Shown: piece by piece, positions 1-64,000 of the stretch
How positions within the stretch are numbered: the stretch's first letter is position 1
How the letters are laid out: every line of letters starts with the position of its first letter
Source: an uncultured Bacteroidota bacterium
GTDB taxonomy: Bacteria > Bacteroidota > Bacteroidia > B-17B0 > Aurantibacillaceae
Length of the DNA stretch: 64,000 nucleotides
Reading direction: 5' to 3'
NCBI GenBank assembly: GCA_903834765.1
Contig: CAILKE010000016.1
Coordinates: 2,686-66,685 of the forward strand
Made by a program: the position numbers and the translations under genes
Notes under the pieces: model-generated
Told to the model about the DNA's origin: nothing
The model's database searches: none
What the model saw: only the letters and a program-made list of their open reading frames with translations

Positions 1-1413
1 CTTGCAGCCATTGCTTGTGTTTGTGATGGTATAATTAAAATTCCCCCCTTGATTCACATTAATCGTTGCTGTACCTGCTCCTGATATTATTCCTGTTCCG
101 CTCCAAACATAACTTACTGGTGTAGTTGTTGTAGTTGCAATAATTTGTGCAGAGGTTGTTAAGCAACTTAATGAATTAGAAACAGCCGATGTGGCAGTTA
201 CAACAGTGGTGTTTTGAACAACGGCTACCGTTCCTGTTGTGCTACAGCCTGAGCTTGTATTAGTAACTATATAAGTATATGTTCCGGGCGAACTTACTGA
301 AGCAGATGCTGTTGTAGCGCCACTGGTAACACTAGGGCCAGACCAACTATACGTTACTGGAGTGGAAGTTGTTGTAGCAATAGCTTGAATGGTTGTTGTA
401 TTGCAAGTTAATGTGTTTGAAGTTGAAGATGTAACGCTTGGTGGCGCACCCCCAGAACCAATATTATATGTTGCTGTAGAACTGCATCCTCCAGGATTAA
501 TAACTAATGTGTAAATGCCTGTCCCAGAAACTGCTGTTGATGCAGCGCTAGGTGATGCAACGGTTGAACCTCCTGGACCCGTCCAAGAATATGTTGGAGA
601 ACTGGCAGATGTTGTTCCAGTTAGAGTTGTAGATGTTGTGCCACACGCTAAAGTTGGCGAAGAAATAGTAGCTGTAGGAGGAGGAGTTCCAGTAATCGGA
701 GAAATAAAAATGTATTGGTATTGAGAAATTCCATACCGAACAGGAGAGCCAGCGGGACTAGGACAATGAGTTGGTAAATCTTGATTTGAATAAACAATAG
801 TAATTTGTTTTATTTGCTGCCCCACAATTCCCACAGACATTGCTTGGTTTTTACATTGACCAAGCAAGTTGTTAGCTGTTAAAACCCTTGTGTTTCCAAC
901 CACAGCATTATCAATAGCACCGTTTAATGTAACCCCAGGAATAACAGGGTTACCAGCATTATCTAAAGCGCTAATGGTTACCTTATCTTGATAATAAACG
1001 AAGTTGTTTGTTCCATCATTATAAATCGCCTCCGTGATATCGTATATATTAAAGGTAACTGGAGCGCATAAATTATTAGGAAAGTTAATTACAATTGTCT
1101 CGCTATTATTCCAAACTCCTGTACCTAATCCGTTTCCAGCACCACTCATTTCTAACCTCAATCCAGTATATGTTCCACAGTTTTGAGCAGTACTACCACT
1201 TGTCCCAAACCCTAATGCAGAAACTCCTGCAGACCCACTTTCTCTCACGTCAAATGTTCCTCCGCCTGCAGTTGCTTTGGTCATATTAAAACTAGCAGAA
1301 GGCGTCCAAGTTACTCCATTGGTAGGATAACCAGTCCAATTAAACGTTTGAGAAAAAAAGTTCGAAAACAGAAAGCAAAGCAATACTGTTACTTTAGTTT
1401 TTAATAATGTCAT
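1..1413 (-). CDS. Secreted repeat-rich cell-surface protein, N-terminal part (gene runs off the window start)
   Basis: Absent from the supplied track because it has no stop in the window. Reverse-strand reading from the ATG at 1413..1411 gives MTLLKTKVTVLLCFLFSNFFSQ (signal-peptide-like). I translated 721..1413 by hand and found no stop. Downstream are Thr/Ser-rich units with Cys and Y.WSG-type motifs like those in 58644..62624. Confidence 0.7.
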   Translation of the reverse strand, partial: MTLLKTKVTVLLCFLFSNFFSQTFNWTGYPTNGVTWTPSASFNMTKATAGGGTFDVRESGSAGVSALGFGTSGSTAQNCGTYTGLRLEMSGAGNGLGTGVWNNSETIVINFPNNLCAPVTFNIYDITEAIYNDGTNNFVYYQDKVTISALDNAGNPVIPGVTLNGAIDNAVVGNTRVLTANNLLGQCKNQAMSVGIVGQQIKQITIVYSNQDLPTHCPSPAGSPVRYGISQYQYIFISPITGTPPPTATISSPTLACGTTSTTLTGTTSASSPTYSWTGPGGSTVASPSAASTAVSGTGIYTLVINPGGCSSTATYNIGSGGAPPSVTSSTSNTLTCNTTTIQAIATTTSTPVTYSWSGPSVTSGATTASASVSSPGTYTYIVTNTSSGCSTTGTVAVVQNTTVVTATSAVSNSLSCLTTSAQIIATTTTTPVSYVWSGTGIISGAGTATINVNQGGNFNYTITNTSNGCK

Positions 1414-1509
1414 ATCTATTAATTTTGTAACAACCAATATTATAACAATAAGTTTAATTAAAATAGGGGGCTACCCCCTTACAATGCAAAGAATATAATA
1501 TATTTGAGA

Positions 1510-3486
1510 ATGAAATTTAAAAAGACCAAAAATATACTTTTTGTTATTATTTCTTGGTTTCTTTTTAATCATGGAGCACTTGCTCAGTACTGTCCAGAAA
1601 TTGATTCGTTAATCATAGAAGTTAAAGAAGCAACTTTCGAAGATTCTATACAGCTTTTTAATAAAGGCAAAAAAGCACTAACTATAATTTCAAAATCAAA
1701 ATTTAAAGACGCAATATCAGAGGTATATCTTTATTATGGCAATTATTTTTATTATATTAGAAATGTTGAACGCGCAAATTTATTTTTTGAAAAAGCAAAG
1801 TTATTTGCTTCCAACACAGGAAATAAACACATTGAAACACTTGCCAAAATTCGCTTAATATATATTAATAATGAATTTAATGAAAAGGCACCATTAGAAC
1901 AAGATTTATTAAATCTGCTTTTAGAAACAAAACAATCTAAGGATTATGCTAATTATGCTGAGATATTAAATTTATTAGGAATAATAAAAGAATCAAAAAA
2001 TGATTTGCAAGGTGCCGCCGAATTATATCTTGAAGGAATAGTTTTTTCCGAATCCCATTCGATACCCCATTATCCAGCCGTTTTCAAAAACAACTTAGGA
2101 TTAATTAAACTTTATGCTAAACAAATAGACGACGCATTAGTTGATTTTGAGGCGGGCTTAAAATCTGCTAATAAAGAAAATGATAAAAATTTAGCAAGCC
2201 ATATTCAAATTAATATTTGCCTAATTTATGTTCAAAAAAATAGAATAAAAGAAGCTTTGGCAATATTTGAAAACGTTATAAACTATGCAAGAACTAACAA
2301 TCATCCGCGTGAATTATCAACGGCTTTTATTAATATGAGTTCTGCTTTTAATAATTCTAATAATCAAGATATTGCAATCTCTTATATAGATTCGGCAATA
2401 GTTGTTCTTCAAAAACACAACTTAAATGTTGAATTAACAAAAGCTTATATAGTGAAAACAGATGTGCTCATCACGTTAAAAAAAAACGATGAGGCATCCA
2501 AAACAATAGCTCTTGCTGAAACATTATCTGAGAAAACTAATAACTTAGAAGATAAAGCTTCTTGTAAATATTTTCGATACCTCATAGATAACGCTGATAA
2601 AAAATATCAATCTGCGCTTAATAACTTTTTATCTTATCAGAAATTGAAAGACAGCCTTCAGCAAAAAATTAACGGCAGATTAATTCAGGAATTGCAACTG
2701 AAATATAATGTACAAAAAAAGGAAGTAGAATTGGAGAAAGAAAAATCAAACTCCTTATTATTAGGAAAAAAGAACCAAGAAGAGCGCTTTTTAAAGTGGC
2801 TATCAATTGGTATTTCATTAATTGTTTTGATATTAATTGTTGGTATTATTTCCTATAGATATTCAGTAAAAACTAGGGAAAGTCAGGCTATGTTTAGTCG
2901 GCAATTAATTCAAAGTGTAGAGCAAGACCGTTTAAGAATTTCTATGGACTTGCATGATGATATTGGGCAATCTCTTTCTATCATAAAAGCAAAAATATCT
3001 CATTTTAAAAATGATCAAGATTACGCTGTATTAGAAACAGATTTATCTTCTGTGATTGAACAAACACGAGAAATATCAAAAAACTTGTACCCTTCTTATT
3101 TAGAGAAAATCGGCTTGGTTCGATCTGTTGCGCGATTAACAGAAGGTATTCAATACTCTTCAAAATTAGAATGTAGTTTTGATATTTCCGAAAAAGTTGA
3201 AGACTTACCTTTAGAAACTAAAACACATATTTATAGAATATTACAAGAGTGTTCAAATAACACTATTAAACACGCTCAAGCAAGTGCTTTAAAAATAGAG
3301 ATAACAGAACACAATAATGAGTTTCATTTAATTTATCAAGACAACGGCATAGGTTTAAATTCAAAACAAAAAAATGGTTTAGGTTTATTGTCGATAAAAG
3401 AACGCGCAAAAATTATTAATGGCGTTGTTAGTTTTGAGACTAAAACAAATTTAAGTTTTAAATTAACATTAAAATTCAATGCCTAA
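1510..3486 (+). CDS. Sensor histidine kinase (TPR-like periplasmic/N-terminal region, TM segment, HisKA_3-type H-box, HATPase)
   Basis: H-box 'DLHDDIGQSLS' is typical of NarX/DegS-type kinases. TM 'WLSIGISLIVLILIVGIISY'. C-terminal N/G boxes ('ECSNNTIKHA', 'DNGIGL', 'GLGLLSIKERA'). I prefer the ATG at 1510 to the track's TTG at 1504. Confidence 0.85.
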   Translation: MKFKKTKNILFVIISWFLFNHGALAQYCPEIDSLIIEVKEATFEDSIQLFNKGKKALTIISKSKFKDAISEVYLYYGNYFYYIRNVERANLFFEKAKLFASNTGNKHIETLAKIRLIYINNEFNEKAPLEQDLLNLLLETKQSKDYANYAEILNLLGIIKESKNDLQGAAELYLEGIVFSESHSIPHYPAVFKNNLGLIKLYAKQIDDALVDFEAGLKSANKENDKNLASHIQINICLIYVQKNRIKEALAIFENVINYARTNNHPRELSTAFINMSSAFNNSNNQDIAISYIDSAIVVLQKHNLNVELTKAYIVKTDVLITLKKNDEASKTIALAETLSEKTNNLEDKASCKYFRYLIDNADKKYQSALNNFLSYQKLKDSLQQKINGRLIQELQLKYNVQKKEVELEKEKSNSLLLGKKNQEERFLKWLSIGISLIVLILIVGIISYRYSVKTRESQAMFSRQLIQSVEQDRLRISMDLHDDIGQSLSIIKAKISHFKNDQDYAVLETDLSSVIEQTREISKNLYPSYLEKIGLVRSVARLTEGIQYSSKLECSFDISEKVEDLPLETKTHIYRILQECSNNTIKHAQASALKIEITEHNNEFHLIYQDNGIGLNSKQKNGLGLLSIKERAKIINGVVSFETKTNLSFKLTLKFNA

Positions 3487-4160
3487 TGACATCACTAAAA
3501 ACTCTTTTAATTGCAGATGATCATCCTATTTTTAGAAAGGGATTAATGGATCTTATTCAACAAACATTTCCTAAGGTTAAAATTATAGAATGTTGCAATG
3601 GCACTGAGGCATTTTCTGGAATAAAAAATTATAAGCCAAATATTGCTATTTTAGATATTAATATGCCTGAAGCTAATGGACTAGAAGTTTGTAAAAAAGT
3701 TATTAAAGAAAAAACAAACACAAAAATAATCATCCTTACTATGTATCAAGAAAAGGAAATGATTAAAAATGCCATGCTTGCAGGAGCTAGCGGATATATT
3801 TTGAAAGACAATGCTGTTGATGAAATTATGGACTGCTTAAACACTGTTTGGAATGGCAAAACTTATTTTGGAACAGCAATGTTGCCCTATCATATTGAAT
3901 TATCGGAGGAAGACAAGAAAAAACAACTACTTATTGATGCTTTAAATACATTAAGTCAAGCAGAATTAAAAACATTAAAACTCGTTAGCTTAAATAAAAC
4001 GTCGAAAGAAATTTCTGAATTATTATTTTTATCAGAAAAAACAGTAGAAAATTATCGTTCACGTATTTGCCAAAAATTAGAATTACCGCCTCGCAATAAT
4101 AGTTTAGTAATCTGGATTAACGAAAATAAAGCCTTGTTGAGTTATATAAGTGAATTTTAA
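3486..4160 (+). CDS. Response regulator, NarL/LuxR family (REC + LuxR HTH)
   Basis: 'LIADDHPIFRKG', 'AILDINMP', 'IIILT' REC motifs. C-terminal 'LSQAELKTLKLVSLNKTSKEISELLFLSEKTVENYRSRI' is a LuxR-type HTH. TAATG overlap with the kinase stop. Confidence 0.9.
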   Translation: MTSLKTLLIADDHPIFRKGLMDLIQQTFPKVKIIECCNGTEAFSGIKNYKPNIAILDINMPEANGLEVCKKVIKEKTNTKIIILTMYQEKEMIKNAMLAGASGYILKDNAVDEIMDCLNTVWNGKTYFGTAMLPYHIELSEEDKKKQLLIDALNTLSQAELKTLKLVSLNKTSKEISELLFLSEKTVENYRSRICQKLELPPRNNSLVIWINENKALLSYISEF

Positions 4161-4230
4161 TTATATAAAACTTAAGATAAAAAACCATTGACGTTTTTAC
4201 TTGCTGCAGCATTTAATATTAGAAATAGCT

Positions 4231-4311
4231 GAAAAAAGGGTTAATCTATTGTATATCAACAAAAAATCCCCTTCAAATATTTGAAGGGGATTGATTTGAG
4301 GTCCCGTCCAG
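4231..4311. repeat. Left copy of island-flanking imperfect direct repeat (att site); ends in a 14-nt copy of the tRNA-Cys 3' end
   Basis: 4231..4311 aligns by eye with 47442..47523, including a hairpin. The last 14 nt 'gaggtcccgtccag' (4298..4311) are identical to 47510..47523, which lie inside tRNA-Cys. Confidence 0.75.
4265..4292 (-). terminator. Rho-independent terminator-like hairpin (probable original tRNA-Cys terminator)
   Basis: Perfect palindrome aatccccttcaaat/atttgaaggggatt. On the minus strand it is followed by a T6 run (complement of the a-run just left of the hairpin, ending at 4266). Confidence 0.6.
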
Positions 4312-4369
4312 AATAGAACCCTCGCCCTTTTTAGGCTGATATTCAATTGGTTAAGAGAATTATAAAATC

Positions 4370-4391
4370 TCAACTGCAACATTACTGCAAC
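4370..4391 (+). promoter_or_regulatory. Tandem pair of 11-nt ACTGCAAC repeats (putative arm-type integrase sites), island left end
   Basis: 'tcaactgcaac attactgcaac' at 4370..4391. 'ctgcaacattactgcaacaa' recurs at 47393..47412. Confidence 0.45.
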
Positions 4392-4479
4392 AACTTATTA
4401 AAAAGCAAATCTAAATGAGTGAATGATTTGATTACTGGAGGTTGATTAATTAACTTAGCTTTTTATAAAAAATAGGAAG

Positions 4480-4992
4480 TTGAAAGAGATTTTTGAAAAT
4501 ATATGCGAAATGGCCAAGAAAAATGGCTCTAATTTGTTTTGGGTTTGTTTTTCACTCCTAGTCCAAAATTCTTTTCCGAATTTCAAAATTCAAAATTTTG
4601 TAGGGTTTCTATTTAGAGTTTTTAATTATGTGGTTCTCTTTTTTATCTATATGCTAATTGATATATTAAAAGAATTTAGTCGGTCAATAGAATATTCTAA
4701 GACTACATCTTTATTAATTAGTATGCATACATTGAAAGCCTCTAAATTCGTATTAAATCAATCAAAAATCCTTATATCCAAAAGTGGGGAGTTTGCTGAA
4801 AGAAGTATGCAGTTTACCATAGTGGTTTTGGTTGCATGGCTAATTATTTTTAGATTAAAACTACATGATTGGGGTTTTAAATTAAGCCCACAAAAACTCA
4901 TGGCTGTAGCCGCTATAATTTTCATCGCAATTTGTATTGCAGCGCTTCCAAAATTGAAGCTTGGTACCCATCAACCGGATAAATCTTCATAA
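4480..4992 (+). CDS. Hypothetical membrane protein
   Basis: ORF with several hydrophobic segments (e.g. 'FTIVVLVAWLIIF', 'AVAAIIFIAICIAAL'). TTG start is uncertain (ATG at 4510). No recognisable motifs. Confidence 0.35.
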   Translation: MKEIFENICEMAKKNGSNLFWVCFSLLVQNSFPNFKIQNFVGFLFRVFNYVVLFFIYMLIDILKEFSRSIEYSKTTSLLISMHTLKASKFVLNQSKILISKSGEFAERSMQFTIVVLVAWLIIFRLKLHDWGFKLSPQKLMAVAAIIFIAICIAALPKLKLGTHQPDKSS

Positions 4993-5076
4993 GCAATACT
5001 GCCTAGTAGAATTCAATCACATTTTAATTTTTAAACTGTCTCCTGGTTATGGAGATTCACTATAACATATAAAAAC

Positions 5077-5628
5077 ATGAAAGAGCAAATAGTAGATTCA
5101 GACAAACATTATAGCCCAGAATTCTATAAACCAGCCCCCGCTGAAATTTTAGAGGATTATTACCCATTAATTGGACAAGTAGCATCACAATTTAACTATT
5201 TAGATGATTCATTAAGTGAAAGTTTAGTTGGATTTATTAACCCAGACGATGAGGAAATTGGATGGATTGTTATTGCTGGGATGCAGTTTAATCAAAAAGT
5301 TGATCTTTGGGAAAAAATATTGAAGTGGTGTATATATGATTCAGACTGGAGCGAAATAGACAAAAACTCTGCAACCCTTAAAGTAAAAGATATATCATTA
5401 GAGTTGAAAGACGTAGCTACTAAAAGAAATAAAATAGTTCATGCTGATTGGGAAGGAATAAACGACAAATTATTAGTAAAGACTAAAACAAAAAATAGTG
5501 ATAAAGGAGTTCAGCATTGTTACGTGAGTATTGAAAAATCAGAATTCGATAAAATAATAGATCAATTTGATACCTTATCTATTACATTGTATGATTTTGA
5601 TAAATATATTTTTGAAAAACTTAAATAA
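5077..5628 (+). CDS. HEPN-like domain protein (RNxxxH motif)
   Basis: 'ATKRNKIVHADWEG' fits the HEPN Rx4-6H catalytic signature. TAATG overlap with the next gene. Confidence 0.5.
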   Translation: MKEQIVDSDKHYSPEFYKPAPAEILEDYYPLIGQVASQFNYLDDSLSESLVGFINPDDEEIGWIVIAGMQFNQKVDLWEKILKWCIYDSDWSEIDKNSATLKVKDISLELKDVATKRNKIVHADWEGINDKLLVKTKTKNSDKGVQHCYVSIEKSEFDKIIDQFDTLSITLYDFDKYIFEKLK

Positions 5629-7013
5629 TGACAAGAATGAATTGCATATATTGTTCGAGACCTTTAGATAAATCTAACGAACATATTATTCCCGACTCAA
5701 TGAATGGTAGGTTGCAATCAACAAACATTATTTGTGCTGATTGTAATAATAAGTTTGGAAGGTATGTTGATCCAGTATTTAAAGAGATGTTAAATCCCTT
5801 ACTAATTGTATTTGGATTTGAAAATGCAAGGCATACACACGCAGAAGGTTTAGATAACGAAACATATAATTTTAGTAAAGATGGTAAACCATCTTATCTA
5901 AAAAATGAAGTTACCATTTCCCAAGAAGATAATAAAACTATACTACGCGCTGCGGGAAATCCAAAAGAAGCATTAAAAGCATTTCAGAAGCAAGCTAAAA
6001 AACTGAATGAGAGTGGAAAAGTATTTACTGGAGATATTACAGTAGAAAACATTGCTGAGTACAATAGTTTTCGAATTAAATGGGAAATGAAGGTTAACTC
6101 AAAATTAATTTTAGCTCTCAATAAAATAGCTACTGAATTTTATGCTCATTGCGAGTTAGATACGTCCTTAATTATTGATTTGTTATCAAGGATTCGAGGA
6201 TTAGACGAAAGCATTGACAATGTAACTTTCTGTAATTGGAATTGTGAAGTTCGGAAATACGCGGAAGATGAAGTAACACATTTAATAGTCTTAAGAAAAA
6301 ATAAGGATAATACCCTATATTGTTATCTGGAGTTGTTTAATGTTATTTGTGTTGCCATCCCATTATGTAATAACTATGAAAGCCAAGCAGACTTCGTGTA
6401 TTATCAAAATGCTCTTACAGGAGAAAAATTAACTAAAGAGATCATCTTTGAAACTGAAGTTGAATTCACAAACAATAGAGTTGGAAATTTTGACTTACTT
6501 ATTAATGCAGCGTGTGAAAGGCATAATCAAATTAAATTTAGAGAAATTTATACTGAAGAAACTAAAAAGATTCTAGAACAATACAAACTAGACATGGAGC
6601 AAGGGGTTATACCTGCTAACGATGAAAAATTTGTTTTAGAGAAACGGCTTGGAGCAATGATAGCTCAATTAAGTATTGATTTTCCTTATATGATAGAAGA
6701 TTACAAGGACGAGATGAATGACGATATGAACCATATTCACTCAAATCTCAGGGAAGATCAATATGATGATTTTTGCGAAAAATATAAATTTCTAATTGGG
6801 AAGAATGTGAAAATTGGCAATGATTTTTTCGTATTTGATTCATTTGTCAAATCGCCGTTTATTATAAGAAATAGCATACAGCTTTTGAAAGTCCATTTCT
6901 GCCTAACTAACATCAAGACAAATAAGCCGAAGTATTATCCCTACGAAGAATTTTTAAGAATGTTGAGCAATGCGGCTGATAAACTTAAACAGGAAGATCC
7001 ACCTGCAAATTAG
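5628..7013 (+). CDS. HNH endonuclease-domain protein with large uncharacterised C-terminal region
   Basis: N-terminus 'CIYCSRPLDKSNEHIIPDSMNGRLQSTNIICADCNNKFG' = CxxC ... (N)EH-I-I-P ... N ... CxxCN, an HNH/ββα-Me pattern. The remaining ~400 aa have no motif I recognise. Confidence 0.6.
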   Translation: MTRMNCIYCSRPLDKSNEHIIPDSMNGRLQSTNIICADCNNKFGRYVDPVFKEMLNPLLIVFGFENARHTHAEGLDNETYNFSKDGKPSYLKNEVTISQEDNKTILRAAGNPKEALKAFQKQAKKLNESGKVFTGDITVENIAEYNSFRIKWEMKVNSKLILALNKIATEFYAHCELDTSLIIDLLSRIRGLDESIDNVTFCNWNCEVRKYAEDEVTHLIVLRKNKDNTLYCYLELFNVICVAIPLCNNYESQADFVYYQNALTGEKLTKEIIFETEVEFTNNRVGNFDLLINAACERHNQIKFREIYTEETKKILEQYKLDMEQGVIPANDEKFVLEKRLGAMIAQLSIDFPYMIEDYKDEMNDDMNHIHSNLREDQYDDFCEKYKFLIGKNVKIGNDFFVFDSFVKSPFIIRNSIQLLKVHFCLTNIKTNKPKYYPYEEFLRMLSNAADKLKQEDPPAN

Positions 7014-7056
7014 CTTCGTTATCATCCATAAGATATATAAATAAAAAAACATACTT

Positions 7057-7278
7057 ATGGAAGATAATATAATAATGGTGAGTTATTTGAAAAGCGGAAG
7101 ATGTTGGTGGATACTAAGAGTATTTGATAACAATACATTTGATATTTATTTTACTAGCTCTCAACCAACTTATGATAAAGAGGTAAGAAGACAACGATAC
7201 AGCTTTGATGATTTTGATACAGTTATTAAAGTAGGAGAATTAAAAGATTGGATTGGTAGTATTATTGGTGTTAAATAA
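7057..7278 (+). CDS. Hypothetical small protein
   Basis: 73-aa ORF in an otherwise unoccupied interval; no motif. Confidence 0.3.
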   Translation: MEDNIIMVSYLKSGRCWWILRVFDNNTFDIYFTSSQPTYDKEVRRQRYSFDDFDTVIKVGELKDWIGSIIGVK

Positions 7279-7279
7279 A

Positions 7280-7828
7280 CTACAGTTTTTCAATAGCTGT
7301 TATGCCACTAATTTTAGCTTCAATTATCTTATCTATTGATTCACCGTTACGTTCTACGTTTAATATGAAGAGTGGATGGTGCAAGGTTAAAACACTGGCT
7401 GTAAATGTGTCACCGTTTTTAAGTTGACTGCGTTTTGAAGAAATAACTTTAAAACGTGATTTCCCAATAAACTCAATTATCACTTCTGCATTTGGCTTAA
7501 ACTTATATTCATATTGTTCACCCAACTTAAGTTTATTTGGTTTTAGTTCAATGATACTATTTGAACTTATGTTTTCGTTAGGATCAAACGGTTTTATTAA
7601 ATCTTCCCATGTAGAATAGCCTAAATAATTACTGATAACATCTAAAGTGTAAACACGAGCTTCTTGAGTTCCTTTTACAAATCCAAATAAGCGTCTTAAA
7701 GTCGAGGCAGAAATACGACAATTAGACTCAGAAGATATTTTATTTGCTAGAATATCACAATCACGAGAATACAAAACCTTGATTCCGCTTTTTTCTTCTA
7801 TACGTTTTTTAATTATTTCTGATAACAC
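7280..7828 (-). CDS. Hypothetical protein (possible N-terminal HTH)
   Basis: 182-aa ORF. The 'ISASTLRRLFGFVKG' region resembles a DNA-binding helix; no firm family assignment. Confidence 0.45.
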   Translation of the reverse strand: MLSEIIKKRIEEKSGIKVLYSRDCDILANKISSESNCRISASTLRRLFGFVKGTQEARVYTLDVISNYLGYSTWEDLIKPFDPNENISSNSIIELKPNKLKLGEQYEYKFKPNAEVIIEFIGKSRFKVISSKRSQLKNGDTFTASVLTLHHPLFILNVERNGESIDKIIEAKISGITAIEKL

Positions 7829-7977
7829 TTTGTAAAAATATAGTGCAATGTTGTCATTTAATCAGAATGGAATAAATGATACAAATGAATGAAATGAAAT
7901 TAATGAAAGAATTGCTTTCAATTTAGTTAAGTGTTTTTTCCAATCTTTATATTGAAGTAGATTCAATTTAAAAAAAC

Positions 7978-9267
7978 ATGAAAAAATCAATCTTAACAAT
8001 CGCAATTACTATGATTTCAACATTATCAATGTTGTCGCAATCATGGACACAAGTTGGCTCAGGATTATCATCAACTGTAAATGGATTATACACTGATGCT
8101 AGCGCAAACAGATTATATGCTACTGGAGCATTCACTGGAAAAGTTGCTTATTTATCTGGTTCAACTTGGAGTGTAGTTCCTTCTTATACTGGAACAACTG
8201 GTAATTCAATTTTATCTTATAGCAGTACTATAATTCCAATGGGAACTATAATTGTTTGCGCTGATAAAATTTATTCCTATGAAACTGGAGCATGGTCTGC
8301 GAGAACTACTGGTAACGCTTTGAGTAAGTATACAGCTTCATGTGTTGATAGTTTAACCGATTATTTATATGTCGCTGGATTACCTATAGGAGCATCATCA
8401 TATAAAATCTTCAAATATGATTTAGCAGATTTATATGTTGTGAGTGGAACATTAACTCCTGTTGCAACTTACACAAGTCCTAATTTTCCAACTTCAACTG
8501 GCAAAATAAATGATTTAAAAATTTTAAATAATGTGTTATATATTGGCTTAGAAAATTCAGGAGCAGCTTTAATGCAATTAGATTTATCAACCTCTTCTTT
8601 AACAACTGTAGGAACGCCAACAATAGCAGTAAATGTAAAATGTTTAAGTGTTAATTCAAATCAATTATATGTAACTGGAAGTTTTAATAGTTTTAATAAT
8701 CCAACACCTTCAAATAATTTAACATCATATAATGGAACTGCTTTTCAATCTTACGGTTCTCTAATGAACTCTGCTACATTAGGTCAAAATCAAATGTATA
8801 ATGGCAAATTATATGTTGCTGGTTCTACTAATACTCTTGTTAAAGTTGTTACTGGAACAAATACAGCTTCTCCAATTGTTAGTATATATCCAATGGCAAC
8901 AACAGGTTCAATTAATACAATGGCTGTTTATAATGGTGATTTATATGCAGGTGGAACTTTTACAGTCTCAACTGGTGGCTCTTCACATTTTGATAATATA
9001 GCTAAGTATAACAGCAGTGTAACAACAACATTAAATAATATGCAGCAATCAAACAATGTAAATATTTATCCAAATCCATTTACAAATAATTTGACTATTG
9101 ATGTCGAGAATAGTTACATTTTAGATGTATTTGATTATACTGGTAGAAAAATTAGAACAATCAACTGTAATGGTAAAACTGAAATAACATTAGAAAAGTC
9201 TGGGATTTATTTTATCGAAGTTAATAATGAAAATATACACTTTATTAAAAAAGTAATTAAAGAGTAA
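7978..9267 (+). CDS. Secreted protein with T9SS C-terminal sorting domain
   Basis: Signal peptide 'MKKSILTIAITMISTLSMLSQ'. C-terminus 'NIYPNPFTNNLTIDVEN...GIYFIEVNNENIHFIKKVIKE' is typical of Por_Secre_tail CTDs. Confidence 0.8.
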   Translation: MKKSILTIAITMISTLSMLSQSWTQVGSGLSSTVNGLYTDASANRLYATGAFTGKVAYLSGSTWSVVPSYTGTTGNSILSYSSTIIPMGTIIVCADKIYSYETGAWSARTTGNALSKYTASCVDSLTDYLYVAGLPIGASSYKIFKYDLADLYVVSGTLTPVATYTSPNFPTSTGKINDLKILNNVLYIGLENSGAALMQLDLSTSSLTTVGTPTIAVNVKCLSVNSNQLYVTGSFNSFNNPTPSNNLTSYNGTAFQSYGSLMNSATLGQNQMYNGKLYVAGSTNTLVKVVTGTNTASPIVSIYPMATTGSINTMAVYNGDLYAGGTFTVSTGGSSHFDNIAKYNSSVTTTLNNMQQSNNVNIYPNPFTNNLTIDVENSYILDVFDYTGRKIRTINCNGKTEITLEKSGIYFIEVNNENIHFIKKVIKE

Positions 9268-9273
9268 CATCTA

Positions 9274-9462
9274 TCACTGGCTAATTAAAGTAATAACAAT
9301 CCTATTTTCTTCACAGGCAATCGAAACAGATTGCCCTTGATGAAACCCCCAATCACTTAGCCAACGTCCACATAATTTGATTTCGGGTACAGTTTTGTGT
9401 ACTCTATTAAGAGTTAATTTATGTTTGGCATGTATCTTTAATTTTCTGCTAGTCTTCTTCAT
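9274..9462 (-). CDS. symE: SymE-family (AbrB-fold) type I toxin-like protein
   Basis: 62 aa. 'VPEIKLCGRWLSDWGFHQGQSVSIACEENRIVITL' matches the SymE/SpoVT-AbrB pattern (P.L.L.G.WL...GF..G..V.V....G.I.I). Confidence 0.6.
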   Translation of the reverse strand: MKKTSRKLKIHAKHKLTLNRVHKTVPEIKLCGRWLSDWGFHQGQSVSIACEENRIVITLISQ

Positions 9463-9577
9463 TTTATATTTAGCTGTTTCAAGCTAATCTATTTCATTCA
9501 TTCTATTGGAAAAACAGTATTGATTTTTTTGTGGAAAAATCTTCCACAAAAAAGATATATAAAATAAAAACAATACA

Positions 9578-9850
9578 ATGGAGATACCACTAAACTATCT
9601 AGTCGAGTTTTCTAAATCGGATATTATAGATTTAAAACTTATTACTGAAACACCTGATAAGCTTATTTTCAAAGAAACTAAAGTTCATTATGATTTAGAA
9701 ACAAACGAAAAATCAAAGCTATTGATCTATATTGAATTAACTCAAATGACAGATAAAGAACGAAGACATGAATTAATGAGGACTATCGAATTTAAAAGTC
9801 CTACTGAGGATGTAAGCAAAAATACCGACCAACTAAATGAAAAGATATAA
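9578..9850 (+). CDS. Hypothetical small protein
   Basis: First of four co-directional small ORFs (9578..10658); overlaps the next by 14 nt. Confidence 0.35.
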   Translation: MEIPLNYLVEFSKSDIIDLKLITETPDKLIFKETKVHYDLETNEKSKLLIYIELTQMTDKERRHELMRTIEFKSPTEDVSKNTDQLNEKI

Positions 9851-10037
9851 AGATTTTATTATTAAGTTTCATGAAGGAGAACAAGTAACACTGAATTATA
9901 AAAGTGAAGTTGATGGATTGGTTAGATATGAAACATCATTTGTAAACCCTACTAGTTTAAAAGAAGGAGAATATGTGAAACTTACTTTAATAGTTGAGCA
10001 CGCTCTTATCAATAAAGAAAATAAAAAAATCCACTAA
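9837..10037 (+). CDS. Hypothetical small protein
   Basis: 66-aa ORF abutting the next ORF (stop 10037, start 10038). Confidence 0.3.
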   Translation: MKRYKDFIIKFHEGEQVTLNYKSEVDGLVRYETSFVNPTSLKEGEYVKLTLIVEHALINKENKKIH

Positions 10038-10424
10038 ATGCTTCTATTAAAATATTTCGAAAACTTTAACGATGATGACAATAAGTTGTCAAAAAAAGTA
10101 TATGATCTACAAAATGATAATGAATTTAATGCTAATAAGTATGTTGAATCCGAAGAATCTTATCGCTTCGTTTATTATAGTGATGATTATTCACACTATA
10201 AACTGCAAATCTATCCGCAGTTTGAAATTTGTTTAATTACTTATCCCGATTCAGCATTTAACTGGACCGCTTGTAATGCAATTGAAAAAAATGAAGATTA
10301 CTTTAGGCAAGATGTTTTTGATAGTGAATTTTATGATTGGCTTTTATTTACTGTTACTAATTATAAAAGTATAGAAATTCCAAGCATAACATTTAAAACA
10401 ACAAAACTATTGTCCCGAAATTAA
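10038..10424 (+). CDS. Hypothetical protein
   Basis: 128-aa acidic/aromatic-rich ORF; no motif. Confidence 0.4.
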   Translation: MLLLKYFENFNDDDNKLSKKVYDLQNDNEFNANKYVESEESYRFVYYSDDYSHYKLQIYPQFEICLITYPDSAFNWTACNAIEKNEDYFRQDVFDSEFYDWLLFTVTNYKSIEIPSITFKTTKLLSRN

Positions 10425-10469
10425 TTCCAAATATTTAAAATAAATAGATTCGCTCATACTAACCATTGA

Positions 10470-10658
10470 ATGAATAATCTATTTAATAAAAAGAAATTTC
10501 AGCTAAATCAAATAGAAAAACTGGATCCAATGGTTGAATTATTTTTATTGGAAATGGTACTCGAAACATTAGTGGAAGATGAAAAATATGAGTTAGCCTC
10601 AATTATTTTTAACAGAATTGAGAGTGTTAAAAACACCTCAGACTTAGATAGGTCATAA
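10470..10658 (+). CDS. Hypothetical small protein
   Basis: 62-aa ORF; no motif. Confidence 0.25.
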   Translation: MNNLFNKKKFQLNQIEKLDPMVELFLLEMVLETLVEDEKYELASIIFNRIESVKNTSDLDRS

Positions 10659-10781
10659 ACTCTCAATCCTCTTTTAGTAGTGTAAAATAAACGTTACAAT
10701 AAATTGTCAAGGGTCAATGGAAGTAGGTACTTTAGCTATGAAACGCCTGTTAATAGGCATTAATATAAACTTAAAACAGAA

Positions 10782-11456
10782 ATGAAAATGAAAACAACAG
10801 AAGAACAACCGTTATCTCCAACGCAACAAACTTTGATCGATCACCTTGAAAAATTTGCCAATTCACCGGTAGATTTAATTGTTACAGCAACTGGATTAAA
10901 CAAATTATTAGTCACTAATTCTTTAAAAATATTATTGGAGAAAAAGAAGCTAGTTGAAGTTTCTGATACAACTCCTCCAGTATACAATTTAGTAGCTACT
11001 ACTAAAAAAATTACAAATATTGCTGAGAAAAAATCAGTCAAAACTGAAACAGATAAGACTTCACTACCAAAAACTGAAGTAGCAAAAAAGAAAGCTGATG
11101 ATGAAGTTGTTTTAAAAAAAGAAAATGGTCGTGATACTTCTAAACTGAAATTTAATGGAAATGAATACGGAAAAGGAAGATTAGTATTAGCTGTTGTAAA
11201 AAAATATATGGAAGATAATCCTAGAACAACTTTAACAAAATTGAAAGAAGTATTTCCTGACGAACTACAAAATAGATATGGAATCATACAAGAAGTTGCA
11301 AAAGCAAAAAAGTTAAGTGCTGAAATTGACCGTTTTTTCTTTAAGCCTGAAGACTTAATCAAAGTTGGAGATAAAAAAGTTGCTGTTTGTAATCAATTTG
11401 GATCACACAACCTTCCATTAAAACATTTTAAGTCTTTAGGATTTGTAATTAAATAA
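10782..11456 (+). CDS. Hypothetical Lys-rich protein (possible winged-helix N-terminus)
   Basis: 224-aa ORF followed by a clean terminator. N-terminal 'SPTQQTLIDHLEKFANSPVDLIVTATGLNKLLVTNSLKILLEKKKLV' looks wHTH-like. The central region is K/E-rich. Confidence 0.55.
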   Translation: MKMKTTEEQPLSPTQQTLIDHLEKFANSPVDLIVTATGLNKLLVTNSLKILLEKKKLVEVSDTTPPVYNLVATTKKITNIAEKKSVKTETDKTSLPKTEVAKKKADDEVVLKKENGRDTSKLKFNGNEYGKGRLVLAVVKKYMEDNPRTTLTKLKEVFPDELQNRYGIIQEVAKAKKLSAEIDRFFFKPEDLIKVGDKKVAVCNQFGSHNLPLKHFKSLGFVIK

Positions 11457-11481
11457 AAACCACGCCATGGTTTTTAACGAG

Positions 11482-11500
11482 GGGAGCAATTATTGCTCCC
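11482..11500 (+). terminator. Rho-independent terminator
   Basis: gggagcaa-tta-ttgctccc (8-bp stem) followed by tttgttgttttt, 25 nt after the stop of 10782..11456. Confidence 0.7.
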
Positions 11501-11857
11501 TTTGTTGTTTTTATCGTTTCTCATTAGGTTTATTTAGGAGGAGAATGGTTTAAAAGCCATAACAATACTCATTTTAACAAAAACTATATTCTAGGTTTAA
11601 GCAGGAGGGCTGAGGAACATGTTTTAAAGCTAAATACAATGCTAATTCTTTAAAATTTCAAATAAGTACCCAAATTGTGCTCGTTTTGTATTAGTTCGTT
11701 TAAAGCTTTTACCCTGCGAATACAGTAACATTTCAAAATAAGTAACAAATCTTACATCAATTGGTTGTTTTGCTAAAATTTGCCGTCATTTTACTTGGGA
11801 GTACCCTTAAATTTTCTCATATTTGAACATAACGGTTTCAAAAAAGAGAAGTACTAA

Positions 11858-13468
11858 ATGGCAAAAATTAAGGCAGAAATAGCAAAACCAAAAGCAGATA
11901 TTGATTTTGAAAAAGAATTGTGGAATGTAGCCAATGAGTTACGAGGAGCAGTAGCAGAAAATCAATATAAGGATTATGTGTTGTCCCTTATTTTTTTAAA
12001 ACACATGAGTGAGCGTTATGAAACGCGCCGTGACGAATTATTACATTTAGTTAGCGAACCACAGTCAGAATACTTTACTAAAAATAAAAAAGAAGCCGAA
12101 GCAATAGTAAGTGATCCTGATGAGTACATTTCTAAAAACACGTTCATTATACCACATAAAGCCACTTGGCAATATTTACAGGATAATACTGAGCAGGATG
12201 ATATTAAAGTAAAAGTAGATGACGCGTTTGAATTATTAGAAAACACAATTGCAATTTTTCGTCCTGAGTTAAAAGGCATTCTTCCAAGAATATTTGTAAA
12301 GAGTCAATTATCAAGTAAACAGTTAGGTGGGTTAATTAATTTATTTTCTAATCCTAAATTTTCAGAAAAAAACAATCCTGAAAGTGATGTCTTAGGTCGG
12401 ATATACGAATACTACATTGGACGTTTTGCTATTGCTGAAGGTAGTGGTGCAGGCCAGTTCTTTACGCCTGGTTGTATAGTACGATTGCTTGTGGAAATGT
12501 TGGAGCCACTAAAAGGAAAGATTGCAGATTTTGCTTGTGGAAGCGGCGGAATGTTTGTGCAATCTTTAAAATTTATTAATGCACATGGCGGTAATAAAAA
12601 AGATATTTCACTATATGGACAAGAACGTTATGATGGAACATTACGTTTAGCTAAAATGAATTTGGCTTTACGTGACTTAAATTTTCAATTAGAGTTAGGT
12701 GATTCTTTATTACAAGATAAATTGCCAGAGTTAAAAGCAGATTACATTATTATGAATCCGCCATTTAATGTAAGCCAATGGCACCCTGAAGATTTACCTG
12801 AAAATGACCCACGTTTATTTAAACTAAAAGATAGTAACGACCCAGTTGTAACCGATGGTAACGCAAATTACATGTGGTTTCAAACTGTATGGAGCCATTT
12901 AAGTGATAGTGGAACTGCGGGTATTGTTATGGCAAATGGTGCCATGACCTCCAATAACAAAGGAGAACGTAATGTACGTGAACACATGCTTAATGAAAGC
13001 ATGATTGATTGCATTGTACGTTTACCGGATAAATTATTTTTAACTACTGGCATACCTGCATGTTTGTTTTTTTTAAGCAAAACACGCAAAGGAAATAAAC
13101 AGCATCGTGAACGTAAAAACGATGTATTATTCATAGATGCTAGTAAACTTGGTGAAATGACTAACCGTAAATTACGTGTGCTTACTGATGGAGAAATGGA
13201 ACGTATTGCTAATGTTTACCATAATTGGAGAAATACAAAAGGTAAATATGAAGACATACAAGCCTTTTGCAAAAATGCTACTTTACAAGACATTATTAAG
13301 CAAGATTACAAATTAACACCTGGTATTTATGTTGGTAGTGAAGATGCCGAAATTGATTTAATACCATTTGAAGAAAAAATGGACACACTTAAATCTACTC
13401 TTAAACAACAATTTGCTAAGAGTATTGAGTTGCAAAAACGTATTGAAAAAAATTTAAGTCAATTATAA
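11858..13468 (+). CDS. hsdM: Type I restriction-modification methyltransferase subunit
   Basis: HsdM N-terminal region ('FEKELWNVANELRG...YKDYVLSLIFLKHMSERYE'). SAM motif 'DFACGSGGMF'. Catalytic 'NPPFN'. Confidence 0.95.
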   Translation: MAKIKAEIAKPKADIDFEKELWNVANELRGAVAENQYKDYVLSLIFLKHMSERYETRRDELLHLVSEPQSEYFTKNKKEAEAIVSDPDEYISKNTFIIPHKATWQYLQDNTEQDDIKVKVDDAFELLENTIAIFRPELKGILPRIFVKSQLSSKQLGGLINLFSNPKFSEKNNPESDVLGRIYEYYIGRFAIAEGSGAGQFFTPGCIVRLLVEMLEPLKGKIADFACGSGGMFVQSLKFINAHGGNKKDISLYGQERYDGTLRLAKMNLALRDLNFQLELGDSLLQDKLPELKADYIIMNPPFNVSQWHPEDLPENDPRLFKLKDSNDPVVTDGNANYMWFQTVWSHLSDSGTAGIVMANGAMTSNNKGERNVREHMLNESMIDCIVRLPDKLFLTTGIPACLFFLSKTRKGNKQHRERKNDVLFIDASKLGEMTNRKLRVLTDGEMERIANVYHNWRNTKGKYEDIQAFCKNATLQDIIKQDYKLTPGIYVGSEDAEIDLIPFEEKMDTLKSTLKQQFAKSIELQKRIEKNLSQL

Positions 13469-13469
13469 T

Positions 13470-15512
13470 ATGGCAAAAAGAAATCTAACTACAAACTCCA
13501 GAATACTAAATGAACATCTTACAAAATACAGAAATACATTTTTTGCATTTTGTGAGTTAATAAACAATTCCATACAAGCAGGAGCTACAAATATCTCCAT
13601 TGATATTAAGTATCCAAAAGCTAATGCAGTTGCCACTTCTCCTGTAGAAGAAATAGTTATTAAAGATGATGGGAAAGGTGTTTCTAACTCTGAGTTTGAC
13701 CAAAAAATACTTGAGATTGGAACAACTTCTAAAGATGGTGGCGAAGGGATAGGAAGATTTGGAGCATTACAAATAGGCTCTAAAATGGAAATTGAAACCG
13801 TTGCGTATGACAAAAAAATTGACCAATTCACTAAAGTAAATTTTAATTTAGATTCAAGTCTATTTAAAAACAAAGAGCTAAAAGATCTCGATTTAGAAAT
13901 ACAATCTGAGGATTTAGGAAAAAACGATAAACCAACTTCTTATCAAGTTAAAATAAAGGAGCTATATCATGCGAAACAAGACACCGTTCAACGCAAAAAT
14001 AAAATAACAGAAGATTTTTTAGAAGAAAATATAAAACTTTCAATTTTCGAAAGATATACGTTACCAATATTTAATGAAAGTATTTCTTTTACAATCAATA
14101 AGCAAAAAATAAAAAAGAAAGATTTTTTAGAAGAAGAGCCTTCTAAAAAAACATTAAGCATTAAGGATCTCAAAGGAACATTAAGGAAAGTAAACCTATA
14201 TTTCTATAATATTAAAGTTAATTTAAAAAAAGTAAAAGTATTTTTTCAGGTTGAAAATGCTGGTATAAAAACAGTAGGTCATGAATACACATATTCATCT
14301 GACTGGTATACTCCTGATTTAGGAACATGGTTTGTTTATGTAGATTCTGATTTCTTCTCGAGTGATTTATTTAGAAATGTAGACTTTGGAGTTTATGCAG
14401 ATGATGAGTTAAGGAATTTACAAATTAATGTTAGAGCTGCGATTGACGAGTTTTTTAAAAATAGAAATAAAAAATTTGAAAAATTCGTAAATACTTTAGA
14501 AAGCGATACATACTATCCATTTAAAAAAGGCGAGCCTGTTATGGATACGCAACAGAACTTGTTTAATAAAGTAGCTTTTCTAATCGAAGAAGAACATAAA
14601 TTAATTGAAGGGGACAATAAAATTAGAAATTTTATATACCCATTAATAAATAGTGCCATTAGAGAGGGGAAAATAAAAGATATTTTCGAAAAAGTACTTA
14701 ATTTAAAAGCTGACACCATTGATAAATTCCATTCATTACTTGAAAAAACAGATTTGGAAGATGTTATTTCTTTTTCAAGTCAAGTGGCAGATAGATTACA
14801 ATTTTTAGATTTTTTAGAAAACATAACTTACGGAAAAGTAGCTGAATTTTTAAAAGAGAGAAAGCAGTTACATAAGATAGTCGAAAAAAATCTTTGGGTT
14901 TTCGGTGAAAATTATAATGGCACACCAGCATTGTGGTCGGACAAAAATTTAGGTAAAATACTAACTGATTTACATCAAGAAATTGAATATACTCCATCAG
15001 AACCAGATGATAATATTGATACTGATTTAAAGATAGAGGGAATAAGTGAAATCACAGATTTAGTTTTTTATAATGAAAAAATAACCGATGATGATTGCAG
15101 AGAGATTATGGTCGTAGAGTTAAAAGCACCTAAGTGTAAAATCTCACCAAAAGAATTAAGTCAAATATTTGGTTATGGTTATAAAATAAAAGAGAACTCT
15201 CAGTTTCCTTCTGATAAAGTAAAATATAAATTACTATTAATATCATCCAAAATTAATGGTAAAGCAGATACTCAGATTAAATCTAATAATTTACGTAAGG
15301 AAAAGCCTTTTTTATATCAAAAAATAGAAGAAAAAAATATTGAAATCTATGTTATGACTTGGGCTGAATTATTAGAATTGAATAAACGAAAATTGGGCTA
15401 CTTATCAAATAAATTAAAAGTAAAAGAGAAAGATGTTTCTGAGGTTTTTGAAGAAGAGTATCCGGAAATTGTTGATGCAACATTTACTTCACGAATGAGG
15501 AAAACAGCTTAA
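13470..15512 (+). CDS. GHKL (MORC/HATPase_c_3-like) ATPase with C-terminal PD-(D/E)xK-like nuclease motif
   Basis: Bergerat-fold motifs 'ELINNSIQAGA', 'DDGKGV', 'GEGIGRFG'. C-terminal 'DLVFYNE...IMVVELKAP' (~15050..15135) fits D...ExK. Starts 1 nt after the hsdM stop; TAATG overlap with hsdS. Confidence 0.65.
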   Translation: MAKRNLTTNSRILNEHLTKYRNTFFAFCELINNSIQAGATNISIDIKYPKANAVATSPVEEIVIKDDGKGVSNSEFDQKILEIGTTSKDGGEGIGRFGALQIGSKMEIETVAYDKKIDQFTKVNFNLDSSLFKNKELKDLDLEIQSEDLGKNDKPTSYQVKIKELYHAKQDTVQRKNKITEDFLEENIKLSIFERYTLPIFNESISFTINKQKIKKKDFLEEEPSKKTLSIKDLKGTLRKVNLYFYNIKVNLKKVKVFFQVENAGIKTVGHEYTYSSDWYTPDLGTWFVYVDSDFFSSDLFRNVDFGVYADDELRNLQINVRAAIDEFFKNRNKKFEKFVNTLESDTYYPFKKGEPVMDTQQNLFNKVAFLIEEEHKLIEGDNKIRNFIYPLINSAIREGKIKDIFEKVLNLKADTIDKFHSLLEKTDLEDVISFSSQVADRLQFLDFLENITYGKVAEFLKERKQLHKIVEKNLWVFGENYNGTPALWSDKNLGKILTDLHQEIEYTPSEPDDNIDTDLKIEGISEITDLVFYNEKITDDDCREIMVVELKAPKCKISPKELSQIFGYGYKIKENSQFPSDKVKYKLLLISSKINGKADTQIKSNNLRKEKPFLYQKIEEKNIEIYVMTWAELLELNKRKLGYLSNKLKVKEKDVSEVFEEEYPEIVDATFTSRMRKTA

Positions 15513-16693
15513 TGAATAACTGGAAAAAATATAAACTTACTGATTTGGGAACGTTAGCTAGAGGCAAATCTAAAAACAGACCTAGAGATGCTGCGTTTCT
15601 TTATGGTGGACCATATCCATTTATTCAAACTGGGGATATAAAAGGTTCTAATCATAGAATCTATAGTTATACTCAAACATATTCTGAAGCGGGATTAAAG
15701 CAAAGTAAGCTTTGGCCTAAAGACACTATATGCCTTACGATTGCTGCAAATATTGGTGATACTGCTATTCTAGATTTTCCCGCTTGCTTTCCTGATAGTG
15801 TATTAGGATTTATTGCAGATAAAACAAAATGTGATGTTGAGTTTATTGAATACCTTTTGCAACATTATAAAAAGGAAATTCAATCTCATTCAATTGGCTC
15901 AGTTCAAGACAATATAAATCTTGGAACATTTGAAAATGTAGAATTTAATCTCCCCACCCTCTCCGAACAACAAACCATTGCCGAAATACTATCATCATTA
16001 GATGATAAAATAGAACTCAACTTACAAATCAATAAAACCTTAGAGGAAATGGCTAATGCTTTATACAAACATTGGTTTGTTGATTTTGGCCCTTTTCAAG
16101 ACGGTAAGTTTGTTGAGAGTGAATTAGGTTTGATACCCGAAGGTTGGGAGGTTAAAACACTAGAATATATCGCTGACTTTAAAAATGGGAAAGGAATAAA
16201 AGATGAAGACAAGCATGAAAATGGTAAATACATTGTGCTCGGTTCAAATGGTATAGTTGGCAGAACCGATAAAGTATTATTTAAAGAACCTGTAATTGCT
16301 ACAGGAAGAGTTGGTGCAAATTATGGTGCAATTCACTATTCACTTCTTCCATGTTGGATTTCAGATAATGCTATTACCTCACAACCAATCATCAAAACCA
16401 ATTTATGGTTCCTGCTTAGATTATTACAAAACATCAATTATAATAATTTTGCTGTAGGTTCAGCCCAACCACTTATAACTCAAGGTGCGATAAAGAACAT
16501 TTTATTTGCATATCCTAATCAAAACATATTAGATAACTATTATTCTAAAGTTAATAATCTATATCTAAGTATTAATGAAAATAAAATTGAATGTGAAAAT
16601 CTTAAGCAGATCCGTGATTGTCTACTACCAAAATTAATTAGTGGAGAAATAGGAGTAAAGGATCCAGCTAAAAAAGTAAAAGAAGTATTGTAG
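15512..16693 (+). CDS. hsdS: Type I R-M specificity subunit
   Basis: Two target-recognition halves separated by the conserved 'LSEQQTIAEILSSLDDKIELN' helix. C-terminal 'LKQIRDCLLPKLISGEI'. Confidence 0.9.
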   Translation: MNNWKKYKLTDLGTLARGKSKNRPRDAAFLYGGPYPFIQTGDIKGSNHRIYSYTQTYSEAGLKQSKLWPKDTICLTIAANIGDTAILDFPACFPDSVLGFIADKTKCDVEFIEYLLQHYKKEIQSHSIGSVQDNINLGTFENVEFNLPTLSEQQTIAEILSSLDDKIELNLQINKTLEEMANALYKHWFVDFGPFQDGKFVESELGLIPEGWEVKTLEYIADFKNGKGIKDEDKHENGKYIVLGSNGIVGRTDKVLFKEPVIATGRVGANYGAIHYSLLPCWISDNAITSQPIIKTNLWFLLRLLQNINYNNFAVGSAQPLITQGAIKNILFAYPNQNILDNYYSKVNNLYLSINENKIECENLKQIRDCLLPKLISGEIGVKDPAKKVKEVL

Positions 16694-19600
16694 TGAGCAT
16701 AAACAAAATAAAAGATTTTGGGTTTTACAAACTCACTGCTCCTATACAGGAACAAGCCAATTCTTTTGTGTCTTATGTAGTGTCGCCCGATGGCAAATCT
16801 TATTTTATAAAAATACCAAAGGGTTTGCAAAGTGGTTCGGCAGCTGGGCGTATGTTTTCAAACATGCTTCAAAAATTAAAATCAATTAATAACCCTTACT
16901 TAGGCAAAGTAATTGATTATGGGTTTGAGCAAGGTTATGCTTACATTATTATGGAAGACTATAGCCAATATAAACCCTTGCAATTATTGGTTTCTGATAA
17001 TGGTTACAGCCTTTCAAAAACAATGCAGCTTTGGTATAAATGTGCTGCTGCTTTGCATACACTTTCAGGTTCTAATTTATTTCATCGCGATTTGCAACCT
17101 GCTAATATTTTAGTGCATAACGATGAACTAAAATTAGTTGATATTGGTTGGGCAGAATTGGAGCATACTATTAGCCAAACCGAACAACAACTAAACTTGG
17201 CAAAAGAGTTTGCAGCTCCCGAACTTATACAGCAAAATGAGTCGTTAAACCGCCGTCATAGTGATGTTTATTCCTTAGCACAAATTGTGGTTTATTTAAT
17301 ACTAGAGCACCAATTGTTTTACGAATACAGAAACACTGATAAACGATTGGAACTTATTAAAGAAAATTTTGAAAATCGTATTAGTGTAGATGCTTTAGAA
17401 CAATTATTACATACTCTAAAAAAATGCCTCGACCTTATACCACAAAACCGCTTTGGTAATTATGTGGAATTGCAAGAAGCTATTAAAAAATTAATAGATG
17501 CTGATACACTGGCACCTTTGGATGCCAAGGTAGATTCGATCTTACCACGGTTATCGAGATCACAAGACCATGAATTTTATAAGTGGAAAACGCTTATAAC
17601 CGAAGAGATGGATTTTATAAAGGCAAATGCCTTTACAGTATCCTATAGCGAAAGAACAATAGATGCTCAAAAATCGGAAGCTATTTTTAAGTTGCAGGAT
17701 ATTGAAGACCAAAAAGTAATGGACTTTATTAATAAAACCCGTAAGGAAGATGATATTACAATCGTAATACCTGGCACTCATAAAGATAGCAGAGGTCGCG
17801 CTGCCTCTATAGGCTATACTGAAAGCTATAACAAACAAAGCAAAGAACTAAAAGTAAAAAACTTTACAGGCGATGCCGATGCTATACCTATGCGCGGCAC
17901 CCTAGCCCAGGATATTGAAAAAGAATTAATACAATATAAACGTCAGCAAGCAGCTATTACCGATTTTAAAAAAGGCGACATGGTAAATCCTGAGTTGCGC
18001 AACTACTTATTTAACGCACATCAATTGCCAGAAGCAGGTTTTATAAATTCCAATCTTCAAATTATTTCTCAAACAAAACAACATACACCTGTTCCTTTTA
18101 AAAATTCACAACTCAACGCCGTTGAAAAAAGTTTGTTTCGAGCTCCTTATGTATTAATACAAGGCCCGCCGGGCACAGGTAAAACAACAGTTATTACGGA
18201 GGTCATAAGGCAATTGGTAAAACGTAATCCTGAAGTTAAAATATTAATAACCTCTCAAACCAATTTGGCAGTAGATAACGTGCTAAAAAAAATTGCTAGC
18301 GATAAAAACATTCGCTTTATTCGTTTAGGCGCCGAAGAACGCATTTCGTTTAATGAACTAAAAAAAGAATCGTACGAAAACAAATTAAAAACCTGGGGTG
18401 ATAAATCGAGAGAAAAATCAAAGGCGCATTTTAAAGCTCATTATAAAGCAACAGAACTTAATCCCATACTAAATACGATTGTATCAACCTTTGAAGCCAA
18501 TAAACACAATTGGAAAGAAGCTAAACAAAAACTAATGCAAGTATTGTCGTTTGGCAAGCACGCTTATGTTGGCTTATCATCTCATTTAGATACGAAGGAC
18601 ACTTTTGAAAAAGCCTTAAAACCGCTTTTACCGCAACAATATCATCAATACAGTCAGTTAAAAAACATACAGGATAAATGGTTGCAAATCATATCAAACA
18701 TACATGATAAACCTGCTATTACCGAACGCTTGATGCGAAGCGTAAATGTAATTGCATCTACCTGCAACCATATCGCCGCTGGTTTATACCGCAATCATAA
18801 ATTTAATTTCGATTATATGATTATGGATGAGGCTGCAAAAGCTACTTTGCCCGAAACCTTAGTGCCGTTAAATATGGCAAAAAACGTCATCTTAATTGGC
18901 GACCATAAACAGTTACCACCGTTGGTCTTATCAACCAAAAGTGTAAAAGAAAAGGTAGTGCAAAAACTAAAAACACAACTCGACGAAGAAAATATTGATT
19001 TTGATAAAATGTATTTAGAGGAGCCTACGCTCTTTGAAACTATGTACGAAAGTGCCTCTACCGATTACAAAGAGTTGTTGGATACACAATTTCGAATGCC
19101 CATAAGTTTAGGAAACATGGTTTCAAAATTTGTTTACAACCGTGATCTAAAATCAGAAGAAGGTATGTGTGGAGCTAGCCACACTATTTCAAACTTTGGC
19201 CCACTAGTATTTATTGATACTTCAACATCACCGTTACGATTTTCAAAACAAAACAAACACTCGCATAGCAATGCATATAATGCTAAAACAATTTTTAATG
19301 TATTGCAGTACATCGATCAATTTGAGGAAGTAAAAGGTTATACCATTGGTATCATCACAGGATATTTAGCGCAGGTAAGTGAGTTAGAAAAATTATTAAG
19401 TGGCAAAACATTTAAAAACATACAAGTACCCAATGATTTTAAACGAGCCAATGATAGAGAATTAGTGATCTCTACCGTTGATAAATTTCAGGGCAGTGAA
19501 AAAGACATTATTATTTTTGATGTGGTAAAAAGTGAAGTAAATGGCAGTCTTGGTTTTTTAGCGATGCCAAACCGCATTAACGTTGCCTTTTCGCGCGCCC

Positions 19601-19755
19601 AGCGCTTAATGATTGCTGTGGGCGATACTGACTTTATAAAAAACACAAGCTCTCAAATACTGGCAAAAAAAGTATTGTTGCAGGAATTTACTGAATATAT
19701 GTTAGATAAGGCCCAAGTCATAAACGCAGAAGAAATTGAAAAACTAAAACCTTAA
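16693..19755 (+). CDS. mkoA: Ser/Thr protein kinase fused to Upf1/DNA2-like SF1 helicase (type I Mokosh MkoA-like)
   Basis: Kinase: 'YFIKIPK', 'HRDLQPANILV' (~17083), 'DIGWAE', 'APE'. Helicase: 'GPPGTGKTT' (~18165), 'MDEAAKA', 'DKFQGSEKDIIIFD', 'RINVAFSRAQ'. GTG start overlaps the hsdS stop. Confidence 0.7.
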   Translation: MSINKIKDFGFYKLTAPIQEQANSFVSYVVSPDGKSYFIKIPKGLQSGSAAGRMFSNMLQKLKSINNPYLGKVIDYGFEQGYAYIIMEDYSQYKPLQLLVSDNGYSLSKTMQLWYKCAAALHTLSGSNLFHRDLQPANILVHNDELKLVDIGWAELEHTISQTEQQLNLAKEFAAPELIQQNESLNRRHSDVYSLAQIVVYLILEHQLFYEYRNTDKRLELIKENFENRISVDALEQLLHTLKKCLDLIPQNRFGNYVELQEAIKKLIDADTLAPLDAKVDSILPRLSRSQDHEFYKWKTLITEEMDFIKANAFTVSYSERTIDAQKSEAIFKLQDIEDQKVMDFINKTRKEDDITIVIPGTHKDSRGRAASIGYTESYNKQSKELKVKNFTGDADAIPMRGTLAQDIEKELIQYKRQQAAITDFKKGDMVNPELRNYLFNAHQLPEAGFINSNLQIISQTKQHTPVPFKNSQLNAVEKSLFRAPYVLIQGPPGTGKTTVITEVIRQLVKRNPEVKILITSQTNLAVDNVLKKIASDKNIRFIRLGAEERISFNELKKESYENKLKTWGDKSREKSKAHFKAHYKATELNPILNTIVSTFEANKHNWKEAKQKLMQVLSFGKHAYVGLSSHLDTKDTFEKALKPLLPQQYHQYSQLKNIQDKWLQIISNIHDKPAITERLMRSVNVIASTCNHIAAGLYRNHKFNFDYMIMDEAAKATLPETLVPLNMAKNVILIGDHKQLPPLVLSTKSVKEKVVQKLKTQLDEENIDFDKMYLEEPTLFETMYESASTDYKELLDTQFRMPISLGNMVSKFVYNRDLKSEEGMCGASHTISNFGPLVFIDTSTSPLRFSKQNKHSHSNAYNAKTIFNVLQYIDQFEEVKGYTIGIITGYLAQVSELEKLLSGKTFKNIQVPNDFKRANDRELVISTVDKFQGSEKDIIIFDVVKSEVNGSLGFLAMPNRINVAFSRAQRLMIAVGDTDFIKNTSSQILAKKVLLQEFTEYMLDKAQVINAEEIEKLKP

Positions 19756-21131
19756 TGGCTGAAAAATTCAGACATAACCATAAAAACCAAAAGCAAAGCC
19801 AAAAAGTTTTGCCCAATAGATCTTATAATAAGGTACAATCGTCACTATACGATGACTTTGAAAAAGCATACGGCATGGATTACATGTTACAAAACGTGCT
19901 GCAAATAGCATGGCCTGTGCATAAAGTAAAATTGGATGTGATAGTAACCGCAGAGCCCGAAAATGTTTTAAAAGAAATTCATTTTACCTTGTTGCAATTG
20001 ATTAAACTAAACATCAATACCTACGAAAGCATTGCTGCCTTTTTAGGATTGGAGCCAACCGACTTTTTATTAGATGAATTGTTGGAACTTCGAAAAAATT
20101 ATTTAATTGAATATCATAACGAGGCTTTTTATATAAAGCCTATGGGTGAAGATTATTTAATGGGTAAAATAAATATACCGGTTACCGAGAAAAAAGTGTA
20201 TGCCATTTGTATTGATGGTTTTACTAATGAAGTTATAAGAGATTACGAAATCACAAGAGCAGATGAAACCTTTCAACAAATTGAAGGACAATCTATAAAA
20301 ATTGATTATACTTTTATTGAAACGCATTGGTTAAACATTAGTGCCAAATATAAAGCCAATAACAAAGGCTTTGAAATTGTTGACTTAGCTAATGGCAGGC
20401 AGAGTGTGGATTCGCACCAGTTATTTGAAAAACGATACTTGATGATTTTTAAAGGTAAGGAAGGAGCAGAAGAAGGAAAGATAAAATTAAAGCTAGTAAA
20501 TGAAAGCCGTCAAGAATTCAGCAATGCATGCCAAGTAATAGAAACGTTTATTTTTAATTCTCCTGAAAACTACCTGCAAAAGTTTGAAGGATTTGAGTAT
20601 AAAGCGTCAAGTAAAAATAATGATCCCTTAAAAGATAAATTAAATGCTATTGACGGCTATTTGCACATTAATTTCCAAGAGGTAGATGATTATTTACGTT
20701 ACGCTTTAACGCATGGTAAAACCGTGTATTTAGAAGTACCACGTATCTTAAAAAAAGCGAAATCTTTTATTGATGACATTGAACAATTTTTAAAGAAACC
20801 CGAATCAAAATTATACCTCATTTACGGCGTAAGCCATGATTATAAACATGATGAGGGTATTCTATCTAAACTAAATGAATTAAAAAGAAGTTACCGTAAC
20901 TTTGTATTAATTGATTTACCTGACCATGCTTATAATATTGGATTGGAAGTGAGTGGTGTGCACAATAGAACCATTATTAAAGACAGTGACTTTTATATTG
21001 AAACTTCATACAATTTCTTTACATTAGATGTAGAAAGAAAAGAAAAGATTTCGGCGGAAACCGCAACCATATTTAAAAGAGAAGTAGAGGAATATTTAAA
21101 TAAACAAAAAAAATTGTACGGAATAAGGTGA
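19755..21131 (+). CDS. mkoB: Single-HKD PLD-family nuclease-like protein (MkoB-like)
   Basis: C-terminal 'HNRTIIKDSDFYIETSYN' (20961..) matches Hx(K)x4Dx6(G)SxN with Arg in place of Lys. TAATG overlap with the upstream gene and 4-nt overlap with hsdR. Confidence 0.6.
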   Translation: MAEKFRHNHKNQKQSQKVLPNRSYNKVQSSLYDDFEKAYGMDYMLQNVLQIAWPVHKVKLDVIVTAEPENVLKEIHFTLLQLIKLNINTYESIAAFLGLEPTDFLLDELLELRKNYLIEYHNEAFYIKPMGEDYLMGKINIPVTEKKVYAICIDGFTNEVIRDYEITRADETFQQIEGQSIKIDYTFIETHWLNISAKYKANNKGFEIVDLANGRQSVDSHQLFEKRYLMIFKGKEGAEEGKIKLKLVNESRQEFSNACQVIETFIFNSPENYLQKFEGFEYKASSKNNDPLKDKLNAIDGYLHINFQEVDDYLRYALTHGKTVYLEVPRILKKAKSFIDDIEQFLKKPESKLYLIYGVSHDYKHDEGILSKLNELKRSYRNFVLIDLPDHAYNIGLEVSGVHNRTIIKDSDFYIETSYNFFTLDVERKEKISAETATIFKREVEEYLNKQKKLYGIR

Positions 21132-24130
21132 GCGAATTAAAAGAGTTTCATATAGAACAAGCTGCTATTGAATGGTTACAGCAGATGGGTTATGTTTATC
21201 AGCATGGCGCGGCTATTACACGTGATGCTCGTACTGTAGTATTGGAAGATGAGTTGATGCAATTTATTGCTAAAACTTATCCTAAGCTTCCTGCTGATAT
21301 GGTGAAAGAAGCAGCTAAAGAATTTATTAATAATGCAGGTGCTGATATGGACTACCGTAACCGTGATTTTCATTTAAAACTCACTAAGGGAATTGATATT
21401 AGTTGGAAAGATTCAAGTGGCAAAGAATCTGCTTTGCATGTATATCCAATTGATTTCGAAAATCCACAAAACAATACTTTTACTTGCGTTAATCAATTAG
21501 AGATTGTTGGGCGTAACCGTCGCATCCCTGATTTACTTATTTACATCAATGGGTTACCCTTAATTATCTTTGAATTCAAAAATTGGTTTGATTATAACAC
21601 GACTGAAAACGAAGCTTACAATCAAATACAACATTACAAACAAGACATACCTTTATTATTTGAGTACAACGCCTTAACTATTATTAGTGATGGCAAAACC
21701 GCTCAACATGGTATGTTCCCAGCTAGTATGGAATGGTACTCGCCATGGAAATCCATAAATGGTAAAGACATTGTTGATGCCAATGATTTTCAATTAAACA
21801 CCTTATTGCATGGCTTGTTTGTAAAAGAACGGTTAATCAACTACTTAAAATATTTTATTTTCTTTGAAGATCATAATGGTACTTTAATAAAAAAAGGCGC
21901 TAAGTATCATCAATACTTTGGAGTAAACTTTGCGGTTGAAAAAACCAAGCAAGCTATTAAACCAATTGGTGATGGACGTATTGGTGTGATATGGCACACA
22001 CAAGGTTCGGGCAAAAGTATTTCGATGGCAATATACACAGGTATGTTACGTCAGTTACCTGAATTAAAAAATCCAACCGTAATTATTCAAGTAGATAGAA
22101 ATGATTTGGATTGGCAGCTTTACGAAAACTTTGTATTATGTAAAGACATTGTTGGCTCTGTGCAACATGCAACCAGTACTGATGAATTAAGACGTTTATT
22201 AGATACCGACGCAGGTGGTGTTATTTTTACCACCATTGAAAAGTTTCGTTTAAAAAAGGATGATGGCGAAATCCAACATCCAGTTTTATCAAAACGTGAT
22301 AACATCATTGTAATCGCCGATGAAGCGCACCGTACACAATATGGTTTATTGGATGGCTATGCAGCTAATTTAAGAACCGCTTTACCTAACGCTTCTTTTA
22401 TTGGATTTACTGGTACACCAGTAGATAGTAAACAAGCCGATACAGAAGAGTTATTTGGAGAGGTAATACATACCTATGATATTAAACAAGCGGTTGAAGA
22501 TGGAGCAACAGTTCCAATATACTATGAGCCACGTTTAGCAAAATTGCATTTAGCAAACGAAAACATTGATGAAGAAGTTGATGAATTGCAAGAAGCCCAA
22601 GGCGACCAACAATCTTTAAAATGGGCTGCTATTGAAGATGCAGCAGGTTCATTGGATAGAGTTTCAAAAATAGCAGAAGACATTATATCGCATTTTAACA
22701 AACGTACAGGCACCTTAGAAGGTAAAGCCATGGTGGTTTGTATGAGCCGTAAAAATTGCGTGAAGATGTATGATGCTTTAAAACAAATTGAAGGTTGCCC
22801 CGAAATAGCAGTTATTATTACTGCAAACATTTCTAAAGACCCACCAGAGTGGAAAGACCACATTAGAACCAAAGACCAATTTGAGGCGATTAAAAAACGT
22901 TTCAAAAATCCTGACGACCCTTTAAAAATTGTAATTGTACGTGATATGTGGTTAACAGGCTTTGATGCGCCTATTATCAATACCATGTATGTAGATAAGG
23001 TTATGACAGGGCACAATCTAATGCAAGCTATTGCCAGGGCTAATCGTGTGTTCGCAGATAAACAATCAGGTGTTATTGTAGATTATATTGGTATCGGTGA
23101 TCAATTGAAAGCAGCCACTATGAAATACACTCAAGGTGGTGGACGTGGTGATACAAAGATTGACATCGAGCAAGCTTTAGAAATGTTCTACAATCAAGTA
23201 GAAAAATGTAAAGCTCATATACCAGATAATATTAATTATCAAAAATGGAAAGTCTTGACTACTGGTGATAAAATGATGTTGATTAATGAAGGAATGAGTG
23301 TCATTTTAAAGTCAGATCAGTTAGCCGAAGAATTCATGCAAGATGAAAAAAAGTTAACTGGTTTAGTAAGCATTGTTAAAAGTAGAGAGGAGTTGGCAGA
23401 GTTTGCTTTAGATGTAATTTACATTCAGCATGTGTCAGCAGCGGTGCGTAAAGCAAAATCAATAGTAGTCGGTAAAAAAGACAATCAAAAGAAAGTACGT
23501 GATTTAATTTCACAAAGTATAGAATCGGAGGACATCATTGATGTATTTGCCATGGCTGGTATTGCTCGTCCTGATGTATCTATATTAAATGAAGAATTTT
23601 TATTAGGCGCTAAAAAAGATAAATCGGGATTAGCTTTAAAAATTGAGTTAATGCGTAACATTTTAAAGGGTGAAATAGCTTTACGTTTAAGAAAAAACAT
23701 AAAAAAATATACTTCCTTAAAAGAAGAAATAGAAAAAGTAATTGACCTCTATCATAAAAACGCTATTGATTCTTATACTACTATCCTTGAATTAGTAGAA
23801 CGTGCTAAGGACATGCAGGAAGAAGAAAAACGCCAAAAGGAATTAGGAATCACCGATGAAGAGTTGGCTTTTTACGACATCATCAATGCTAAAAAAGAAA
23901 TCATACAAGAAGCTGGACCAATACAAAACATAGTTCATGCAGTTTGCAAAGCAGTAAAAGATAATTTAGAAATTGACTGGACGAAGAAAGAAGATGCAAA
24001 AGCAAATATTCGTTTAGCTGTTAAACGAGAACTTAGAGGAAAAGTAAGTTTAGAAGAACTCAACATCATACTACAAGAAATTATGGAACAAACAGAAGGT
24101 CAATTTAAAGATTGGCCTATTGTTGGATAA
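21128..24130 (+). CDS. hsdR: Type I restriction enzyme R subunit
   Basis: N-terminal nuclease region ('PDLLIYINGLPLIIFEFK'). Helicase motifs 'TQGSGKS' and 'DEAHRTQ'. Length and domain order are typical of HsdR. Confidence 0.95.
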   Translation: MSELKEFHIEQAAIEWLQQMGYVYQHGAAITRDARTVVLEDELMQFIAKTYPKLPADMVKEAAKEFINNAGADMDYRNRDFHLKLTKGIDISWKDSSGKESALHVYPIDFENPQNNTFTCVNQLEIVGRNRRIPDLLIYINGLPLIIFEFKNWFDYNTTENEAYNQIQHYKQDIPLLFEYNALTIISDGKTAQHGMFPASMEWYSPWKSINGKDIVDANDFQLNTLLHGLFVKERLINYLKYFIFFEDHNGTLIKKGAKYHQYFGVNFAVEKTKQAIKPIGDGRIGVIWHTQGSGKSISMAIYTGMLRQLPELKNPTVIIQVDRNDLDWQLYENFVLCKDIVGSVQHATSTDELRRLLDTDAGGVIFTTIEKFRLKKDDGEIQHPVLSKRDNIIVIADEAHRTQYGLLDGYAANLRTALPNASFIGFTGTPVDSKQADTEELFGEVIHTYDIKQAVEDGATVPIYYEPRLAKLHLANENIDEEVDELQEAQGDQQSLKWAAIEDAAGSLDRVSKIAEDIISHFNKRTGTLEGKAMVVCMSRKNCVKMYDALKQIEGCPEIAVIITANISKDPPEWKDHIRTKDQFEAIKKRFKNPDDPLKIVIVRDMWLTGFDAPIINTMYVDKVMTGHNLMQAIARANRVFADKQSGVIVDYIGIGDQLKAATMKYTQGGGRGDTKIDIEQALEMFYNQVEKCKAHIPDNINYQKWKVLTTGDKMMLINEGMSVILKSDQLAEEFMQDEKKLTGLVSIVKSREELAEFALDVIYIQHVSAAVRKAKSIVVGKKDNQKKVRDLISQSIESEDIIDVFAMAGIARPDVSILNEEFLLGAKKDKSGLALKIELMRNILKGEIALRLRKNIKKYTSLKEEIEKVIDLYHKNAIDSYTTILELVERAKDMQEEEKRQKELGITDEELAFYDIINAKKEIIQEAGPIQNIVHAVCKAVKDNLEIDWTKKEDAKANIRLAVKRELRGKVSLEELNIILQEIMEQTEGQFKDWPIVG

Positions 24131-24142
24131 AAAATATAAATT

Positions 24143-24742
24143 ATGGCAGATTGTATTAAATGTGGCGCTTACACAAAATTTAATGGTGGCTTATGTTTAA
24201 GTTGCTACAAAAAAGATACTAAAGAAGATGTTTTAGTTGAAGAGCCAAGTGGTTTAAAAGACAAAGAATGGACTTATCATTATAATATGATTAAAGGTCG
24301 TATTGCTGAAACTTTAATCCAAGAATTGTTTTTAAGTCTTAAATTTAACGTATTCCGCTATGGTATGGAAAATACTATTCCTGGTATTATGGAGTTATTA
24401 AAAGGAGTAAGAACAGATGTAGCAAAGGATATTAAAAACATGCCTGATTTTGTTGTTCAAGACCCACGAAGTAATTCAGTATATTTTGTTGAAGTAAAAT
24501 TTAGAGCAGCGGAAACATTTAAAATTTCTGATTTACCAAAAGAGTATCCTTATACAAATGCTTATATTATTGTTGTTTCCAAAAAACACATCAAATGCAT
24601 TACTGTTGAGGAATTAAAAAACGGTAAAGAAATTACACCAACTTGTAAAAACTATCTTGGTAGTCGAAAAGAATTTGATTTAGATAAGGAAGTAATTATC
24701 GATTTCTGTGATTTTGCAGTAAAGTTTTTTGAGAACGTGTAA
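24143..24742 (+). CDS. Zinc-ribbon + PD-(D/E)xK nuclease-fold protein
   Basis: 'CIKCG...CLSCY' zinc ribbon. 'PDFVVQD' ... 'VYFVEVKFR' fits the D...ExK restriction-endonuclease fold. Starts 12 nt after the hsdR stop. Confidence 0.5.
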   Translation: MADCIKCGAYTKFNGGLCLSCYKKDTKEDVLVEEPSGLKDKEWTYHYNMIKGRIAETLIQELFLSLKFNVFRYGMENTIPGIMELLKGVRTDVAKDIKNMPDFVVQDPRSNSVYFVEVKFRAAETFKISDLPKEYPYTNAYIIVVSKKHIKCITVEELKNGKEITPTCKNYLGSRKEFDLDKEVIIDFCDFAVKFFENV

Positions 24743-24843
24743 GTAAATATAAAAACACATACACGAATTGAAAATTTAAGAATCTTAATTACTAAGTGTA
24801 TATGTTAATGAAAAAATCAATATAAATTAGAATAAATTTCAAC

Positions 24844-25416
24844 ATGGATGCTTCAACATATAAGGAATCAATTGATCTATATAAAAACAAATTATTAAAC
24901 CATCTTAATTCAGTAAGTTTAATAAGTCCACCTAATTTTAATTCATTTCCAATTGATTGTAGGCAGATTGACAGTTTTAAAGAAAAAAAATATAAAGCAT
25001 TAGTTGAAAAAGGTGTTTTAGATGGAGATACACCATACATTTATTACTTTAAGTTGGCTTCAAAATGTGATAAGAAAGCGCTAATAAATGAAATACAGAT
25101 ATTTAAAAGTAGTGAAGATAATAGTAAGGCTTTAAAATTACCTTTGGTTCATGGTCACTTTGATAGCGATATACTTTATGTTGGTAAATCTCAAGGTGAT
25201 TTTTTAACCAGGACTAAAGTTCATTTTGGATTTACTGGCGACAAAACTTATGGCTTACATTTAAAGAAGTGGTTTGACATTATAGGAATAAGTCCAGATC
25301 TTACACTTCAATTTTATTATGCTCCAATAGAGGTAAAAGATGAAAATTTAGTTGAATTAATTGAAAGTTCCTTACACCTTAAATTAAAACCTATATTAGG
25401 ACGTTCAGGCCACTAA
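24844..25416 (+). CDS. GIY-YIG-like nuclease-domain protein (divergent)
   Basis: 'YIYYF' ... 'ILYVGKSQGDFLTRTKVH' ... 'ELIESSLH' resemble GIY / YIG-R-H / E elements. The GIY-to-YIG spacing (~45 aa) is longer than canonical. Confidence 0.45.
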   Translation: MDASTYKESIDLYKNKLLNHLNSVSLISPPNFNSFPIDCRQIDSFKEKKYKALVEKGVLDGDTPYIYYFKLASKCDKKALINEIQIFKSSEDNSKALKLPLVHGHFDSDILYVGKSQGDFLTRTKVHFGFTGDKTYGLHLKKWFDIIGISPDLTLQFYYAPIEVKDENLVELIESSLHLKLKPILGRSGH

Positions 25417-25419
25417 AAA

Positions 25420-26556
25420 ATGTATTTTCTTACACAACAAGACCCAAACTATACCATTAAAGGCTCCCGTGACCCATTAGGGTTTCAGGTGTTGTGGCAA
25501 GCTGCTGGCCGTAAACTAATACCTCATTTATCTACAGTATCAGGAAGTATTATTGATTTTCAAATAATATCATTAGCCTTTTACATAAAAAAAGAATTTA
25601 ATATTAGTGATGAAGAATTTAATTCGTTCTTCATTAAATTAGAACAACTAATGGCTTATTCAAGATTTAAGTTAAATGAAGAGACAGGTTTTAATGGTAT
25701 CGATAAAGTAAGAAAAACATTACAATCAGGAAGTTCTACCGTTAAAATCTCAAATGCAGAACAAATACTGTCTAACCAACGTGCTTATGGTATTTGGGGT
25801 AAATACAATAGACCATTTACTGATATGCAGTTAAAGGAGAATGAAGAATTTGATAAAATTTATAAATCAAAAATTGAAAACAACTCAGAATTCTTAAACC
25901 AAATAAAAGTATTAATTAAAAAAGGAGATACTGATACTGCCTCCGTTAGTATAGAAAAACTTTCTCATTTTACAAGCTTAATTAATAAACCTACTGATAA
26001 AGAAAAAGAACTATTTATCAATAAAATTCTACAAGATAATTGTGATGACGAGTTGCTTAAAATATTTTCTAGCAATCCAGAATTAATTAAATTGGGTGGT
26101 TACGAATTGTTTGAAAAAATTAGTTCAAATTCTAATAATCAAAAATTAAAGGCGGAAATTAAGCATATTGTAAATACAGAGAAAGTATTAAGCCCTTTAA
26201 ATAGAATATTCAGGCTTTTACAAACACAGTCATTTTGGTCAAAAGAGCAAATTGATAATAATGAAAACATTTCAAAATGGAGAACTAATGTTGATTCATC
26301 AGTTTTGGATTCAACAACGAAAGAACTTTCAATATTATTGCAAAAATCAAATTGGGAATTAGTATCAGGACTTGTTAAGCGTAACGAAGAAGTATCAAAT
26401 TTAAGGAATTCAGCGGCTTGGGTTCGCTTTGCAGCAAACGGCATAGAAGTTAATCATTTTGAAGGTGCTGGTGAGTGGGAATACAACCCCGAATCTGAAA
26501 TGGATAATAATTACTTTTTATATACCTATGTTTCTTTATTTGAACAGTTAAATTAA
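25420..26556 (+). CDS. Hypothetical protein, first tightly coupled partner of the PLD/SNF2 pair
   Basis: 378-aa ORF starting 3 nt after the previous stop. N-terminal 'GSRDPLGFQVLWQAAGRKLIPHLS' looks conserved, but I cannot assign a family. Confidence 0.6.
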   Translation: MYFLTQQDPNYTIKGSRDPLGFQVLWQAAGRKLIPHLSTVSGSIIDFQIISLAFYIKKEFNISDEEFNSFFIKLEQLMAYSRFKLNEETGFNGIDKVRKTLQSGSSTVKISNAEQILSNQRAYGIWGKYNRPFTDMQLKENEEFDKIYKSKIENNSEFLNQIKVLIKKGDTDTASVSIEKLSHFTSLINKPTDKEKELFINKILQDNCDDELLKIFSSNPELIKLGGYELFEKISSNSNNQKLKAEIKHIVNTEKVLSPLNRIFRLLQTQSFWSKEQIDNNENISKWRTNVDSSVLDSTTKELSILLQKSNWELVSGLVKRNEEVSNLRNSAAWVRFAANGIEVNHFEGAGEWEYNPESEMDNNYFLYTYVSLFEQLN

Positions 26557-26557
26557 A

Positions 26558-28549
26558 GTGGAGAAATTTATATTAAAAGAGAAGCTTAAAGAGCAAATTG
26601 ACAATAGGAAAGTTATTGCATCATTGTTCTATACTTTTAATTTTGATCCTAAGTTTTTTGAAAATTACATCATGCCTTTACTTATCCCAAAAGAAAAAAG
26701 TGAAAAATTTAGAGATGAAGTAATACATAATAAAATATTATGGAGGCAATATATTAAAGACGACATAATACCCCCTACAGCTGTATTCTGCGATTATTTC
26801 GCAAAAGATAATACAGAGGCACCATCATTAGGATATGACATACATTGTATTAGAACGCCTGCTGCACAGGGTAAAATATGTAATTTTCATCCAAAACATA
26901 TTTTTTTATTAGTTGAAGATGCTTCTAATACGTCATTAATTGTAGTTACAGGTTCTGGTAATATCACACCAAGTGGTTGGTGTGATAATATAGAATGCTT
27001 TTCAATAGAAGAATATAAGAAAAATAAAACTTTCCCAAATAAGACAACAACAAACATATTTCAAGACATAATAATTCAAACAGGGAAGCTAGCCAACTTA
27101 AAATTTTATTTGCCTGCTGAGGAGTTAATTAATGACTTTTTAAAATATGTTGATTATGAATTTCAATATTTTAATAGCACTGTTACTTCTTTTGAAGACT
27201 TTATAACTGAAAATATTTTATTAAAAGATACTATAACTGAAATTGAAATTGTATCTCCATATTTTAGTAATGATACTAAGTTAGTTTCACATTTAATGAG
27301 TAAGGGGATTAAAACAATCAAATGTTTAGTCCCAACATTAAAGGATAATGAAATACAAATTAATAAAGAAACCTTTGATACTTTAAGTGTTTCTGGTTTA
27401 AAATGGTCATTTTGGTCTGATTCGAAAATTAATAAAGAAGTAAGAAACTTGCATGCTAAAATATACAGGTTGCATGGTGAAAAGTATATTTATACAATTA
27501 TAGGTTCAGTGAACTTCACCAATCCTGCATGGAAAAAATTTGAGCAAAAAAATAACGAGGCCAATATTGAATCAGCCTATCTTTATAAAGAAAAAATGGC
27601 TATTAAATTATTAAAAGAGGCTAAAAATATTGATTTTAGCACCTATAATTTTATACCTAAAGAAAGTTTAGAAAACCAAATTGAAAATTTATTTAATCGA
27701 AATCCTCCTGATATAAGCTTTGAGATTGATTGGAAAAATAAATTAATTAAATACGAAGGCAAGAAAATAAATTCTGAATGTTTTTTCACTTCTTTGCTTG
27801 ATAAAAAAGTAATCACAACAGGTAAGCATGAGTATACTTTAAATAGCCAAGATTTAAAATCTCTTTCTAAGAATAGTTTAATTGAAGTTACTTTAATTAA
27901 TAACGGTAATACCGAATTTTATAGTTTTTATCCAACACAACTAAATTTTGAGTTCAAGCCACTAGATTTTAAAATTGATGCTTCAACAATTTTAAAATAT
28001 TGGCAATTTTTAGAAGATGAATTCCAAAAGGAAGGATTATTAAGTTTACTTATTGAGAGAATAACTGATGAATCAGGTATTGTGCATGAAGATAGAATTG
28101 AAAAAGTTTCTATTCTTAATGAAATGGCAACACATTTTAGCGCACTAATTAAACTAGAAGAATTTTTATTTTATAAAAAACTAACTTCTAAAACAGCTCA
28201 AAAGGAACATTTCAACTTTTTAAAGTATTACCTTTTATCTGAAAACATTGATACTATATCTTTCTACCTTGCAGATCTAGAAACCCAATTTCAAAACAAT
28301 AAAATTTACAAAACATTTTATTGGATGATTTTACAAATAATAATTAACAACTTTTATTTAAAGGCTGAAAAATGGGATTTCAAAAAGGAAATTGATAATA
28401 AAGAATGGAATGTTTTTAAAATCGACTTAAAACAAAAGCAAGAAACATTATCAATTTTAGCAAAAAATATTTCTAAAGAGCTTTCTGATGAAAATATAAA
28501 TCAGAAACTAGAGTGGGTAATAGAAAAATTAAAGGAAAATCATGAGTAA
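26558..28549 (+). CDS. PLD-superfamily protein with two HKD-like motifs plus ~330-aa unknown C-terminal region
   Basis: Motif 1 'FHPKHIFLL...VVTGSGNIT' (H111/K113, nt 26888..). Motif 2 'LHAKIYRLHGEKYIYTIIGSVNFT' (H299/K301, nt 27452..). GTG start 1 nt after the upstream stop. Confidence 0.75.
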   Translation: MEKFILKEKLKEQIDNRKVIASLFYTFNFDPKFFENYIMPLLIPKEKSEKFRDEVIHNKILWRQYIKDDIIPPTAVFCDYFAKDNTEAPSLGYDIHCIRTPAAQGKICNFHPKHIFLLVEDASNTSLIVVTGSGNITPSGWCDNIECFSIEEYKKNKTFPNKTTTNIFQDIIIQTGKLANLKFYLPAEELINDFLKYVDYEFQYFNSTVTSFEDFITENILLKDTITEIEIVSPYFSNDTKLVSHLMSKGIKTIKCLVPTLKDNEIQINKETFDTLSVSGLKWSFWSDSKINKEVRNLHAKIYRLHGEKYIYTIIGSVNFTNPAWKKFEQKNNEANIESAYLYKEKMAIKLLKEAKNIDFSTYNFIPKESLENQIENLFNRNPPDISFEIDWKNKLIKYEGKKINSECFFTSLLDKKVITTGKHEYTLNSQDLKSLSKNSLIEVTLINNGNTEFYSFYPTQLNFEFKPLDFKIDASTILKYWQFLEDEFQKEGLLSLLIERITDESGIVHEDRIEKVSILNEMATHFSALIKLEEFLFYKKLTSKTAQKEHFNFLKYYLLSENIDTISFYLADLETQFQNNKIYKTFYWMILQIIINNFYLKAEKWDFKKEIDNKEWNVFKIDLKQKQETLSILAKNISKELSDENINQKLEWVIEKLKENHE

Positions 28550-31500
28550 TTTAAAGGAAGATATAAATAACATTCTTAGATTACGAACCAATGATTCAAT
28601 TGGTAAAGAATTGGCTGAACGCCAATTTGAAGTTATTATGAGATCATTTGAATACCTCAATAAGCCTGAAAACAATATTATTTACATTGCTGATGAAGTA
28701 GGATTAGGAAAAACATATATAGCCGCTGGTATAGCTATGTTATTTCGTCATTTTAGTTCAGACATTAATAATCATAAAGATTTAATTATTGTACCAAAGA
28801 AGAACTTGCAATTTAAATGGAAAAAAGAACTGAATAATTTTATAAAATTTAATTACGTTGTAGAAAGTGATTCAATAAAAAAATTAGATTTTGAAAGTTG
28901 TATTAAGGATAAATTATTTGGCGTAAAATCAGAGGATCCAATAACAATTTTCAGAATGACTTCCTTTAGTAGCATAACATCTTCTGCAACAAATGAGAGA
29001 GCAAAACATTACAATCATTTGGTATATGTAGTTTTTGAAGAAGATGAATATTGTGAGGAAATTTTACTCGAAGCGTGGAATTTGAAATATTTTGAAAAAG
29101 ATAATCAACATAAATTGAGAAAGTTAATTGCTTATTTATTTAATGTAATTTCTTCAAAAGTTGATTGTTTAATAATTGATGAAGCTCATAATTACAAATA
29201 TGGCATTGGAAATGATTTTCACGATTCATCAATTAGAAACGAAGTAACAGCAAGATTTTTAGGGGCAGTTGATGATAAATCAATAATTAATGATTTTTCT
29301 AAATATAATTTACGTGGTAAAATCAAATTCCCTCTAGCAAATAAGACAATTTGTTTATCAGCAACCCCAAAAGACAGAAATTTACTTGAAATTAGAAATC
29401 AATTAAATTGCTTTGCTAAAACACATGTACTATCTGATTGTAAAGAAAGTAATGATATTAAAGAAAAATTAAAATCGTTTTTAATAAGAGGTAATTTAGA
29501 ATACAATTTAACCTCACGTGAAATACCTTTTTCAAGAAATGAATGTAGAGAAGAACACAGAAAAGGTAACGTTAATAAAATTGGTGAGGCAAAAAGATTA
29601 ATTGTTGAAGATAATTTTGAAAGTGTGTTTTGGCAGCTTTTACAATATAAATCAATCAAACATTTAGATCAAAAAAACAATAAGTCATTTGAAATAGGAA
29701 TGCTTGCTGGCTTTGAAAGCTACCAATTAGACACAGATAAAGTAAGAGCTACTAATGATGAAGTTGAAAACGAATCGTATAGCGATGAAAGTAAAGAGTA
29801 CGAACAAACCTCAAGCAGGAAACATAAAGAAAGTCAGGATATAAATATTGTAAAAGACATAGTTGATTCATACGTTGAACGATTTAAAAAAGAACCTCCA
29901 CCGCATCCAAAACAAAGTAAACTTGAGGAAGAGATAGTTAATCAACTATCTAGGCAAGAAAAATCATTAATCTTTGTAAGAAGGGTTGCTACTGCTTACG
30001 AATTAGAAAAACGCTTAATTCATTTATACGAAAATAAAGTTATTAAGGATAAGCATTTAAAGTTCACAGGTAAATATTCAAAATTTAACAGTCAAAAACT
30101 GAATGATTTACTTTCTGAATTTGATGAAAAACATATTGCTGAAAAGCTTGATGATGTTTTTAGATTAATTGATAATCGTTTAAATGTTCAGCAAATAATA
30201 CATTATAAATTACCCGACGAGAGTTTTCATTTACCTATAAATTCTTTAACTCTGTTACATAGAACATATAGTAATCCCAAAAACTCTGTATTTAAAGATT
30301 ATATTAAAAAATTCATCATTAAGAATTCTAAAAATATACTCGATGATTCAAAAAGTTTGATTATCAGTTCAATCGAAAGTACCCTCATTGACTATCTAAA
30401 TGAAATCAATGAAAACGATGGGATTGAAATAGAAATCAATGAATTTGATAACGCTGGAGATGAAAACTTTAAATATTTTTTTAGCGACTATTTTAAGGAA
30501 AATAAAAATGGATTCTTTTTTAGAACCAAGATGTATAGAGAGAATTGGTTTGATTTTAATTTGTGCCTAATTAATCAGTACTTCGATTTATTTAAATACA
30601 ATTCGCAACTATTGAAAATTGATATTGATAAAATTACTTTTGACGATAAGAAAAAGAAACATCAAAAATTCAATGATTATCAAGATGCGTATAAAAAATT
30701 TATAATATCAAATATTATTGCTGGTTCAGCTCAAAATGAAACCCAAGCAATTGAGCAATTAACTATCAATACTTTTCTTACAGATATTTTAATTAATCAT
30801 TGTTTTGCAGAATTTTATAATTGGATTGAGAAACATAATAACTCAGAAGCAGCGAGAGTTTTTGAGGATTTACAATTACTAAATGTATTATTAAAATGTG
30901 TTTTCAGAACTGGCAGTGGCTTACTACCAGCATTTGTTGCTGATTCAAGCGAAGGTGATTTCTCAGCAAATTTAGTAGAGTTAATTACTTTGGTAGATTC
31001 TCCATTTTATTATATGTTAAATGAAATTAAAACCATAATAAATGATTTTGATTTAATTATTGCAGTGAATTTTCAGGACAAAGATGAACGCAAAATCATA
31101 AGTACATTCAAAAATTTATCGCCAATCATTGGCACTAGTGGTCAAGATAAAAGAGATAGAGGTATTTTAGCAAATCAATTTAGAATGCCAGGCTATCCCT
31201 ACGTATTGGTAACAACAGATATTTTTCGTGAAGGAGAAGATTTACATACCTATTGCCAAAATATTTACCATTACGGTATAGCATGGAATCCTAGTGATAT
31301 GGAACAAAGAACAGGTCGTATCGATAGAATTAATTCATTAAGTTATAGAAGACTAAATCAAACTAATGATGTTAGTTTTAATAATAAAATTCATGTCTTT
31401 TATCCTTATTTAACCCAATCCGTTGAAGTAAATCAAGTTGCTAAATTGCTTACCAACATGAATATTTTTATTGAAGACTTTAATGAAATTGATAAAACGA

Positions 31501-31613
31501 ATAGTTATGAATCAAGCGTAAATACTAATGAAGAAATAACCGAAAAAGATATGCCAGAAGCAATTAAAAAAAGATTAATATCAAAATATGATATTCACGA
31601 TTTTATGGTTTAG
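28542..31613 (+). CDS. SNF2/SF2-family helicase-like ATPase
   Basis: 'ADEVGLGKTYIAAG' (motif I), 'IIDEAHNYK' (II), 'LSATP' (III), 'LVTTDIFREGEDLH' (V), 'QRTGRIDRINS' (VI). 8-nt overlap with the PLD gene. Confidence 0.85.
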   Translation: MSNLKEDINNILRLRTNDSIGKELAERQFEVIMRSFEYLNKPENNIIYIADEVGLGKTYIAAGIAMLFRHFSSDINNHKDLIIVPKKNLQFKWKKELNNFIKFNYVVESDSIKKLDFESCIKDKLFGVKSEDPITIFRMTSFSSITSSATNERAKHYNHLVYVVFEEDEYCEEILLEAWNLKYFEKDNQHKLRKLIAYLFNVISSKVDCLIIDEAHNYKYGIGNDFHDSSIRNEVTARFLGAVDDKSIINDFSKYNLRGKIKFPLANKTICLSATPKDRNLLEIRNQLNCFAKTHVLSDCKESNDIKEKLKSFLIRGNLEYNLTSREIPFSRNECREEHRKGNVNKIGEAKRLIVEDNFESVFWQLLQYKSIKHLDQKNNKSFEIGMLAGFESYQLDTDKVRATNDEVENESYSDESKEYEQTSSRKHKESQDINIVKDIVDSYVERFKKEPPPHPKQSKLEEEIVNQLSRQEKSLIFVRRVATAYELEKRLIHLYENKVIKDKHLKFTGKYSKFNSQKLNDLLSEFDEKHIAEKLDDVFRLIDNRLNVQQIIHYKLPDESFHLPINSLTLLHRTYSNPKNSVFKDYIKKFIIKNSKNILDDSKSLIISSIESTLIDYLNEINENDGIEIEINEFDNAGDENFKYFFSDYFKENKNGFFFRTKMYRENWFDFNLCLINQYFDLFKYNSQLLKIDIDKITFDDKKKKHQKFNDYQDAYKKFIISNIIAGSAQNETQAIEQLTINTFLTDILINHCFAEFYNWIEKHNNSEAARVFEDLQLLNVLLKCVFRTGSGLLPAFVADSSEGDFSANLVELITLVDSPFYYMLNEIKTIINDFDLIIAVNFQDKDERKIISTFKNLSPIIGTSGQDKRDRGILANQFRMPGYPYVLVTTDIFREGEDLHTYCQNIYHYGIAWNPSDMEQRTGRIDRINSLSYRRLNQTNDVSFNNKIHVFYPYLTQSVEVNQVAKLLTNMNIFIEDFNEIDKTNSYESSVNTNEEITEKDMPEAIKKRLISKYDIHDFMV

Positions 31614-31641
31614 CACTATGTCGCTTCTTCATATTTTTTAT

Positions 31642-32106
31642 TTATTTCATCGTATTACTTTTATTTCCAATTAAATAATCACCGAAAAAATAGTTGCACA
31701 ATTCCGCGCGGATGACCTTAATTTTTAAATCATCATGCAAATGATCTATATCCTCAAACAATAAAGCTTCACTATCCTTTGTATTAAAAAGGTCTTTCAA
31801 CTTATTAATTTTACTAATGTAAAAAGAATCATTTTTGAATTTTTGATAAGCATTAGCACCTTTTATACTAATTGTTATTAGTTGGGGTTGGTTGGGAAAT
31901 TGGGACGGATTAATTTGTATTAATCCGTCAGCTACTAAATCATCAAATAGTTCATTTAATGTTATTGGGTCTGTCAATTGATTTTTTAAGACCTTTAATA
32001 TAGATTTTTCATCATATTGAATAATATCATTGTATTTCGCATGTTCCTCAAATAGGGTCTTAATTATTAGATAGGCGTCTACACTACTTTGTACTATAGT
32101 TCTCAT
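31642..32106 (-). CDS. Hypothetical protein
   Basis: 154-aa ORF downstream of and co-directional with the serine recombinase; no motif. Confidence 0.45.
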   Translation of the reverse strand: MRTIVQSSVDAYLIIKTLFEEHAKYNDIIQYDEKSILKVLKNQLTDPITLNELFDDLVADGLIQINPSQFPNQPQLITISIKGANAYQKFKNDSFYISKINKLKDLFNTKDSEALLFEDIDHLHDDLKIKVIRAELCNYFFGDYLIGNKSNTMK

Positions 32107-32179
32107 TGTTAATCTATTAAAATCCTTATGAAGATAATAATTATTCTTATATCTTTTGAAGTGATTAATACCCGCGCTT

Positions 32180-32881
32180 TTAATGGCTCAAAGGAGCAGT
32201 ATTATACTCGGTTAAAAGTTTCGTTAAACTATATCTTTGTACTAATCGTTTAACTTGTTGGGGTTTAAAGTCCATGCCATTTATAGTTTTAGTTTTTAAC
32301 TTATTTAATTCATTAGATATAGCTAAGTAGTTTACTTGTTTTGTTTTCAGTATTATATTTTCTATGGATAGTACAATGTTTTTATTTTTATAACTATAAA
32401 GCTTTTTAGTGGCATTTGCCCCTTCGCTTCTTCCTTTTGTGCTAAAATTTCTAGTGCCTATTTTAGTAAACTCCCAATTATTTTCAGCCCTTAATTTATC
32501 CATTGTTTGTTTTATACGGTTACGTGTTACCGTAACCTCATTTTCGTACACAACGCTTAATATCTGTAAAGTAAACCGATCTATATTTTGATTCTCAACA
32601 AAAATGATATTTATAGATGAATCATATATCTGTTGTATAGTTGAACTCTTGCGCCCTAAACGGTCAATTGATTTACAAATCAGAGTTGCATTATTCTTTT
32701 TACAATAATCAATTGCTCTTAACAATTCTTTTCTGTTATCTTTTCTGCCGCTTATTTGTTCAATAAATTTCTGTTCAATGATATATTTATTGAGAGCAAA
32801 AGATGTGATAATGTTTTCTTGAATTACAAGACTATTATCCTGTCGCTTAGTCGATGTTCTAATATATGCTACTGCTTTCAT
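32180..32881 (-). CDS. Small serine recombinase (resolvase/invertase family)
   Basis: 'AVAYIRTSTKRQ' (catalytic Ser region), 'LICKSIDRLGRK', 'E..R..IKQ'-like 'TVTRNRIKQTMD'. 233 aa with a C-terminal helix region. Confidence 0.85.
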   Translation of the reverse strand: MKAVAYIRTSTKRQDNSLVIQENIITSFALNKYIIEQKFIEQISGRKDNRKELLRAIDYCKKNNATLICKSIDRLGRKSSTIQQIYDSSINIIFVENQNIDRFTLQILSVVYENEVTVTRNRIKQTMDKLRAENNWEFTKIGTRNFSTKGRSEGANATKKLYSYKNKNIVLSIENIILKTKQVNYLAISNELNKLKTKTINGMDFKPQQVKRLVQRYSLTKLLTEYNTAPLSH

Positions 32882-32929
32882 GCTATAAATATTTATGATT
32901 TATAGCTAATGTACTAAAAGCTTTATATG

Positions 32930-32967
32930 CTTAACACAGCTAAGTCAACTGACTTAGCTGTGTTAAG
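32930..32967. promoter_or_regulatory. Perfect 18-bp inverted repeat (2-nt spacer) in the divergent promoter region of the serine recombinase
   Basis: cttaacacagctaagtca-ac-tgacttagctgtgttaag. Lies 49 nt upstream of the recombinase start and 34 nt upstream of the 33001 ORF. Confidence 0.6.
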
Positions 32968-33000
32968 AAAGGCCAGAATATACAATTCATTGCATTTAAA

Positions 33001-33714
33001 ATGGTTAACTTCGTAACTATGAATTGGGAAAGTAAATACGATGAATACGTTTTAAAGATGTCAGAAGAATATTTTGAAGAGAGATTTGAAATACGTCAGG
33101 ATGTCCCCTTTGAATTTGTTTACAAATACGAAAACATTAGAGAGTTTTTAAATGACAATAAAACAAACTTTTTGAATTTTATAGTATCTGATCCACTATC
33201 AGCCTTTCGAAATCTACAGTCACAATTACCAATTCTAGCAGAGCATTTAATATACTGTGCACATAAAGAGCAATCACTAAGTGAAAAAGACTTCTGTAAA
33301 TGCTTTCTGCGGATATACTTATATGCAGCAAAAGGGAAAACATTGTTTAAGCATTTAATTAGTTATTCAGAATTGGTTGAAATATTTAGTACCTATAATT
33401 TTAAATCTATTATGGATACTGATGAGAAAAAACAATTTGAAAAACTGCAAACAAGTGTGGCATTATTTCGAGGGTCAGCGGGAATTGATTTTGATGAAGC
33501 AAAGAAAGGTATTAGTTGGTCCTTAAATTATGATAGAGCAGAAGAATTTGCTCTGTATGATAGAGATTACTTTAATGCTAATTCTGCCATTGTTATTGAC
33601 GCAACTATCTCAAAGAAAGACATCCTAGTTTTTTCCAATCTACGAGGGGAATATGAAGTTATTATTAATCCTGATGAATTAAGAAATATACGTTTTAGAG
33701 ACCTAGGTCGTTGA
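33001..33714 (+). CDS. Hypothetical protein; weak R-S-E ADP-ribosyltransferase-like motif set
   Basis: 'LFRGS' (R157), 'ISWSLNYDRAEEFA' (S172-x-S174), 'GEYEVIINP' (E217-x-E219). The order fits the ART R/STS/ExE pattern, but the R-to-S spacing is short. Confidence 0.5.
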   Translation: MVNFVTMNWESKYDEYVLKMSEEYFEERFEIRQDVPFEFVYKYENIREFLNDNKTNFLNFIVSDPLSAFRNLQSQLPILAEHLIYCAHKEQSLSEKDFCKCFLRIYLYAAKGKTLFKHLISYSELVEIFSTYNFKSIMDTDEKKQFEKLQTSVALFRGSAGIDFDEAKKGISWSLNYDRAEEFALYDRDYFNANSAIVIDATISKKDILVFSNLRGEYEVIINPDELRNIRFRDLGR

Positions 33715-33808
33715 GCACAGTTAAGTAATTAATACGACAACACTTATTTTTAAATAACTATTGACATTTTACCTAGATTAACTATATTTAATTAAAACAA
33801 TAGATATT

Positions 33809-34576
33809 ATGAAAATTTCAAACGACATAAAAACAGAAATGGATGCATTAATTGCTAATAATATAGGATTTAACGAAATGTACCAAGAGCTCCAATTGAA
33901 GTATACTATTACGGTAGGTGAAATTACTCTAATAGGAGAAAGTCAGGGAACAATCCCTTGTTGGACTTGTAAGATAAACCAAAATGAAATTACGATAGAA
34001 TCTCCGCTAGCAAGCAGAGATATTGAGTCATTTGTTCATGAATTATTGCATGGTATTTTAGACTCAAAAGGCTTTTCTGAAACTAAAATTGTATTAAATT
34101 GGATCAACAAGCTGCCGCACCCTATCCCGTTTTTATTAGGGGAGCCCAATTTACTTGGCCACATTAATAATTCACTGGCACATGAAAAAATGTATCCGTA
34201 TTATGATGCGCATGGGTTTAATCCTGAAAATTTCGTACTTGATTATGCGCTTTGTCCGGTGCAAGATGCCTATATGGATTGTATAAATTCGGATTTTTAC
34301 AACGCTGGATTGCCCAACGATGCAATTGGTGTTTATATCGGTCAATTTATTGCATGTAGATATTGTTTGAACGATACTTTTTTACCGCAGATTAGAGAAT
34401 GTCTGAATACTCTTCATACTATTAATAATGATCTATATGATTTATGTGAAGAATTTTTAGTTGAATGGAGTACTATTCCTGAAAGGCATAATTTAGCACA
34501 TATCATAAGATTTGCCTATAAAGTTCGTGATTGGTATAATACTAATAAAGGCCTTTTTATAAATGGGATTTCGTAA
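33809..34576 (+). CDS. Hypothetical protein with HExxH motif (possible metallopeptidase)
   Basis: 'FVHELLHGILD' is the only recognisable motif. Confidence 0.45.
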   Translation: MKISNDIKTEMDALIANNIGFNEMYQELQLKYTITVGEITLIGESQGTIPCWTCKINQNEITIESPLASRDIESFVHELLHGILDSKGFSETKIVLNWINKLPHPIPFLLGEPNLLGHINNSLAHEKMYPYYDAHGFNPENFVLDYALCPVQDAYMDCINSDFYNAGLPNDAIGVYIGQFIACRYCLNDTFLPQIRECLNTLHTINNDLYDLCEEFLVEWSTIPERHNLAHIIRFAYKVRDWYNTNKGLFINGIS

Positions 34577-34645
34577 ATAATGAAAATTACCCCCATATAA
34601 TAGAACAAAATTTATCAGAGGTATATAAAGTAAAACTTAATACCA

Positions 34646-35971
34646 ATGATAAAATTCCTACCAAAAAACCTAGACTTAAAACATTTATTAGCCGAACACC
34701 CACCAGAGTTCAAATATCATATTGATCACTTTGTACATCTTTGTAGCTTATTGTATGAATTACCAGCAAAGAAGAAAGGTGCTCTAAATGAAGGAGGTTA
34801 TGTTTCTTTAAATGCTCACATGTTAAAGAAAGTAAATAACAATTATAAGAAGTATTTTAATTATTTAATTCAGCATGGTGTAATAGAATGTGATAATTCA
34901 TACATCGTTGGCAAGAAAAGTAAAAGTTACCGCTATGCCCCAAAATACCAGGATATAATACAACCTACTTATATTACTAAGTATACTTTAACTAAAAACT
35001 TAAAAGAAATACACAGGTTTAACAGAGACATGTATGCTAAATATAATTATTTGTATAAATGGTTTGATGATGGGCTATGTGTAGATTTTGAAAAAGCAGA
35101 ACAAAAGCTGATTGAACTATATCAAAAGAATAAAGAAGCAGGAGAGAAGAACGCCCTACATAAACTGAATGTTAATTTAGTAAACCTAATTAAGCTACAA
35201 AAGAAGGATTTCTATTTCACTGTAGATTCAACATCTAAAAGATTACATACCTTACTTACTAAAATAAAAAAGGATTTAAGAGAGTACATTACATTTGATA
35301 ATAAAAAGTTAAGTAATATCGACATACAATGTTCTCAACCAACATTATCATTGTGTTTATTAGAACCATCATTTTATAATACAGAATTAAAGCAGGAGCG
35401 TGTCACTATAAATTCTATAGACCCACAGCTAACAGATAAACTGCCGATACAAGCTATTACTAAATATGTAACAGCTAATCAAGATAAATTTGACAGCTAC
35501 CGTAAATTAGTGTTTGATGATTTATATGTCGGTATGGCTGAGATTTTAAAAAGTAAATCCGTTAATATTGCCACTGACAGAGATAGTTTAAAAGATATGA
35601 TGTATATGGTACTATACTCTAGTAATAAGTTTTTAAACGGCAACCAAGGACTACCTAAACGTATTTTTAAAGAACTGTTTCCTGAAGTGTACGAAGTATT
35701 TAAAATGTATAAATCAGCAGGACAAGAAAACCTACCAATACTACTACAAAAAATTGAAGCTGTATTGATATTAGAAAAGGCCGCTAAAACAATAGCAAAA
35801 GCTCAACCCGGCATGCCACTTTTTACAATCCACGATTCTATAGTCTGCCCGACTGATAAAACTGAATTTTGTAAAAATATTATTGTATCAGAAGCTATTA
35901 AGTATTTAGGTTTTGAGCCCAAACTTAAGATTGATCTGTGGGCTGAACCCACAGAGAAGAAGGGGGGTTAG
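34646..35971 (+). CDS. Compact family-A / T7-RNAP-like polymerase-fold protein (motifs A, B, C present; no exonuclease domain)
   Basis: 'SKRLHT' (cf. TGRLSS). Motif A 'NIDIQCSQPTL' (D226, nt 35321). 'DLYVGMAEIL' (cf. DIHTATA). Motif B 'RDSLKDMMYMVLYSS' (cf. RxxxKxxxxxxxYG). Motif C 'FTIHDSIV' (nt 35831..35839). Confidence 0.55.
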   Translation: MIKFLPKNLDLKHLLAEHPPEFKYHIDHFVHLCSLLYELPAKKKGALNEGGYVSLNAHMLKKVNNNYKKYFNYLIQHGVIECDNSYIVGKKSKSYRYAPKYQDIIQPTYITKYTLTKNLKEIHRFNRDMYAKYNYLYKWFDDGLCVDFEKAEQKLIELYQKNKEAGEKNALHKLNVNLVNLIKLQKKDFYFTVDSTSKRLHTLLTKIKKDLREYITFDNKKLSNIDIQCSQPTLSLCLLEPSFYNTELKQERVTINSIDPQLTDKLPIQAITKYVTANQDKFDSYRKLVFDDLYVGMAEILKSKSVNIATDRDSLKDMMYMVLYSSNKFLNGNQGLPKRIFKELFPEVYEVFKMYKSAGQENLPILLQKIEAVLILEKAAKTIAKAQPGMPLFTIHDSIVCPTDKTEFCKNIIVSEAIKYLGFEPKLKIDLWAEPTEKKGG

Positions 35972-36155
35972 GTGTTCTAAATATAATTTTCGGGGGTCAC
36001 ATGTGTGATACACTCTATTATATAATTTTGGGATTCAACACTGTTTGGTGTTATACCTTTAAAAATTCGTGGAATTCTCTTTTCTTTTCTACACTATGTG
36101 GGTAAATTATAAGGTTTTTAATAATTGCTACAACCCTTATACTAATCCCTAAAAT

Positions 36156-36216
36156 GTTCTCACCTTTTAACTTTTCTCTTGAATGTCCCATTGTTACTGA
36201 GAAGTTAAGGGTGAAA
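36156..36216. terminator. Long imperfect hairpin between convergent genes (probable bidirectional terminator)
   Basis: 'ttctcaccttttaacttttctc' ... 'gagaagttaagggtgaaaa' form imperfect complementary arms, immediately downstream of the PolA stop (36223). Confidence 0.4.
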
Positions 36217-36222
36217 ACATTT

Positions 36223-38124
36223 TTAATGTGCCTCTAACCAATTATCACCATACCCAATATCTACCTTTAGAGGGACTAATAATTCTGCTGCACTTTCCAT
36301 GACTCTTTTAAGCATAGGGATTAGAGTATCTAATTCTTTTTTTGGAACGTCTAATACAATCTCATCATGAACAGATAAAACCATCTTAGCTTTATAACCA
36401 CCGCGTTCTAATTCATTAAACACATTGATCATTGCTTTTTTAATTATATCCGCAGATGTCCCTTGTATAGGAGTATTTACCGCCATGCGTTTAGCTGCTG
36501 TACGTTTAGATTTGTTTTGGGAGTCAATTTCTTTAATGTATCGTCGTCTTCCGAATAATGTAGTACTATAACCGTTAATCGTTGCTAAATAGTACGCCTC
36601 CTCATGGTAATTTCTGACACCTGCAAATCCTTCAAAATAACTATCCATGTATTCTTTCGCTTTCTCAACATCTACCTCTTCTCCAGTTTCATCAGCAATA
36701 CGTTCAGCTAAAGTTTTAGCAGACATAAGATAATTTAAACCAAAGTTGATTGTCTTTGCAACCTTTCGTCTTTTATCATCTTTACCAATTTCTTCTATAG
36801 GTGCACCAAATACTTTAGAAGCAGTAGCAGTATGTATATCTAAGCCAGCTTTAAACGCCTTTATCATATCAGGGTCTTTAGAGTAGTGAGCAATAACACG
36901 AAGCTCAATCTGTGAATAATCAGCAGATACAATAACATGATCTGCATCAGTAGGAATAAATACTTTACGTATTTGTTTTCCAAAACCTTCGTGCTGATGC
37001 GGTATGTTTTGCAGGTTGGGATTAGATGAACTTAAACGTCCAGTAACAACACGCGCTTGTCTAAAATTACTGTGTATTTTATTCGTATCAGGATGAATGT
37101 TATTCGGTAATTTACTTAAGAAACTATTTTTAATTGAAGAAATAGCTTTGTATTTAAGTATTAATGACACTACTGGATGATCATGTTTTAATTTTAGTAA
37201 TGTTTTTTTACTAGTGCTTAATTCACCTGTTTTGGTTTTTATGTCGCTGACTAATTGTAGTTCATCAAACAACACCTCTCGTAAATCCTGATTAGAATTT
37301 ATATTAAACTCAGCACCAACTAAATCAAATATCTGTTGCTGTAATATTTCTAATTCAACATCAGCCTCCATATCAAGAATAAGTAAAGCATCGTAATCAA
37401 TATTGACACCAGTATATTCCATATCTGCTAACACTTTAACTAAAGGCATTTCAATGGTTTCAAATAAAGTGTCAATACCCATTTTACTTAGAATAGGTTC
37501 TAAATGATGTTGAAGTTGTAATGTTTGGTCGGTATCCTCAGAAGCATAAACAGCAGCCTCTTCAATCGAAACTTCTCTCATGGATAGCTGTGTTTTACCT
37601 GTTCCAATTAAATCTGAAATTTCTATTTGCTGGTAGTTCAATAACTCTTTAGATAGTTCCTTTAATCCATGCTTAGCATCACCATCGATTAAATAGTGAG
37701 CAATCATTGTATCAAACAGTTTACCGTTAACAGCTATGTCATATCTGCGTAGAACATTAATATCAAATTTTAAATTATGGCCGGTTTTTGATATAGTTGG
37801 ATTTTCAAAATACGGTTTGTAGGGTAGGAGTAGTTGCTGAGCTTGTGCAGGGTCTTCGGGAACAGGTAAGTAGTATGATTCGTTAGCATTAAATGCAAAT
37901 GAAATACCAACTAATTGTAATGAATGAATGGTTAATGCAGAACCTGATTCGGTTGCACCAGTTTCAGTATCGAATGTGAAACTGGTGCAGTTTTGAAGTT
38001 CACTAAGTAATTGCTGTTTTATTTCCTCAGAATCTACCACCATATAAGAGTAGTTTACATCGGCAAGTGTTTTATATACATCAGTTACATTAGGGGTCAA
38101 TCGCATTATCCTCTTCCTGAACAC
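36223..38124 (-). CDS. Family A DNA polymerase (3'-5' exonuclease + polymerase domains, phage/plasmid type, no 5' nuclease)
   Basis: Exo motifs 'FDTETG', 'GHNLKFD', 'YASEDT'. Pol motifs 'TGRLSSSNPNLQNIP', 'DYSQIELRV', 'RRKVAKTINFGLNYLMS', 'SVHDEIVLD'. The start may be the internal M7 (38106). Confidence 0.92.
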   Translation of the reverse strand: MFRKRIMRLTPNVTDVYKTLADVNYSYMVVDSEEIKQQLLSELQNCTSFTFDTETGATESGSALTIHSLQLVGISFAFNANESYYLPVPEDPAQAQQLLLPYKPYFENPTISKTGHNLKFDINVLRRYDIAVNGKLFDTMIAHYLIDGDAKHGLKELSKELLNYQQIEISDLIGTGKTQLSMREVSIEEAAVYASEDTDQTLQLQHHLEPILSKMGIDTLFETIEMPLVKVLADMEYTGVNIDYDALLILDMEADVELEILQQQIFDLVGAEFNINSNQDLREVLFDELQLVSDIKTKTGELSTSKKTLLKLKHDHPVVSLILKYKAISSIKNSFLSKLPNNIHPDTNKIHSNFRQARVVTGRLSSSNPNLQNIPHQHEGFGKQIRKVFIPTDADHVIVSADYSQIELRVIAHYSKDPDMIKAFKAGLDIHTATASKVFGAPIEEIGKDDKRRKVAKTINFGLNYLMSAKTLAERIADETGEEVDVEKAKEYMDSYFEGFAGVRNYHEEAYYLATINGYSTTLFGRRRYIKEIDSQNKSKRTAAKRMAVNTPIQGTSADIIKKAMINVFNELERGGYKAKMVLSVHDEIVLDVPKKELDTLIPMLKRVMESAAELLVPLKVDIGYGDNWLEAH

Positions 38125-39331
38125 TTGATAAATCTACATGTATCACACGTTTGGTATTAGCTGGCTTTTCTTCATAAGCAATACCACGGTACTTTAAATA
38201 TTTGTGAACCTTCATCATAAATTTATTTTGAGACGGATAATATTTTTGTAAACCATAATGGCTTTTTACAAAATCATCATACAAATCTTTTTTATTCCAC
38301 TTCTCAGCACCTGATAGTACCTTCTCATCTAAAAAGTCTTTAAGGTCACTACCACCTAATTCACCTATAAGTTTACGAAGAGCTGCATTAATTTGTGGCG
38401 GTTGTATAATTCCTTTTTTTAAATACAACTGAGTGCAATTAATAAAAAAATTAAACATGTGATTAAAATCTTCGTTATTCCATTCTTGAAAAAACTCACG
38501 TCCGAACTCCTGCATTGGTTTTAGAGCAGAGCCATAGTATGACGAAACTTCAAACTCAACCTTACGTCTTTCTGAACTATTGCCTGCAATACATTTAACA
38601 GGGAAGTTAGATGAAATGATAATTTTAGGTGTACGTTCCTTTGGAATTTTAAACGCTGCTTTGTTTTTTTGGTTAACCTCTAAACCAGCAGATACAATAC
38701 TAAAACAAAATTCAAAAGATGTGTGTCTGTCTAGATCATCAATAAACATTATTTCGGTATCTAAATCCAAACGTTGAAACCTGAAGTCCCCACCTGGTTT
38801 AAAATCCTTGCCGTCAATATCTATCATGTTTCTAATTAACCCTAGAGCCAAACATATCGTTGTTTTTCCTGTGCCGCCTTGGGCCTCTTCGGTTCCATTA
38901 ATAGTTTCATCAAGGAAGCATGGTACTACAGTTAAAGATGGCGACCAGTAGCGGTGTAATATATAGCCGATAATAGTTTGTAAGGCTTCAAATCGTTTTT
39001 CATCTTTATTACATACTCTAAAGCAGAACTCTTTAAAATCGCCTAATGATACGCCAACGCCAAGTAAATTAATATCGTAAGGTTTAACTTGTTTCATCCA
39101 AATAAAACCGTCCAGTTCTTTATAATCCATTAAGTTTATGCCATCAGCAGTAACTTTTACAACACCATTTTTAAAATAAAAAAAGCTTTCTTTTTTAGTA
39201 TCATAATGAAAAGATATTTCTTTAATACCAAGTAATCTAAGCTTAGGTACATTGATGTATTTATCAATACCTCTAACTAGTACGTTTATTAAATGATTCT
39301 TCTCGAAACCATAAATTGAAAAATCATCCAC
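38090..39331 (-). CDS. P-loop NTPase, D5/P4-like (SF3) replicative helicase candidate; same frame as the upstream ORF across a single TGA
   Basis: 'FFYFKNGVVKVTADG' (D5_N-like), Walker A 'QGGTGKTT', Walker B 'IMFIDDLD'. The track start is GTG. 36 sense codons lie open upstream, back to the TGA at 39440..39442. Confidence 0.65.
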   Translation of the reverse strand: MDDFSIYGFEKNHLINVLVRGIDKYINVPKLRLLGIKEISFHYDTKKESFFYFKNGVVKVTADGINLMDYKELDGFIWMKQVKPYDINLLGVGVSLGDFKEFCFRVCNKDEKRFEALQTIIGYILHRYWSPSLTVVPCFLDETINGTEEAQGGTGKTTICLALGLIRNMIDIDGKDFKPGGDFRFQRLDLDTEIMFIDDLDRHTSFEFCFSIVSAGLEVNQKNKAAFKIPKERTPKIIISSNFPVKCIAGNSSERRKVEFEVSSYYGSALKPMQEFGREFFQEWNNEDFNHMFNFFINCTQLYLKKGIIQPPQINAALRKLIGELGGSDLKDFLDEKVLSGAEKWNKKDLYDDFVKSHYGLQKYYPSQNKFMMKVHKYLKYRGIAYEEKPANTKRVIHVDLSSVQEEDNAIDP

Positions 39332-39439
39332 CTCATTTTGAATGAACTGATATACATGATCAGTAATATCAGTGATGTCAACGTCTTGAACTTTTTTGCC
39401 ATGAATTTTAACAAGTCGTTTTTTATCTTCAATTTTCAG

Positions 39440-39748
39440 TCAGCAAAAACCTTTGTCACGTAAATGAATTAGTAATCCTTCATGGTGTATTGTAATTTCC
39501 TTTTTTGAGATTTGCCAAAAATCACCGAAAACGGTTTTTGATTCAGGTTCTATGACTTCAATTGTAGTAGGTGTAGTTTGATCTGTTGGTTCCGTTGTTG
39601 TTTCTGATTCAGGAATTATTACATCAGCAGTTGCTTGTGTAGTTAGATCTACTGGTTCATTTGTTATTCCTGATTCAGGTGTTACAGCATAATCAAATGT
39701 TGGTTTAGTTTGGTCATCTGACCCTGTTGAGTTTTTTGGAGTTTCCAT
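39440..39748 (-). CDS. Thr/Glu/Pro-rich ORF, probably the N-terminal part of the helicase gene
   Basis: 102 aa ending 'LIHLRDKGFC*'. In frame with 38090..39331. Confidence 0.4.
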   Translation of the reverse strand: METPKNSTGSDDQTKPTFDYAVTPESGITNEPVDLTTQATADVIIPESETTTEPTDQTTPTTIEVIEPESKTVFGDFWQISKKEITIHHEGLLIHLRDKGFC

Positions 39749-39787
39749 TTTAAATTGTTTTTTAAATTAATTAATAAGGTAAATGTT

Positions 39788-39807
39788 GGGCAGGCTATTG
39801 CCTGCCC
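39788..39807 (-). terminator. GC-rich hairpin downstream of the DUF3127-like gene
   Basis: gggcaggc-tatt-gcctgccc (8-bp stem), conspicuous in AT-rich DNA. The T-tract is weak. Confidence 0.4.
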
Positions 39808-39816
39808 AAAGGCACT

Positions 39817-40155
39817 TTACACTTTTTCTGTTAAGGTTTCTTTTGTGTTTTCTACTTTAGTAACTACTAAATCAGTAACTACTATTTCAATACTGGACGT
39901 TCTTAATACATTAAAGCATTTAGTTTGACCATCTTTCGCTGTGTAAGATTTACCGTGAATTTCAAAAGTTACTTCTACGATACTATTTAATGGTATCGCA
40001 TCTAGTTTTTTAATATCATTGCCGAGTATTTCAAATGATAAATTTGGATAAGCACCGGGGCTCAGTCGAGATACTATGAATTCTTTTTTGGTCAATTTGC
40101 TACTGAATTCTTGAAATGCTCCTACATGAAATAGGATTCCTTTAATTTTAAACAT
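39817..40155 (-). CDS. DUF3127-like OB-fold protein (putative ssDNA-binding)
   Basis: 112 aa. 'MFKIKGILFHVGAFQEFSSKLTKKEFIV...LSFEILGNDIKKLD...VEVTFEIHGKSY' matches the layout of DUF3127 proteins in Bacteroidota phages and elements. Confidence 0.55.
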   Translation of the reverse strand: MFKIKGILFHVGAFQEFSSKLTKKEFIVSRLSPGAYPNLSFEILGNDIKKLDAIPLNSIVEVTFEIHGKSYTAKDGQTKCFNVLRTSSIEIVVTDLVVTKVENTKETLTEKV

Positions 40156-40198
40156 GTTGTTTTGTTTTTTAATTGTTAGACATTACTTTAATTTATAT

Positions 40199-40221
40199 GC
40201 GCCTGCTTTCAGTGCAGGCGC
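40199..40221 (-). terminator. GC-rich hairpin downstream of 40234..40929
   Basis: gcgcctgc-tttcagt-gcaggcgc (8-bp stem). Confidence 0.4.
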
Positions 40222-40233
40222 ATAATGGTTACA

Positions 40234-40929
40234 TTATCCGATAAGGAGTTTTGCCACCTGTAACTTTAATACTTTACCTTTTGCAGGTAATGCTATTGCT
40301 TTTTCAGCCTCTGTTTTAGGGAAATAAAGTGCTCGACGTGAACCTTTACTCTCACCTTTAAGTACATAACCAACTAGGTGTTTACCGTTTACTAAAACAA
40401 GGGTTGCTTGGTCTCTGTGCTTAGTGCCATAAAACCTAAAACCAGAAAAACCTAATTCAACCATAGTTGAACCTATTAATCCACCTTCTGAAGCTTTGTC
40501 GCTATTACGTCCTATCGGAAGTATAATAAAGGTTCCATTTTTTGGCTGGTATGTTTTAACAGCTCTCGTTAAATCCGTATTAGCCACGAACCTTGAGCCA
40601 CTTCCTCTGCCTGCTGAATCAACAGTTTCAAAAACAACATTTTCGTTAATGAAGTCGAACTTTGCAGCATCAAGATAAGGCATTTCAATGCCACCATCGG
40701 TTTGATGATTAAGCGGTATGTTACGTACAGGTAATTCCTCTGAAATAGGATTTATCTGATTTGTAACATTTGAAGCTACACTTACCTCCTGCACGTTATT
40801 AGTTAAAGCAGTACTGTCCGTTGCAGGGCTTTCAGGTGCTTTGTTTTCTACTGGTGTGTTATTTTCACTGCCAGTACTTTGGTTTTCGTCTACTACTGAT
40901 GAGTTGACCTCTTTTGTTTGTTCTTCCAT
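40234..40929 (-). CDS. Hypothetical protein (disordered N-terminus, structured C-terminus)
   Basis: 231-aa ORF within the replication module; no recognisable motif. Confidence 0.5.
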   Translation of the reverse strand: MEEQTKEVNSSVVDENQSTGSENNTPVENKAPESPATDSTALTNNVQEVSVASNVTNQINPISEELPVRNIPLNHQTDGGIEMPYLDAAKFDFINENVVFETVDSAGRGSGSRFVANTDLTRAVKTYQPKNGTFIILPIGRNSDKASEGGLIGSTMVELGFSGFRFYGTKHRDQATLVLVNGKHLVGYVLKGESKGSRRALYFPKTEAEKAIALPAKGKVLKLQVAKLLIG

Positions 40930-41019
40930 GATGGATTTTTTTAGTTATTATTTTATTTAATTTTCATTCAACGAATTGAATAGGTGGCGATTTATTTTTT
41001 AGCATCGTTAGGGCAATAT

Positions 41020-41718
41020 TTAAATGTTGGTTATTGATTTGCGTTTAAGCATCCATAGATTTTGCTGACAGTGTTCAGGGAAGAAAGGTGACATAAAACC
41101 TGAAAGCAGTTCAGGGCTATAGTATGGAGTTAACCCTTCATACATCTTTATCTGCCAATCATTCATAACAGGTTTAAAATCTTCAGTTGAACCTAATACA
41201 CCGAACTTATTTACTACTGAGAAGTAGGTTGTAATAAACTTATCTATGTCCTGAGCCGTTATTAAATCAGTAGATTTCGGAAGTAGTATGTAATAAGTAG
41301 CATCAGGGTTACCGCACATATAGAAGTTCTGCATGTAATAGTAAAGGTTGATTCTACTTATTGTATCAGGAACATTTAATGCAACAACTGTGTCTGCACC
41401 AATATTTGAGAAGGTGCTGTAATCATCACTTCCTGATGAAAGATCTGCTACTATGAATGTCGCCCAAGGCAGTTGTTTCCATTTGCTACTGTTAGCTTCA
41501 ATAATAGATGGGTTCGTGTCCATACCGATATAACTACCGATTGCAGTTCTATTCCGATATTCTAATTCTAAAAGGCCACCATCGCCGCATCCAAAATCAC
41601 ATACGCGTTCACCACCTCTTGCATTTTGTAAAATTGGTGACCATTGTAGGTATTTAATGAAATTTAAGATATTGTAAGCGTGATTGCTTAATAATTGTTT
41701 TTGTTCAGTTGTCTCCAT
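41020..41718 (-). CDS. Class I SAM-dependent methyltransferase
   Basis: Motif I 'VCDFGCGDGGLLE' and post-I 'YIGMD'. No DPPY/NPPF motif seen, so the substrate is unknown. Confidence 0.7.
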   Translation of the reverse strand: METTEQKQLLSNHAYNILNFIKYLQWSPILQNARGGERVCDFGCGDGGLLELEYRNRTAIGSYIGMDTNPSIIEANSSKWKQLPWATFIVADLSSGSDDYSTFSNIGADTVVALNVPDTISRINLYYYMQNFYMCGNPDATYYILLPKSTDLITAQDIDKFITTYFSVVNKFGVLGSTEDFKPVMNDWQIKMYEGLTPYYSPELLSGFMSPFFPEHCQQNLWMLKRKSITNI

Positions 41719-41870
41719 GTTGTTTTTTAAATTTTAATATTATTAGCTATAGGATTTCCCCCTACAAATTTTTCAATAATATTTCTGGAATTTTAAACGG
41801 TAGTGCTACAGAAGTACTACGGAAGTTTCTGCTACATTTTCTTTATTACCTTTGTGATAAAAAAAAACAC

Positions 41871-42953
41871 ATGACTAATTTTAGCCCAAACACACTATTA
41901 ACACAAATAAGTAACTATAAAAACGAGTTGTTTAAGAATAGCTGTAAGGAATTATTTCGTATTAATGATCTGTACGATAATGTAGATGGTACTACGAAAA
42001 TTGTAGGAAATAATTTTAATTATTTTATTCCTTTTTCTTTAGAGTTACAGGACTACGTTACAAATTATACAAATCAAGGCAATGAAGAGTTAAACTCACT
42101 ATTATTTGCTAACCTTAAATTTCTGAAACTAGAAATAGATAGAACTTGCACTGATGAACATATAACGCAACTAATAACTAACTTAAAAACAGATTTACTA
42201 AATAACGATGGACATTATATTGATATAGTCGATGAAGAAGGGGAGGTTCACACTTATATAGTCGACGAGGATGGGTATACATATTATACAGATCAAAGTC
42301 ATGAAGAATACTGTATCCAAATACTATTTAAAATTGCGTTAAAAAATATACGAGAAATGTTAGGAAATTACAGTAGTTACTTTGATGATAACTATTCGCT
42401 ACTACCGACAATAAAAGCAGAATCAGTATTTCCACCATTAGCTAATCTTAGTGTTAATCAACTTACATTTAATTGTGCTATCTCTATACCACATAAACTC
42501 TACTGGGACGAAGAAATAATAAAATTTGAAAGTTTCTTCAGTAAAAAAAATATAGTTCAAAATATAACACTTATGAATGGTGAAGTAGACAGAGTTAAGA
42601 TTTTGTCAATTTTAAAAGAAGTGTTTTTAGTTGGAAATTTTGGTGGGATGTTAAAAAATGATGACAATACTGGTTCTGTAGACAATAGACCTTTTATGAT
42701 TTCAGAGGGATTAAAATGGAATGGTGGAGCACCTTTATTTGCAAATACATTTTCAGAATTAATAAAATTTGAAAATAGAAAGTCAACAAGTAACACTACC
42801 GTGTTTTGTAATTTTAGTAAAACAGGAGTTCGTGATACAATTGTAAAAGTTTTGTATTTCCTATTTTATATTGATAAACAAACGGGAGAAAGGATTGCAC
42901 CTTCATATCTGAAACAAGCATTTAAGGATTATGAAGCAGATCAAGGTTTGTAA
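41871..42953 (+). CDS. Hypothetical protein
   Basis: I prefer the ATG at 41871 ('MTNFSPNTLL'). The track's N-terminal 54 aa look like translated promoter DNA. Followed by a clean terminator. Confidence 0.55.
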   Translation: MTNFSPNTLLTQISNYKNELFKNSCKELFRINDLYDNVDGTTKIVGNNFNYFIPFSLELQDYVTNYTNQGNEELNSLLFANLKFLKLEIDRTCTDEHITQLITNLKTDLLNNDGHYIDIVDEEGEVHTYIVDEDGYTYYTDQSHEEYCIQILFKIALKNIREMLGNYSSYFDDNYSLLPTIKAESVFPPLANLSVNQLTFNCAISIPHKLYWDEEIIKFESFFSKKNIVQNITLMNGEVDRVKILSILKEVFLVGNFGGMLKNDDNTGSVDNRPFMISEGLKWNGGAPLFANTFSELIKFENRKSTSNTTVFCNFSKTGVRDTIVKVLYFLFYIDKQTGERIAPSYLKQAFKDYEADQGL

Positions 42954-43004
42954 TATTTATTTTGAAAAATCAGAATTACCCTAACCGCTGTCATACAACT
43001 TCCG

Positions 43005-43034
43005 AAGCGCTACTGTATAGGTAGCGCTTTTTTT
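43005..43034 (+). terminator. Rho-independent terminator
   Basis: aagcgctac-tgtatag-gtagcgctt followed by ttttt. Confidence 0.7.
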
Positions 43035-43052
43035 ATGCTATAATTTTATCCT

Positions 43053-43967
43053 ATGAATAATAACATGGATATAGCTAAAGGGCATCAGATGCCAATTCAG
43101 CCGGAGATTACCGCCGAACAAAATCAGGTAATGGAAATAACTCCAGTCGAAGGCCTCCCAATTGTAGACGTTTTAGAAGAATGTAAAAAAAGGATTCGGG
43201 ATATGAATATATCGCAATTACTTTTAAGTCTGAAAGAGAAACAAGTTTGTTTTTACTCCAATGGTAGTTGGGTTATTGCAAATGAGGAATTATTAATTGA
43301 CCTTATTGCTGATACAATTGTTGATCCAAAAGTAATTTCAGTTTTATGTAATGTTATTCCTTCAGTAATTGAATTTAGTGATTTAAACGGGGAGCTAGTT
43401 TTTAAACTAGATAAAAATTTAAATGATATTGAGAATATTGTTATGGATATTGTTAATGAATTTGATTTTGATACAACCGCATTTGAGCTAAGAGGACATC
43501 GAATAGATTTTGGTTTGAATAAAACTGAAAGTTTCACGATAAAAGAAGATTTAATAATCGCTGCAAAAAGCACACTATATGAATTGTTTTGTTCTGAAAA
43601 ACTATGGTGTAATCAGGTTGTTAAAACTTTTGATATTATTAAAACTGGCATAGTAGATAGAGGTCATTTCATTGCCCAAAGAGATATTAATAAAATTGAA
43701 TTGTTGTTTGCTTTTACAGATTTAAGCGCTGATGATGCAAATGATATTGAATCTATTCGTGTAGAATATAATAAAAAAGAAATTGGAGATTGGAAATGTA
43801 CCAATTACATTTTAGCACTTGAAGATATTCAATGTTATGTTGCAAATGGTAGATACTCAAATATTCAGGATTGTATAAGGAATAGCCATTTTCAAAATTG
43901 TAACATTGAGGATCAAGAACAACTGAATGATATGGCTAGTTTGTATTTATATAAGCCTGAACAATAA
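43053..43967 (+). CDS. Hypothetical protein
   Basis: 304-aa ORF; no motif. Confidence 0.5.
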   Translation: MNNNMDIAKGHQMPIQPEITAEQNQVMEITPVEGLPIVDVLEECKKRIRDMNISQLLLSLKEKQVCFYSNGSWVIANEELLIDLIADTIVDPKVISVLCNVIPSVIEFSDLNGELVFKLDKNLNDIENIVMDIVNEFDFDTTAFELRGHRIDFGLNKTESFTIKEDLIIAAKSTLYELFCSEKLWCNQVVKTFDIIKTGIVDRGHFIAQRDINKIELLFAFTDLSADDANDIESIRVEYNKKEIGDWKCTNYILALEDIQCYVANGRYSNIQDCIRNSHFQNCNIEDQEQLNDMASLYLYKPEQ

Positions 43968-44009
43968 ATATCAAATTCATAATCCTATTATTTTATACAG
44001 CAACAGAAG

Positions 44010-44357
44010 GTGTTTTTCAACGACTGTTGCTATTGTATAATTTATTCCAATCAAACAAAAAGCATAAGATTGCTTAACGATAATAACATAAACAACGTCA
44101 TTGATAAACTAAATGCTCTACAGGCATCAGTGAATATTATTGACGAAAAGTTACAGAAGCTTCAAAAAGAGAGGATCACTTTTGGTGAGTGGGTTTCTGA
44201 AAAAGAAGTTATTGCTGTAACAGGTTTGTCACGTGCTACATTACTAAAACTGCGAAATACAGGTAAAGTAAGTAGCAGTACAATTTCCGGCAAACAGCTT
44301 TATTATCGCTTAAGTGACTTTAAAAAATTATTAGATAAAAACGAATTAGAAATGTAA
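44010..44357 (+). CDS. Excisionase-like helix-turn-helix protein
   Basis: 'EWVSEKEVIAVTGLSRATLLKLRNTGKVSSSTISGKQLYYRLSDFKKLL' is the MerR/excisionase-type HTH usually found just upstream of Bacteroidota integrases. The true start is probably downstream of the GTG at 44010. Confidence 0.6.
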   Translation: MFFNDCCYCIIYSNQTKSIRLLNDNNINNVIDKLNALQASVNIIDEKLQKLQKERITFGEWVSEKEVIAVTGLSRATLLKLRNTGKVSSSTISGKQLYYRLSDFKKLLDKNELEM

Positions 44358-44358
44358 C

Positions 44359-45627
44359 ATGGAATTAATACAAAGCATACCAATGTCAATAAAGTTTACT
44401 TTGGAGAAATCTAGAGATAAAAGTAAAGATGTGTACTGGGTTTATGCTCGGATAATTTGTAAAAGAGAACGAGTATTAATCTCTTTAAAAATGGAAGCAC
44501 AAATAGATGACTGGGATTTCGCAAACCATCAATTTGTTCAATCTAAAAAAATAAACCTAGTTAAAAATAATAAGTTGCGTTCAATTGCTGATGAGTTAAC
44601 GCAAATCTACCTTGACTTAAAACGTACAGGTTCACCAATTTCATCTAAAGTAATTAAGAATATCTACAATGGAGATATAACACAATCATCTGATGTTGAG
44701 TTTATGACGTTTTATAACAAACACTTAGAAGAACTCAAGCTAAAAACAAATGAATATACAGATGGGGTTATAGGGCATTATGTTAAAACACAAACTCATT
44801 TAGTGAGATTCTTAAAGCTGAACGGCCTCTCAAAAATTAAAATGAATGAATTAAGCAGAAAATTTATAGAGCGTTTTGAGAACTATTTATTGAGTACACC
44901 TAATGCACACACCGGTAGACCTATGAATTCTAATACATCTGCTACATACATTAGAAAATTAAGAGCTACTATAAATGCTGCATATAAAATGGAAGTGATA
45001 CCAACTAATCCGTTTGTTAGTTTCAAAATGCATCCAATTAAGTCTGCAAATAAAACTGTATTATCACAAGAAGAACTTGATGTCCTAAATAGTCATGCTT
45101 TAGATGATAATTTTGCTTTAGATAAAGCAAGAAAAATGTTTTTATTTTGTTGTGCAACTGGCTTACGTCACTCCGATGCTACGCAACTTCATAATGACAT
45201 GATTAGAAAAGATGAGGATGGTGTTTATTGGATTTCTATGAGTCAACAAAAAACAGGTGACAATGTTGAAATACCACTTTCTAACATAGCTGAAAAAATT
45301 TACCATGAGTTTGAAGCACACCGCATAGCAACTGGATTTGCCTTACCAATGCTGAGCAATCAAAAATCTAATGATGCATTAAAAGCTATATCTAAAAAAG
45401 TAGAAATAAATAAAAACATAAGCTGGCACGTTGCGAGGCATACATTCGCTACCAATAGTTTGAATCATGGTGTTGATATAGCAGCAGTAAGTAGTTTAAT
45501 GGGTCATCGTACAATTAAAACAACTCAAATCTATGGTAAGGTAACACGTAAGCGTAAAGCTGATGTAATTAAGTTTTTAAATGCAAAAACAGCGGTAGCA
45601 AAACCTAAAAAGAAAAATGGAAAGTAG
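44359..45627 (+). CDS. int: Tyrosine-type site-specific integrase (Arm-binding N-terminus + SAM-like + catalytic domain)
   Basis: 'GLRHSDA' (R), 'WHVARHTFAT' (HxxR), 'LMGHRTIKTTQIYGKV' (H...Y). Confidence 0.92.
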   Translation: MELIQSIPMSIKFTLEKSRDKSKDVYWVYARIICKRERVLISLKMEAQIDDWDFANHQFVQSKKINLVKNNKLRSIADELTQIYLDLKRTGSPISSKVIKNIYNGDITQSSDVEFMTFYNKHLEELKLKTNEYTDGVIGHYVKTQTHLVRFLKLNGLSKIKMNELSRKFIERFENYLLSTPNAHTGRPMNSNTSATYIRKLRATINAAYKMEVIPTNPFVSFKMHPIKSANKTVLSQEELDVLNSHALDDNFALDKARKMFLFCCATGLRHSDATQLHNDMIRKDEDGVYWISMSQQKTGDNVEIPLSNIAEKIYHEFEAHRIATGFALPMLSNQKSNDALKAISKKVEINKNISWHVARHTFATNSLNHGVDIAAVSSLMGHRTIKTTQIYGKVTRKRKADVIKFLNAKTAVAKPKKKNGK

Positions 45628-45758
45628 GCTCTTATAGTATTATTTAATTAAAATCTAAAAAATCGAAGTTAAGTTAATGTATAGTATCAATCTTTAATAT
45701 TCTTTTTGTTTTTACCGTATATTTAACTGATTCATTGCTTCTTTTCATTTTGTTAATT

Positions 45759-47126
45759 TTAATTTGAACCTTTACTCTTGCAATATTTATTTAAAGCATC
45801 AGTTGCAACTTTAAGTCCTTTTTCCGAAGCCTCTTTCCAATCCTTACAAGCACCATTATCCTTTAAATTGTATTTAGAAAAACCCCTATAATACAAAGCA
45901 GTTACTGAAAATTGAGAGTTAGATTCTATTGCTTTAGTTAGATCAGGTAAGGCTTCTTGATATTTCCCCAAATAACCAAATGCCAATCCCCTTTGTAAAT
46001 ATGTCCAATAATTTTCTTTGTTTAATTCAATAGCTTTAGTATAATCATCAATTGCCCCTTGATAATCTTTCGATCCACATTTAAGCAATCCTCTGTTTGC
46101 AAAAGCAAGGTCATTTTTTTTGTCATTCTCAATTACATAGTTGTAATCAGTCATTGCCAGTGATAACTCTTTCTTTGCCTGATAAACATTCCCACGTTCC
46201 ATTATGGCCCTAATGTTTTTTGAGTCATTACCAATAACTTTATTTAAATCGCTTAAAGCGTCATCTAATTGGTTTATTTTCAGTTCGAGAACTGCTCTGT
46301 TTATTAAATACTCAACATTGTTAGGTTGTAATTTGATGGCTTTAGTGTAGTCTTTTAGAGCAGACGCATCATTACCTAATTCTGCACTTGTTGCTGCACG
46401 ACCATTCAAAGCCTCATCATTATTTTGATCTAATTCAATCGCCTTATTGTAATCCTCAATAGATGCTTCAAGTCTTGCCATTAATCCTTTGCAATGCCCC
46501 CTTTGATAATAAGCTTCGGAAAATGTTGGGTTCAAAGAAATTGATTGACTAAAATAGTCAATTGCTTCATCGAATCGTTCACCTGTTTTTAGTCTCATTC
46601 CTTCTTTAAAGTAAGAGGTTGCTTGCGAGTTGTCATACTCTTTCATAACCTTTTCTTTTTTTAAACGATACTCTTCTAGTTGTTTATCATTAACGCTTAT
46701 TTCCGTAATATAAAAACTATACAAACAACCATTTAAAAACACTTTTGCTCCTGGCAAAAAAACAATTTCATCGTTCTTAGAGAGAGTAATCTGAAATATG
46801 AATTTATCTGTAATGTCAGCCTTTTTGTATTCGCTTAAATAAACAGGAAAAACCTTAATGTTTGGTCTTTCTCCCTCACAAACTCCAATCAATTTAAGAT
46901 CTTTAATAAGTTGTGCTGAGCAAAGAGAACCCATTTGATTTGGATTAAAAGAAAATTCGCACTTCGTGCTTTTTCCGGTTTTTAAAATCCAAACTTTACC
47001 ACTTGGAACAGTTTGATAATAATCTGATGATAATAGTATTTCGGTTTGAGACCACGCTTTTGTGAAAACAAACAAAATAAGAATTCCGCAGAATTTTACA
47101 ATATTATTTCTATAGATAGTAATCAT
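45759..47126 (-). CDS. TPR-repeat protein with N-terminal signal/anchor
   Basis: 'ILILFVFTKAWSQ' leader. At least 7 TPR units ('AYYQRGHCK', 'ALNGRAATS', 'YLINRAVLE', 'AFANRGLLK', 'TYLQRGLAF', ...). Confidence 0.8.
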   Translation of the reverse strand: MITIYRNNIVKFCGILILFVFTKAWSQTEILLSSDYYQTVPSGKVWILKTGKSTKCEFSFNPNQMGSLCSAQLIKDLKLIGVCEGERPNIKVFPVYLSEYKKADITDKFIFQITLSKNDEIVFLPGAKVFLNGCLYSFYITEISVNDKQLEEYRLKKEKVMKEYDNSQATSYFKEGMRLKTGERFDEAIDYFSQSISLNPTFSEAYYQRGHCKGLMARLEASIEDYNKAIELDQNNDEALNGRAATSAELGNDASALKDYTKAIKLQPNNVEYLINRAVLELKINQLDDALSDLNKVIGNDSKNIRAIMERGNVYQAKKELSLAMTDYNYVIENDKKNDLAFANRGLLKCGSKDYQGAIDDYTKAIELNKENYWTYLQRGLAFGYLGKYQEALPDLTKAIESNSQFSVTALYYRGFSKYNLKDNGACKDWKEASEKGLKVATDALNKYCKSKGSN

Positions 47127-47370
47127 ACAATGACTTATTTCAGGTTTAATTGTTGACGCAGTAGGGATAGAATAAACAACCGTCTCCTTGGTCTTGACTA
47201 TTTAATTCAGTTGTTTTCATAACACTAATCCTTTTAAGGCTTAAATTTAACGTATCTAAATTTAAGCAATTAATAACCTACGGTAAAAACAAAAACTACT
47301 ATAGTAAACAAAAAAAGGTATGCTTATAAAACACTAAACTATAAATAGTTCAAAAATATAAAAAGGAACC

Positions 47371-47410
47371 ATTACTGCAACATTTTCGATTACTGCAACA
47401 TTACTGCAAC
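47371..47410 (+). promoter_or_regulatory. Three direct copies of ATTACTGCAAC (putative arm-type integrase sites), island right end
   Basis: Copies at 47371..47381, 47389..47399 and 47400..47410, in the same orientation as the 4370..4391 pair. Confidence 0.45.
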
Positions 47411-47441
47411 AATTTTAAGCAGAAATAAGCGGAAGTAAGCA

Positions 47442-47523
47442 GAAAAAAGCGTTAATCTATTGATTATCAATAAAAAATCCCCTTCATTTAGTATGAAGGG
47501 GATTAGTTGGAGGTCCCGTCCAG
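47442..47523. repeat. Right copy of island-flanking direct repeat (overlaps the tRNA-Cys 3' end)
   Basis: Aligns with 4231..4311. Identical 14-nt core at 47510..47523. Confidence 0.75.
47476..47504 (-). terminator. Terminator hairpin following tRNA-Cys (island-borne copy)
   Basis: aatccccttcat-ttagt-atgaaggggatt. On the minus strand it is followed by a T run. Confidence 0.6.
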
Positions 47524-47581
47524 GTTCGAACTGGAGTAGCAGCTTTTGCAGAGCTGAGCCTAACCACTCGGCCACAGGACC
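47508..47581 (-). tRNA. tRNA-Cys: tRNA-Cys (anticodon GCA), CCA encoded
   Basis: Reverse complement GGTCCTGTGGCCGAGTGGTTAGGCTCAGCTCTGCAAAAGCTGCTACTCCAGTTCGAACCTGGACGGGACCTCCA. 7-bp acceptor stem; anticodon stem CAGCT/AGCTG with loop CTGCAAA; T-arm TCCAG-TTCGAAC-CTGGA. Confidence 0.92.
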
Positions 47582-47985
47582 ATTTTCGTAAATGGTTATT
47601 AATTGTTTTAATCAAATTCCAAGAACGGGTAGCAAATATAAGATTTTTTTAGCAATCTAGTTTAATTTTTATAAAAATTTGCTTTTACATTCTACTAATC
47701 TTGATATTATTATTCTTTTTAGAAATCGTTTGGAACAATTTTTTATGAGTGTCATCGTCTATATGGGTTCACCCAATCCCCTTTATGAATGTATATTCTA
47801 AATAAATAAAATATTTATTATTGAAATTTGAGTTTGTTGTTTTTTTAGCAAATATTAAAATAATATATATTAATAAATGTCAGGTTTTGTGAATTGAACA
47901 AATGAATTTGTAAGAAGGATTTAAAATAATAACGCCTGCAGTAATAAATTACAACAGGCGCTATTGGTTGTTTTTAATTTAAAAG

Positions 47986-48954
47986 CTATTCTTTAATAAA
48001 TTTATTAGCTTGTCCGGATTTTGAATCTTGAATAAAATAAACGCCAGATGTTAAGTTGCTCACATCAATTTTACTTAAACCATTAATTGTTTGTGTTAAA
48101 ACAATATCGCCTAAAACATTAGTAATAGAAATTTGAGTTTGTTCTTTTACTTCAATGTTTAAAATTGATGAAGTTGGGTTAGGAGATATGAATAAAATAT
48201 TTTGTTTTAAAGTTATTTTATTTATACTCGCCAAAGTAGGATTTAACTCATTAAACAAATCATCAATTTCAGTAGAAGTTAGTGCTTTATTATAAATTTG
48301 TATATCATCTATTTTTCCATTGAAAAAGTAGCCATTTTGTTCAGAGCTGTAGCCTGCAACCAAAGGGAAACCAGCAACATTAAATTGACCATTTTGAGCT
48401 GTTAAATCAGAATCAATAAATTGCCCATCAATATAAATCGATGAACTGTCTGAATATCTCTGATTTAACACAACATGGTGCCATGCTCCTGATTGATCAC
48501 CTGTTTCAGTTGCACGATAGCCACTACCTGAAGGGCTAAAAAAGCCCCATAACTTGTTAGAAGAACCACCAGAATATGGGCTTCCAATTACCATAATACT
48601 ATATTGATTGTAGCTACTTGTTGCTCCGCCTCTTTTATTAATTATAATTCCTTGTTGAGCTACTGTATAATAAACCCAAAGAGAAATTGAAAAGTCGTTC
48701 GCTCCAAATTGAAATTCTGGTTTATCGCCAAAATCTATATAATTATTTGTTCCATTAAAAGAGTAGGCCATGTTAGCATTTCCAAAACGGTCGGCAGTTA
48801 ATGTAGCACCATTTACGGTTCCATTATTTGAGCCTACTTCGTCGTTAGCATTTCCATTGTTAAAAGAGTACTTTGCAACTAGACCACTAGTTACTTGTCC
48901 AAACGAAATTGCACTTAGCCCTATAATTGAAAAAAATAGTAGAGTTTTTTTCAT
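47986..48954 (-). CDS. LamG/concanavalin-like domain protein with T9SS C-terminal sorting domain
   Basis: Signal peptide. 'FSISLWVY...GKIDDIQIYNKALT' is LamG-like. CTD 'ISPNPTSSILNIEVKE...GVYFIQDSKSGQANKFIKE'. Confidence 0.85.
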   Translation of the reverse strand: MKKTLLFFSIIGLSAISFGQVTSGLVAKYSFNNGNANDEVGSNNGTVNGATLTADRFGNANMAYSFNGTNNYIDFGDKPEFQFGANDFSISLWVYYTVAQQGIIINKRGGATSSYNQYSIMVIGSPYSGGSSNKLWGFFSPSGSGYRATETGDQSGAWHHVVLNQRYSDSSSIYIDGQFIDSDLTAQNGQFNVAGFPLVAGYSSEQNGYFFNGKIDDIQIYNKALTSTEIDDLFNELNPTLASINKITLKQNILFISPNPTSSILNIEVKEQTQISITNVLGDIVLTQTINGLSKIDVSNLTSGVYFIQDSKSGQANKFIKE

Positions 48955-49028
48955 GATATTTTATTTTAAATTGTTAAACAGGAAAGCTTTCTAAATAATT
49001 TTAGAAAGCTTTCCTGTGTTTGATATGA

Positions 49029-51209
49029 TTACTCTTTAATAAATTTAGTAGCTTGCCCTGATTTTGAGTCTTGAAAAAAGTAAACACCCGATGTTAAATT
49101 GCTCACATCAATTTTACTTAAACCATTAATTGTTTGTTTTAAAACGATATCTCCTAAAAAATTTATTACTGAAATTTGAGTTTGTTCTTTTACTTCAATG
49201 TTTAGGATAGAAGATACCGGGTTAGGATAAATTAAAAATATGTTTATAAATTTTTTTTCATTAACCTCAGTTGTTATTGGCAAACAAGATGTGTTTAAGA
49301 GGTTATTAAATGGGGCACCAACAAGATAATTGGAAGTTGCTCCATTTCTTGTAAAACCAGCTAAAGAACAATTGTAATTATTTCCAGAAGCATCAGATGT
49401 TGAGGTAATGCTTGTATTATTAGCCGTAGGAGTTCCTTCATTAAATTTATAATACGCTTTTAATCCTATTTGGTTTCCTGCTAATTCTGTATTCATATTT
49501 TGATTTATTTCAGCACAAGTTCTAGCAACTGTCCAAACTCTAGCATCATCTATTGTTCCGTCCCAAAATTGGCTAAGGGTTGGATGTTTACCAAAAGTCA
49601 AACCGCCTGAAGCTGTCGACAAGCCGCCTAAAGTAATTACAGAAGCAGTTAATACACCATTTTTATATGCTTTTAAAACCGTCCCATCATACGTTGCTGC
49701 CAAGTGATACCAAGTATTTGCTAATAAAGAGCCAAATGAAGCACCATAAAAATTATTTGAAGCATCTTGTACTGTTGCGCTTCCTCTATAAGTAAGAGTA
49801 TTATGGTCCCAAACAATACCCATGTTTGTGCCATACATTGGACCATTAAATTTGCCACTAGTTGGAATACTTGGACTTTTTGCCCAACATTCAAAGGTCC
49901 AGCTGCTTGTAAAATCACTGTATAATATACCAGTATTTAATACATCATCTGTTCCATTCATGTTTAATGAACTTCCACTTGCACCACAAACCTCAACCGT
50001 ACCTGTTGCCACACCCGACACGCAACCTAAAGCATTAGCACCTATTACCGTGTACATTGTAGTGATTGTTGGTGTAATAACACTTGAACCTGTGCTATAA
50101 GTATAGGAAGTTATCGGACCACCGATAGCTACTGTAGGAGAAATAGTATAACTACTACCTGAGCAAAAGTATCCCAAATCGTTTGATAAAACCGGGGTGT
50201 TTACCGTGCTAAAGGTAACAACCTGCGCAGGAGCATAACAACCGTTTACATCAGTTCCAAATACTTGTACATTCCAATTACCAGGGACATTAGCAGTTGT
50301 GATTGTGTAAATATTGGTTGCAGTGTTTGTTTGACCGGGAAATTGACTTGACCAACTATAATTAAACGCACCACTTGCTGAAAATGTATTTTGAGCTCCA
50401 CCACAAACGAGTGTAGCCGATGGGGTGACACTAACTGTAGGCAAAGCAAAAGTAGTAACAGCAACTCCTGAAGTAACTGCACCAGGGGCAACCCAGTTGG
50501 AAGCAGTACCTGACAATGCAAAATTAGTTAATGTTCCATTTCGATTAAAGCCTGAATCATCAAGGGCAGAAACAACCATCGTATTATTTCCGCCAGCTAC
50601 ACCTTGATTAAAATGATAATTTGTAACTAAACCTGGAGCTGTTGTAGCAATCTCACCATCTTTATTATTTATTATTTCCTCTAAACATAATTGGCGGTTC
50701 CAGATTCTTACCTCATCTAACTCCCCATTAAAATAACCTACACCAATAGCATTTCCACCCAAATGAAATTTGTTTAAATTTTGCCATATAGTGCCAATAT
50801 TAAATGCAGATACGGTTTCATTGCTGTTTACAGTAATTTTCATCTTCCCATTATTTTTTGCGCTGATTGCCACGTGATACCATGTTCCGGTAGTAACAGT
50901 AATGGTGCTAGTAAGAGTTCTCGCCGAGCCATCATAAAGATAGTGTTCAAATTTTCCACTTACTAATTTTATTTGGTGGGAAGCGCTAATTGAAGTTCCC
51001 ATATTATCAGTAGCAGTTATGATATTTTGATTATTTAAATTATTTAACTTAATCCATGCTTCAACAGTGTATTCGGTTAATACAGAATGAGGACTGGACA
51101 CGACTAAATCATTAGCTCCATCAAATTTTAATGCAGCCCCAACTTGCGATTTCATTGTTGTTTGCATACCCAAGCAAATGGAAGCAACTAAAAGTATTTT
51201 TTTAATCAT
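49029..51209 (-). CDS. Double LamG-domain secreted protein with Ig-like middle region and T9SS CTD
   Basis: Two 'W.H.A......k.Y.NG...DE/DD.R.W' LamG signatures ('ELDEVRIWNRQL', 'TIDDARVWTVAR'). The CTD is almost identical to that of 47986..48954. Confidence 0.85.
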   Translation of the reverse strand: MIKKILLVASICLGMQTTMKSQVGAALKFDGANDLVVSSPHSVLTEYTVEAWIKLNNLNNQNIITATDNMGTSISASHQIKLVSGKFEHYLYDGSARTLTSTITVTTGTWYHVAISAKNNGKMKITVNSNETVSAFNIGTIWQNLNKFHLGGNAIGVGYFNGELDEVRIWNRQLCLEEIINNKDGEIATTAPGLVTNYHFNQGVAGGNNTMVVSALDDSGFNRNGTLTNFALSGTASNWVAPGAVTSGVAVTTFALPTVSVTPSATLVCGGAQNTFSASGAFNYSWSSQFPGQTNTATNIYTITTANVPGNWNVQVFGTDVNGCYAPAQVVTFSTVNTPVLSNDLGYFCSGSSYTISPTVAIGGPITSYTYSTGSSVITPTITTMYTVIGANALGCVSGVATGTVEVCGASGSSLNMNGTDDVLNTGILYSDFTSSWTFECWAKSPSIPTSGKFNGPMYGTNMGIVWDHNTLTYRGSATVQDASNNFYGASFGSLLANTWYHLAATYDGTVLKAYKNGVLTASVITLGGLSTASGGLTFGKHPTLSQFWDGTIDDARVWTVARTCAEINQNMNTELAGNQIGLKAYYKFNEGTPTANNTSITSTSDASGNNYNCSLAGFTRNGATSNYLVGAPFNNLLNTSCLPITTEVNEKKFINIFLIYPNPVSSILNIEVKEQTQISVINFLGDIVLKQTINGLSKIDVSNLTSGVYFFQDSKSGQATKFIKE

Positions 51210-51307
51210 TTTTTTTAGATTTTATAATTTTACACAAATCTAAAATATAACTGTAGGCTAAAAAAAAGCGTTTTGTGAATGACGCATTTGAGTTTGTGAA
51301 TGGTTAT

Positions 51308-52081
51308 TTAATTTCCAATTTCCCCCAAAATTTTAAGAAATGAATTTCTTCTGTCGCGAGCTAAATCAACTTCTTTGCCATTTTGCATAATAATGGTTCC
51401 TCGTCCTGATTTGCTAAATGATGTCATTAAATTTAAATTGATGATAAACGAGCGATGAACTCGCACAAAATTTGCAGATGACTCTAAAGTTTGCTCAAAG
51501 TATTTCAAGTTTTTTGAAACTATTTTTTGTTTTTTATCAATTAAAAATATATGTACATACGAACCATCAGCTTCCAGATATTCAATATCATTTATGGTGA
51601 TATAATCATAACCATTTTGAATTGGAATGCAGATAACTTGTTTTTCGTTAGACTTTAAATTTTGCGATAAAGCTTTTAGTTGCTCTTGTGCTGTTTTAAG
51701 TTGAACTTGTTTTCTAATTTTTACAACGCTTTCTATTAATTGTTTTTCGTTGATAGGCTTTAATAAATAATCAATAGCCGATAGCCTGAAAGCATTAATA
51801 GCATATTGATTAAAGGCTGTTGTAAATATAATTTGACATTGGATATTTTCTTCTAGTAATTCTTCTGCTAGTTGAATGCCAGATTTTTCGGGCATATCAA
51901 TGTCTAAAAATGCGACATCAGGTTGATGAGTTTTTATGACTGAAATTCCTAAATTTCCATTTTCAGCCTCCGCTACAATATTAATGTCTGGAGCAAATTC
52001 TTGTAACATTAAGCGTAACAACTTTCTTGCTTGAGGAGCATCATCTATAATAACAGCTTTGATATTTAGTTTATTTATCAT
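51308..52081 (-). CDS. LytTR-family response regulator
   Basis: REC motifs ('AVIIDDAP', 'AFLDIDMP'). C-terminal LytTR ('FVRVHRSFIINL'). Confidence 0.9.
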   Translation of the reverse strand: MINKLNIKAVIIDDAPQARKLLRLMLQEFAPDINIVAEAENGNLGISVIKTHQPDVAFLDIDMPEKSGIQLAEELLEENIQCQIIFTTAFNQYAINAFRLSAIDYLLKPINEKQLIESVVKIRKQVQLKTAQEQLKALSQNLKSNEKQVICIPIQNGYDYITINDIEYLEADGSYVHIFLIDKKQKIVSKNLKYFEQTLESSANFVRVHRSFIINLNLMTSFSKSGRGTIIMQNGKEVDLARDRRNSFLKILGEIGN

Positions 52082-54965
52082 TTAAAGAAATAGTCAAAGT
52101 AACACTTGTACCTATTGCTATACCGTTAGCAATATTATCAATTATTTGTACACTAACAATATCTTTTTTATTTGTATTTAATAAGGCAATTCGTTTTGAG
52201 GTTGCATCAGTCGCAAATGATTGATGATTGGTTTTATTAGTTGAATTTAATTGAGCAGAAGCTATTCTTCCAATACCATTGTCAGTAATGGAAACTATTA
52301 AACAATTGGTATCACGGTTTATTTTAAAGTCGACATTTAATTCTTTTTTACCTTGCTTATGCTTTAATCCATGTTTAAAAGCATTTTCGACATAAGGCTG
52401 CACTAATAGGGCAGGTATTTTAATATTTGAAATTGCAATATCTTCATCGACAATGATCGAATATTTAAAGTCATCTTGGATTAACATAGCTTCTAATTCA
52501 ATATATAATTTTAATATTTCTATTTCTTCTAATAATTTAATATCGGGCGACGAACTATGAGTTAAAATTTTTCTAACTAAATCTGAAAAACTCGATAAAT
52601 AAAGTGTGGCGTTTTTTTTGTCGTTTTCATAAATATATCCTTTAATAGAATTTAGTACATTAAAAATAAAATGCGGATTCATTTGAGCCCTTAAAGCAGT
52701 TTCTTTAGATAGTTTTAATTGATGTTTGAGGTTAATACGTTCTAATTCAATAATTTGTTTTTTATGAATAACTTTTACGCGTTGCTTAAAAATAATAAGT
52801 GCAAGTAATAAACAGGTAATCCCAATCATAAGATAAAACCACCACCTCTGCCAAAACGGAGGGTTTACTGTTCCATTTATGAGAACAGAATTAATGGAAT
52901 CTTTTCCTAAATGATCTACTAATTTTATTTCTAAATTAAAGGGGCCAGAACTGAGAACAGGCAATTCAATTTGATTTATTTCTGCCGGTAAAAATATCCA
53001 AGAATTTTTGTAATTCAATCGATAAGCATATTGAAATTGATTTTCAGAACTCAAGGCCACAGCTTCTAATTCAATTTTTAATTCGTCTTTATATTCTAAA
53101 TTTAAATCATTGTTATATTTAATAATTGCATTATTTACAAAAATATTCTTAAGATATATTTTTGGTTGTGTTGTTTTACTTTTTGTATGTAATGGGATTT
53201 GCTGAACTCCTTTAGAAGTAGCCAGCCAAATATATTTATCGTCTACCGCTAAGCCATCAATATTATTGGATGCTAAACCAGATAATCTATTTTTAAGTTG
53301 CACTCCTTTATTTTTTAAATCATATATCCAAAGCCCTTTATTAGTTGCCGCAAATAAACAGGAATCATTTTCTTTTAATTGATAGCTAGTTGTGTTTTGA
53401 TTTAAAGTTGTGAGGATATGAGGAATTCTGTTGTTTTCTATTTCATAAACATCTCCGTTAAATGCTAAAGCATGTAATTTACTTTTATAAGATAGTGAAA
53501 TAATTTGAATACCATCAAGTTGCGTGCTAATAAATTCCCAATGGTTTTTTTTGAATTGATAAACGTCAATACCACTATTAGTTGCTACCCATAGCCGATT
53601 TGTAATTTTGTTGTAAGCAATGGATCTTGCCCATTTTTCATTTAAAATCTCTTGCTTTTGTTGCCTGTTAGGATTATGCCAAAAAGTGCCTTTTGAAGTT
53701 GCAATAATGTAACTATTCCCTATTTGCAATATATCTTTGGCTGGAGGAAGTTTCTCGCTAATGATTTTTGCTTTATTTTGCTTGAAAGTATAAACACTAG
53801 ATTGAATTCCAAAAAAAATAGACTGTTTGTCTTCAGCTAATGCAAGTGATTGTATATCCGACTTAGTAGTAAGTGAGAAGGTGTTTATACTATTATCATT
53901 TAATTTTAGTTCCCCAATTTTTCCATTAACTGAAGCAAAAAAAACTGAAGATTTAGCGCATACTACTTTATTAATTTTTGTAATCCCATTTGCATCATCT
54001 TTTATAATCCATAATTTATTAGACAATTCAGGTATTCTAAGTAACCCGTCATGAAGTGTACTAAGCCAGTAAGAATTCTCGTCATCCTTAATGCCGCACG
54101 AAAAAGCTTTGTCTTCATACAATAATTCACTTGTGTCATGTTTAATATCATAGATTATAATTCCGCTAAAGGTGTATATCCAAATACGATTTTGGTGGTC
54201 TTCTTCAACCCTGGTTATTTTTTTGTCTTTAAGAAGTGGATTTAAATTTTTGGAATAAAAGGGTTTTATGTTCCCTGCAACTAGGTGAAATATTTCTCCA
54301 TCAACTCGACTAAAAATAAATTTTTGTTGACTGTGAAATGCCAATTGATATTCGCCAGATACTTTATCCACAGACCAACTTAAAGGATAACACTTTTCAA
54401 CACCTTGGTCTATTTTAATTAAACCTTTTGGACCAATACACCAAAATACATTGTCTTTATCAATATAACATGAATGCGTGAAATTACCTGTTGGATATTT
54501 AGGGGTAGTTGCAAAATACGACCATTTATTAGTTTTATTTGATAGTGAGGTAATTCCTTTGCTATAGCTCACCCATAGATTACTGTTTTTGTCAATACAG
54601 ATGTTTGAAACCGATCCTTTATCCCAAGCATTCAATAGTTTTAAAGAGTCGTTTTCAATATAAAAAATCTGACCATTAAAATTATACATGTATATTTTAC
54701 CATCTATCGCTTTTTCAAGTCCAGTTAATGATCGTGATTTTTGCAGAGGATGTTTGTATTCAAAATAACGGATGCCATCATACCTAAATAATCCTGCATC
54801 TGTTCCTAGCCATATAAATCCTTTATTATCTTGAATGACACTGTAAATGGTTTGGCTAGGCAAGCCTTCTTCTGAAGTTATTTGAAAAGCAATAGGGTTT
54901 TGGGCATGTATAATCTGCGTTAGATTAAACACTAAAATAAAGCATATATAATAACTTTTTATCAC
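52071..54965 (-). CDS. Sensor histidine kinase with beta-propeller/Y_Y_Y periplasmic region and LytS-type kinase core
   Basis: Repeated 'W.gT..Gl' propeller motifs, one TM ('WWFYLMIGITCLLLALIIF'), 'QMNPHFIFNVLNSI' H-box, 'VENAFKHG' N-box. Overlaps the regulator gene by 11 nt. Confidence 0.88.
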   Translation of the reverse strand: MIKSYYICFILVFNLTQIIHAQNPIAFQITSEEGLPSQTIYSVIQDNKGFIWLGTDAGLFRYDGIRYFEYKHPLQKSRSLTGLEKAIDGKIYMYNFNGQIFYIENDSLKLLNAWDKGSVSNICIDKNSNLWVSYSKGITSLSNKTNKWSYFATTPKYPTGNFTHSCYIDKDNVFWCIGPKGLIKIDQGVEKCYPLSWSVDKVSGEYQLAFHSQQKFIFSRVDGEIFHLVAGNIKPFYSKNLNPLLKDKKITRVEEDHQNRIWIYTFSGIIIYDIKHDTSELLYEDKAFSCGIKDDENSYWLSTLHDGLLRIPELSNKLWIIKDDANGITKINKVVCAKSSVFFASVNGKIGELKLNDNSINTFSLTTKSDIQSLALAEDKQSIFFGIQSSVYTFKQNKAKIISEKLPPAKDILQIGNSYIIATSKGTFWHNPNRQQKQEILNEKWARSIAYNKITNRLWVATNSGIDVYQFKKNHWEFISTQLDGIQIISLSYKSKLHALAFNGDVYEIENNRIPHILTTLNQNTTSYQLKENDSCLFAATNKGLWIYDLKNKGVQLKNRLSGLASNNIDGLAVDDKYIWLATSKGVQQIPLHTKSKTTQPKIYLKNIFVNNAIIKYNNDLNLEYKDELKIELEAVALSSENQFQYAYRLNYKNSWIFLPAEINQIELPVLSSGPFNLEIKLVDHLGKDSINSVLINGTVNPPFWQRWWFYLMIGITCLLLALIIFKQRVKVIHKKQIIELERINLKHQLKLSKETALRAQMNPHFIFNVLNSIKGYIYENDKKNATLYLSSFSDLVRKILTHSSSPDIKLLEEIEILKLYIELEAMLIQDDFKYSIIVDEDIAISNIKIPALLVQPYVENAFKHGLKHKQGKKELNVDFKINRDTNCLIVSITDNGIGRIASAQLNSTNKTNHQSFATDATSKRIALLNTNKKDIVSVQIIDNIANGIAIGTSVTLTISLNDK

Positions 54966-55186
54966 AACTATATTTAATAGTAAAAAAACTCTAAAATCAA
55001 TTTATTCAGAGGGCTTTTAGAAGTCATTTCCAACATGGAGTTAGTTTAGCGACGATTACTTGATAATTACGTCTTTGGCCAAAATACAATTTAGTTACAG
55101 ATTTTCTATTATTTTAATTAAAATCCAAGAACGTGTAGCTAAAATAAGATTTTTTTAGCAACTTAGTCTAATTATTATAATAAAAT

Positions 55187-56332
55187 ATGCATCTAACATC
55201 AAAATTACCAAATATTGGCACTACTATATTCTCTGTTATGAGTGGTTTGGCAAAAGAATATAACGCAATTAACTTGTCTCAAGGATTCCCGGATTTTAAT
55301 TGTAACCCATATTTATTAGAATTAGCAAAAAAACACATGGATGCAAATTTTAATCAATATGCGCCCATGCCTGGTGTTCAACCATTAAGAGAAAGTATTA
55401 GTGAGTTACTCCAAAATTGTTACGGCGCAATTTATCATCCAGAAACTGACATAACTGTCACTGCTGGTGCAACACAAGCTATTTATACATCAATTGCTGC
55501 TTTCGTTAATAAAGGTGACGAGGTTATTGTTTTTGAACCGGCTTATGATTGTTATATACCAAGTATTGAAGTTAATGGAGGCATTGTAAAACCCATTCCT
55601 CTTGAGTACCCAAATTTTACAATCAATTGGGCAACTGTAAAAAATACAATCACAGATAATACCAAACTCATTATCATCAACTCTCCTCATAATCCAAGTG
55701 GAACAACGCTTACCGAGAATGATCTTATAGAACTCGAAAAATTAGTTGTTGGTAAAAATATTATCGTTATTAGTGACGAGGTTTACGAGCACATGGTATT
55801 TGATGGAAAATTACACCAAAGTGTTGCCCGATTTAAAAGATTAGCAGGGCAATCTATTATCGTATCATCTTTTGGAAAAACTATTCATGCTACTGGCTGG
55901 AAAATTGGTTATGTCGCCGCTCCTAAAGAGTTAATGATAGAGTTTAGAAAAGTTCATCAATTTTTAGTGTTTTGTGTTAATCATCCATTTCAATTAGCAT
56001 TAGCCGATTATTTGAAAGATGAATCAACCTATAGTGGTCTTCATCATTTTTATCAGTCAAAACGAGACTATTTTAGAAAATTAATTTCAACGTCTCGTTT
56101 TATATTGGAGCCATGCACTGGTACCTATTTCCAGTTAGTGAATTATAAAACTATTTCTGATGAAAAAGACACAGACTTTGCCATTCGATTAACCAAAGAA
56201 AAAGGGTTAGCCACGATTCCTTTGTCGGTATTTTATAGTGACCAACAACAACAACAACATTTATTGCGATTTTGTTTTGCTAAAAAAGAAGAAACGTTGG
56301 AACGTGCAGCAGAGATTATTTGTAAATTATAA
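55187..56332 (+). CDS. PLP-dependent class I/II aminotransferase (YbdL/methionine aminotransferase-like)
   Basis: 'NLSQGFPDF', 'NSPHNPSG', 'SDEVYEH', 'SFGKTIHATGWKIGY' (PLP lysine). Confidence 0.88.
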   Translation: MHLTSKLPNIGTTIFSVMSGLAKEYNAINLSQGFPDFNCNPYLLELAKKHMDANFNQYAPMPGVQPLRESISELLQNCYGAIYHPETDITVTAGATQAIYTSIAAFVNKGDEVIVFEPAYDCYIPSIEVNGGIVKPIPLEYPNFTINWATVKNTITDNTKLIIINSPHNPSGTTLTENDLIELEKLVVGKNIIVISDEVYEHMVFDGKLHQSVARFKRLAGQSIIVSSFGKTIHATGWKIGYVAAPKELMIEFRKVHQFLVFCVNHPFQLALADYLKDESTYSGLHHFYQSKRDYFRKLISTSRFILEPCTGTYFQLVNYKTISDEKDTDFAIRLTKEKGLATIPLSVFYSDQQQQQHLLRFCFAKKEETLERAAEIICKL

Positions 56333-56592
56333 TGGATTCAAGTTACTTCAATAAATCTAATCTTATAAAAAGATGAAAAAATAAAGTGTTAATTATAATT
56401 TATATTAGTATTAGTGCAAATCTTTTTAGTCAGGATGTTAGTCGCTTTATGAACAATACTATCATTGCGGCCTTGTTCTATATTCAAGAGTTGTAAAGTT
56501 TATGTACACGATGTTTCGTTAATATCTTATTATTTTAGGTATTTATAATGCTATGTAAATGCTTTATTTTTACTATTTTCTAATATTTTATT

Positions 56593-58074
56593 TTGGCAAA
56601 CCCTCTCAAAAAACTTGCAACTCAAACGGCTATTTATGGCTTAGGAAATGTGTTGCCTCGTATTATTACGTATTTGTTTTCGTTGGTGCTTACTTATATT
56701 TTCAGAGAACCCGCTTTATTAGCACCTAACGCAGTATTTTTTTCATACATCAGTTTTGTCAATATAATTTTTACGTATGGGATGGAAACGGCTTTTTTTA
56801 ATTTCGCTAATAAATCCGAAAATAAAGAGCGTGTTTATTCTACAACCCTAATATCCATTTTAGTTAGTACAGTTATACTGACATTAATTTTCATCATATT
56901 CTCGAAAAGCATCGCTAATGTTATAAAATATGAAGGTCATGCTGATTTTGTAATATGGTGTATTTTGATTGTAGCAACAGATGCGATTATGGCTATTCCA
57001 TTTGCTCGATTACGTTTAAATAATAACGCTATACGTTTTGCTATTATCAAATTAGTAAATGTGGTGGCTAATATTTTCATCTCGGTATTTTATTTTATCA
57101 TTTGTAAAAATGCGTTTCAGCAGGATCCCGATTCTTTTTTAGGAAAATGGTATAACCCCGAAATAGGCGTAGGATATGCCTTTTTAGCTAGTTTATATGC
57201 CAACGTGATTTGCTTATTGTTATTGCAAAAAGAATTTAGGGGATTTGATTATGTGTTTGATAAAGCACTTTGGAAAAAAATGTTTACATACGCTTGGCCA
57301 CTTATTATTTTAGGTTTAGCTGGTATGATTAATGAAACCTTTGATCGGCTTATTCTTGGATATTTAATGCCGAAAAATATTGGAGCGTATCAAGTAGGAG
57401 TGTATAGCGCTTGTTACAAGATAGCGATGCTAATGACCATTTTTACCACAGCATTCAAATATGCTGTTGAGCCTTTCTTTTTTAGTACCGCAGGAGATAA
57501 AAATTCTAAAAAACTGAATGCCGTTGTGATGAAATATTATGTATTGTTTTGTTTGTTTATTTTTTTAGGAACGATGATGAATTTGCCTTGGCTTAAAAAT
57601 GCCATTAGCGCCAAGTATCAGGTTGGACTTGATGTTGTGCCCATTTTGTTATTAGCTAATTTATGTTTAGGTGTTTACTGGAATTTATCTATTTGGTATA
57701 AGTTAACTGGTCAAACAAAGTTTGGGGCTTTGATTACCATTTTAGGTGCGATCATTACATTAGTTATTAATTTTATTGGCATTCCTTATTATGGCTTTAT
57801 GGCATGCGCTTGGGCAACATTTGCTTCTTATGCCGTAATGATGTTTGTTTCTTATCAATTAGGAAAAAAACATTATCCAATTAATTACAATTTAAGAAGC
57901 ATGTTTGTTTTTACGGCATTAGCCTTAGCGTTTTATGGGATTTCACTCTTATATTTAGGAATTGAAAATACAGGATTGAAGCTCTTTTTGAATAATGGTT
58001 TATTGTTTTTATTTGGTTGGATATTTTATAAATTAGAATTTGAAAATCTTAAAAATCTGAAACATTTATCTTAA
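56593..58074 (+). CDS. MOP-superfamily polysaccharide/oligosaccharide flippase (Wzx/MurJ-like)
   Basis: 493 aa with ~12-14 predicted TM helices. N-terminal '[21 protein letters not shown]'. TTG start. Confidence 0.75.
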
Positions 58075-58081
58075 CGTCATT

Positions 58082-58516
58082 ATGAAGATACAAGTAGTTA
58101 ATCAATCTAAACACCCTTTGCCAGAGTATGCTACAGAGTTTTCTGCAGGACTAGATTTAAGAGCAAACATAGATGAACCCATTGAGTTAAAACCATTAGA
58201 ACGAACACTGGTTTCTACAGGATTATTTATTGCATTACCTAAAGGTTATGAAGCACAGATTCGTCCTAGAAGTGGTTTAGCATTTAAACATGGCATTACG
58301 GTACTTAACTCACCAGGCACAATTGACGCGGATTATAGAGGAGAGCTTAAAGTGTTATTAGTAAACTTATCCAACATGCCATTTATGATTAATGATGGTG
58401 AACGCGTGGCGCAAATGGTTATTGCTAAGCACGAACAAGTTAGTTGGATCGAAACAAAAAGTTTGGATGAAACCGAAAGAGGTGCTGGTGGTTTTGGGCA
58501 TACGGGTACTAAATAA
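58082..58516 (+). CDS. dut: dUTP diphosphatase
   Basis: 'AGLDLRA', 'IRPRSGLA', '[10 protein letters not shown]', '[10 protein letters not shown]' are the canonical dUTPase motifs. Confidence 0.95.
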
Positions 58517-58643
58517 TGAGCGAGTATAGCTTGTTAATGATTAAATAATGAGTGTTTGCCGAGTTTATATTTTATCTTTATCTGTAATTTGCGAATTTGA
58601 CTAAACATTATTTATTTAAGCTTACTACGTTTATGGATGAAAT

Positions 58644-61600
58644 ATGACGAAAAAAATCTTTTTATATTTAATAGTATTATTTACAAAATTTAGCTTCTCT
58701 CAATCACTACAATTAACTACTAGTCCGCGATGGGTTAATGTTGGAGACATTGATGTTGTGGGAAATCAATTGACGGTTGAAGCTTTGGTATACTATACAG
58801 GTGGTGTGGATGTGGTTTCAAAGCATACAGGTCCTCCAAATGTTAATTATTTATTACGATTATCTTCTTTTGAATTAACCACCACCAGTGGGTTTTATTT
58901 GATGGCAAACCCTTATGTAATGAGCCCTAATACTTGGTATCATATTGCAGGAACATATGATGGTGCAAATATTAAATATTATGTTAATGGCTGTCTTGTT
59001 ATTACTGTGCCTGCAACAGGGAATTTATTTAATCAAAATTTAGCTACGGCTATTGGCAATCAATCATCGTGTCAATGCGAACAATTTTATGGAAATATTG
59101 ATGAGGTAAGGATATGGAATGTTGCTCGCACGCAAGCGCAAATTCAAGGCAACATGAATAATTTACCATCACCTACTACTCAAACAGGCTTGTTGGCGTA
59201 TTATCAATTTTCTAATAATTTAATAAATTCTCAAGGCAATGCTGCTTTTAATGGAGTGAGTGTTGGCGGAGCACCTGTTTATGCCCCCGATCCGCCTATA
59301 ATTATCACGCCAGCAATTACATCATTAATTGCACAAGATGCATTATGTGTTAATAACACTGGCACATTAGGCATTAATGCTGTTGGATCTAATTTACAAT
59401 ATTCCATTGATAATATAACTTATGGTTCAATATCATCCTTTATGGGATTAGCTGCAGGAAATTATACTGCTTATATTAAAAATCCAGAGGGTTGTATGCA
59501 AAAACAACCTTTTACTATTACATTAACGCCCACGCCCACTATTACTATAGTTGCTACAAGTCCTGTGCTTTGCACAGCAGGCGGAACGACGCTTACTGCA
59601 AGTGGCGCAACAAATTATACTTGGTCGCCATCAGCTACGTTAAGTTCTTCTAATGGAAATATAGTAGTCGCAAATCCTTCAGTTAATACTACTTATAACA
59701 TTATCGGAGAAAACTCTTCCTGTTCAAACACAGCTTCTATATCGGTTCATGTAAATACTATACTTACAGCAGTTACTTCCCAAACAAATGTTACTTGCTA
59801 CGGAGGAAATAATGGGTCTGCTTCTGTAATAGCAAGTGGTAGCTCAGGTTCGTATAATTATTTATGGTCGTCAACACCTACTCAAACAACCCAAACAGCT
59901 AGTGGGTTAGCGGCAGGAATATATTCGGTTACTGTCACAAATACAGTTTGCACTGCTTCGGGTAATGAATTAATTACAAATGGTGATTTTAGCTCCGGTA
60001 ATACGGGTTTTTCATCGGGCTATATTTATACAGTACCTCCAAATACAGCAGAAAGCCAATATTTTATTAGCACTGCTACTCAAGTGAGTAGTTGGAACGG
60101 AGGAATGTTTTCTGCGGGAGATCATACCTCAGGTTCTGGAAATTTCATGATGGTTAATGGCTCCGGAACTCCCGGCACTAATGTTTTTTGTCAAACAATA
60201 GCAGTTAATCCAAATACCAATTATAATTTTTCTACGTGGGTGAGCTCATTAAATACTGGGCTTCAGGCACAATTACAATTCTTTGTAAATGGAATACCCT
60301 TAGGTTCGGTTTTTACGGCACCTGCAACTATTAATACATGGTCACAATTTTTTTCTGTGTGGAATTCAGGGATAAATAATTCAGTATCCATTTGTATCGT
60401 CAATCAAAATAGTTCATTATCAGGAAATGATTTTGCATTGGATGATATTTCTTTTCAAGAATGTTTAACTCCATGTCCCATTACCCAAACATTGACTATT
60501 ACAGAGCCAGCTAATTTTACTGTGACTATAGCTTCAGCAAGTATCTGTGTTGGTTCATCTGCAAGCTTATCCGCAAGTGGAGCATCTTCATACACATGGA
60601 ATGCTTCTCCTAATTTAAGTAGTGCTAATGGCTCAACTGTATTAGCAACTCCTAATTTAACCGAAACATATACTGTAACAGCTAATATTGGAGTTTGCAC
60701 TAATACGGCAGTAACAACTATTACAGTAGTTCCAAATCCAACAATTACAGTGGTGCCTATTTCATCTTCTATTTGTCCGGGAAGTTCAACCACATTAACA
60801 GCGAGTGGCGCTTCAACTTATACATGGGTATCAAGCTCAACTCTAAGCAGTAATACTGGTAGTATAGTTACTGCTACTCCAACTACAACTACGATTTATA
60901 CTATTACAGGAACAGCTAATACTTGCACTAATACCGCTATTACAACGGTGAGTCTTTTGCCAAATCCTACGCTTACGCTTACACCTAGTTTCAGTATTTG
61001 TTCAGGAACATCAGCTACGTTAACAGCAAATGGCGCCATTACTTACACATGGAACGCTTCTGCTAATTTAAATAGTGCAATAGGAAGTATGGTCATAGCA
61101 ACTCCTAATGCCACAGAAACTTATACGGTTACAGGTGAATTAAACACTTGTACTGGTTCAGCAGTTGTTACTGTAAGTGTGATTAGTACGCCAACACTTT
61201 CGGCCAATACATCATCTGCGGTTATTTGTCCTCAAGGTTCAACATCATTAACTGTTTCTGGTGCTACTAATTATACATGGAGTCCTTCGGCATCACTAAG
61301 TGCGAGCTCTGGAACGTTAGTTGTCGCTACACCAATAAATACAAGTACTTATAGCGTTATAGGTTCTTATAGTAATTGCAGAGATACCACGCAAGTTGTA
61401 GTGACGGTTACAGTTAATCCAACAATTGCGTCTTCATCTGCAACTATCTGTTCTTCTGCATCTGTTAATTTATCAGCGAGTGGCGGAGTAACGTATACGT
61501 GGAGTCCAGCTACTAGTTTAAATACGACCTCTGGAGTAACTGTTACATCTACGCCGCCTTCATCCATTACGTATACAGTAAGTGGCTCTTCGACTTTAGG

Positions 61601-62624
61601 CTGCATAGGTTCTACATCCTTATCAGTAAATGTTATACCAACACCTACGATTACGATTTCTGCAAATCCATTAACAGTTTGTTCGGGCAGTAACAGCATC
61701 TTAATAGCAAACGGAGCAACATCTTATACATGGTCTCCATCAACGGTTAGTAATGCAAATTCCGGAAATACAATTGCCTCGCCTATTAATACAACAACAT
61801 ATTTAGTAACAGGCACAAATGGAAGTGCGCCGACTATTTGTACATCTACACAAACTATTCAAATTGTAGTAAGGCCAAAAATAATACCAATAGTTAGTCC
61901 AAATGATGCGATTTGTTTGGGTTACTCAACTAAGATATACGCTATAGGAGGAAATACTTACCATTGGAATCCAACAACAGGTGTTTCAAAACCAAACGAT
62001 TCTACAACCGTTGTAAAGCCAAGCTCAACAACTATTTACACAGTATCTGTTTCTATAAATAGTTTATGTCCTGTTACAAATACAGTTCAAGTAACCGTAT
62101 ACCCTTTACCGATTGTAAATGCAGGAAAAGACTCCACTATAAACATTGATCAGGAAATTGTATTAACAGGAACTGGTAATGTAGATGTAGGATTTTTATC
62201 GCCAGACGGTATTCCATTAATTTGTAATTGGTGTCCAATAGTAACTGTAGCTCCTAAAGAAACAACCTGTTATACCTTAGAAGGGTTTAATACCTATGGG
62301 TGCAGAAACACGGATGAGGTTTGTGTAATAGTTAAAAAAGAGTGGGATGTATTTTTCCCAAATGCATTTACGCCTAATGAAGATATTAATAATGAATATT
62401 TTTTACCAAAAGGTTATGGTATAGAACAAATAGACTTAATTATATTTGATAGATGGGGCTCAGTTATTTTTAATGAAACTAATACAACTTCAGGCTGGGA
62501 TGGAAAATATAAAGGATTGATATCTGCTCAAGGCGTTTATGTTTATCAAGCTACTGTTAAAGCGATGAGCGGTGAAAGTTTCGTAAAAACAGGACATGTT
62601 ACTTTGTTGAGTAAAGTAAAGTAG
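58644..62624 (+). CDS. Giant surface protein: LamG domain, carbohydrate-binding-like region, ~10 Ig-like repeats, gliding-motility-associated (T9SS type B) C-terminal domain
   Basis: 'NIDEVRIWNVART' (LamG). Repeated 'IC.G.S..LTASGA..YTWSP...L' units between ~59.5 and 62.1 kb. C-terminus 'FFPNAFTPNEDINNEYFLP...WDGKYKG...GVYVY'. Confidence 0.88.
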   Translation: MTKKIFLYLIVLFTKFSFSQSLQLTTSPRWVNVGDIDVVGNQLTVEALVYYTGGVDVVSKHTGPPNVNYLLRLSSFELTTTSGFYLMANPYVMSPNTWYHIAGTYDGANIKYYVNGCLVITVPATGNLFNQNLATAIGNQSSCQCEQFYGNIDEVRIWNVARTQAQIQGNMNNLPSPTTQTGLLAYYQFSNNLINSQGNAAFNGVSVGGAPVYAPDPPIIITPAITSLIAQDALCVNNTGTLGINAVGSNLQYSIDNITYGSISSFMGLAAGNYTAYIKNPEGCMQKQPFTITLTPTPTITIVATSPVLCTAGGTTLTASGATNYTWSPSATLSSSNGNIVVANPSVNTTYNIIGENSSCSNTASISVHVNTILTAVTSQTNVTCYGGNNGSASVIASGSSGSYNYLWSSTPTQTTQTASGLAAGIYSVTVTNTVCTASGNELITNGDFSSGNTGFSSGYIYTVPPNTAESQYFISTATQVSSWNGGMFSAGDHTSGSGNFMMVNGSGTPGTNVFCQTIAVNPNTNYNFSTWVSSLNTGLQAQLQFFVNGIPLGSVFTAPATINTWSQFFSVWNSGINNSVSICIVNQNSSLSGNDFALDDISFQECLTPCPITQTLTITEPANFTVTIASASICVGSSASLSASGASSYTWNASPNLSSANGSTVLATPNLTETYTVTANIGVCTNTAVTTITVVPNPTITVVPISSSICPGSSTTLTASGASTYTWVSSSTLSSNTGSIVTATPTTTTIYTITGTANTCTNTAITTVSLLPNPTLTLTPSFSICSGTSATLTANGAITYTWNASANLNSAIGSMVIATPNATETYTVTGELNTCTGSAVVTVSVISTPTLSANTSSAVICPQGSTSLTVSGATNYTWSPSASLSASSGTLVVATPINTSTYSVIGSYSNCRDTTQVVVTVTVNPTIASSSATICSSASVNLSASGGVTYTWSPATSLNTTSGVTVTSTPPSSITYTVSGSSTLGCIGSTSLSVNVIPTPTITISANPLTVCSGSNSILIANGATSYTWSPSTVSNANSGNTIASPINTTTYLVTGTNGSAPTICTSTQTIQIVVRPKIIPIVSPNDAICLGYSTKIYAIGGNTYHWNPTTGVSKPNDSTTVVKPSSTTIYTVSVSINSLCPVTNTVQVTVYPLPIVNAGKDSTINIDQEIVLTGTGNVDVGFLSPDGIPLICNWCPIVTVAPKETTCYTLEGFNTYGCRNTDEVCVIVKKEWDVFFPNAFTPNEDINNEYFLPKGYGIEQIDLIIFDRWGSVIFNETNTTSGWDGKYKGLISAQGVYVYQATVKAMSGESFVKTGHVTLLSKVK

Positions 62625-62665
62625 CACCATTAATTGTATTTATTTACGTAATTTTATATCAAAAC

Positions 62666-62980
62666 ATGACACCTATTTTTGATATACATATTTTTGTGTG
62701 CACCAACCAACGAACAGGCACTGATAAGTTAAGTTGTGGAGAAACTCATGGCCTAGAATTAGTTGCTGAATTTAAAAAGCAATTAAAAGATTTAAAGGTT
62801 GGTTTGAAAACAAGAGCGCAGCGAGCCGGTTGCCTTGGTATTTGTGATTTTGGACCAACCATCGCTATTTATCCAGAAGACATTTTTTATGTTGGAGTAA
62901 AAAAATCAGATGTACAAGAAATCATTGAATCTCATATTATCGCTAAAATTCCTGTTGAACGGTTATTATTAAAATCATAG
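62666..62980 (+). CDS. Thioredoxin-like [2Fe-2S] ferredoxin-family protein
   Basis: 'FVCTNQR....SCG' and 'GCLGICDFGP' Cys pattern. Confidence 0.75.
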   Translation: MTPIFDIHIFVCTNQRTGTDKLSCGETHGLELVAEFKKQLKDLKVGLKTRAQRAGCLGICDFGPTIAIYPEDIFYVGVKKSDVQEIIESHIIAKIPVERLLLKS

Positions 62981-63349
62981 ATGCAGCAACTCGTTAAGCA
63001 AGAACAATTAGATGTATTAAAGGTTTCTCAACAAGAATTAATTGAGAAGTTTAATATACAATTATTGAAAGATTTCGAAATGAGTGATGTATCAGCTTAC
63101 TTAGAACCAATCGTTGTTTTTGATTACGATGAAATTCATTTAAGCATTATGAATGCACTTAAAAGTATTGATAAGAAAGATTACTCAAAGTATCAGCATT
63201 TATTGTATCGTATTGATATTTCCGAAAAAACTATAGATCTAGAATTGAAATCGAAACCAGATAGTGAGCGTTATACTGTTTTAGCAGATTTAATTATCAA
63301 ACGCATTTTACAAAAAGTAATTTTAAAAATACAATTTTCTAAAAAATGA
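62981..63349 (+). CDS. Hypothetical protein
   Basis: 122-aa ORF abutting its neighbours; no motif. Confidence 0.5.
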   Translation: MQQLVKQEQLDVLKVSQQELIEKFNIQLLKDFEMSDVSAYLEPIVVFDYDEIHLSIMNALKSIDKKDYSKYQHLLYRIDISEKTIDLELKSKPDSERYTVLADLIIKRILQKVILKIQFSKK

Positions 63350-63810
63350 TACACATCCGAAAAGGCACTGAATCCGATATAGAACAAGCATTATCTTTAA
63401 TAAAAGAATTAGCAATTTATGAAAAAGCACCAGATGAAGTGGAGGTAACACCCACTGAAATGCTTGCGTGGGGTTTTGGTTCAGATAAGATCTTTGATTT
63501 TTATGTGGCAGAAGAAAATGACGTTATAATTGGAATGGCCTTGTATTACTTTAAATATAGCACATGGAAAGGTAAGTGTTTATTTTTGGAAGATATTATA
63601 GTAACTGAATCTCAAAGGGGGAAAGGAATTGGTAAACTCTTATTTGATAAAATAATTAAAGTTAGTAAAGAAACAAATGTGCGACGCATGGAATGGCAAG
63701 TATTGGATTGGAATACACCAGCTCTTAATTTTTACAAAAAATATGCGGCCACATTAGATGGTGAGTGGATAAATGGTAAACTCACCAATGCTCAATTAGA
63801 CAAGCTGTAA
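63346..63810 (+). CDS. GNAT-family N-acetyltransferase
   Basis: 'LEDIIVTESQRGKGIGKLLFDKI' (acetyl-CoA binding Q/RxxGxG/A), 'ALNFYKKYGA'-like 'ALNFYKKYAA'. Confidence 0.88.
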   Translation: MIHIRKGTESDIEQALSLIKELAIYEKAPDEVEVTPTEMLAWGFGSDKIFDFYVAEENDVIIGMALYYFKYSTWKGKCLFLEDIIVTESQRGKGIGKLLFDKIIKVSKETNVRRMEWQVLDWNTPALNFYKKYAATLDGEWINGKLTNAQLDKL

Positions 63811-63822
63811 ATACATTAGCCG

Positions 63823-64000
63823 TTAACGCCCGTTAAATAACCAACCACTAGGATCCATTGTTTTTTGACCTTTCCAAATTTGAAGGTTCATACTAGTTTT
63901 ACCATCTTCATCAAGGATGGTTCCAAGTGCTTGTTTGATAGAAACTTTATCACCTTGTTTTACAAACACATCACCAATATTCATGTATACACTTAAATAT
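63823..64000 (-). CDS. M23-family peptidase, C-terminal end (gene runs off the window end)
   Basis: Hand translation of the reverse strand: '...YLSVYMNIGDVFVKQGDKVSIKQALGTILDEDGKTSMNLQIWKGQKTMDPSGWLFNGR*'. This is typical of the LytM/M23 C-terminus ('V.V..G..V..GQ.iG', '.h.Ei......vdP..wl'). Confidence 0.6.
   Translation of the reverse strand, partial: YLSVYMNIGDVFVKQGDKVSIKQALGTILDEDGKTSMNLQIWKGQKTMDPSGWLFNGR

Follow-up and report, generated by a model that had tools for sequence, protein, structure and literature searches.

Evidence for a 43-kb mobile island, equipped with anti-phage defence and DNA-replication genes of its own, at the 3' end of the only tRNA-Cys gene of an uncultured freshwater Bacteroidia bacterium

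Organisation of the tRNA-Cys locus

The window, that is the whole 64,000-nucleotide stretch analysed here, was taken from a 3.63-Mb metagenome-assembled genome (MAG) of an uncultured freshwater member of the Bacteroidia. The only tRNA that ARAGORN detected in the window, tRNA-Cys(GCA) at 47508–47581 on the minus strand, was also the only tRNA-Cys of the genome. An earlier note on this DNA had reported that the last 14 nt of this tRNA recur at a distance, and the exact match was recovered: the core GAGGTCCCGTCCAG lies at 4298–4311 and 47510–47523 in the same orientation, and no third copy was found in the window even when three mismatches were allowed. The imperfect direct repeat of about 80 bp described around the core was real and slightly longer, with 74 of 86 aligned columns identical between 4227–4311 and 47438–47523 (85 nt, 86%). 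It was not scattered over the 3.6-Mb genome, where two full copies occurred and the remaining matches were short terminator-like stems. The hairpin noticed in both copies folded as a strong intrinsic terminator on the tRNA strand, with a 12-bp G+C-rich stem followed by a U run (T_R, −21.8 kcal/mol, z = −6.1; T_L, −20.7 kcal/mol, z = −4.3). The segment 4312–47509 is named E1, and the features of the locus are as follows.

1504–4160, plus strand: left flank, histidine kinase (TPR + HisKA_3 + HATPase_c) and LuxR-type response regulator (Pfam)
4163–4226, no strand: spacer left of the repeat; 4183–4226 is possibly a decayed copy of the P-arm repeats (AACCATT..TTACTTGCTGCAGCATT; alignment to 47365–47402)
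4227–4297, minus strand: T_L, putatively displaced terminator region and pre-integration tRNA-Cys terminator, with palindrome remnant 4246–4260 and hairpin 4265–4292 (repeat, fold)
4298–4311, minus strand: attL core, putatively the displaced tRNA-Cys 3' end (first C of CCA, discriminator, acceptor 3' strand, part of the T arm; exact 14-nt match)
4312–4400, plus strand: P' arm of the element, candidate arm-type sites ACTGCAAC at 4373–4380 and 4384–4391 (21-nt block identical to 47392–47412)
4480–11456, plus strand: left cargo of small ORFs, HNH_5 nuclease protein (5628–7013), T9SS-tailed protein (7978–9267) and PDC-S57-like protein (10782–11456) (Pfam, PADLOC, PHROGs)
11858–24130, plus strand: type I R-M operon with hsdM (11858), hsdS (15512) and hsdR (21128) (Pfam, PADLOC)
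Inserts within that operon, plus strand: MORC-like GHKL ATPase (13470) and a Mokosh-like pair, MkoA kinase-helicase (16693) and MkoB (19755) (Pfam, PADLOC)
24844–31613, plus strand: PDC-M27-like candidate defence genes, M27A (25420), PLD-type M27B (26558) and SNF2-type helicase M27C (28542) (PADLOC, Pfam)
32180–32881, minus strand: small serine recombinase of the resolvase family (Pfam Resolvase, 1.8e-21)
34646–35971, plus strand: 441-aa backbone protein (tblastn, 73% aa to the related G093 element)
36223–38124, minus strand: family A DNA polymerase (PolA) with 3'-5' exonuclease and polymerase domains and no 5' nuclease domain (Pfam 1e-135, NCBIfam)
38090–39748, minus strand: SF3/D5-like helicase gene with an in-frame TGA at 39440–39442 (phrog_28855, 8.6e-58)
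39817–41718, minus strand: DUF3127 SSB-like protein, 231-aa protein and SAM methyltransferase, backbone genes common to the G093 and L132 elements
44010–44357, plus strand: excisionase-like HTH_17 protein, candidate recombination directionality factor (Pfam, PHROGs; 70% aa identity to G093)
44359–45627, plus strand: tyrosine integrase with N-terminal arm-DNA-binding domain (Pfam Arm-DNA-bind_5 + SAM_5 + Phage_integrase)
45759–47126, minus strand: TPR-repeat protein, occupying a cargo slot of variable content between integrase and right arm
47374–47410, plus strand: P arm, three direct TTACTGCAAC candidate arm-type sites (conserved in L132, L134 and L138)
47417–47471, plus strand: three AAGCRGAA repeats (47417–47444) and palindrome CTATTGATTATCAAT (47457–47471) (conserved in relatives)
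47476–47509, minus strand: T_R, element-borne terminator (stem 47476–47487 / 47493–47504) and CCA-encoding spacer (fold; the sister element terminates with the same sequence in a different host)
47508–47581, minus strand: tRNA-Cys(GCA), attR core 47510–47523 (Rfam tRNA, 55.7 bits)
47582–47691, no strand: P1, resident tRNA-Cys upstream region (clade-a type), then about 14 nt resembling the aminotransferase gene start (93% identity to G004)
47692–55271, no strand: apparently imported 7.6-kb block outside the island, with two LamG/T9SS genes, a LytTR regulator and a histidine kinase (synteny with G012, G117, G154 and G022) and, in its right part, terminator T0 (54983–55019), a decayed tRNA-Cys (55020–55087), promoter copy P2 and nt 1–85 of the aminotransferase gene

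The interior of the segment agreed with the defence and mobility content ascribed to it before, and was patchy in relatives. The cargo amounted to about 30 kb of variable genes, mostly for anti-phage defence, and the slot of the TPR-repeat protein held a PDDEXK_9 gene in the L132 element and was empty in G093. The tyrosine integrase and excisionase-like protein lay near the tRNA-proximal end, as had been stated; the integrase gene was 1.9 kb from attR, and the catalytic R, HxxR, H and Y residues were all present in the sequence and its XerD alignment. The backbone of about 11 kb (PolA, SF3 helicase, SSB-like protein, methyltransferase, Xis and Int) was common to relatives in other hosts, across genera. 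PolA shared 65% aa identity with its G093 counterpart, while its phage matches reached 41.5% aa at best and none was above 42%. The 441-aa protein had no match in Pfam, NCBIfam or PHROG, and in relative L138 a resolvase gene was placed about as far from the integrase as here. The helicase was patchy, being present in 11 of 185 family genomes; its in-frame TGA codon was TGG (Trp) in the L132 element, where the protein was otherwise at least 90% identical, which suggests that the replication module is now defective.

The GC and k-mer comparison of inside and outside that the earlier note had proposed did not distinguish the island. The GC content was 31.0% against 32.3% for the genome, ranging from 27% to 33% by block within the island, and its tetranucleotide distance was exceeded by 12% of random 43-kb segments. 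Such skews are uninformative for recognition of this island.

Attachment regions and related elements

The two flanks were joined in silico (4255–4311 plus 47524–47691) and compared with the uninterrupted tRNA-Cys locus of the congener G004, the nearest empty site, which belongs to another species. The obtained alignment showed 91.7% identity over 230 columns with a gap-free joint, and this provided the empty tRNA-Cys site that had been asked for in a related genome. The region 4255–4319, which spans the core plus 8 further nt, was 89% identical to the terminator-tRNA junction of G004, and the alignment of the P1 region continued into ATGCAGATAAATTC. An intact tRNA-Cys without this island was found at 27 of the 28 genus loci scanned. 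DNA homologous to the left flank was present in 30 of 53 genus genomes, none with the island, and every match ended at 4160–4185; the joint between response regulator and tRNA terminator was seen only in the present genome and in no relative. Independent assemblies reproduced attL at 100% and attR up to 47565. The attP joint (47523 joined to 4312) was absent from the contig look-ups, which showed the integrated state only, and from a metagenome pattern scan.

All five integrase relatives examined (50–90% identity) were located 0.15–1.9 kb from a tRNA-Cys 3' end, which demonstrates the tRNA-Cys specificity of the integrase clade. The closest, a sister element at tRNA-Cys in a different host (L132), had an integrase 90% identical and a backbone 88% identical (nt), and it carried the same P arm, AAGCRGAA repeats, palindrome, hairpin, CCA-encoding junction and GATTAGTTGG-AGGTCCCG end. 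The tRNA upstream region and aminotransferase gene of that host were of another clade, only 77% identical to the present genome; the divergence of the elements (12%) is thus below that of their hosts (23%). Uninfected hosts had other terminators at tRNA-Cys. Since the arm repeats, terminator and tRNA 3' end recur in this sister element of a different host, they are parts of the element, and the earlier proposal that the element supplies its own tRNA 3' end and terminator was upheld.

Repeats of ACTGCAAC were found just inside both island ends (4373–4391 and 47374–47410), with three copies in the P arm against two in the P' arm; the window held no further exact copy, and the repeats were conserved in relatives, with a P-arm variant TTACTRACAC in G093 and the same core-to-arm-site spacing in L134/L135. 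Within them, a 21-nt block identical at both ends (4373–4393 and 47392–47412) was found nowhere else in the genome, and this restriction to the two ends fits the arm-binding domain of the integrase. The combination of this domain with repeated arm-type sites in both attP arms points to a heterobivalent (lambda-type) integrase. The AAGCRGAA repeats were conserved in L132 and G093 and more loosely in L138, and the palindrome CTATTGATTATCAAT was kept in L132 and G093 and missing from L138; both may serve as accessory-protein sites. On the left, the repeat plausibly reaches to about 4183 as a decayed arm, although the alignment of 4183–4226 to 47365–47402 is statistically weak, with 57 of 1000 shuffles scoring equally well.

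Taken together, the sequence supports a 43-kb mobile island seated at the 3' end of the single tRNA-Cys gene of this cell. We consider it very probable that 4312–47509 (43.2 kb) is a single integrase-defined integrative island, inserted into the resident tRNA-Cys 3' end by site-specific recombination. In the proposed mechanism, the integrase would bind the ACTGCAAC arm-type sites of both arms and would exchange strands within the 14-nt core common to attP and the tRNA. A complete, terminated tRNA-Cys would be rebuilt at attR because attP brings its own tRNA 3' end, with the encoded CCA, and an intrinsic terminator, and the old host 3' end and terminator would be displaced 43 kb, to attL. Present-day mobility of E1 is likewise something that we infer.

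The mosaic right flank and alternative explanations

The genes beyond the repeats had been taken for ordinary core genes. This held for the two-component genes on the left and for the aminotransferase gene, which adjoins tRNA-Cys in 27 of the 28 genus loci scanned, but not for the rest of the right flank. Here, an unexpected mosaic was apparent: between the promoter of the resident tRNA and the aminotransferase gene, a 7.6-kb block of another clade appears to have been inserted. The pseudo-tRNA, T0, P2 and the gene up to nt 85 were of clade-b type (11 b : 1 a sites), whereas the gene from nt 86 onwards was of clade a (48 a : 7 b sites), which puts the mosaic junction near 55272 (Fisher p = 2.6e-7). 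The pseudo-tRNA at 55020–55087 had no Rfam tRNA match and outscored 1995 of 2000 shuffles, and P1 was 79% identical to the second copy P2 (55087–55183). The sequences on the two sides of 47692–55271 are consecutive clade-a sequence, which is the signature of a block insertion and not of a tRNA cassette.

These observations bear on whether the functional tRNA-Cys and its promoter arrived with the island as donor flanking DNA, while the ancestral tRNA-Cys beside the aminotransferase gene decayed in situ. The usual place of tRNA-Cys directly upstream of that gene, occupied here by the pseudo-tRNA, and the order kinase/T0/tRNA/aminotransferase common to G012, G117, G154 and G022 are in its favour. 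We nevertheless regard it as rather improbable, as the clade-b tract ends within a clade-a gene, P1 and the gene start on one side continue in clade a from nt 86 on the other, and two events are required where block insertion needs one. A chimeric assembly at the 74-nt tRNA sequence, which is common to many community members, could also have brought the island and right flank together; the genome is a MAG, and a Logan contig from the same run breaks within the tRNA at 47565. T_L (89%) and P1 (93%), however, both match one continuous G004 locus, which only the splitting of a single locus by the island would predict. The LamG gene was carried by four long contigs with mostly the same neighbours, the genome has no further tRNA-Cys, and a chimera is thus considered very unlikely.

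A stronger, though still unlikely, alternative concerns the extent of the island. The 43 kb may have accreted, the element proper being only the right 12–15 kb (from the resolvase or 34.6 kb through attR) and the left 28 kb being defence genes left from earlier tandem integrations with eroded internal att sites. The stretch common to E1, G093 and L132 was limited to 34646–45639, block GC varied as given above, and 4183–4226 looks like what decay has left of an earlier element's P arm. Tandem scars were also common in the family: L134/L135 contain an attP-like joint, and the J-host contigs L139–L144 a remnant of attL with P'. Against this, neither the core nor the terminator nor the arm sites recurred within 4400–47300, the left ends of the related elements fall outside the contigs compared, and the P' arm (4373–4393) is identical to the P arm at 21 of 21 positions, so that the integrase now encoded would be expected to recombine the outer ends. 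A prophage or conjugative element is the least probable reading of all; integrases, excisionases, polymerases and helicases also occur in temperate phages, but PolA is distant from its best phage match, and the ORF scans revealed neither virion and lysis nor conjugation genes. No capsid, portal, terminase, tail or lysis family was found with Pfam and PHROGs in ORFs of at least 70 aa, other than the few that overlap longer ones. The same ORFs gave no relaxase or type IV secretion family in Pfam or PHROGs, and Pfam and NCBIfam searches gave no relaxase, type IV secretion or coupling-protein hit, although such profiles may miss remote homologues among the unassigned ORFs. Transfer of E1 would therefore have to rely on a helper or on passive routes. 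The points that speak against the single integrative island are the contig look-ups with nothing but the integrated state, the helicase nonsense codon, the indistinct composition, an empty site found at nearest in another species, the left joint seen in no relative and the MAG source.

Relation to known elements and biological meaning

E1 is an ordinary kind of island, for which a base-by-base map is given here. Islands in tRNA genes, as catalogued by Islander, have an integrase near one end, a restored gene and a displaced 3' fragment at the far end (PMC4383910). E1 shows the same arrangement, with an intact tRNA and a same-orientation fragment, an internal tyrosine integrase near the end, insertion in the 3' part of the tRNA and an uninterrupted target in relatives. 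It differs in that the shared segment extends about 70 nt past the tRNA end, including the whole terminator and palindrome, and in that its copy adds an encoded CCA missing from the host copies. The tycheposons of Prochlorococcus integrate repeatedly at one tRNA, with older elements moved inward and decaying to scars (bioRxiv 10.1101/2020.12.28.424599). Compared by architecture only, E1 resembles them in its tRNA-targeting integrase at one end beside a small replication module, variable cargo, lack of capsid and conjugation genes, and tandem scars; it differs in its host phylum, its Bacteroidota arm-binding type of integrase, and a family A polymerase and SF3 helicase in place of primase-type hallmark genes.

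E1 also shares an integrase, an excisionase, its own replication genes, the lack of a full virion gene set and anti-phage cargo with phage satellites. Satellites such as phage-inducible chromosomal islands usually measure 10–20 kb, and E1, at 43 kb, is far larger. Profile searches recognised no small terminase, capsid-redirecting or helper-sensing genes, with backbone ORFs 40234–40929, 41709–42953 and 43053–43967 without assignment, and we know of no helper for E1. Within the Bacteroidota, NBU1 is a mobilizable element of Bacteroides whose tyrosine integrase acts at a tRNA 3' end. A Riemerella anatipestifer genomic island was shown experimentally to undergo precise, integrase-dependent excision (PMC6764341). 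E1 is similar to both in having a Bacteroidota tyrosine integrase at a tRNA 3' end, and is distinguished by another integrase clade, another target tRNA and no detected mobilisation (relaxase/oriT) genes.

E1 is a clean, fully delimited case of defence-gene parking and exchange in uncultured freshwater Bacteroidia, in which an element-borne terminator and CCA now end the cell's only tRNA-Cys. Its attL, attR and candidate arm-site sequences can be used for testing a Bacteroidota integrase, and an 11-kb polymerase-helicase backbone common across genera is defined. The mosaic right flank indicates that vertical inheritance of genes beyond island repeats cannot be assumed, and that a redundant essential tRNA copy can vanish only a few kilobases away from the copy that is kept. 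More tentatively, E1, the L132 sister and the G093 element could belong to a lineage, so far undescribed, of integrative elements in freshwater Bacteroidia that replicate themselves and lack a capsid. These would be tycheposon- or satellite-like, with a family A polymerase, an SF3 helicase and the 441-aa polymerase-like protein. They would integrate at tRNA-Cys, give the gene a new CCA and terminator of their own, and serve as vehicles for the assembly of 30-kb defence islands. If so, element turnover at this tRNA would also drive the rearrangements observed at the present locus, among them the capture of a foreign neighbourhood copy and the fast erosion of the redundant second tRNA with its attB.

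Attachment sites and limits of the island

The island (4312-47509) adjoins a tRNA-Cys(GCA) gene at 47508-47581 on the minus strand, which scored 55.7 bits in Rfam and was the only tRNA detected by ARAGORN in the window (contig C16:2686-66685 of a metagenome-assembled genome of 3.63 Mb in 79 contigs). No second tRNA-Cys was present among the 34 tRNAs of the genome. The 14-mer GAGGTCCCGTCCAG was located at 47510-47523 and 4298-4311, with no third copy in the window when up to three mismatches were allowed; on the tRNA strand it runs from within the T-arm through the 3' acceptor strand and the discriminator U to the first C of CCA. The similarity extended into the flanking sequence, as 74 of 86 aligned columns were identical between 4227-4311 and 47438-47523, and these were the only full copies of the flanking repeat genome-wide. 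Both copies contained, 8 nt past the tRNA end, a hairpin with a 12-bp G+C-rich stem followed by a U run; their folding energies (-21.8 and -20.7 kcal/mol) were not equalled by any shuffled sequence. The tRNA gene, the exact 14-nt recurrence, the flanking similarity and the paired terminator-like hairpins described in the earlier note were all recovered. CCA is encoded by the tRNA end of the element (TGG on the plus strand, 47508-47510); the displaced host end (4295-4297) and the tRNA-Cys genes of relatives do not encode it, host copies reading TTG, TAG or similar.

The proposed search for an empty site was carried out. Joining 4255-4311 to 47524-47691 gave a sequence 91.7% identical over 230 columns to the uninterrupted tRNA-Cys locus of a congener (G004), ungapped at the joint. 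The left joint matched two independent assemblies at 100%, and the right end was matched as far as 47565 in one. We consider site-specific integration of the island highly probable. The features of its ends are listed below.

Attachment arms and recombination genes
4373-4391: two direct ACTGCAAC repeats, just inside the left end
47374-47410: three direct ACTGCAAC repeats, just inside the right end
Right arm, first item from the left: these three repeats, as TTACTGCAAC sites
47417-47444: three AAGCRGAA repeats, second item of the right arm
47457-47471: palindrome CTATTGATTATCAAT, third item
Right arm, fourth and fifth items: terminator hairpin, then core
44359-45627: tyrosine integrase with Bacteroidota arm-DNA-binding, SAM-like and catalytic domains
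Directly before the integrase gene: HTH_17 excisionase-like gene

One 21-nt block within the ACTGCAAC repeats is shared without change by the two ends and has no further copy in the genome. The integrase and excisionase-like genes lie near the tRNA-proximal end, where the earlier note had placed them, and both are intact; the integrase catalytic domain presents R, HxxR and H residues and an IY nucleophile.

A comparison of base composition was uninformative because neither GC content (31.0% in the island vs 32.3% in the genome) nor tetranucleotides separated the island from the genome, with 12% of random 43-kb segments deviating at least as much. No internal att sites that could split the island were found, its interior having no copy of the core, the terminator or the arm sites. 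We lean towards the whole 43 kb being the present mobile unit.

Gene content of the island

Genes of the island
Right third: family A polymerase (PolA) with 3'-5' exonuclease
Right third: SF3/D5-type helicase
Right third: DUF3127 SSB-like protein
Right third: methyltransferase
Right third: 441-aa protein, family unassigned
Right third: small serine recombinase
Left two thirds, cargo: HNH protein and T9SS-tailed protein
Cargo: type I restriction-modification (R-M) operon, with a MORC-like ATPase and a Mokosh-like pair (MkoA/MkoB) set between its genes
Cargo: PDC-M27-like set, PLD plus SNF2

The expectation that the interior holds defence, mobility and hypothetical genes agrees with the R-M, Mokosh-like and PDC-M27-like cargo and with the two recombination genes. 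Just past the T9SS-tailed gene, a 62-aa ORF (9274-9462, minus strand) with a SymE_toxin Pfam match in public annotation may be a small cargo toxin. Neither virion nor lysis families turned up in profile searches of the island ORFs, including Pfam and PHROGs, nor did relaxase or type IV secretion families. A phage relationship of PolA was dropped, as its best phage match reached only 41.5% amino acid identity.

At 39440-39442 the reading frame of the helicase gene is interrupted by a TGA codon. The sister element at locus L132, whose protein is otherwise more than 90% identical, reads TGG (Trp) there, and the TGA is therefore taken as a nonsense change and not a gene boundary; judged from this stop, the replication module is probably defective unless the TGA is read through. 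In the window, helicase and PolA are encoded by separate genes that overlap in different frames, while in the element of G093, a genome of the same family (L130 15634-17988, contig C266), the helicase C-terminus and PolA share a single frame that is open over at least 784 aa.

Flanks of the island and a second, decayed tRNA-Cys

At the left joint a response regulator gene is followed by the tRNA terminator, an order found in no other genome of the genus. The genes that follow the regulator in the relative G012 sit here on contig C19, where they abut another integrase-bearing island.

Features of the C19 island
C19:51150-54994: island, with integrase at 53786-54994
C19, ~51250-51390: integrase C-terminal fragment
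C19, next to the integrase features: gene pair of 107 and 339 aa, at a guess a HipBA-type toxin-antitoxin candidate

On the right, 27 of the 28 genus loci scanned have tRNA-Cys divergent from and upstream of the methionine-aminotransferase gene, the 28th ending at a contig edge. In the window that gene is distant from the live tRNA and is preceded by remnants of another.

Right-flank features
54983-55019: weakened terminator T0, orthologous to T0 of G012 and others
55020-55087: 68-nt tRNA-Cys remnant
55187-56332: methionine-aminotransferase gene

The remnant had no Rfam tRNA match, and it beat 1995 of 2000 shuffles in an alignment to tRNA-Cys. Beside it lies a second copy (P2) of the tRNA upstream region, 79% identical to that of the live gene (P1, 47581-47677); in P2 the conserved CAAAAATA box has become CTAAAATA. 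The decayed body is ~50% identical to the live gene and its flanks are 80-85% like G012, which indicates that the tRNA body eroded faster than its surroundings.

Clade-informative sites were those at which G004 equals the J-host (a host represented by contigs L139-L144; clade a) and differs from G012, L132 and G014 (clade b). Of 12 such sites in 55089-55271, this genome shared 11 with clade b (b-type); of 55 in 55272-56339, it shared 48 with clade a (a-type) and seven with clade b (Fisher p = 2.6e-7 between segments). A sharp mosaic joint lies at ~55272, codon ~29 of the aminotransferase gene. P1 and the next ~14 nt were a-type, and the G004 alignment continues from there into the aminotransferase gene start; between 47678-47985 and the aminotransferase 5' region, similarity past ~14 nt was not significant. 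Because the P1 side and the gene from 55272 are a-type and 55089-55271 is b-type, 47692-55271 (7.6 kb) is assigned to a b-type block within otherwise consecutive a-type sequence.

In the most economical history, a foreign copy of the neighbourhood would have entered in one insertion carrying two LamG genes, a LytTR regulator, a kinase, T0, tRNA-Cys, a promoter and the opening 85 nt of the aminotransferase gene. Recombination would have been homologous at the end inside that gene and illegitimate at the opposite end; the redundant incoming tRNA-Cys would have decayed afterwards. These ends fit the pattern of homology-facilitated illegitimate recombination, which combines one homologous and one illegitimate end (PMC3240628). 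We regard this single insertion with later decay as a fairly probable course of events. Relocation of the live tRNA-Cys with the island, leaving the native copy to die, was downgraded, as the joint at ~55272 marks the block with the dead tRNA as the insert, and a tandem duplication of the neighbourhood was rejected because the two copies fall in different clades. Since the 7.6-kb block is the insert, the original model is kept, and by this sequence comparison the island-side tRNA-Cys is the resident gene. The view of the flanks as ordinary core genes stands for the aminotransferase gene, which accompanies tRNA-Cys in 27 of 28 loci, and fails for the imported block between them.

Two remnants mark the left edge of the imported block within 47807-47911: a fragment of 37 nt that resembles the sequence coding for the T9SS C-terminus in the LamG genes, and one of 76 nt that resembles a LamG-array intergenic region of G009/G010. 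Further right, a 1326-aa LamG/CHU_C gene (58644-62624) contains seven to eight ~225-nt tandem coding repeats (59592-61733).

Related elements and the nature of the island

Integrases of this type in the genomes of the family adjoin tRNA or tmRNA genes. The one most similar to the island's integrase (G093, 50% identity) is separated by 150 nt from the 3' end of a tRNA-Cys, and relatives from a large protein collection at 90%, 68% and 66% (L132/L133, L134/L135 and L138) also adjoin tRNA-Cys. The helicase was patchy (11 of 185 family genomes). The sister element in L132 is 88% identical over the backbone (38256-45639) and ~90% over the right arm and terminator, and its end shows the features seen here: the three arm sites, the AAGCRGAA repeats, the palindrome, the hairpin and the GATTAGTTGG-AGGTCCCG junction. 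Its host differs in the tRNA upstream region, and the host's aminotransferase gene is just 77% identical to the one here; element-free hosts have other terminators at tRNA-Cys, and in G093 the homologous arm bears variant repeats. By these comparisons the att region is part of the element, which carries its own tRNA 3' end and terminator as originally proposed.

A complete attP-like joint (right-end P arm, terminator, core and left-end P' arm) lies beside the tRNA in L134/L135 (L134 12875-13140), and the J-host contigs retain an attL-plus-P' remnant at ~215-385. Scars of the family beside tRNA-Cys in relatives consist of a displaced core, a P' arm with ACTGCAACATTACTGC and a terminator. The six independent J-host contigs, from one host, all stop ~550 nt short of the aminotransferase gene, on its upstream side, which places their ends ~380 nt beyond the tRNA 3' end. 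As L134/L135 and L139-L144 carry tandem scars, repeated integration and decay at tRNA-Cys is, on present sequences, normal for this family. In the window, 4183-4226 may, tentatively, be the decayed P arm of such a scar.

No core copy that would mark the left end of the G093 element was located on contig C266. Patterns for the four possible junctions gave no matches in JGI metagenome contigs, and a looser terminator-plus-core pattern returned the G093 element only from a public metagenome collection. An integrase-peptide scan of public genome contigs had no matches, an att-motif pattern in public collections gave one true and four chance matches, and look-ups of the island's end genes returned integrated contexts only.

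The three defining features of an Islander tDNA-integrated island (PMC4383910) were all found here, and the island is of this known kind. By architecture alone it resembles tycheposons, for which repeated integration and decay at one tRNA has been described (bioRxiv 10.1101/2020.12.28.424599), and likewise phage satellites, in combining an integrase, a small replication module and cargo without capsid or conjugation genes. The value of the island lies in its exact limits and att anatomy, in a polymerase-helicase backbone common to different genera, and in the context that the island provides for the cargo findings.

Follow-up and report, generated by a model that had tools for sequence, protein, structure and literature searches.

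The operon analysed here, from a 64,000-nucleotide stretch of DNA of an uncultured Bacteroidota bacterium (hereafter the window), encodes an intact type I restriction-modification (R-M) system, and the two inserts that separate its hsd genes are optional cargo in a conserved R-M scaffold. It is likely that this operon, which lies on an integrative island, serves as a scaffold with variable slots that take up self-contained anti-phage modules.

Gene order, junctions and transcription

Six head-to-tail open reading frames (ORFs) on the + strand occupy positions 11858–24130, and the ORF list adds a seventh directly behind them. The features are as follows:

11475–11507, + strand: intrinsic-terminator-like hairpin (15-bp stem, 6 G-C pairs, T-rich tail)
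11858–13468, + strand: hsdM; junction to gene 2 is TAA, 1 nt, ATG at 13470
13470–15512, + strand: gene 2 (680 aa), GHKL (HATPase_c_3) ATPase, transducer-like middle domain, helical region and C-terminal PD-(D/E)xK nuclease; junction to hsdS is TAATG, 1-nt overlap at 15512
15512–16693, + strand: hsdS; junction to gene 4 is TAGTG, 1-nt overlap at 16693
16693–19755, + strand: gene 4, mkoA-like (1020 aa), N-terminal Ser/Thr protein kinase and C-terminal SF1 Upf1/IGHMBP2-like helicase; junction to gene 5 is TAATG, 1-nt overlap at 19755
19755–21131, + strand: gene 5, mkoB-like (458 aa), N-terminal winged-helix region and C-terminal PLD-family domain with a variant motif; junction to hsdR is GTGA, 4-nt overlap at 21128–21131
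21128–24130, + strand: hsdR; 12-nt gap to the seventh gene
24143–24742, + strand: seventh gene (199 aa); next gene about 100 nt away

The original prediction, made from the sequence, had given the same junction coordinates, all of which were reproduced by the ORF list and by direct reading of the junctions; its gene labels and their order were right and agree with the domain calls, the PLD label of gene 5 with a caveat discussed below. Its text named six genes, and the seventh announced in its title is the 199-aa ORF.

The tight junctions of the operon are real, yet not unusual. Among related R-M loci whose cargo is quite different, the gaps range from -4 to +52 nt and are mostly of 20 nt or less, and further overlapping gene pairs are found on the same island (3486/3486, 5628/5628 and 28549/28542).

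The hairpin at 11475–11507 stands directly after the ORF at 10782–11456 and closes the upstream transcription unit, leaving approximately 350 nt of intergenic DNA before hsdM. Compared with this strong terminator, the + strand within the operon holds only two weak hairpins, a number at chance level, and a promoter scan that covered sigma-70 and one Bacteroidota consensus gave no Bacteroidota-type match on that strand within the operon. Co-transcription is consistent with the sequence and plausible, and one promoter upstream of hsdM probably drives all the genes.

The R-M core and the occupancy of its slots

Gene identities and the integrity of the motifs were observed directly, and each of HsdM, HsdS and HsdR has its complete set of domains and its catalytic motifs. 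The methyltransferase subunit HsdM (536 aa) matches Pfam N6_Mtase (1.1e-90) and HsdM_N (4.8e-23) and PADLOC MTase_I (1e-133), with motif I DFACGSG at residue 224 and NPPF at residue 300. The specificity subunit HsdS (393 aa), with two target-recognition domains, matches Pfam Methylase_S in two stretches (2.1e-42) and PADLOC Specificity_I (6e-99). The restriction subunit HsdR (1000 aa) matches Pfam HSDR_N (1.9e-35), SWI2_SNF2 (9e-78), T1R_D3-like and T1RH-like_C (1.6e-73), as well as TIGR00348 (3.5e-178), and carries PD at 134 with E149-F-K, GSGKS at 293 and DEAH at 398. HsdM is 84–86% identical to its counterparts in the sister loci and HsdS only 36–39%, with the central and C-terminal conserved regions retained; HsdR has many homologues at 85–97% identity.

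The variable occupancy of the slots is seen directly in the loci whose HsdR is closest to that of the window (89–97% identity). In this small sample of six loci, hsdS abuts or overlaps hsdR in every case and the Mokosh pair is absent, while the hsdM|hsdS slot holds KAP_NTPase (two loci), GmrSD_N with a small ORF (two loci), nSTAND3 (one locus) or AAA_13 with GmrSD_N-HNH (one locus), packed as tightly as in the window's operon.

Cassette-like divergence is equally apparent between two sister loci that carry the Mokosh pair (L019 and L022). Their HsdM proteins are 100% identical, the proteins of the first slot 93%, HsdR 97% and the downstream gene 97%, whereas identity falls to 39% in HsdS, 51% in MkoA and 47% in MkoB, and the breaks coincide with gene boundaries. 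In the Mokosh-bearing R-M lineage, mkoAB thus has the sequence pattern of a fast-diverging, swappable cassette.

A third variable slot probably lies behind hsdR, with the seventh gene as its occupant. The product of this gene combines a zinc ribbon (CxxC...CxxC) with a PD-(D/E)xK-like motif (PDF...EVK) and has no match in Pfam, PADLOC or NCBIfam; in sister loci the same position is taken by unrelated genes, namely DUF4379 with DUF559 (L019 and L022), DUF4268 (L017) and other ORFs (L050–L055).

These comparisons bear on the proposal that tight coupling implies an obligate unit. The survey of homologous hsd loci found the inserts absent or variable, which is one half of the outcome that the original prediction itself had named as speaking against it, the other half being a lack of effect on R-M or phage resistance: the coupling stands, but the closest R-M relatives lack Mokosh, hold different cargo in the slot and are equally tight, and relatives of gene 2 as well as distant Mokosh pairs are found outside R-M loci. 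A dependence of the R-M system on its cargo is not supported. The view that the inserts are two distinct modules, neither of them part of R-M, was borne out, one being a GHKL-ATPase/nuclease and the other the Mokosh pair.

The Mokosh genes in the hsdS|hsdR slot

Judging by their sequences, genes 4 and 5 make up a Mokosh pair of type I, MkoA and MkoB. Type I Mokosh consists of a helicase and STK gene together with a PLD gene, and defends when cloned alone (Millman et al. 2022, preprint 10.1101/2022.05.11.491447). The pair described here resembles it in being a two-gene unit with an overlapping junction, in which a Ser/Thr kinase with a COG1112/Upf1-like SF1 helicase precedes a PLD-family protein. 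It differs in being embedded between hsdS and hsdR, and in a MkoB signature that reads HxR...D...TSxN in place of HxK...D...GSxN and reaches no PLD model of Pfam; MkoA is also shorter (1020 aa, compared with approximately 1110–1165 aa in relatives). MkoA matches Pfam Pkinase (5.6e-22), AAA_11 (4.2e-48) and AAA_12 (3.3e-39) and the PADLOC MkoA model PDLC03920 (8.3e-150), which covers sister and distant MkoA homologues end to end, kinase included. Its motifs are HRDLQPAN at 131, DIG at 150, APE at 175, Walker A GPPGTGKT at 491 and DEAA at 712.

MkoB matches the PADLOC MkoB model (3.5e-13), and a Pfam search, PLD models included, returned no match. The caveat on the label of gene 5 is that it appears PLD-like only through this model, its homologues and the variant motif H403-N-R405-TII-K409-D410-x6-T-S-Y-N420, where HxR replaces the canonical HxK. 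The motif is invariant across seven homologues (44–100% identity). Distant MkoB homologues (E 1e-47 to 1e-51 against the family profile) have the canonical HRKLVIKD-x6-GSFN, give weak PLDc_2 matches and match the PLD region of MkoC. In the structure model the C-terminal part has a pLDDT of 27–47, and with this low-pLDDT model Foldseek recovered the wHTH alone (approximately 68 residues, E ~0.13). Since the stand-alone relatives have HxK, MkoB of the HxR lineage may have a different mode of action or be catalytically weak.

Distant Mokosh pairs (approximately 32% identity) occur in five settings, including stand-alone next to serine recombinases; they also adjoin AIPR, type III R-M or an OLD/ABC-type ATPase, and one lies within an unrelated type I R-M system, at the other slot. 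The close MkoB lineage, by contrast, was found only at hsdS|hsdR (five of five loci, spanning 45–85% identity), with overlapping junctions retained and the HxR active-site variant private to it. This constant position could reflect a functional tie to R-M and not just inheritance, as would be the case if contact with the type I enzyme kept the Mokosh pair inactive and the pair were freed as a back-up, possibly through abortive infection, when a phage anti-restriction protein disables that enzyme. The precedent is prrC, embedded in a type IC locus (EcoprrI), which the R-M enzyme keeps silent and which becomes active once T4 Stp inhibits that enzyme, a proven cross-talk between an embedded gene and its R-M host. 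By analogy, such cross-talk is possible at this locus. The locus shares with EcoprrI, and with the Rlo genes of Campylobacter hsd loci, the presence of co-oriented non-R-M defence genes between hsd genes, and one sister locus (L055) has a PrrC-type AAA_13 gene in its hsdM|hsdS slot. PrrC, however, is an ABC-ATPase anticodon nuclease unrelated to the proteins found here. The five loci, moreover, are all of one R-M lineage (HsdR 87–89% identical to that of the window), so their common position can simply be inherited. Type I Mokosh suffices as a two-gene system in E. coli, and distant pairs lie mostly outside R-M loci; a silencing of this kind is, in our estimation, unlikely.

The variant motif has also to be weighed as a sign of partly inert cargo, in which MkoB would be a dead PLD and the Mokosh module a decaying or regulatory remnant. 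In mammalian PLD1/2, a K-to-R change at the HKD lysine is the standard inactivating change. Here the HKD signature carries both Lys to Arg and Gly to Thr, and the MkoB lineage, unlike its canonical relatives, matches neither the PLD region of MkoC nor Pfam PLDc_2; elsewhere, mkoB of L032 is truncated with no PLD remnant, and in L034 mkoA is broken by a TGA and mkoB is frameshifted. Nevertheless, seven proteins with identities as low as 44% all keep H403, R405, K409, D410, the S/T and N420, full-length ORFs are present in all sister loci, and the kinase and helicase motifs of MkoA are intact. Taken together, these observations point to a working site under purifying selection, and this reading of inert cargo seems very unlikely.

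Gene 2 and the proposed working of the locus

Gene 2, which has a lower GC content (0.281) than any other gene of the operon, is predicted to be Shedu-like, with the type 1D/VcSduA layout. It matches Pfam HATPase_c_3 (5.6e-17) and, weakly, HSDR_N_2 (8.7e-4). Its AF2 model (pLDDT 72) matches TRAP1, MORC2/4, MLH1/MutL and GyrB (E 1e-10 to 1e-7 across approximately 380–450 columns), MORC2 and MORC4 being among the closest folds. The GHKL motifs lie at residues 29, 66 and 90, and the nuclease residues D530 and E550-x-K552 are present and invariant in close homologues. A profile of the C-terminal domain aligned by hhalign with 12 genuine SduA_C domains at 88.8% probability (E 2.5e-6), compared with 0.4% for the HsdR N-terminal domain as a control. 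Gene 2 fell below the threshold of Pfam SduA_C and had no match to the PADLOC Shedu models; among 48 family members, one has a weak SduA_C match and 17 a weak HSDR_N_2 match. As the nuclease domain stays below the SduA_C threshold, the term Shedu-like rests on the architecture and the 89% profile-profile match.

GHKL(HATPase_c_3)-Shedu fusions have been reported, with 602 Shedu genes within R-M loci and 87 within BREX loci, and VcSduA of WASA-lineage Vibrio cholerae is an active GHKL-Shedu (PMC12137116). Like these fusions (type 1D, Gu et al. 2023; VcSduA), gene 2 is a single gene joining GHKL, an Hsp90/MORC-like middle domain and PD-(D/E)xK, and like Shedu its family occurs within R-M and BREX loci. 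It differs in that its nuclease fails Pfam SduA_C/DUF4263 and lies approximately 170 helical residues from the ATPase module. Homologues with 52–54% identity are found flanked by brxC and pglX within a BREX system (L001), as part of a CBASS/hsdR island (L003) and alone; the family comprises no fewer than 1011 clusters (50% identity), of approximately 680 aa and common architecture. Prokaryotic MORC/paraMORC GHKL ATPases, proposed to act in R-M-like systems (Iyer, Abhiman & Aravind 2008, PMC2292703), share with gene 2 the GHKL and middle-domain ATPase and the genomic tie to R-M genes; their described partners are SF2 helicases and mostly cytosine methylases (PMC2292703), whereas gene 2 brings a nuclease of its own and can also stand alone.

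In the methylation-associated defence system (MADS), a single operon brings together a methylase resembling HsdM, a subunit resembling HsdS, a protein kinase and an ATPase-nuclease, and most of its genes are needed for defence. The least probable reading is a composite of this kind, with HsdM/HsdS marking self and non-self for all the nucleases and gene 2 and MkoAB as accessory subunits: the MORC precedent and weak matches to mad2, mad5 and mad6 favour it, but the mad6 match is generic kinase similarity (67.8 against an NCBIfam cut-off of 460 bits), MADS has no HsdR and needs MAD6/7/8, whereas the window has a complete HsdR and lacks the mandatory markers MAD7 and MAD8, the closest R-M relatives lack mkoAB and replace gene 2 with unrelated cargo, and relatives of gene 2 are found within BREX or by themselves.

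In the preferred reading, that of a scaffold with variable slots, each module would be active and act independently. This behaviour is known from the DUF262/GmrSD type IV restriction module, two genes within an active type I R-M cluster that act independently of R-M, although its proteins are different and it is one embedded module, compared with two here. In the hsdM|hsdS slot, an ATPase with a clamp-like middle domain would gate the C-terminal DNA nuclease; MkoA, through its kinase and Upf1-like helicase, may sense phage RNA or replication intermediates; MkoB, in which Arg replaces the Lys of the catalytic motif, would be the PLD-family effector; and a small zinc-ribbon nuclease, predicted from motifs, stands behind hsdR. 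Recombination in the conserved hsd arms would swap the cassettes, whose stop/start junctions would move along with them, so that every cargo looks translationally coupled.

Defence stacking within R-M operons is already known; what is new is this particular combination, in which a GHKL-ATPase/Shedu-like nuclease and a type I Mokosh pair stand as optional anti-phage modules between the three hsd genes of a Bacteroidota mobile island. With a promoter shared by all the genes, one transfer event would bring a layered defence whose parts are switched on together.

Layout of the operon and its restriction-modification genes

The genes of the operon are tightly packed on one strand, and all the coordinates of the original prediction were reproduced by a mechanical ORF list together with direct reading of the junctions. 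Its title spoke of seven genes and its text named six; the seventh is the 199-aa ORF that follows hsdR.

Genes of the operon (coordinates in the window, strand, gene, 3' junction)
11858-13468, +, hsdM; 1-nt gap to gene 2
13470-15512, +, gene 2 (GHKL ATPase with C-terminal nuclease); TAATG overlap with hsdS
15512-16693, +, hsdS; TAGTG overlap with gene 4
16693-19755, +, gene 4 (mkoA-like); TAATG overlap with gene 5
19755-21131, +, gene 5 (mkoB-like); 4-nt overlap, GTGA, with hsdR
21128-24130, +, hsdR; 12-nt gap to the seventh gene
24143-24742, +, seventh gene (199 aa); about 100 nt before the next gene

A strong terminator-like hairpin (11475-11507) closes the gene that precedes the operon and is followed by a spacer of about 350 nt. 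Within the operon, the + strand holds only two weak hairpins, in a region whose total is at chance (8 found, 7.2 expected), and no match to a Bacteroidota-type promoter (TTTG/TAnnTTTG), the scan giving 5 matches in all against 5.25 expected. Because of these three features, the sequence is consistent with a single transcription unit. A sigma-70 scan, whose consensus is unsuited to Bacteroidota, was also at chance (66 found, 68.6 expected).

Upstream lies a 429-aa protein that ends in a T9SS sorting domain (7978-9267; Por_Secre_tail, 4.2e-10), in support of a Bacteroidota host. Just before the operon there is a 224-aa ORF (10782-11456) with a weak match to the PADLOC candidate PDC-S57 (7.1e-8); this ORF stops at the strong hairpin described above. 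Directly downstream there is a second tightly packed cluster (24844-31613), formed by a 190-aa ORF, a 378-aa protein matching PADLOC PDC-M27A (3.3e-16), a 663-aa PLDc_2 protein (9.9e-10) and a 1023-aa ORF.

As far as domains and motifs can tell, the three restriction-modification (R-M) genes encode full domain sets with intact catalytic motifs. HsdM carries N6_Mtase (Pfam, 1.1e-90) and HsdM_N (4.8e-23), with the catalytic NPPF at residue 300; HsdS has two target-recognition domains, given by two stretches of Pfam Methylase_S (2.1e-42) and by PADLOC Specificity_I over residues 1-385 (6e-99); and HsdR combines HSDR_N, SWI2_SNF2, T1R_D3-like and T1RH-like_C domains (Pfam), reaches 594 bits against TIGR00348 (cut-off 284), and presents the PD134/E149xK nuclease, GSGKS and DEAH motifs. 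HsdR relatives with at least 80% identity run into the thousands. Some close HsdR homologues are longer (P0136, P0149, P0150, P0157, P0163, P0166, P0167 and P0170; about 1205-1225 aa, 80-95% identical over the shared part) and have extra DUF559 / MTES_1575 (Vsr-like endonuclease) domains, so that a further nuclease domain was apparently inserted into or fused to HsdR. Another homologue, the 1130-aa 'HsdR' P0148, is 96% identical to that of the window and has in addition PF13087 (AAA_12), the helicase domain with which MkoA-type proteins end; either a remnant of a helicase may have become joined to hsdR, or the gene may be mis-called in a locus that has lost mkoB.

Identity of the embedded modules

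Gene 2 presents GHKL motifs I-III and a C-terminal D530...E550-x-K552. Its AF2 model (pLDDT 72) was matched by Foldseek to TRAP1/Hsp90, MORC2/4, MLH1/MutL and GyrB at E of 1e-10 to 1e-7, over the ATPase and middle domain (about 380-450 columns); since these matches are N-terminal GHKL matches throughout, the nuclease domain was compared by hhalign instead. At the sequence level, solved structures gave only marginal matches to the N-terminal part of MutL/PMS2. The HATPase_c_3 domain is present in 48/48 diverse members of the family, which comprises at least 1011 clusters at 50% identity (E of 1e-3 or better), nearly all of about 650-690 aa and named in databases only as 'ATP-binding protein'.

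This arrangement resembles the GHKL-fused Shedu proteins, in which HATPase_c_3 and an Hsp90/MORC-like middle domain precede the Shedu nuclease (the type 1D layout; Gu et al.), VcSduA being an active example (PMC12137116). Pfam SduA_C (PF14082) matched neither gene 2 nor any other protein of its genome; one of the 48 family members matched it weakly (0.0013), and 17 weakly matched HSDR_N_2. In hhalign comparisons with 12 genuine SduA_C domains, the C-terminus of gene 2 reached a probability of 35% when its profile was shallow. A deep profile raised this to 88.8% (E 2.5e-6), with the D, ExK and Q motifs in register, and the HsdR N-terminal domain, taken as a control, scored 0.4%. The layout and the profile-profile match lead us to call gene 2 Shedu-like, strict membership not being established because it falls below the Pfam model. 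Six accessions of gene 2 relatives were not found in the text of the VcSduA supplement, whose tables are possibly incomplete in that form. Two other assignments were discarded: MzaB, for which the matches are marginal (PADLOC 2.4e-5; NCBIfam 21.7 against an 850-bit cut-off), and Tiamat, as no PADLOC model other than that marginal MzaB was matched. The G+C content of gene 2 (0.281) is clearly below that of hsdM (0.335), mkoA (0.352) and hsdR (0.349), which fits a separate origin of this cargo.

Gene 4 encodes a Ser/Thr kinase fused to an SF1 helicase of the Upf1/IGHMBP2 type. The kinase (Pfam Pkinase, 5.6e-22, residues 33-255) has HRD, DIG and APE motifs, and the helicase (AAA_11, 4.2e-48; AAA_12, 3.3e-39; IGHMBP2-family TIGR00376, 4e-65) has Walker A and DEAA. 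The whole protein matches PADLOC MkoA at 8.3e-150, and this model (1112 positions) covers the homologues in sister loci and in distant genomes end to end, kinase included. Gene 5 matches PADLOC MkoB (3.5e-13, residues 47-431) and no Pfam model, those of PLDc included; the profile of its family retrieves canonical MkoB-like proteins (1e-47 to 1e-51), which themselves match PADLOC MkoB at 5e-24 to 1e-25. In type I Mokosh, which defends when cloned, one gene encodes both helicase and STK domain, and a second one the PLD nuclease; for other Mokosh members, anti-phage activity was found to need the ATP site of the helicase as well as the PLD site (Millman et al., 10.1101/2022.05.11.491447). The MkoA and MkoB matches fit this published definition, and for this reason genes 4 and 5 (mkoAB) are assigned to a type I Mokosh pair.

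The active-site region of gene 5 departs from the canonical PLD signature, HxK(x)4D(x)6G(S/T)xN, which is absent from the MkoB of the window lineage. All 7 gene 5 homologues (44-100% identical) share instead H403-N-R405-TII-K409-D410-x6-T-S-Y-N420. Distant MkoB homologues keep a canonical HRKLVIKD-x6-GSFN, are weakly matched by PLDc_2 and resemble type II MkoC in its PLD part, so gene 5 would have a PLD ancestry, its lineage (HxR) having Arg for the motif Lys and Thr for Gly. Structure prediction is uninformative on PLD membership: the AF2 model, from a 7-sequence alignment, has a pLDDT of 66 overall and 27-47 over the PLD-like region, and in the PDB Foldseek found nothing beyond a weak match to a winged helix. 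Sequences of solved structures gave no match to gene 5, alone or as a 13-sequence profile.

The change from Lys to Arg is a classic inactivating change in mammalian PLDs, and it is possible, though improbable, that gene 5 is a dead PLD that has undergone the same replacement. Against this, the whole motif is invariant in proteins with as little as 44% identity, which argues for a working site.

A conserved scaffold with variable slots

The original prediction proposed a survey of homologous hsd loci for the same insertions. In the six loci sampled with HsdR 89-97% identical to that of the window (L050-L055), hsdS abuts or overlaps hsdR without exception and the Mokosh pair is absent, and the position of gene 2 holds other cargo.

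Cargo between hsdM and hsdS in related loci
L050, L051: KAP_NTPase
L052, L053: GmrSD_N and a small ORF
L054: nSTAND3
L055: AAA_13 (PrrC/RloC type) and GmrSD_N-HNH
L019, L021, L022: 182-aa unknown protein
L017: two further proteins, both preceding hsdS (a zeta-toxin-like pair also separates mkoB from hsdR)

On a nearly constant hsdM/hsdR scaffold, this first slot was seen with seven or more kinds of cargo; the second, between hsdS and hsdR, was empty or held the Mokosh cassette. In L017 two more genes (L017:8207-9260), an ORF of 84 aa and one for a zeta-toxin-like P-loop protein of 279 aa, stand between mkoB and hsdR, so this slot can hold more than the Mokosh pair. Slot proteins of 182 aa, 252 aa and 332 aa had no Pfam or PADLOC match (unannotated first-slot proteins at L019:4810-5358, L022:4699-5247, L052:4885-5643 and L017:1391-2389); standing where other loci have known defence genes, they are candidates for defence genes not yet described. 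The position just 3' of hsdR is a third variable slot (window, L017, L019, L022, L050-L055), occupied in the window by the zinc-ribbon + PD-(D/E)xK protein (24143-24742), in L019/L022 by a 602-aa DUF4379 + DUF559 protein, in L017 by DUF4268 and elsewhere by unannotated ORFs.

The relatives of gene 2 are not tied to R-M loci. Homologues with 52-54% identity lack flanking relatives of the window hsdM or hsdS: one is located between brxC and pglX in a BREX locus (L001:6457-19520), another is in an island with CBASS-like genes and hsdR, and further ones have intergenic DNA on either side. These contexts match the Shedu genes counted by Gu et al., 602 inside R-M loci and 87 inside BREX loci. Between pglX and pglZ, the BREX locus also encodes a Ser/Thr kinase of 451 aa that stands alone; a second methylation-based system thus again combines a GHKL-nuclease with a kinase.

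In distant Mokosh pairs (identity of about 32% for MkoA and 23-31% for MkoB) the two genes remain together; these pairs lie mostly outside R-M loci, next to serine recombinases, AIPR, type III R-M or an OLD/ABC-type ATPase. One is found inside an unrelated type I R-M locus and in the other slot, with the order hsdM-mkoA-mkoB'-hsdS-hsdR (L032:3616-15904); its HsdM and HsdR are 25-28% identical to those of the window, and its mkoB is truncated to 272 aa, with no PLD remnant in the following 690-nt gap. We read it as an independent embedding of Mokosh in type I R-M. In 24 genomes of the window's genus, the only other Mokosh-like pair (L034, G003:C76) is decayed: mkoA is broken by an in-frame TGA, mkoB is frameshifted near the C-terminus, and a serine recombinase lies beside them.

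We would say that gene 2 and mkoAB are optional, interchangeable cargo, because of the contexts of gene 2 homologues, those of distant Mokosh pairs, and the closest HsdR loci, which lack Mokosh. The suggestion that tight junctions imply an obligate unit does not hold, as sister loci pack unrelated cargo equally tightly (gaps of -4 to +52 nt); the overlaps are a property of the scaffold and no evidence of a special bond.

The loci reached through close MkoB homologues, in five independent contexts with 45-85% identity, are all hsdS-mkoA-mkoB-(...)-hsdR and belong to one R-M lineage (HsdM 84-86%, HsdR 87-89% identical to the window's). Two of them, L019 and L022, have conserved HsdM (100%), first-slot protein (93%), HsdR (97%) and downstream gene (97%), and divergent HsdS (39%), MkoA (51%) and MkoB (47%).

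Nucleotide identity between L019 and L022 (200-nt sliding comparison)
hsdM and first-slot gene, up to the hsdS start: 87-100%, mostly 92-100%
hsdS, two target-recognition domains: 38-47%
hsdS, conserved parts: 88-90%
mkoA and mkoB: 40-74%
hsdR: mostly 84-98%

Since identity falls in both hsdS and mkoAB, between conserved neighbours, mkoAB behaves like hsdS, as a cassette that diverges or recombines rapidly while the arms on either side are conserved. Such behaviour is compatible with cassettes being exchanged through homologous recombination in hsd and with diversity being selected for. It is also the single finding that would allow for a closer functional tie to R-M.

Proposed roles of the nested genes

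The operon probably delivers three or four defence layers from one promoter, and would sit on an integrative island. The R-M layer would restrict unmethylated DNA; the Shedu-like protein would be a GHKL-gated nuclease, with ATPase and clamp controlling the nuclease, as extrapolated from VcSduA and other Shedu work; the Mokosh pair would sense phage RNA or replication intermediates, by extension from Millman et al.; and the small zinc-ribbon predicted nuclease after hsdR may add a further layer. The sequences establish the gene identities, the intact motifs and the variability of the slots, and we infer from this family picture that the modules are co-transcribed, active and independent in their action.

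The most interesting alternative is that mkoAB guards R-M in the manner of PrrC, which we consider improbable. Both are positioned between hsd genes, the HxR lineage is found exclusively between hsdS and hsdR, and its motif is a private active-site variant. However, Mokosh is self-sufficient elsewhere, and the five close-MkoB loci share a single ancestry, so that their common position can simply be inherited. The position is also all that the operon has in common with a PrrC-type guardian: no operon protein had an AAA_13 or PrrC-like (anticodon nuclease) match in Pfam, PADLOC or NCBIfam. An integrated machine like MADS, considered for the mad2/5/6 matches, is unlikely and membership was rejected, given that MAD6, MAD7 and MAD8 are mandatory for MADS, mad7 and mad8 had no match among the window proteins (PADLOC, NCBIfam), the mad6 match is a generic kinase domain (87 bits in PADLOC; 67.8 bits in NCBIfam, where the cut-off is 460), the operon has an HsdR, and its cargo is optional.

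Defence genes embedded in type I R-M loci have long been known (prrC, the rlo genes, TgvAB), and a survey of embedded genes by Payne and colleagues is cited in the TgvAB paper. Shedu genes in R-M and BREX loci have already been counted (Gu et al.) and type I Mokosh has been defined (10.1101/2022.05.11.491447), so the window locus itself offers no new principle. What is new is this combination of modules, together with the allelic mkoAB cassette, the HxR lineage of MkoB and the evidence for a single hsd scaffold family in which many cargos pass through defined slots.

A more speculative reading, which we regard as quite improbable, is that the HxR MkoAB is a Mokosh variant specialised for type I R-M and functionally wired to HsdMSR. 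It may be held in check by the complex and freed when a phage disables restriction, or it may be triggered by HsdR-generated DNA ends or by R-M stalling. If true, 'R-M guardians' would comprise a second class by mechanism, HxR MkoAB joining PrrC, and DNA restriction would for the first time be connected with a helicase/PLD pair that resembles the piRNA pathway; the fast allelic turnover of mkoAB beside the variable hsdS would then stem from an arms race against phage proteins that counter restriction or Mokosh.

The nesting of defence genes in R-M and BREX operons is a recognised and little-quantified route to layered immunity, for which this family, with its near-constant hsdM/hsdR scaffold and varying cargo, is a clean natural experiment. 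It is useful for finding new defence genes, such as those of the 182-aa, 252-aa and 332-aa slot proteins, it supplies a Mokosh effector whose PLD motif is naturally changed from K to R, and it provides a test bed for asking if embedded modules work on their own or as guards of the R-M system that hosts them.

Follow-up and report, generated by a model that had tools for sequence, protein, structure and literature searches.

A probable type I Mokosh gene pair within a type I restriction-modification operon, with an arginine variant of the HKD motif in its PLD protein

Genes of the operon

The window, that is, the whole stretch of 64,000 nt that was analysed, carries six genes in the order hsdM, GHKL ATPase, hsdS, mkoA, mkoB and hsdR, separated by gaps or overlaps of 1 to 4 nt. 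The first of them, hsdM (11858..13468, + strand), encodes a methyltransferase subunit of 536 aa of a type I restriction-modification (R-M) system (Pfam N6_Mtase 1.1e-90 and HsdM_N 4.8e-23; PADLOC MTase_I 1e-133), and a strong terminator-like hairpin lies upstream of it (11475-11507). The specificity subunit encoded by hsdS (15512..16693, +) has 393 aa and two target-recognition domains (Pfam Methylase_S 2.1e-42, in two stretches; PADLOC Specificity_I 6.2e-99 over residues 1-385 of 393), and hsdR (21128..24130, +) encodes a restriction subunit of 1000 aa (PADLOC REase_I 1.8e-260 over residues 3-969; Pfam HSDR_N, SWI2_SNF2, T1R_D3-like and T1RH-like_C). The three hsd genes form a complete type I system in a single orientation, matching the respective PADLOC models over their full length. 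Between hsdM and hsdS lies a gene for a GHKL-type ATPase of 680 aa (13470..15512, +; Pfam HATPase_c_3 5.6e-17), a slot that holds variable cargo, as other genes take this place in relatives. The ATPase also matches HSDR_N_2 weakly at aa 498-575, as well as MzaB and MutL, again weakly.

The two genes of interest, mkoA (16693..19755, +, GTG start, 1020 aa) and mkoB (19755..21131, +, ATG start, 458 aa), are very long open reading frames for DNA of about 33% G+C. Reading the junctions directly from the sequence, we found that the hsdS stop codon TAG and the mkoA GTG have 1 nt in common, as do the mkoA TAA and the mkoB ATG, while the mkoB TGA and the hsdR GTG have 4 nt in common. A sequence-only reading had placed this pair between hsdS and hsdR; the list of open reading frames and the translations agreed with it, every motif that it quoted was found at its position, and the flanking genes proved to be a complete type I system.

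The kinase-helicase and the PLD protein

Type I Mokosh consists of a gene joining a Ser/Thr kinase (STK) to a COG1112 helicase, plus a separate PLD gene, as the sequence-only reading had correctly stated, and it has been validated in E. coli, where anti-phage activity needs helicase ATP binding and the PLD active site (Millman et al., 10.1101/2022.05.11.491447). The 1020-aa protein matched PADLOC MkoA (PDLC03920) with an E value of 8.3e-150, and its Pfam domains are Pkinase (5.6e-22, aa 33-255), AAA_11 (4.2e-48) and AAA_12 (3.3e-39). More specifically, an atypical Hanks-type Ser/Thr kinase (aa ~30-270; HRDLQPAN at 131, DIG at 150, APE at 175) is fused to a COG1112/Upf1-like SF1 helicase (aa ~470-980) with intact Walker A (GPPGTGKTT, 491) and Walker B (DEAA, 712) motifs, followed by QGSEKD (933) and FSRAQ (966). 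Alignment with homologues, 11 in number, showed that K40, D133, N138 and D150 of the kinase and all helicase motifs, Walker A and B included, are invariant; the Gly-rich loop and the alphaC Glu of the kinase could not be recognised, and this holds throughout the whole family. The GTG start lines up with the Met start of homologues. Nearly all relatives carry ~140 aa between the two domains that are missing from this protein (a gap at alignment columns ~316-465), and the same short form occurs in a relative of 86% identity that comes from a different sample.

The 458-aa protein matched PADLOC MkoB (PDLC03922) with an E value of 3.5e-13 over aa 47-431, followed by DrmC at 0.004, so that both proteins scored with the Mokosh models as had been anticipated. 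It has no Pfam or NCBIfam match of its own; Pfam PLDc_2 recognises 41 of 57 family members, the window protein not being one of them. The weak score reflects how far the Bacteroidota branch as a whole lies from the model: canonical-type proteins score from 1e-67 to 1e-79, Bacteroidota members with the usual HxK motif from 1e-21 to 1e-33, and those with an HxR motif from 1e-13 to 1e-24, a graded series that connects the window protein to canonical-type MkoB.

A basic N-terminal tail, a winged helix (aa ~70-127) resembling that of CggR in structure matches, a middle domain and a PLD domain (aa ~300-458) follow one another along MkoB. The C-terminus, modelled with AlphaFold2 using the 57-sequence alignment as input (pLDDT 88.2), was matched by Foldseek to Nuc (1byr, TM 0.65 on the target), NucT, Zucchini and PLD1, in keeping with the earlier proposal of a Nuc/Zucchini-type PLD fold. 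Also among the top matches was the DUF1669 domain of FAM83, a catalytically inactive pseudo-PLD. No second PLD-like lobe was detectable inside the MkoB chain (hhalign probability 0.2%), and the protein would presumably act as a dimer, pairing two single-motif PLD domains. Considering these data as a whole, the segment 16693-21131 is probably a type I Mokosh gene pair, carried as cargo within a complete type I R-M operon and with an MkoB of the HxR lineage described below.

An HxR lineage of MkoB

The active-site motif of MkoB (20961..21014, +; codons CAC AAT AGA ... AAT) reads H403-N-R405-TIIK-D410-SDFYIE-T417-S418-Y-N420, which keeps exactly the spacing of HxKx4Dx6GSxN, with Lys replaced by Arg and Gly by Thr. 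The codons and the translation confirm what had been noticed from the letters, that Arg occupies the place of the catalytic-motif Lys; where canonical type I Mokosh has HxKx4D, the window protein has H403-N-R405-x4-D410, and R405 stands where PLD enzymes carry the phosphate-contacting Lys. The other hallmarks of the PLD superfamily (a PLD fold in which His, Asp, Ser/Thr, Asn and the Glu partner keep their spacing) are all present.

The question raised with that observation, whether HxR is a feature of a clade, was answered by an alignment of 57 MkoB sequences, 10 with HxR and 47 with HxK. R405 is restricted to HxR lineages, and its presence coincides perfectly or nearly so with three other positions: 330, which is Arg in 10/10 HxR and Trp in 46/47 HxK sequences; 422, Phe in 10/10 HxR and Leu in 46/47 HxK; and 328, Val or Met in HxR and Ser in 45/47 HxK. 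Residues V328-P329-R330 (20736..20744, +), which co-vary with R405, belong to an E-V-P-R strand that is E-S-P-W in canonical MkoB. All 12 lineage members found have HxR and retain H, D, S/T and N, with Arg encoded by three kinds of codon (AGA, CGC and CGT), while all 64 readable mkoB genes of GTDB species representatives encode canonical HxK. Across the 57 sequences H403, D410 and N420 are strictly invariant, and S418 and E435 vary little if at all; no other portion of the protein is as well conserved as the motif block, and these five residues are kept down to 23% overall identity. HxR is a lineage feature and no accident: K405R is coupled to S328V/M, W330R and L422F, and these four substitutions together mark off a rare lineage of MkoB, which is under purifying selection.

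Replacement of Lys by Arg at the same motif position inactivates mammalian PLD1 (K898R) and PLD2 (K758R), and the HKD motif has been termed invariant in PLD nucleases (10.1101/2025.07.10.664194); because of these two facts, nuclease activity of the HxR form is not assured. MkoB might indeed be a pseudo-nuclease that has lost catalysis and kept its PLD domain for binding nucleic acid or phosphate, the defence output coming from the MkoA kinase and helicase (for example by an abortive-infection phosphorylation) or from another nuclease. The loss of the motif Gly as well (GS to TS or TT), the FAM83 match and the failure of PLDc_2 to find the window protein among its relatives fit such a reading together with the PLD1 and PLD2 mutants. 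However, the five conserved residues are retained in the most divergent members, the motif block is better conserved than the rest of the protein, and the coupled second Arg, W330R, occurring in two lineages, resembles compensation more than decay. Arg, moreover, is itself capable of binding phosphate. We regard loss of catalysis as rather unlikely. Most likely, the pocket formed with R405 and R330 would be a phosphate-binding site that has been remodelled yet is functional rather than dead.

Position among the restriction genes and comparison with known systems

Type I R-M operons are well known to house embedded defence genes (Payne et al., 10.1101/2024.01.29.577857; TgvAB, PMC11411939), and embedding of this pair is recurrent among its relatives. 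The same layout, hsdS-mkoA-mkoB-(other cargo)-hsdR, was found in five distinct relatives with MkoB identity down to 45% (the embedded loci being the window/L001, L002/L003, a contig of GCA_041447055.1, L009 and L092). Embedding and HxR are separable, because one HxK pair (L049) is embedded too, in a homologous operon whose HsdR is 63% identical, and HxR pairs also occur away from hsd genes (L011 and L008). Most relatives in named genomes are not embedded; among their 64 HxK pairs, only L049 clearly is and L060 possibly is. Comparison of L002 with L009 showed HsdM to be 100% and HsdR 97% identical, versus 44% for HsdS, 52% for MkoA and 48% for MkoB, with DNA breakpoints where hsdS begins and at the HxR motif in mkoB. 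We infer that recombination may exchange hsdS and defence cargo in the interval bounded by hsdM and hsdR, the conserved flanks.

In the explanation that we favour, mkoA and mkoB would be co-transcribed with the R-M genes and would provide a second defence layer independent of them. The MkoA helicase may engage phage RNA or an RNA/DNA intermediate, as proposed for Mokosh, and MkoB would then cleave nucleic acid via a phosphohistidine intermediate.

An alternative is that the six genes work as one integrated system, in which Mokosh might, like PrrC, stand guard over the type I enzyme and fire once a phage anti-restriction protein has put that enzyme out of action, or might work in a manner similar to MADS, with HsdMS methylation as the self/non-self signal. 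The layout kept in five relatives, the overlapping start and stop codons from hsdS to hsdR and the joint exchange of hsdS and mkoAB between L002 and L009 are all consistent with this, and precedents exist in PrrC, which is hardly ever found outside type I R-M (Payne et al., 10.1101/2024.01.29.577857), and in MADS, where methylase, specificity and kinase genes are all required; the kinase domain also matches mad6 weakly (3.3e-25). On the other hand, coupling to hsdR is not conserved, as a zeta-toxin-like pair intervenes between mkoB and hsdR in L092, and the HxR pairs outside hsd and the rarity of embedding among HxK pairs point the same way. The hsdM-hsdR slot of relatives holds many unrelated cargos, no operon protein matched mad7, mad8 or PrrC in PADLOC, and TgvAB, which is similarly embedded, functions without HsdR (PMC11411939). 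Integration of the six genes is on this evidence improbable.

Bolder still, the HxR/R330/F422 form may be a working PLD site whose chemistry or choice of substrate has changed, in which two Arg stand for Lys and Trp and which arose or spread more than once, while the hsd-embedded Mokosh is wired to the type I enzyme and, like PrrC, fires, for example, upon a block of HsdR by anti-restriction proteins. We offer this combination as a speculation with a small chance of being right; if true, the "invariant" HKD lysine would have a natural exception, and R-M would be joined to an RNA-helicase system of defence by a guard-type connection of a new sort. Finally, the pair could be an insertion in decay, with the shorter MkoA and the changed motif of MkoB as marks of pseudogenisation. 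This is strongly disfavoured, since despite the ~140 aa absent from MkoA and the lost catalytic Lys both long reading frames are intact, the short MkoA recurs in the relative from another sample, all kinase and helicase catalytic residues are retained and Arg is kept through synonymous codon changes.

PrrC of EcoprrI resembles the pair solely in being a non-R-M defence gene within a type I operon; it joins an ABC-ATPase to an anticodon nuclease and is not homologous. TgvAB of Vibrio cholerae VPI-2 is likewise a two-gene defence module that lies, in the same orientation, within a type I R-M cluster, but as a GmrSD-like type IV restriction system it consists of other proteins than the kinase-helicase and PLD pair seen here. 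Embedded systems such as TgvAB have been read as complementary layering and co-regulation (PMC11411939; 10.1101/2024.01.29.577857), and Mokosh is absent from the main text of Payne et al. (10.1101/2024.01.29.577857). MADS shares an operon mixing methylase, specificity subunit, kinase and nuclease/ATPase genes, with weak matches to mad2, mad5 and mad6; MAD6, MAD7 and MAD8 are mandatory in its authors' model (Maestri et al.), whereas the operon lacks MAD7 and MAD8, has a complete HsdR and matches MAD6 with the kinase domain only (67.8 bits, far below the NCBIfam cut-off of 460).

Nuc, NucT and Zucchini/PLD6 share with MkoB the ~150-aa fold, with His, Asp, Ser and Asn at the same positions, and E435 lies where the Glu partner of the catalytic His of Nuc would be expected; the roles of the Nuc residues, this Glu included, were reportedly described by Stuckey and Dixon in 1999. 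MkoB differs from these nucleases by Arg for Lys, by an extra N-terminal winged-helix and middle domain (~290 aa) and by its helicase partner. Type I Mokosh, whose complex resisted purification in 10.1101/2025.07.10.664194, offers the closest likeness: a two-gene unit in which a kinase-COG1112/Upf1-like SF1 helicase gene is followed at once, here with a 1-nt overlap, by a separate gene for a single-motif PLD protein, both matching PADLOC Mko models. The window departs from it by HxRx4Dx6TSxN instead of HxKx4Dx6GSxN, with W330R, L422F and S328V, by the missing MkoA segment, by the hsd embedding and by the distance of MkoB from its model.

The Mokosh-like pair and its operon

Six close-set open reading frames (ORFs) were listed on the + strand of the window from 11858 to 24130, namely hsdM (11858-13468), a gene for a 680-aa GHKL-type ATPase between hsdM and hsdS (13470-15512; HATPase_c_3, E 5.6e-17), hsdS (15512-16693), the mkoA-like gene (1020 aa, 16693-19755), the mkoB-like gene (458 aa, 19755-21131) and hsdR (21128-24130). 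This map bears out the placement of the pair between hsdS and hsdR proposed in the sequence-only reading, and every motif named there was found at its position in the two proteins. Direct reading of the junctions hsdS/mkoA, mkoA/mkoB and mkoB/hsdR gave taGtg, taAtg and GTGA, corresponding to overlaps of 1, 1 and 4 nt. A strong, terminator-like hairpin with a 15-bp stem, followed by a T-run, lies just upstream of hsdM (11475-11507), and a hairpin search of the six-gene block revealed no terminator of comparable strength inside it. Sigma-70 promoter matches equaled the shuffle expectation, and the sigma-70 pattern is uninformative for Bacteroidota. A T9SS sorting domain and a gliding-motility-like protein encoded in the window mark the host as a member of this phylum, as are the nearest relatives.

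The surroundings contain further candidate defense genes. Just ahead of the hairpin, a 224-aa ORF (10782-11456, +) weakly matches the PADLOC candidate PDC-S57 (7e-08). Downstream of hsdR, small ORFs (24143-25416) precede three genes (25420-31613, +) matching PADLOC candidate PDC-M27 A, B and C (E 3e-16, 3.5e-29 and 3.8e-59), of which gene B carries a PLDc_2 domain (HAK...GSVN) and gene C encodes an SNF2/DrmD-like helicase. This block looks like a second defense system directly downstream of hsdR, and it is followed by a resolvase gene (32180-32881, -). The GHKL ATPase shows weak matches to MzaB and MutL and a C-terminal region that is weakly HSDR_N_2-like; we take it to be reminiscent of the MORC-like GHKL ATPases that Iyer, Abhiman and Aravind are said to have described in R-M operons in 2008.

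The 1020-aa protein matched the PADLOC MkoA model (E 8.3e-150) and the Pfam families Pkinase, AAA_11 and AAA_12, while its top NCBIfam match, an IGHMBP2/Upf1-type helicase family, scored 220 bits, far under the model cut-off of 349. We aligned it with ten homologues (31-86% identity), and the kinase residues K40, D133, N138 and D150 as well as every SF1 helicase motif were invariant. A segment of about 140 aa between kinase and helicase (alignment columns ~316-465) is missing from the window protein and its 86% identical relative P0010 and present in the remaining aligned homologues (1100-1170 aa).

The 458-aa protein matched PADLOC MkoB (E 3.5e-13, residues 47-431) and, weakly, DrmC, and had no match of its own in Pfam or NCBIfam. 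A word-indexed homologue search with MkoB returned only 8 proteins, and its repetition with a 23-sequence alignment added little; an exhaustive profile search revealed a family of 119 relatives. PADLOC MkoB E-values are graded in this family, from ~1e-13 in the window clade through 1e-21 to 1e-33 in Bacteroidota relatives to 1e-67 to 1e-79 in canonical-type members, indicating that the weak score in the window reflects distance and not a different family. Pfam PLDc_2 recognizes 41 of 57 family members. An AlphaFold2 model from a 57-sequence alignment reached a pLDDT of 88.2 and replaced an earlier one from 8 sequences (67.8, poor C-terminus). Its C-terminal ~160 residues matched Nuc (1byr), NucT, Zucchini, PLD1 and the PLD domain of SauUSI in Foldseek, and a winged helix occupies residues ~70-127. 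A degenerate second PLD lobe in the middle domain was ruled out at the sequence level (hhalign probability 0.2%).

The published definition of type I Mokosh (Millman et al., 10.1101/2022.05.11.491447) is exactly such a pair. The identification made in the sequence-only reading is thus supported by the PADLOC matches of both proteins, the Pfam domains and this definition, and the C-terminal motif of MkoB does model as the PLD fold that had been expected.

The HxR motif and the residues that change with it

The motif of the window MkoB reads H403-N-R405-TIIK-D410-x6-T417-S418-Y-N420. Arginine takes the place of the motif lysine in 12 motif-bearing proteins of the profile search (the window clade P0001 to P0008, together with P0129, P0134, P0135 and P0136), and the remaining ones carry HxKx4Dx6GSxN or close variants. 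None of the 57 aligned MkoB sequences departs from H403, D410, N420 or E435. Three further positions switch together with residue 405: position 330 is R in 10/10 HxR proteins and W in 46/47 HxK proteins, position 422 is F in 10/10 and L in 46/47, and position 328 is V (8) or M (2) in the HxR proteins and S in 45/47 of the others. These alignments answer in the affirmative the question raised in the sequence-only reading, whether HxR is a clade feature. The arginine codons differ among members (AGA, CGC, CGT), indicating that the arginine is kept by selection. We also asked whether a lysine has migrated to stand in for K405; the MkoB alignment has no position that is Lys in HxR and non-Lys elsewhere, the coupled changes leading to Arg, Phe and Val/Met.

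A genome scan with MkoA yielded 80 loci from GTDB species representatives. The MkoB motif was readable in 64 of them and was HxK in every case (with E-S-P-W in 62), indicating that HxR is rare and absent from named representatives. Pattern scans of genome and metagenome contigs with MkoB gave nothing confirmable, and the HxR clade is present in none of the named genomes. Neighbor-joining trees (200 bootstraps, coupled sites removed) differed with the region used: at full length, the window clade grouped with P0129 (96.5%) and P0134 with P0136 (98.5%), with a single HxR group in 0/200 replicates, whereas with the PLD domain alone the HxR proteins grouped together in 36%. This conflict suggests that the HxR pocket either arose independently twice or was moved between lineages by domain transfer.

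A recent survey calls the HKD motif invariant (10.1101/2025.07.10.664194), and our literature search for HxRx4D found no paper describing such a motif. The same K-to-R change inactivates PLD1 and PLD2, and the HxR MkoB could by this precedent be a pseudo-nuclease, a reading that we consider rather unlikely. The conserved residues and the substitutions coupled to them speak for a remodeled pocket that would be functional.

Embedding in hsd operons and cassette exchange

The order hsdS-mkoA-mkoB-...-hsdR was found in five distinct versions: the window (L001), L092 (the closest relative, MkoB 85% identical to that of the window), L002/L003 (66%), L009 (45%) and a contig of GCA_041447055.1 (45%). 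The remaining slots differ, with the GHKL ATPase in the window, a 182-aa ORF in L002 and L009, and DUF900-like ORFs (266 and 332 aa) upstream of hsdS in L092, where an 84-aa ORF and a zeta-toxin-like 279-aa ORF (8207-9260) also separate mkoB from hsdR.

Embedding and HxR can occur independently of each other. In L049, it is an HxK pair that sits between a split hsdS and an HsdR 63% identical to that of the window, and the HxR pairs of L011 and L008 have no flanking hsd genes; the HxK pair of L007 (Lacinutrix himadriensis) lies beside hsdR and not inside the operon, and that of L004 adjoins GmrSD. The six window genes could form one truly integrated system, PrrC-like or MADS-like, a reading that L092, L011, L008 and L049 weaken; with no mad7, mad8 or PrrC match among the operon proteins, membership in MADS or PrrC was rejected, and integration appears improbable. 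Decay of the pair is scarcely credible. Its catalytic residues are intact save for the lysine.

Several of these loci hold other genes of interest. L049 (913-14656, MAG Bacteroidetes bacterium GWF2_35_48) has an hsd operon homologous to that of the window, with an AAA+ ATPase and S8 subtilase pair as cargo, an apparently split hsdS (251 + 103 aa), a canonical HxK mkoB overlapping hsdR by 4 nt, and a WYL-domain gene next. In L008 (390-8633), the HxR pair that has diverged furthest from the window clade (P0129, HQR, CGC codon) stands immediately before a gene for Tiamat TmtA (PADLOC E 1.3e-196). Among the GTDB representatives (L012-L091), an hsd gene lies within 7 kb of Mokosh I in 16/80 loci, mostly of Bacteroidota, and mkoAB directly follows hsdR in L013, L020, L021, L052, L062, L068 and L090. 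These loci suggest that this Mokosh branch is more widely associated with type I R-M.

We compared L002 (5386-11221) with L009 (5275-11230), two metagenome contigs with near-identical flanks (HTH gene, hsdM, hsdR, DUF4379 gene, integrase). DNA identity is 98% on one side and 95% on the other, and HsdM and HsdR are 100% and 97% identical, against 44% for HsdS, 52% for MkoA and 48% for MkoB. The breakpoints fall at the hsdS start and, on the right-hand side, at the HxR motif codons of mkoB, indicating that hsdS and the Mokosh pair were swapped as a cassette between conserved flanks. The element ends with the integrase. Here a type I R-M operon clearly acts as a scaffold on which defense cargo recombines, a pattern that backs "guilt by embedding" searches.

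Proposed mechanism and comparison with known systems

We propose that the pair and the R-M genes would be expressed together, the pair adding a second layer of defense that acts independently. MkoA may translocate, driven by ATP, along phage RNA or an RNA/DNA intermediate, as hypothesized by Millman et al., and MkoB, probably dimeric, would cut via a phosphohistidine intermediate, R405 and R330 taking over phosphate contacts in its pocket. A conserved natural lineage that swaps an "invariant" lysine together with three coupled residues amounts to a mutational experiment, already set up, on the requirements of the PLD pocket. The HxR form currently escapes filters based on HMMs or motifs, Pfam PLDc_2 among them; should it be active, the sequence criteria by which PLD nucleases are defined would become broader.

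The basic picture is unchanged, since both the system and the kind of context are known. Type I Mokosh has been likened to the eukaryotic MOV10L1/Zucchini piRNA pair (10.1101/2022.12.12.520048), and defense genes embedded in type I R-M operons have been described for PrrC (10.1101/2024.01.29.577857) and TgvAB (PMC11411939); Mokosh is not among the embedded systems named in the main text of Payne et al. (10.1101/2024.01.29.577857). What is new is the active-site variant and the clear cassette-exchange pattern. Compared with type I Mokosh, the window pair is without the motif lysine in MkoB and without one MkoA segment; its predicted proteins have the architecture of that system, with the lysine as the one deviating sequence feature, and would be expected to work like it.
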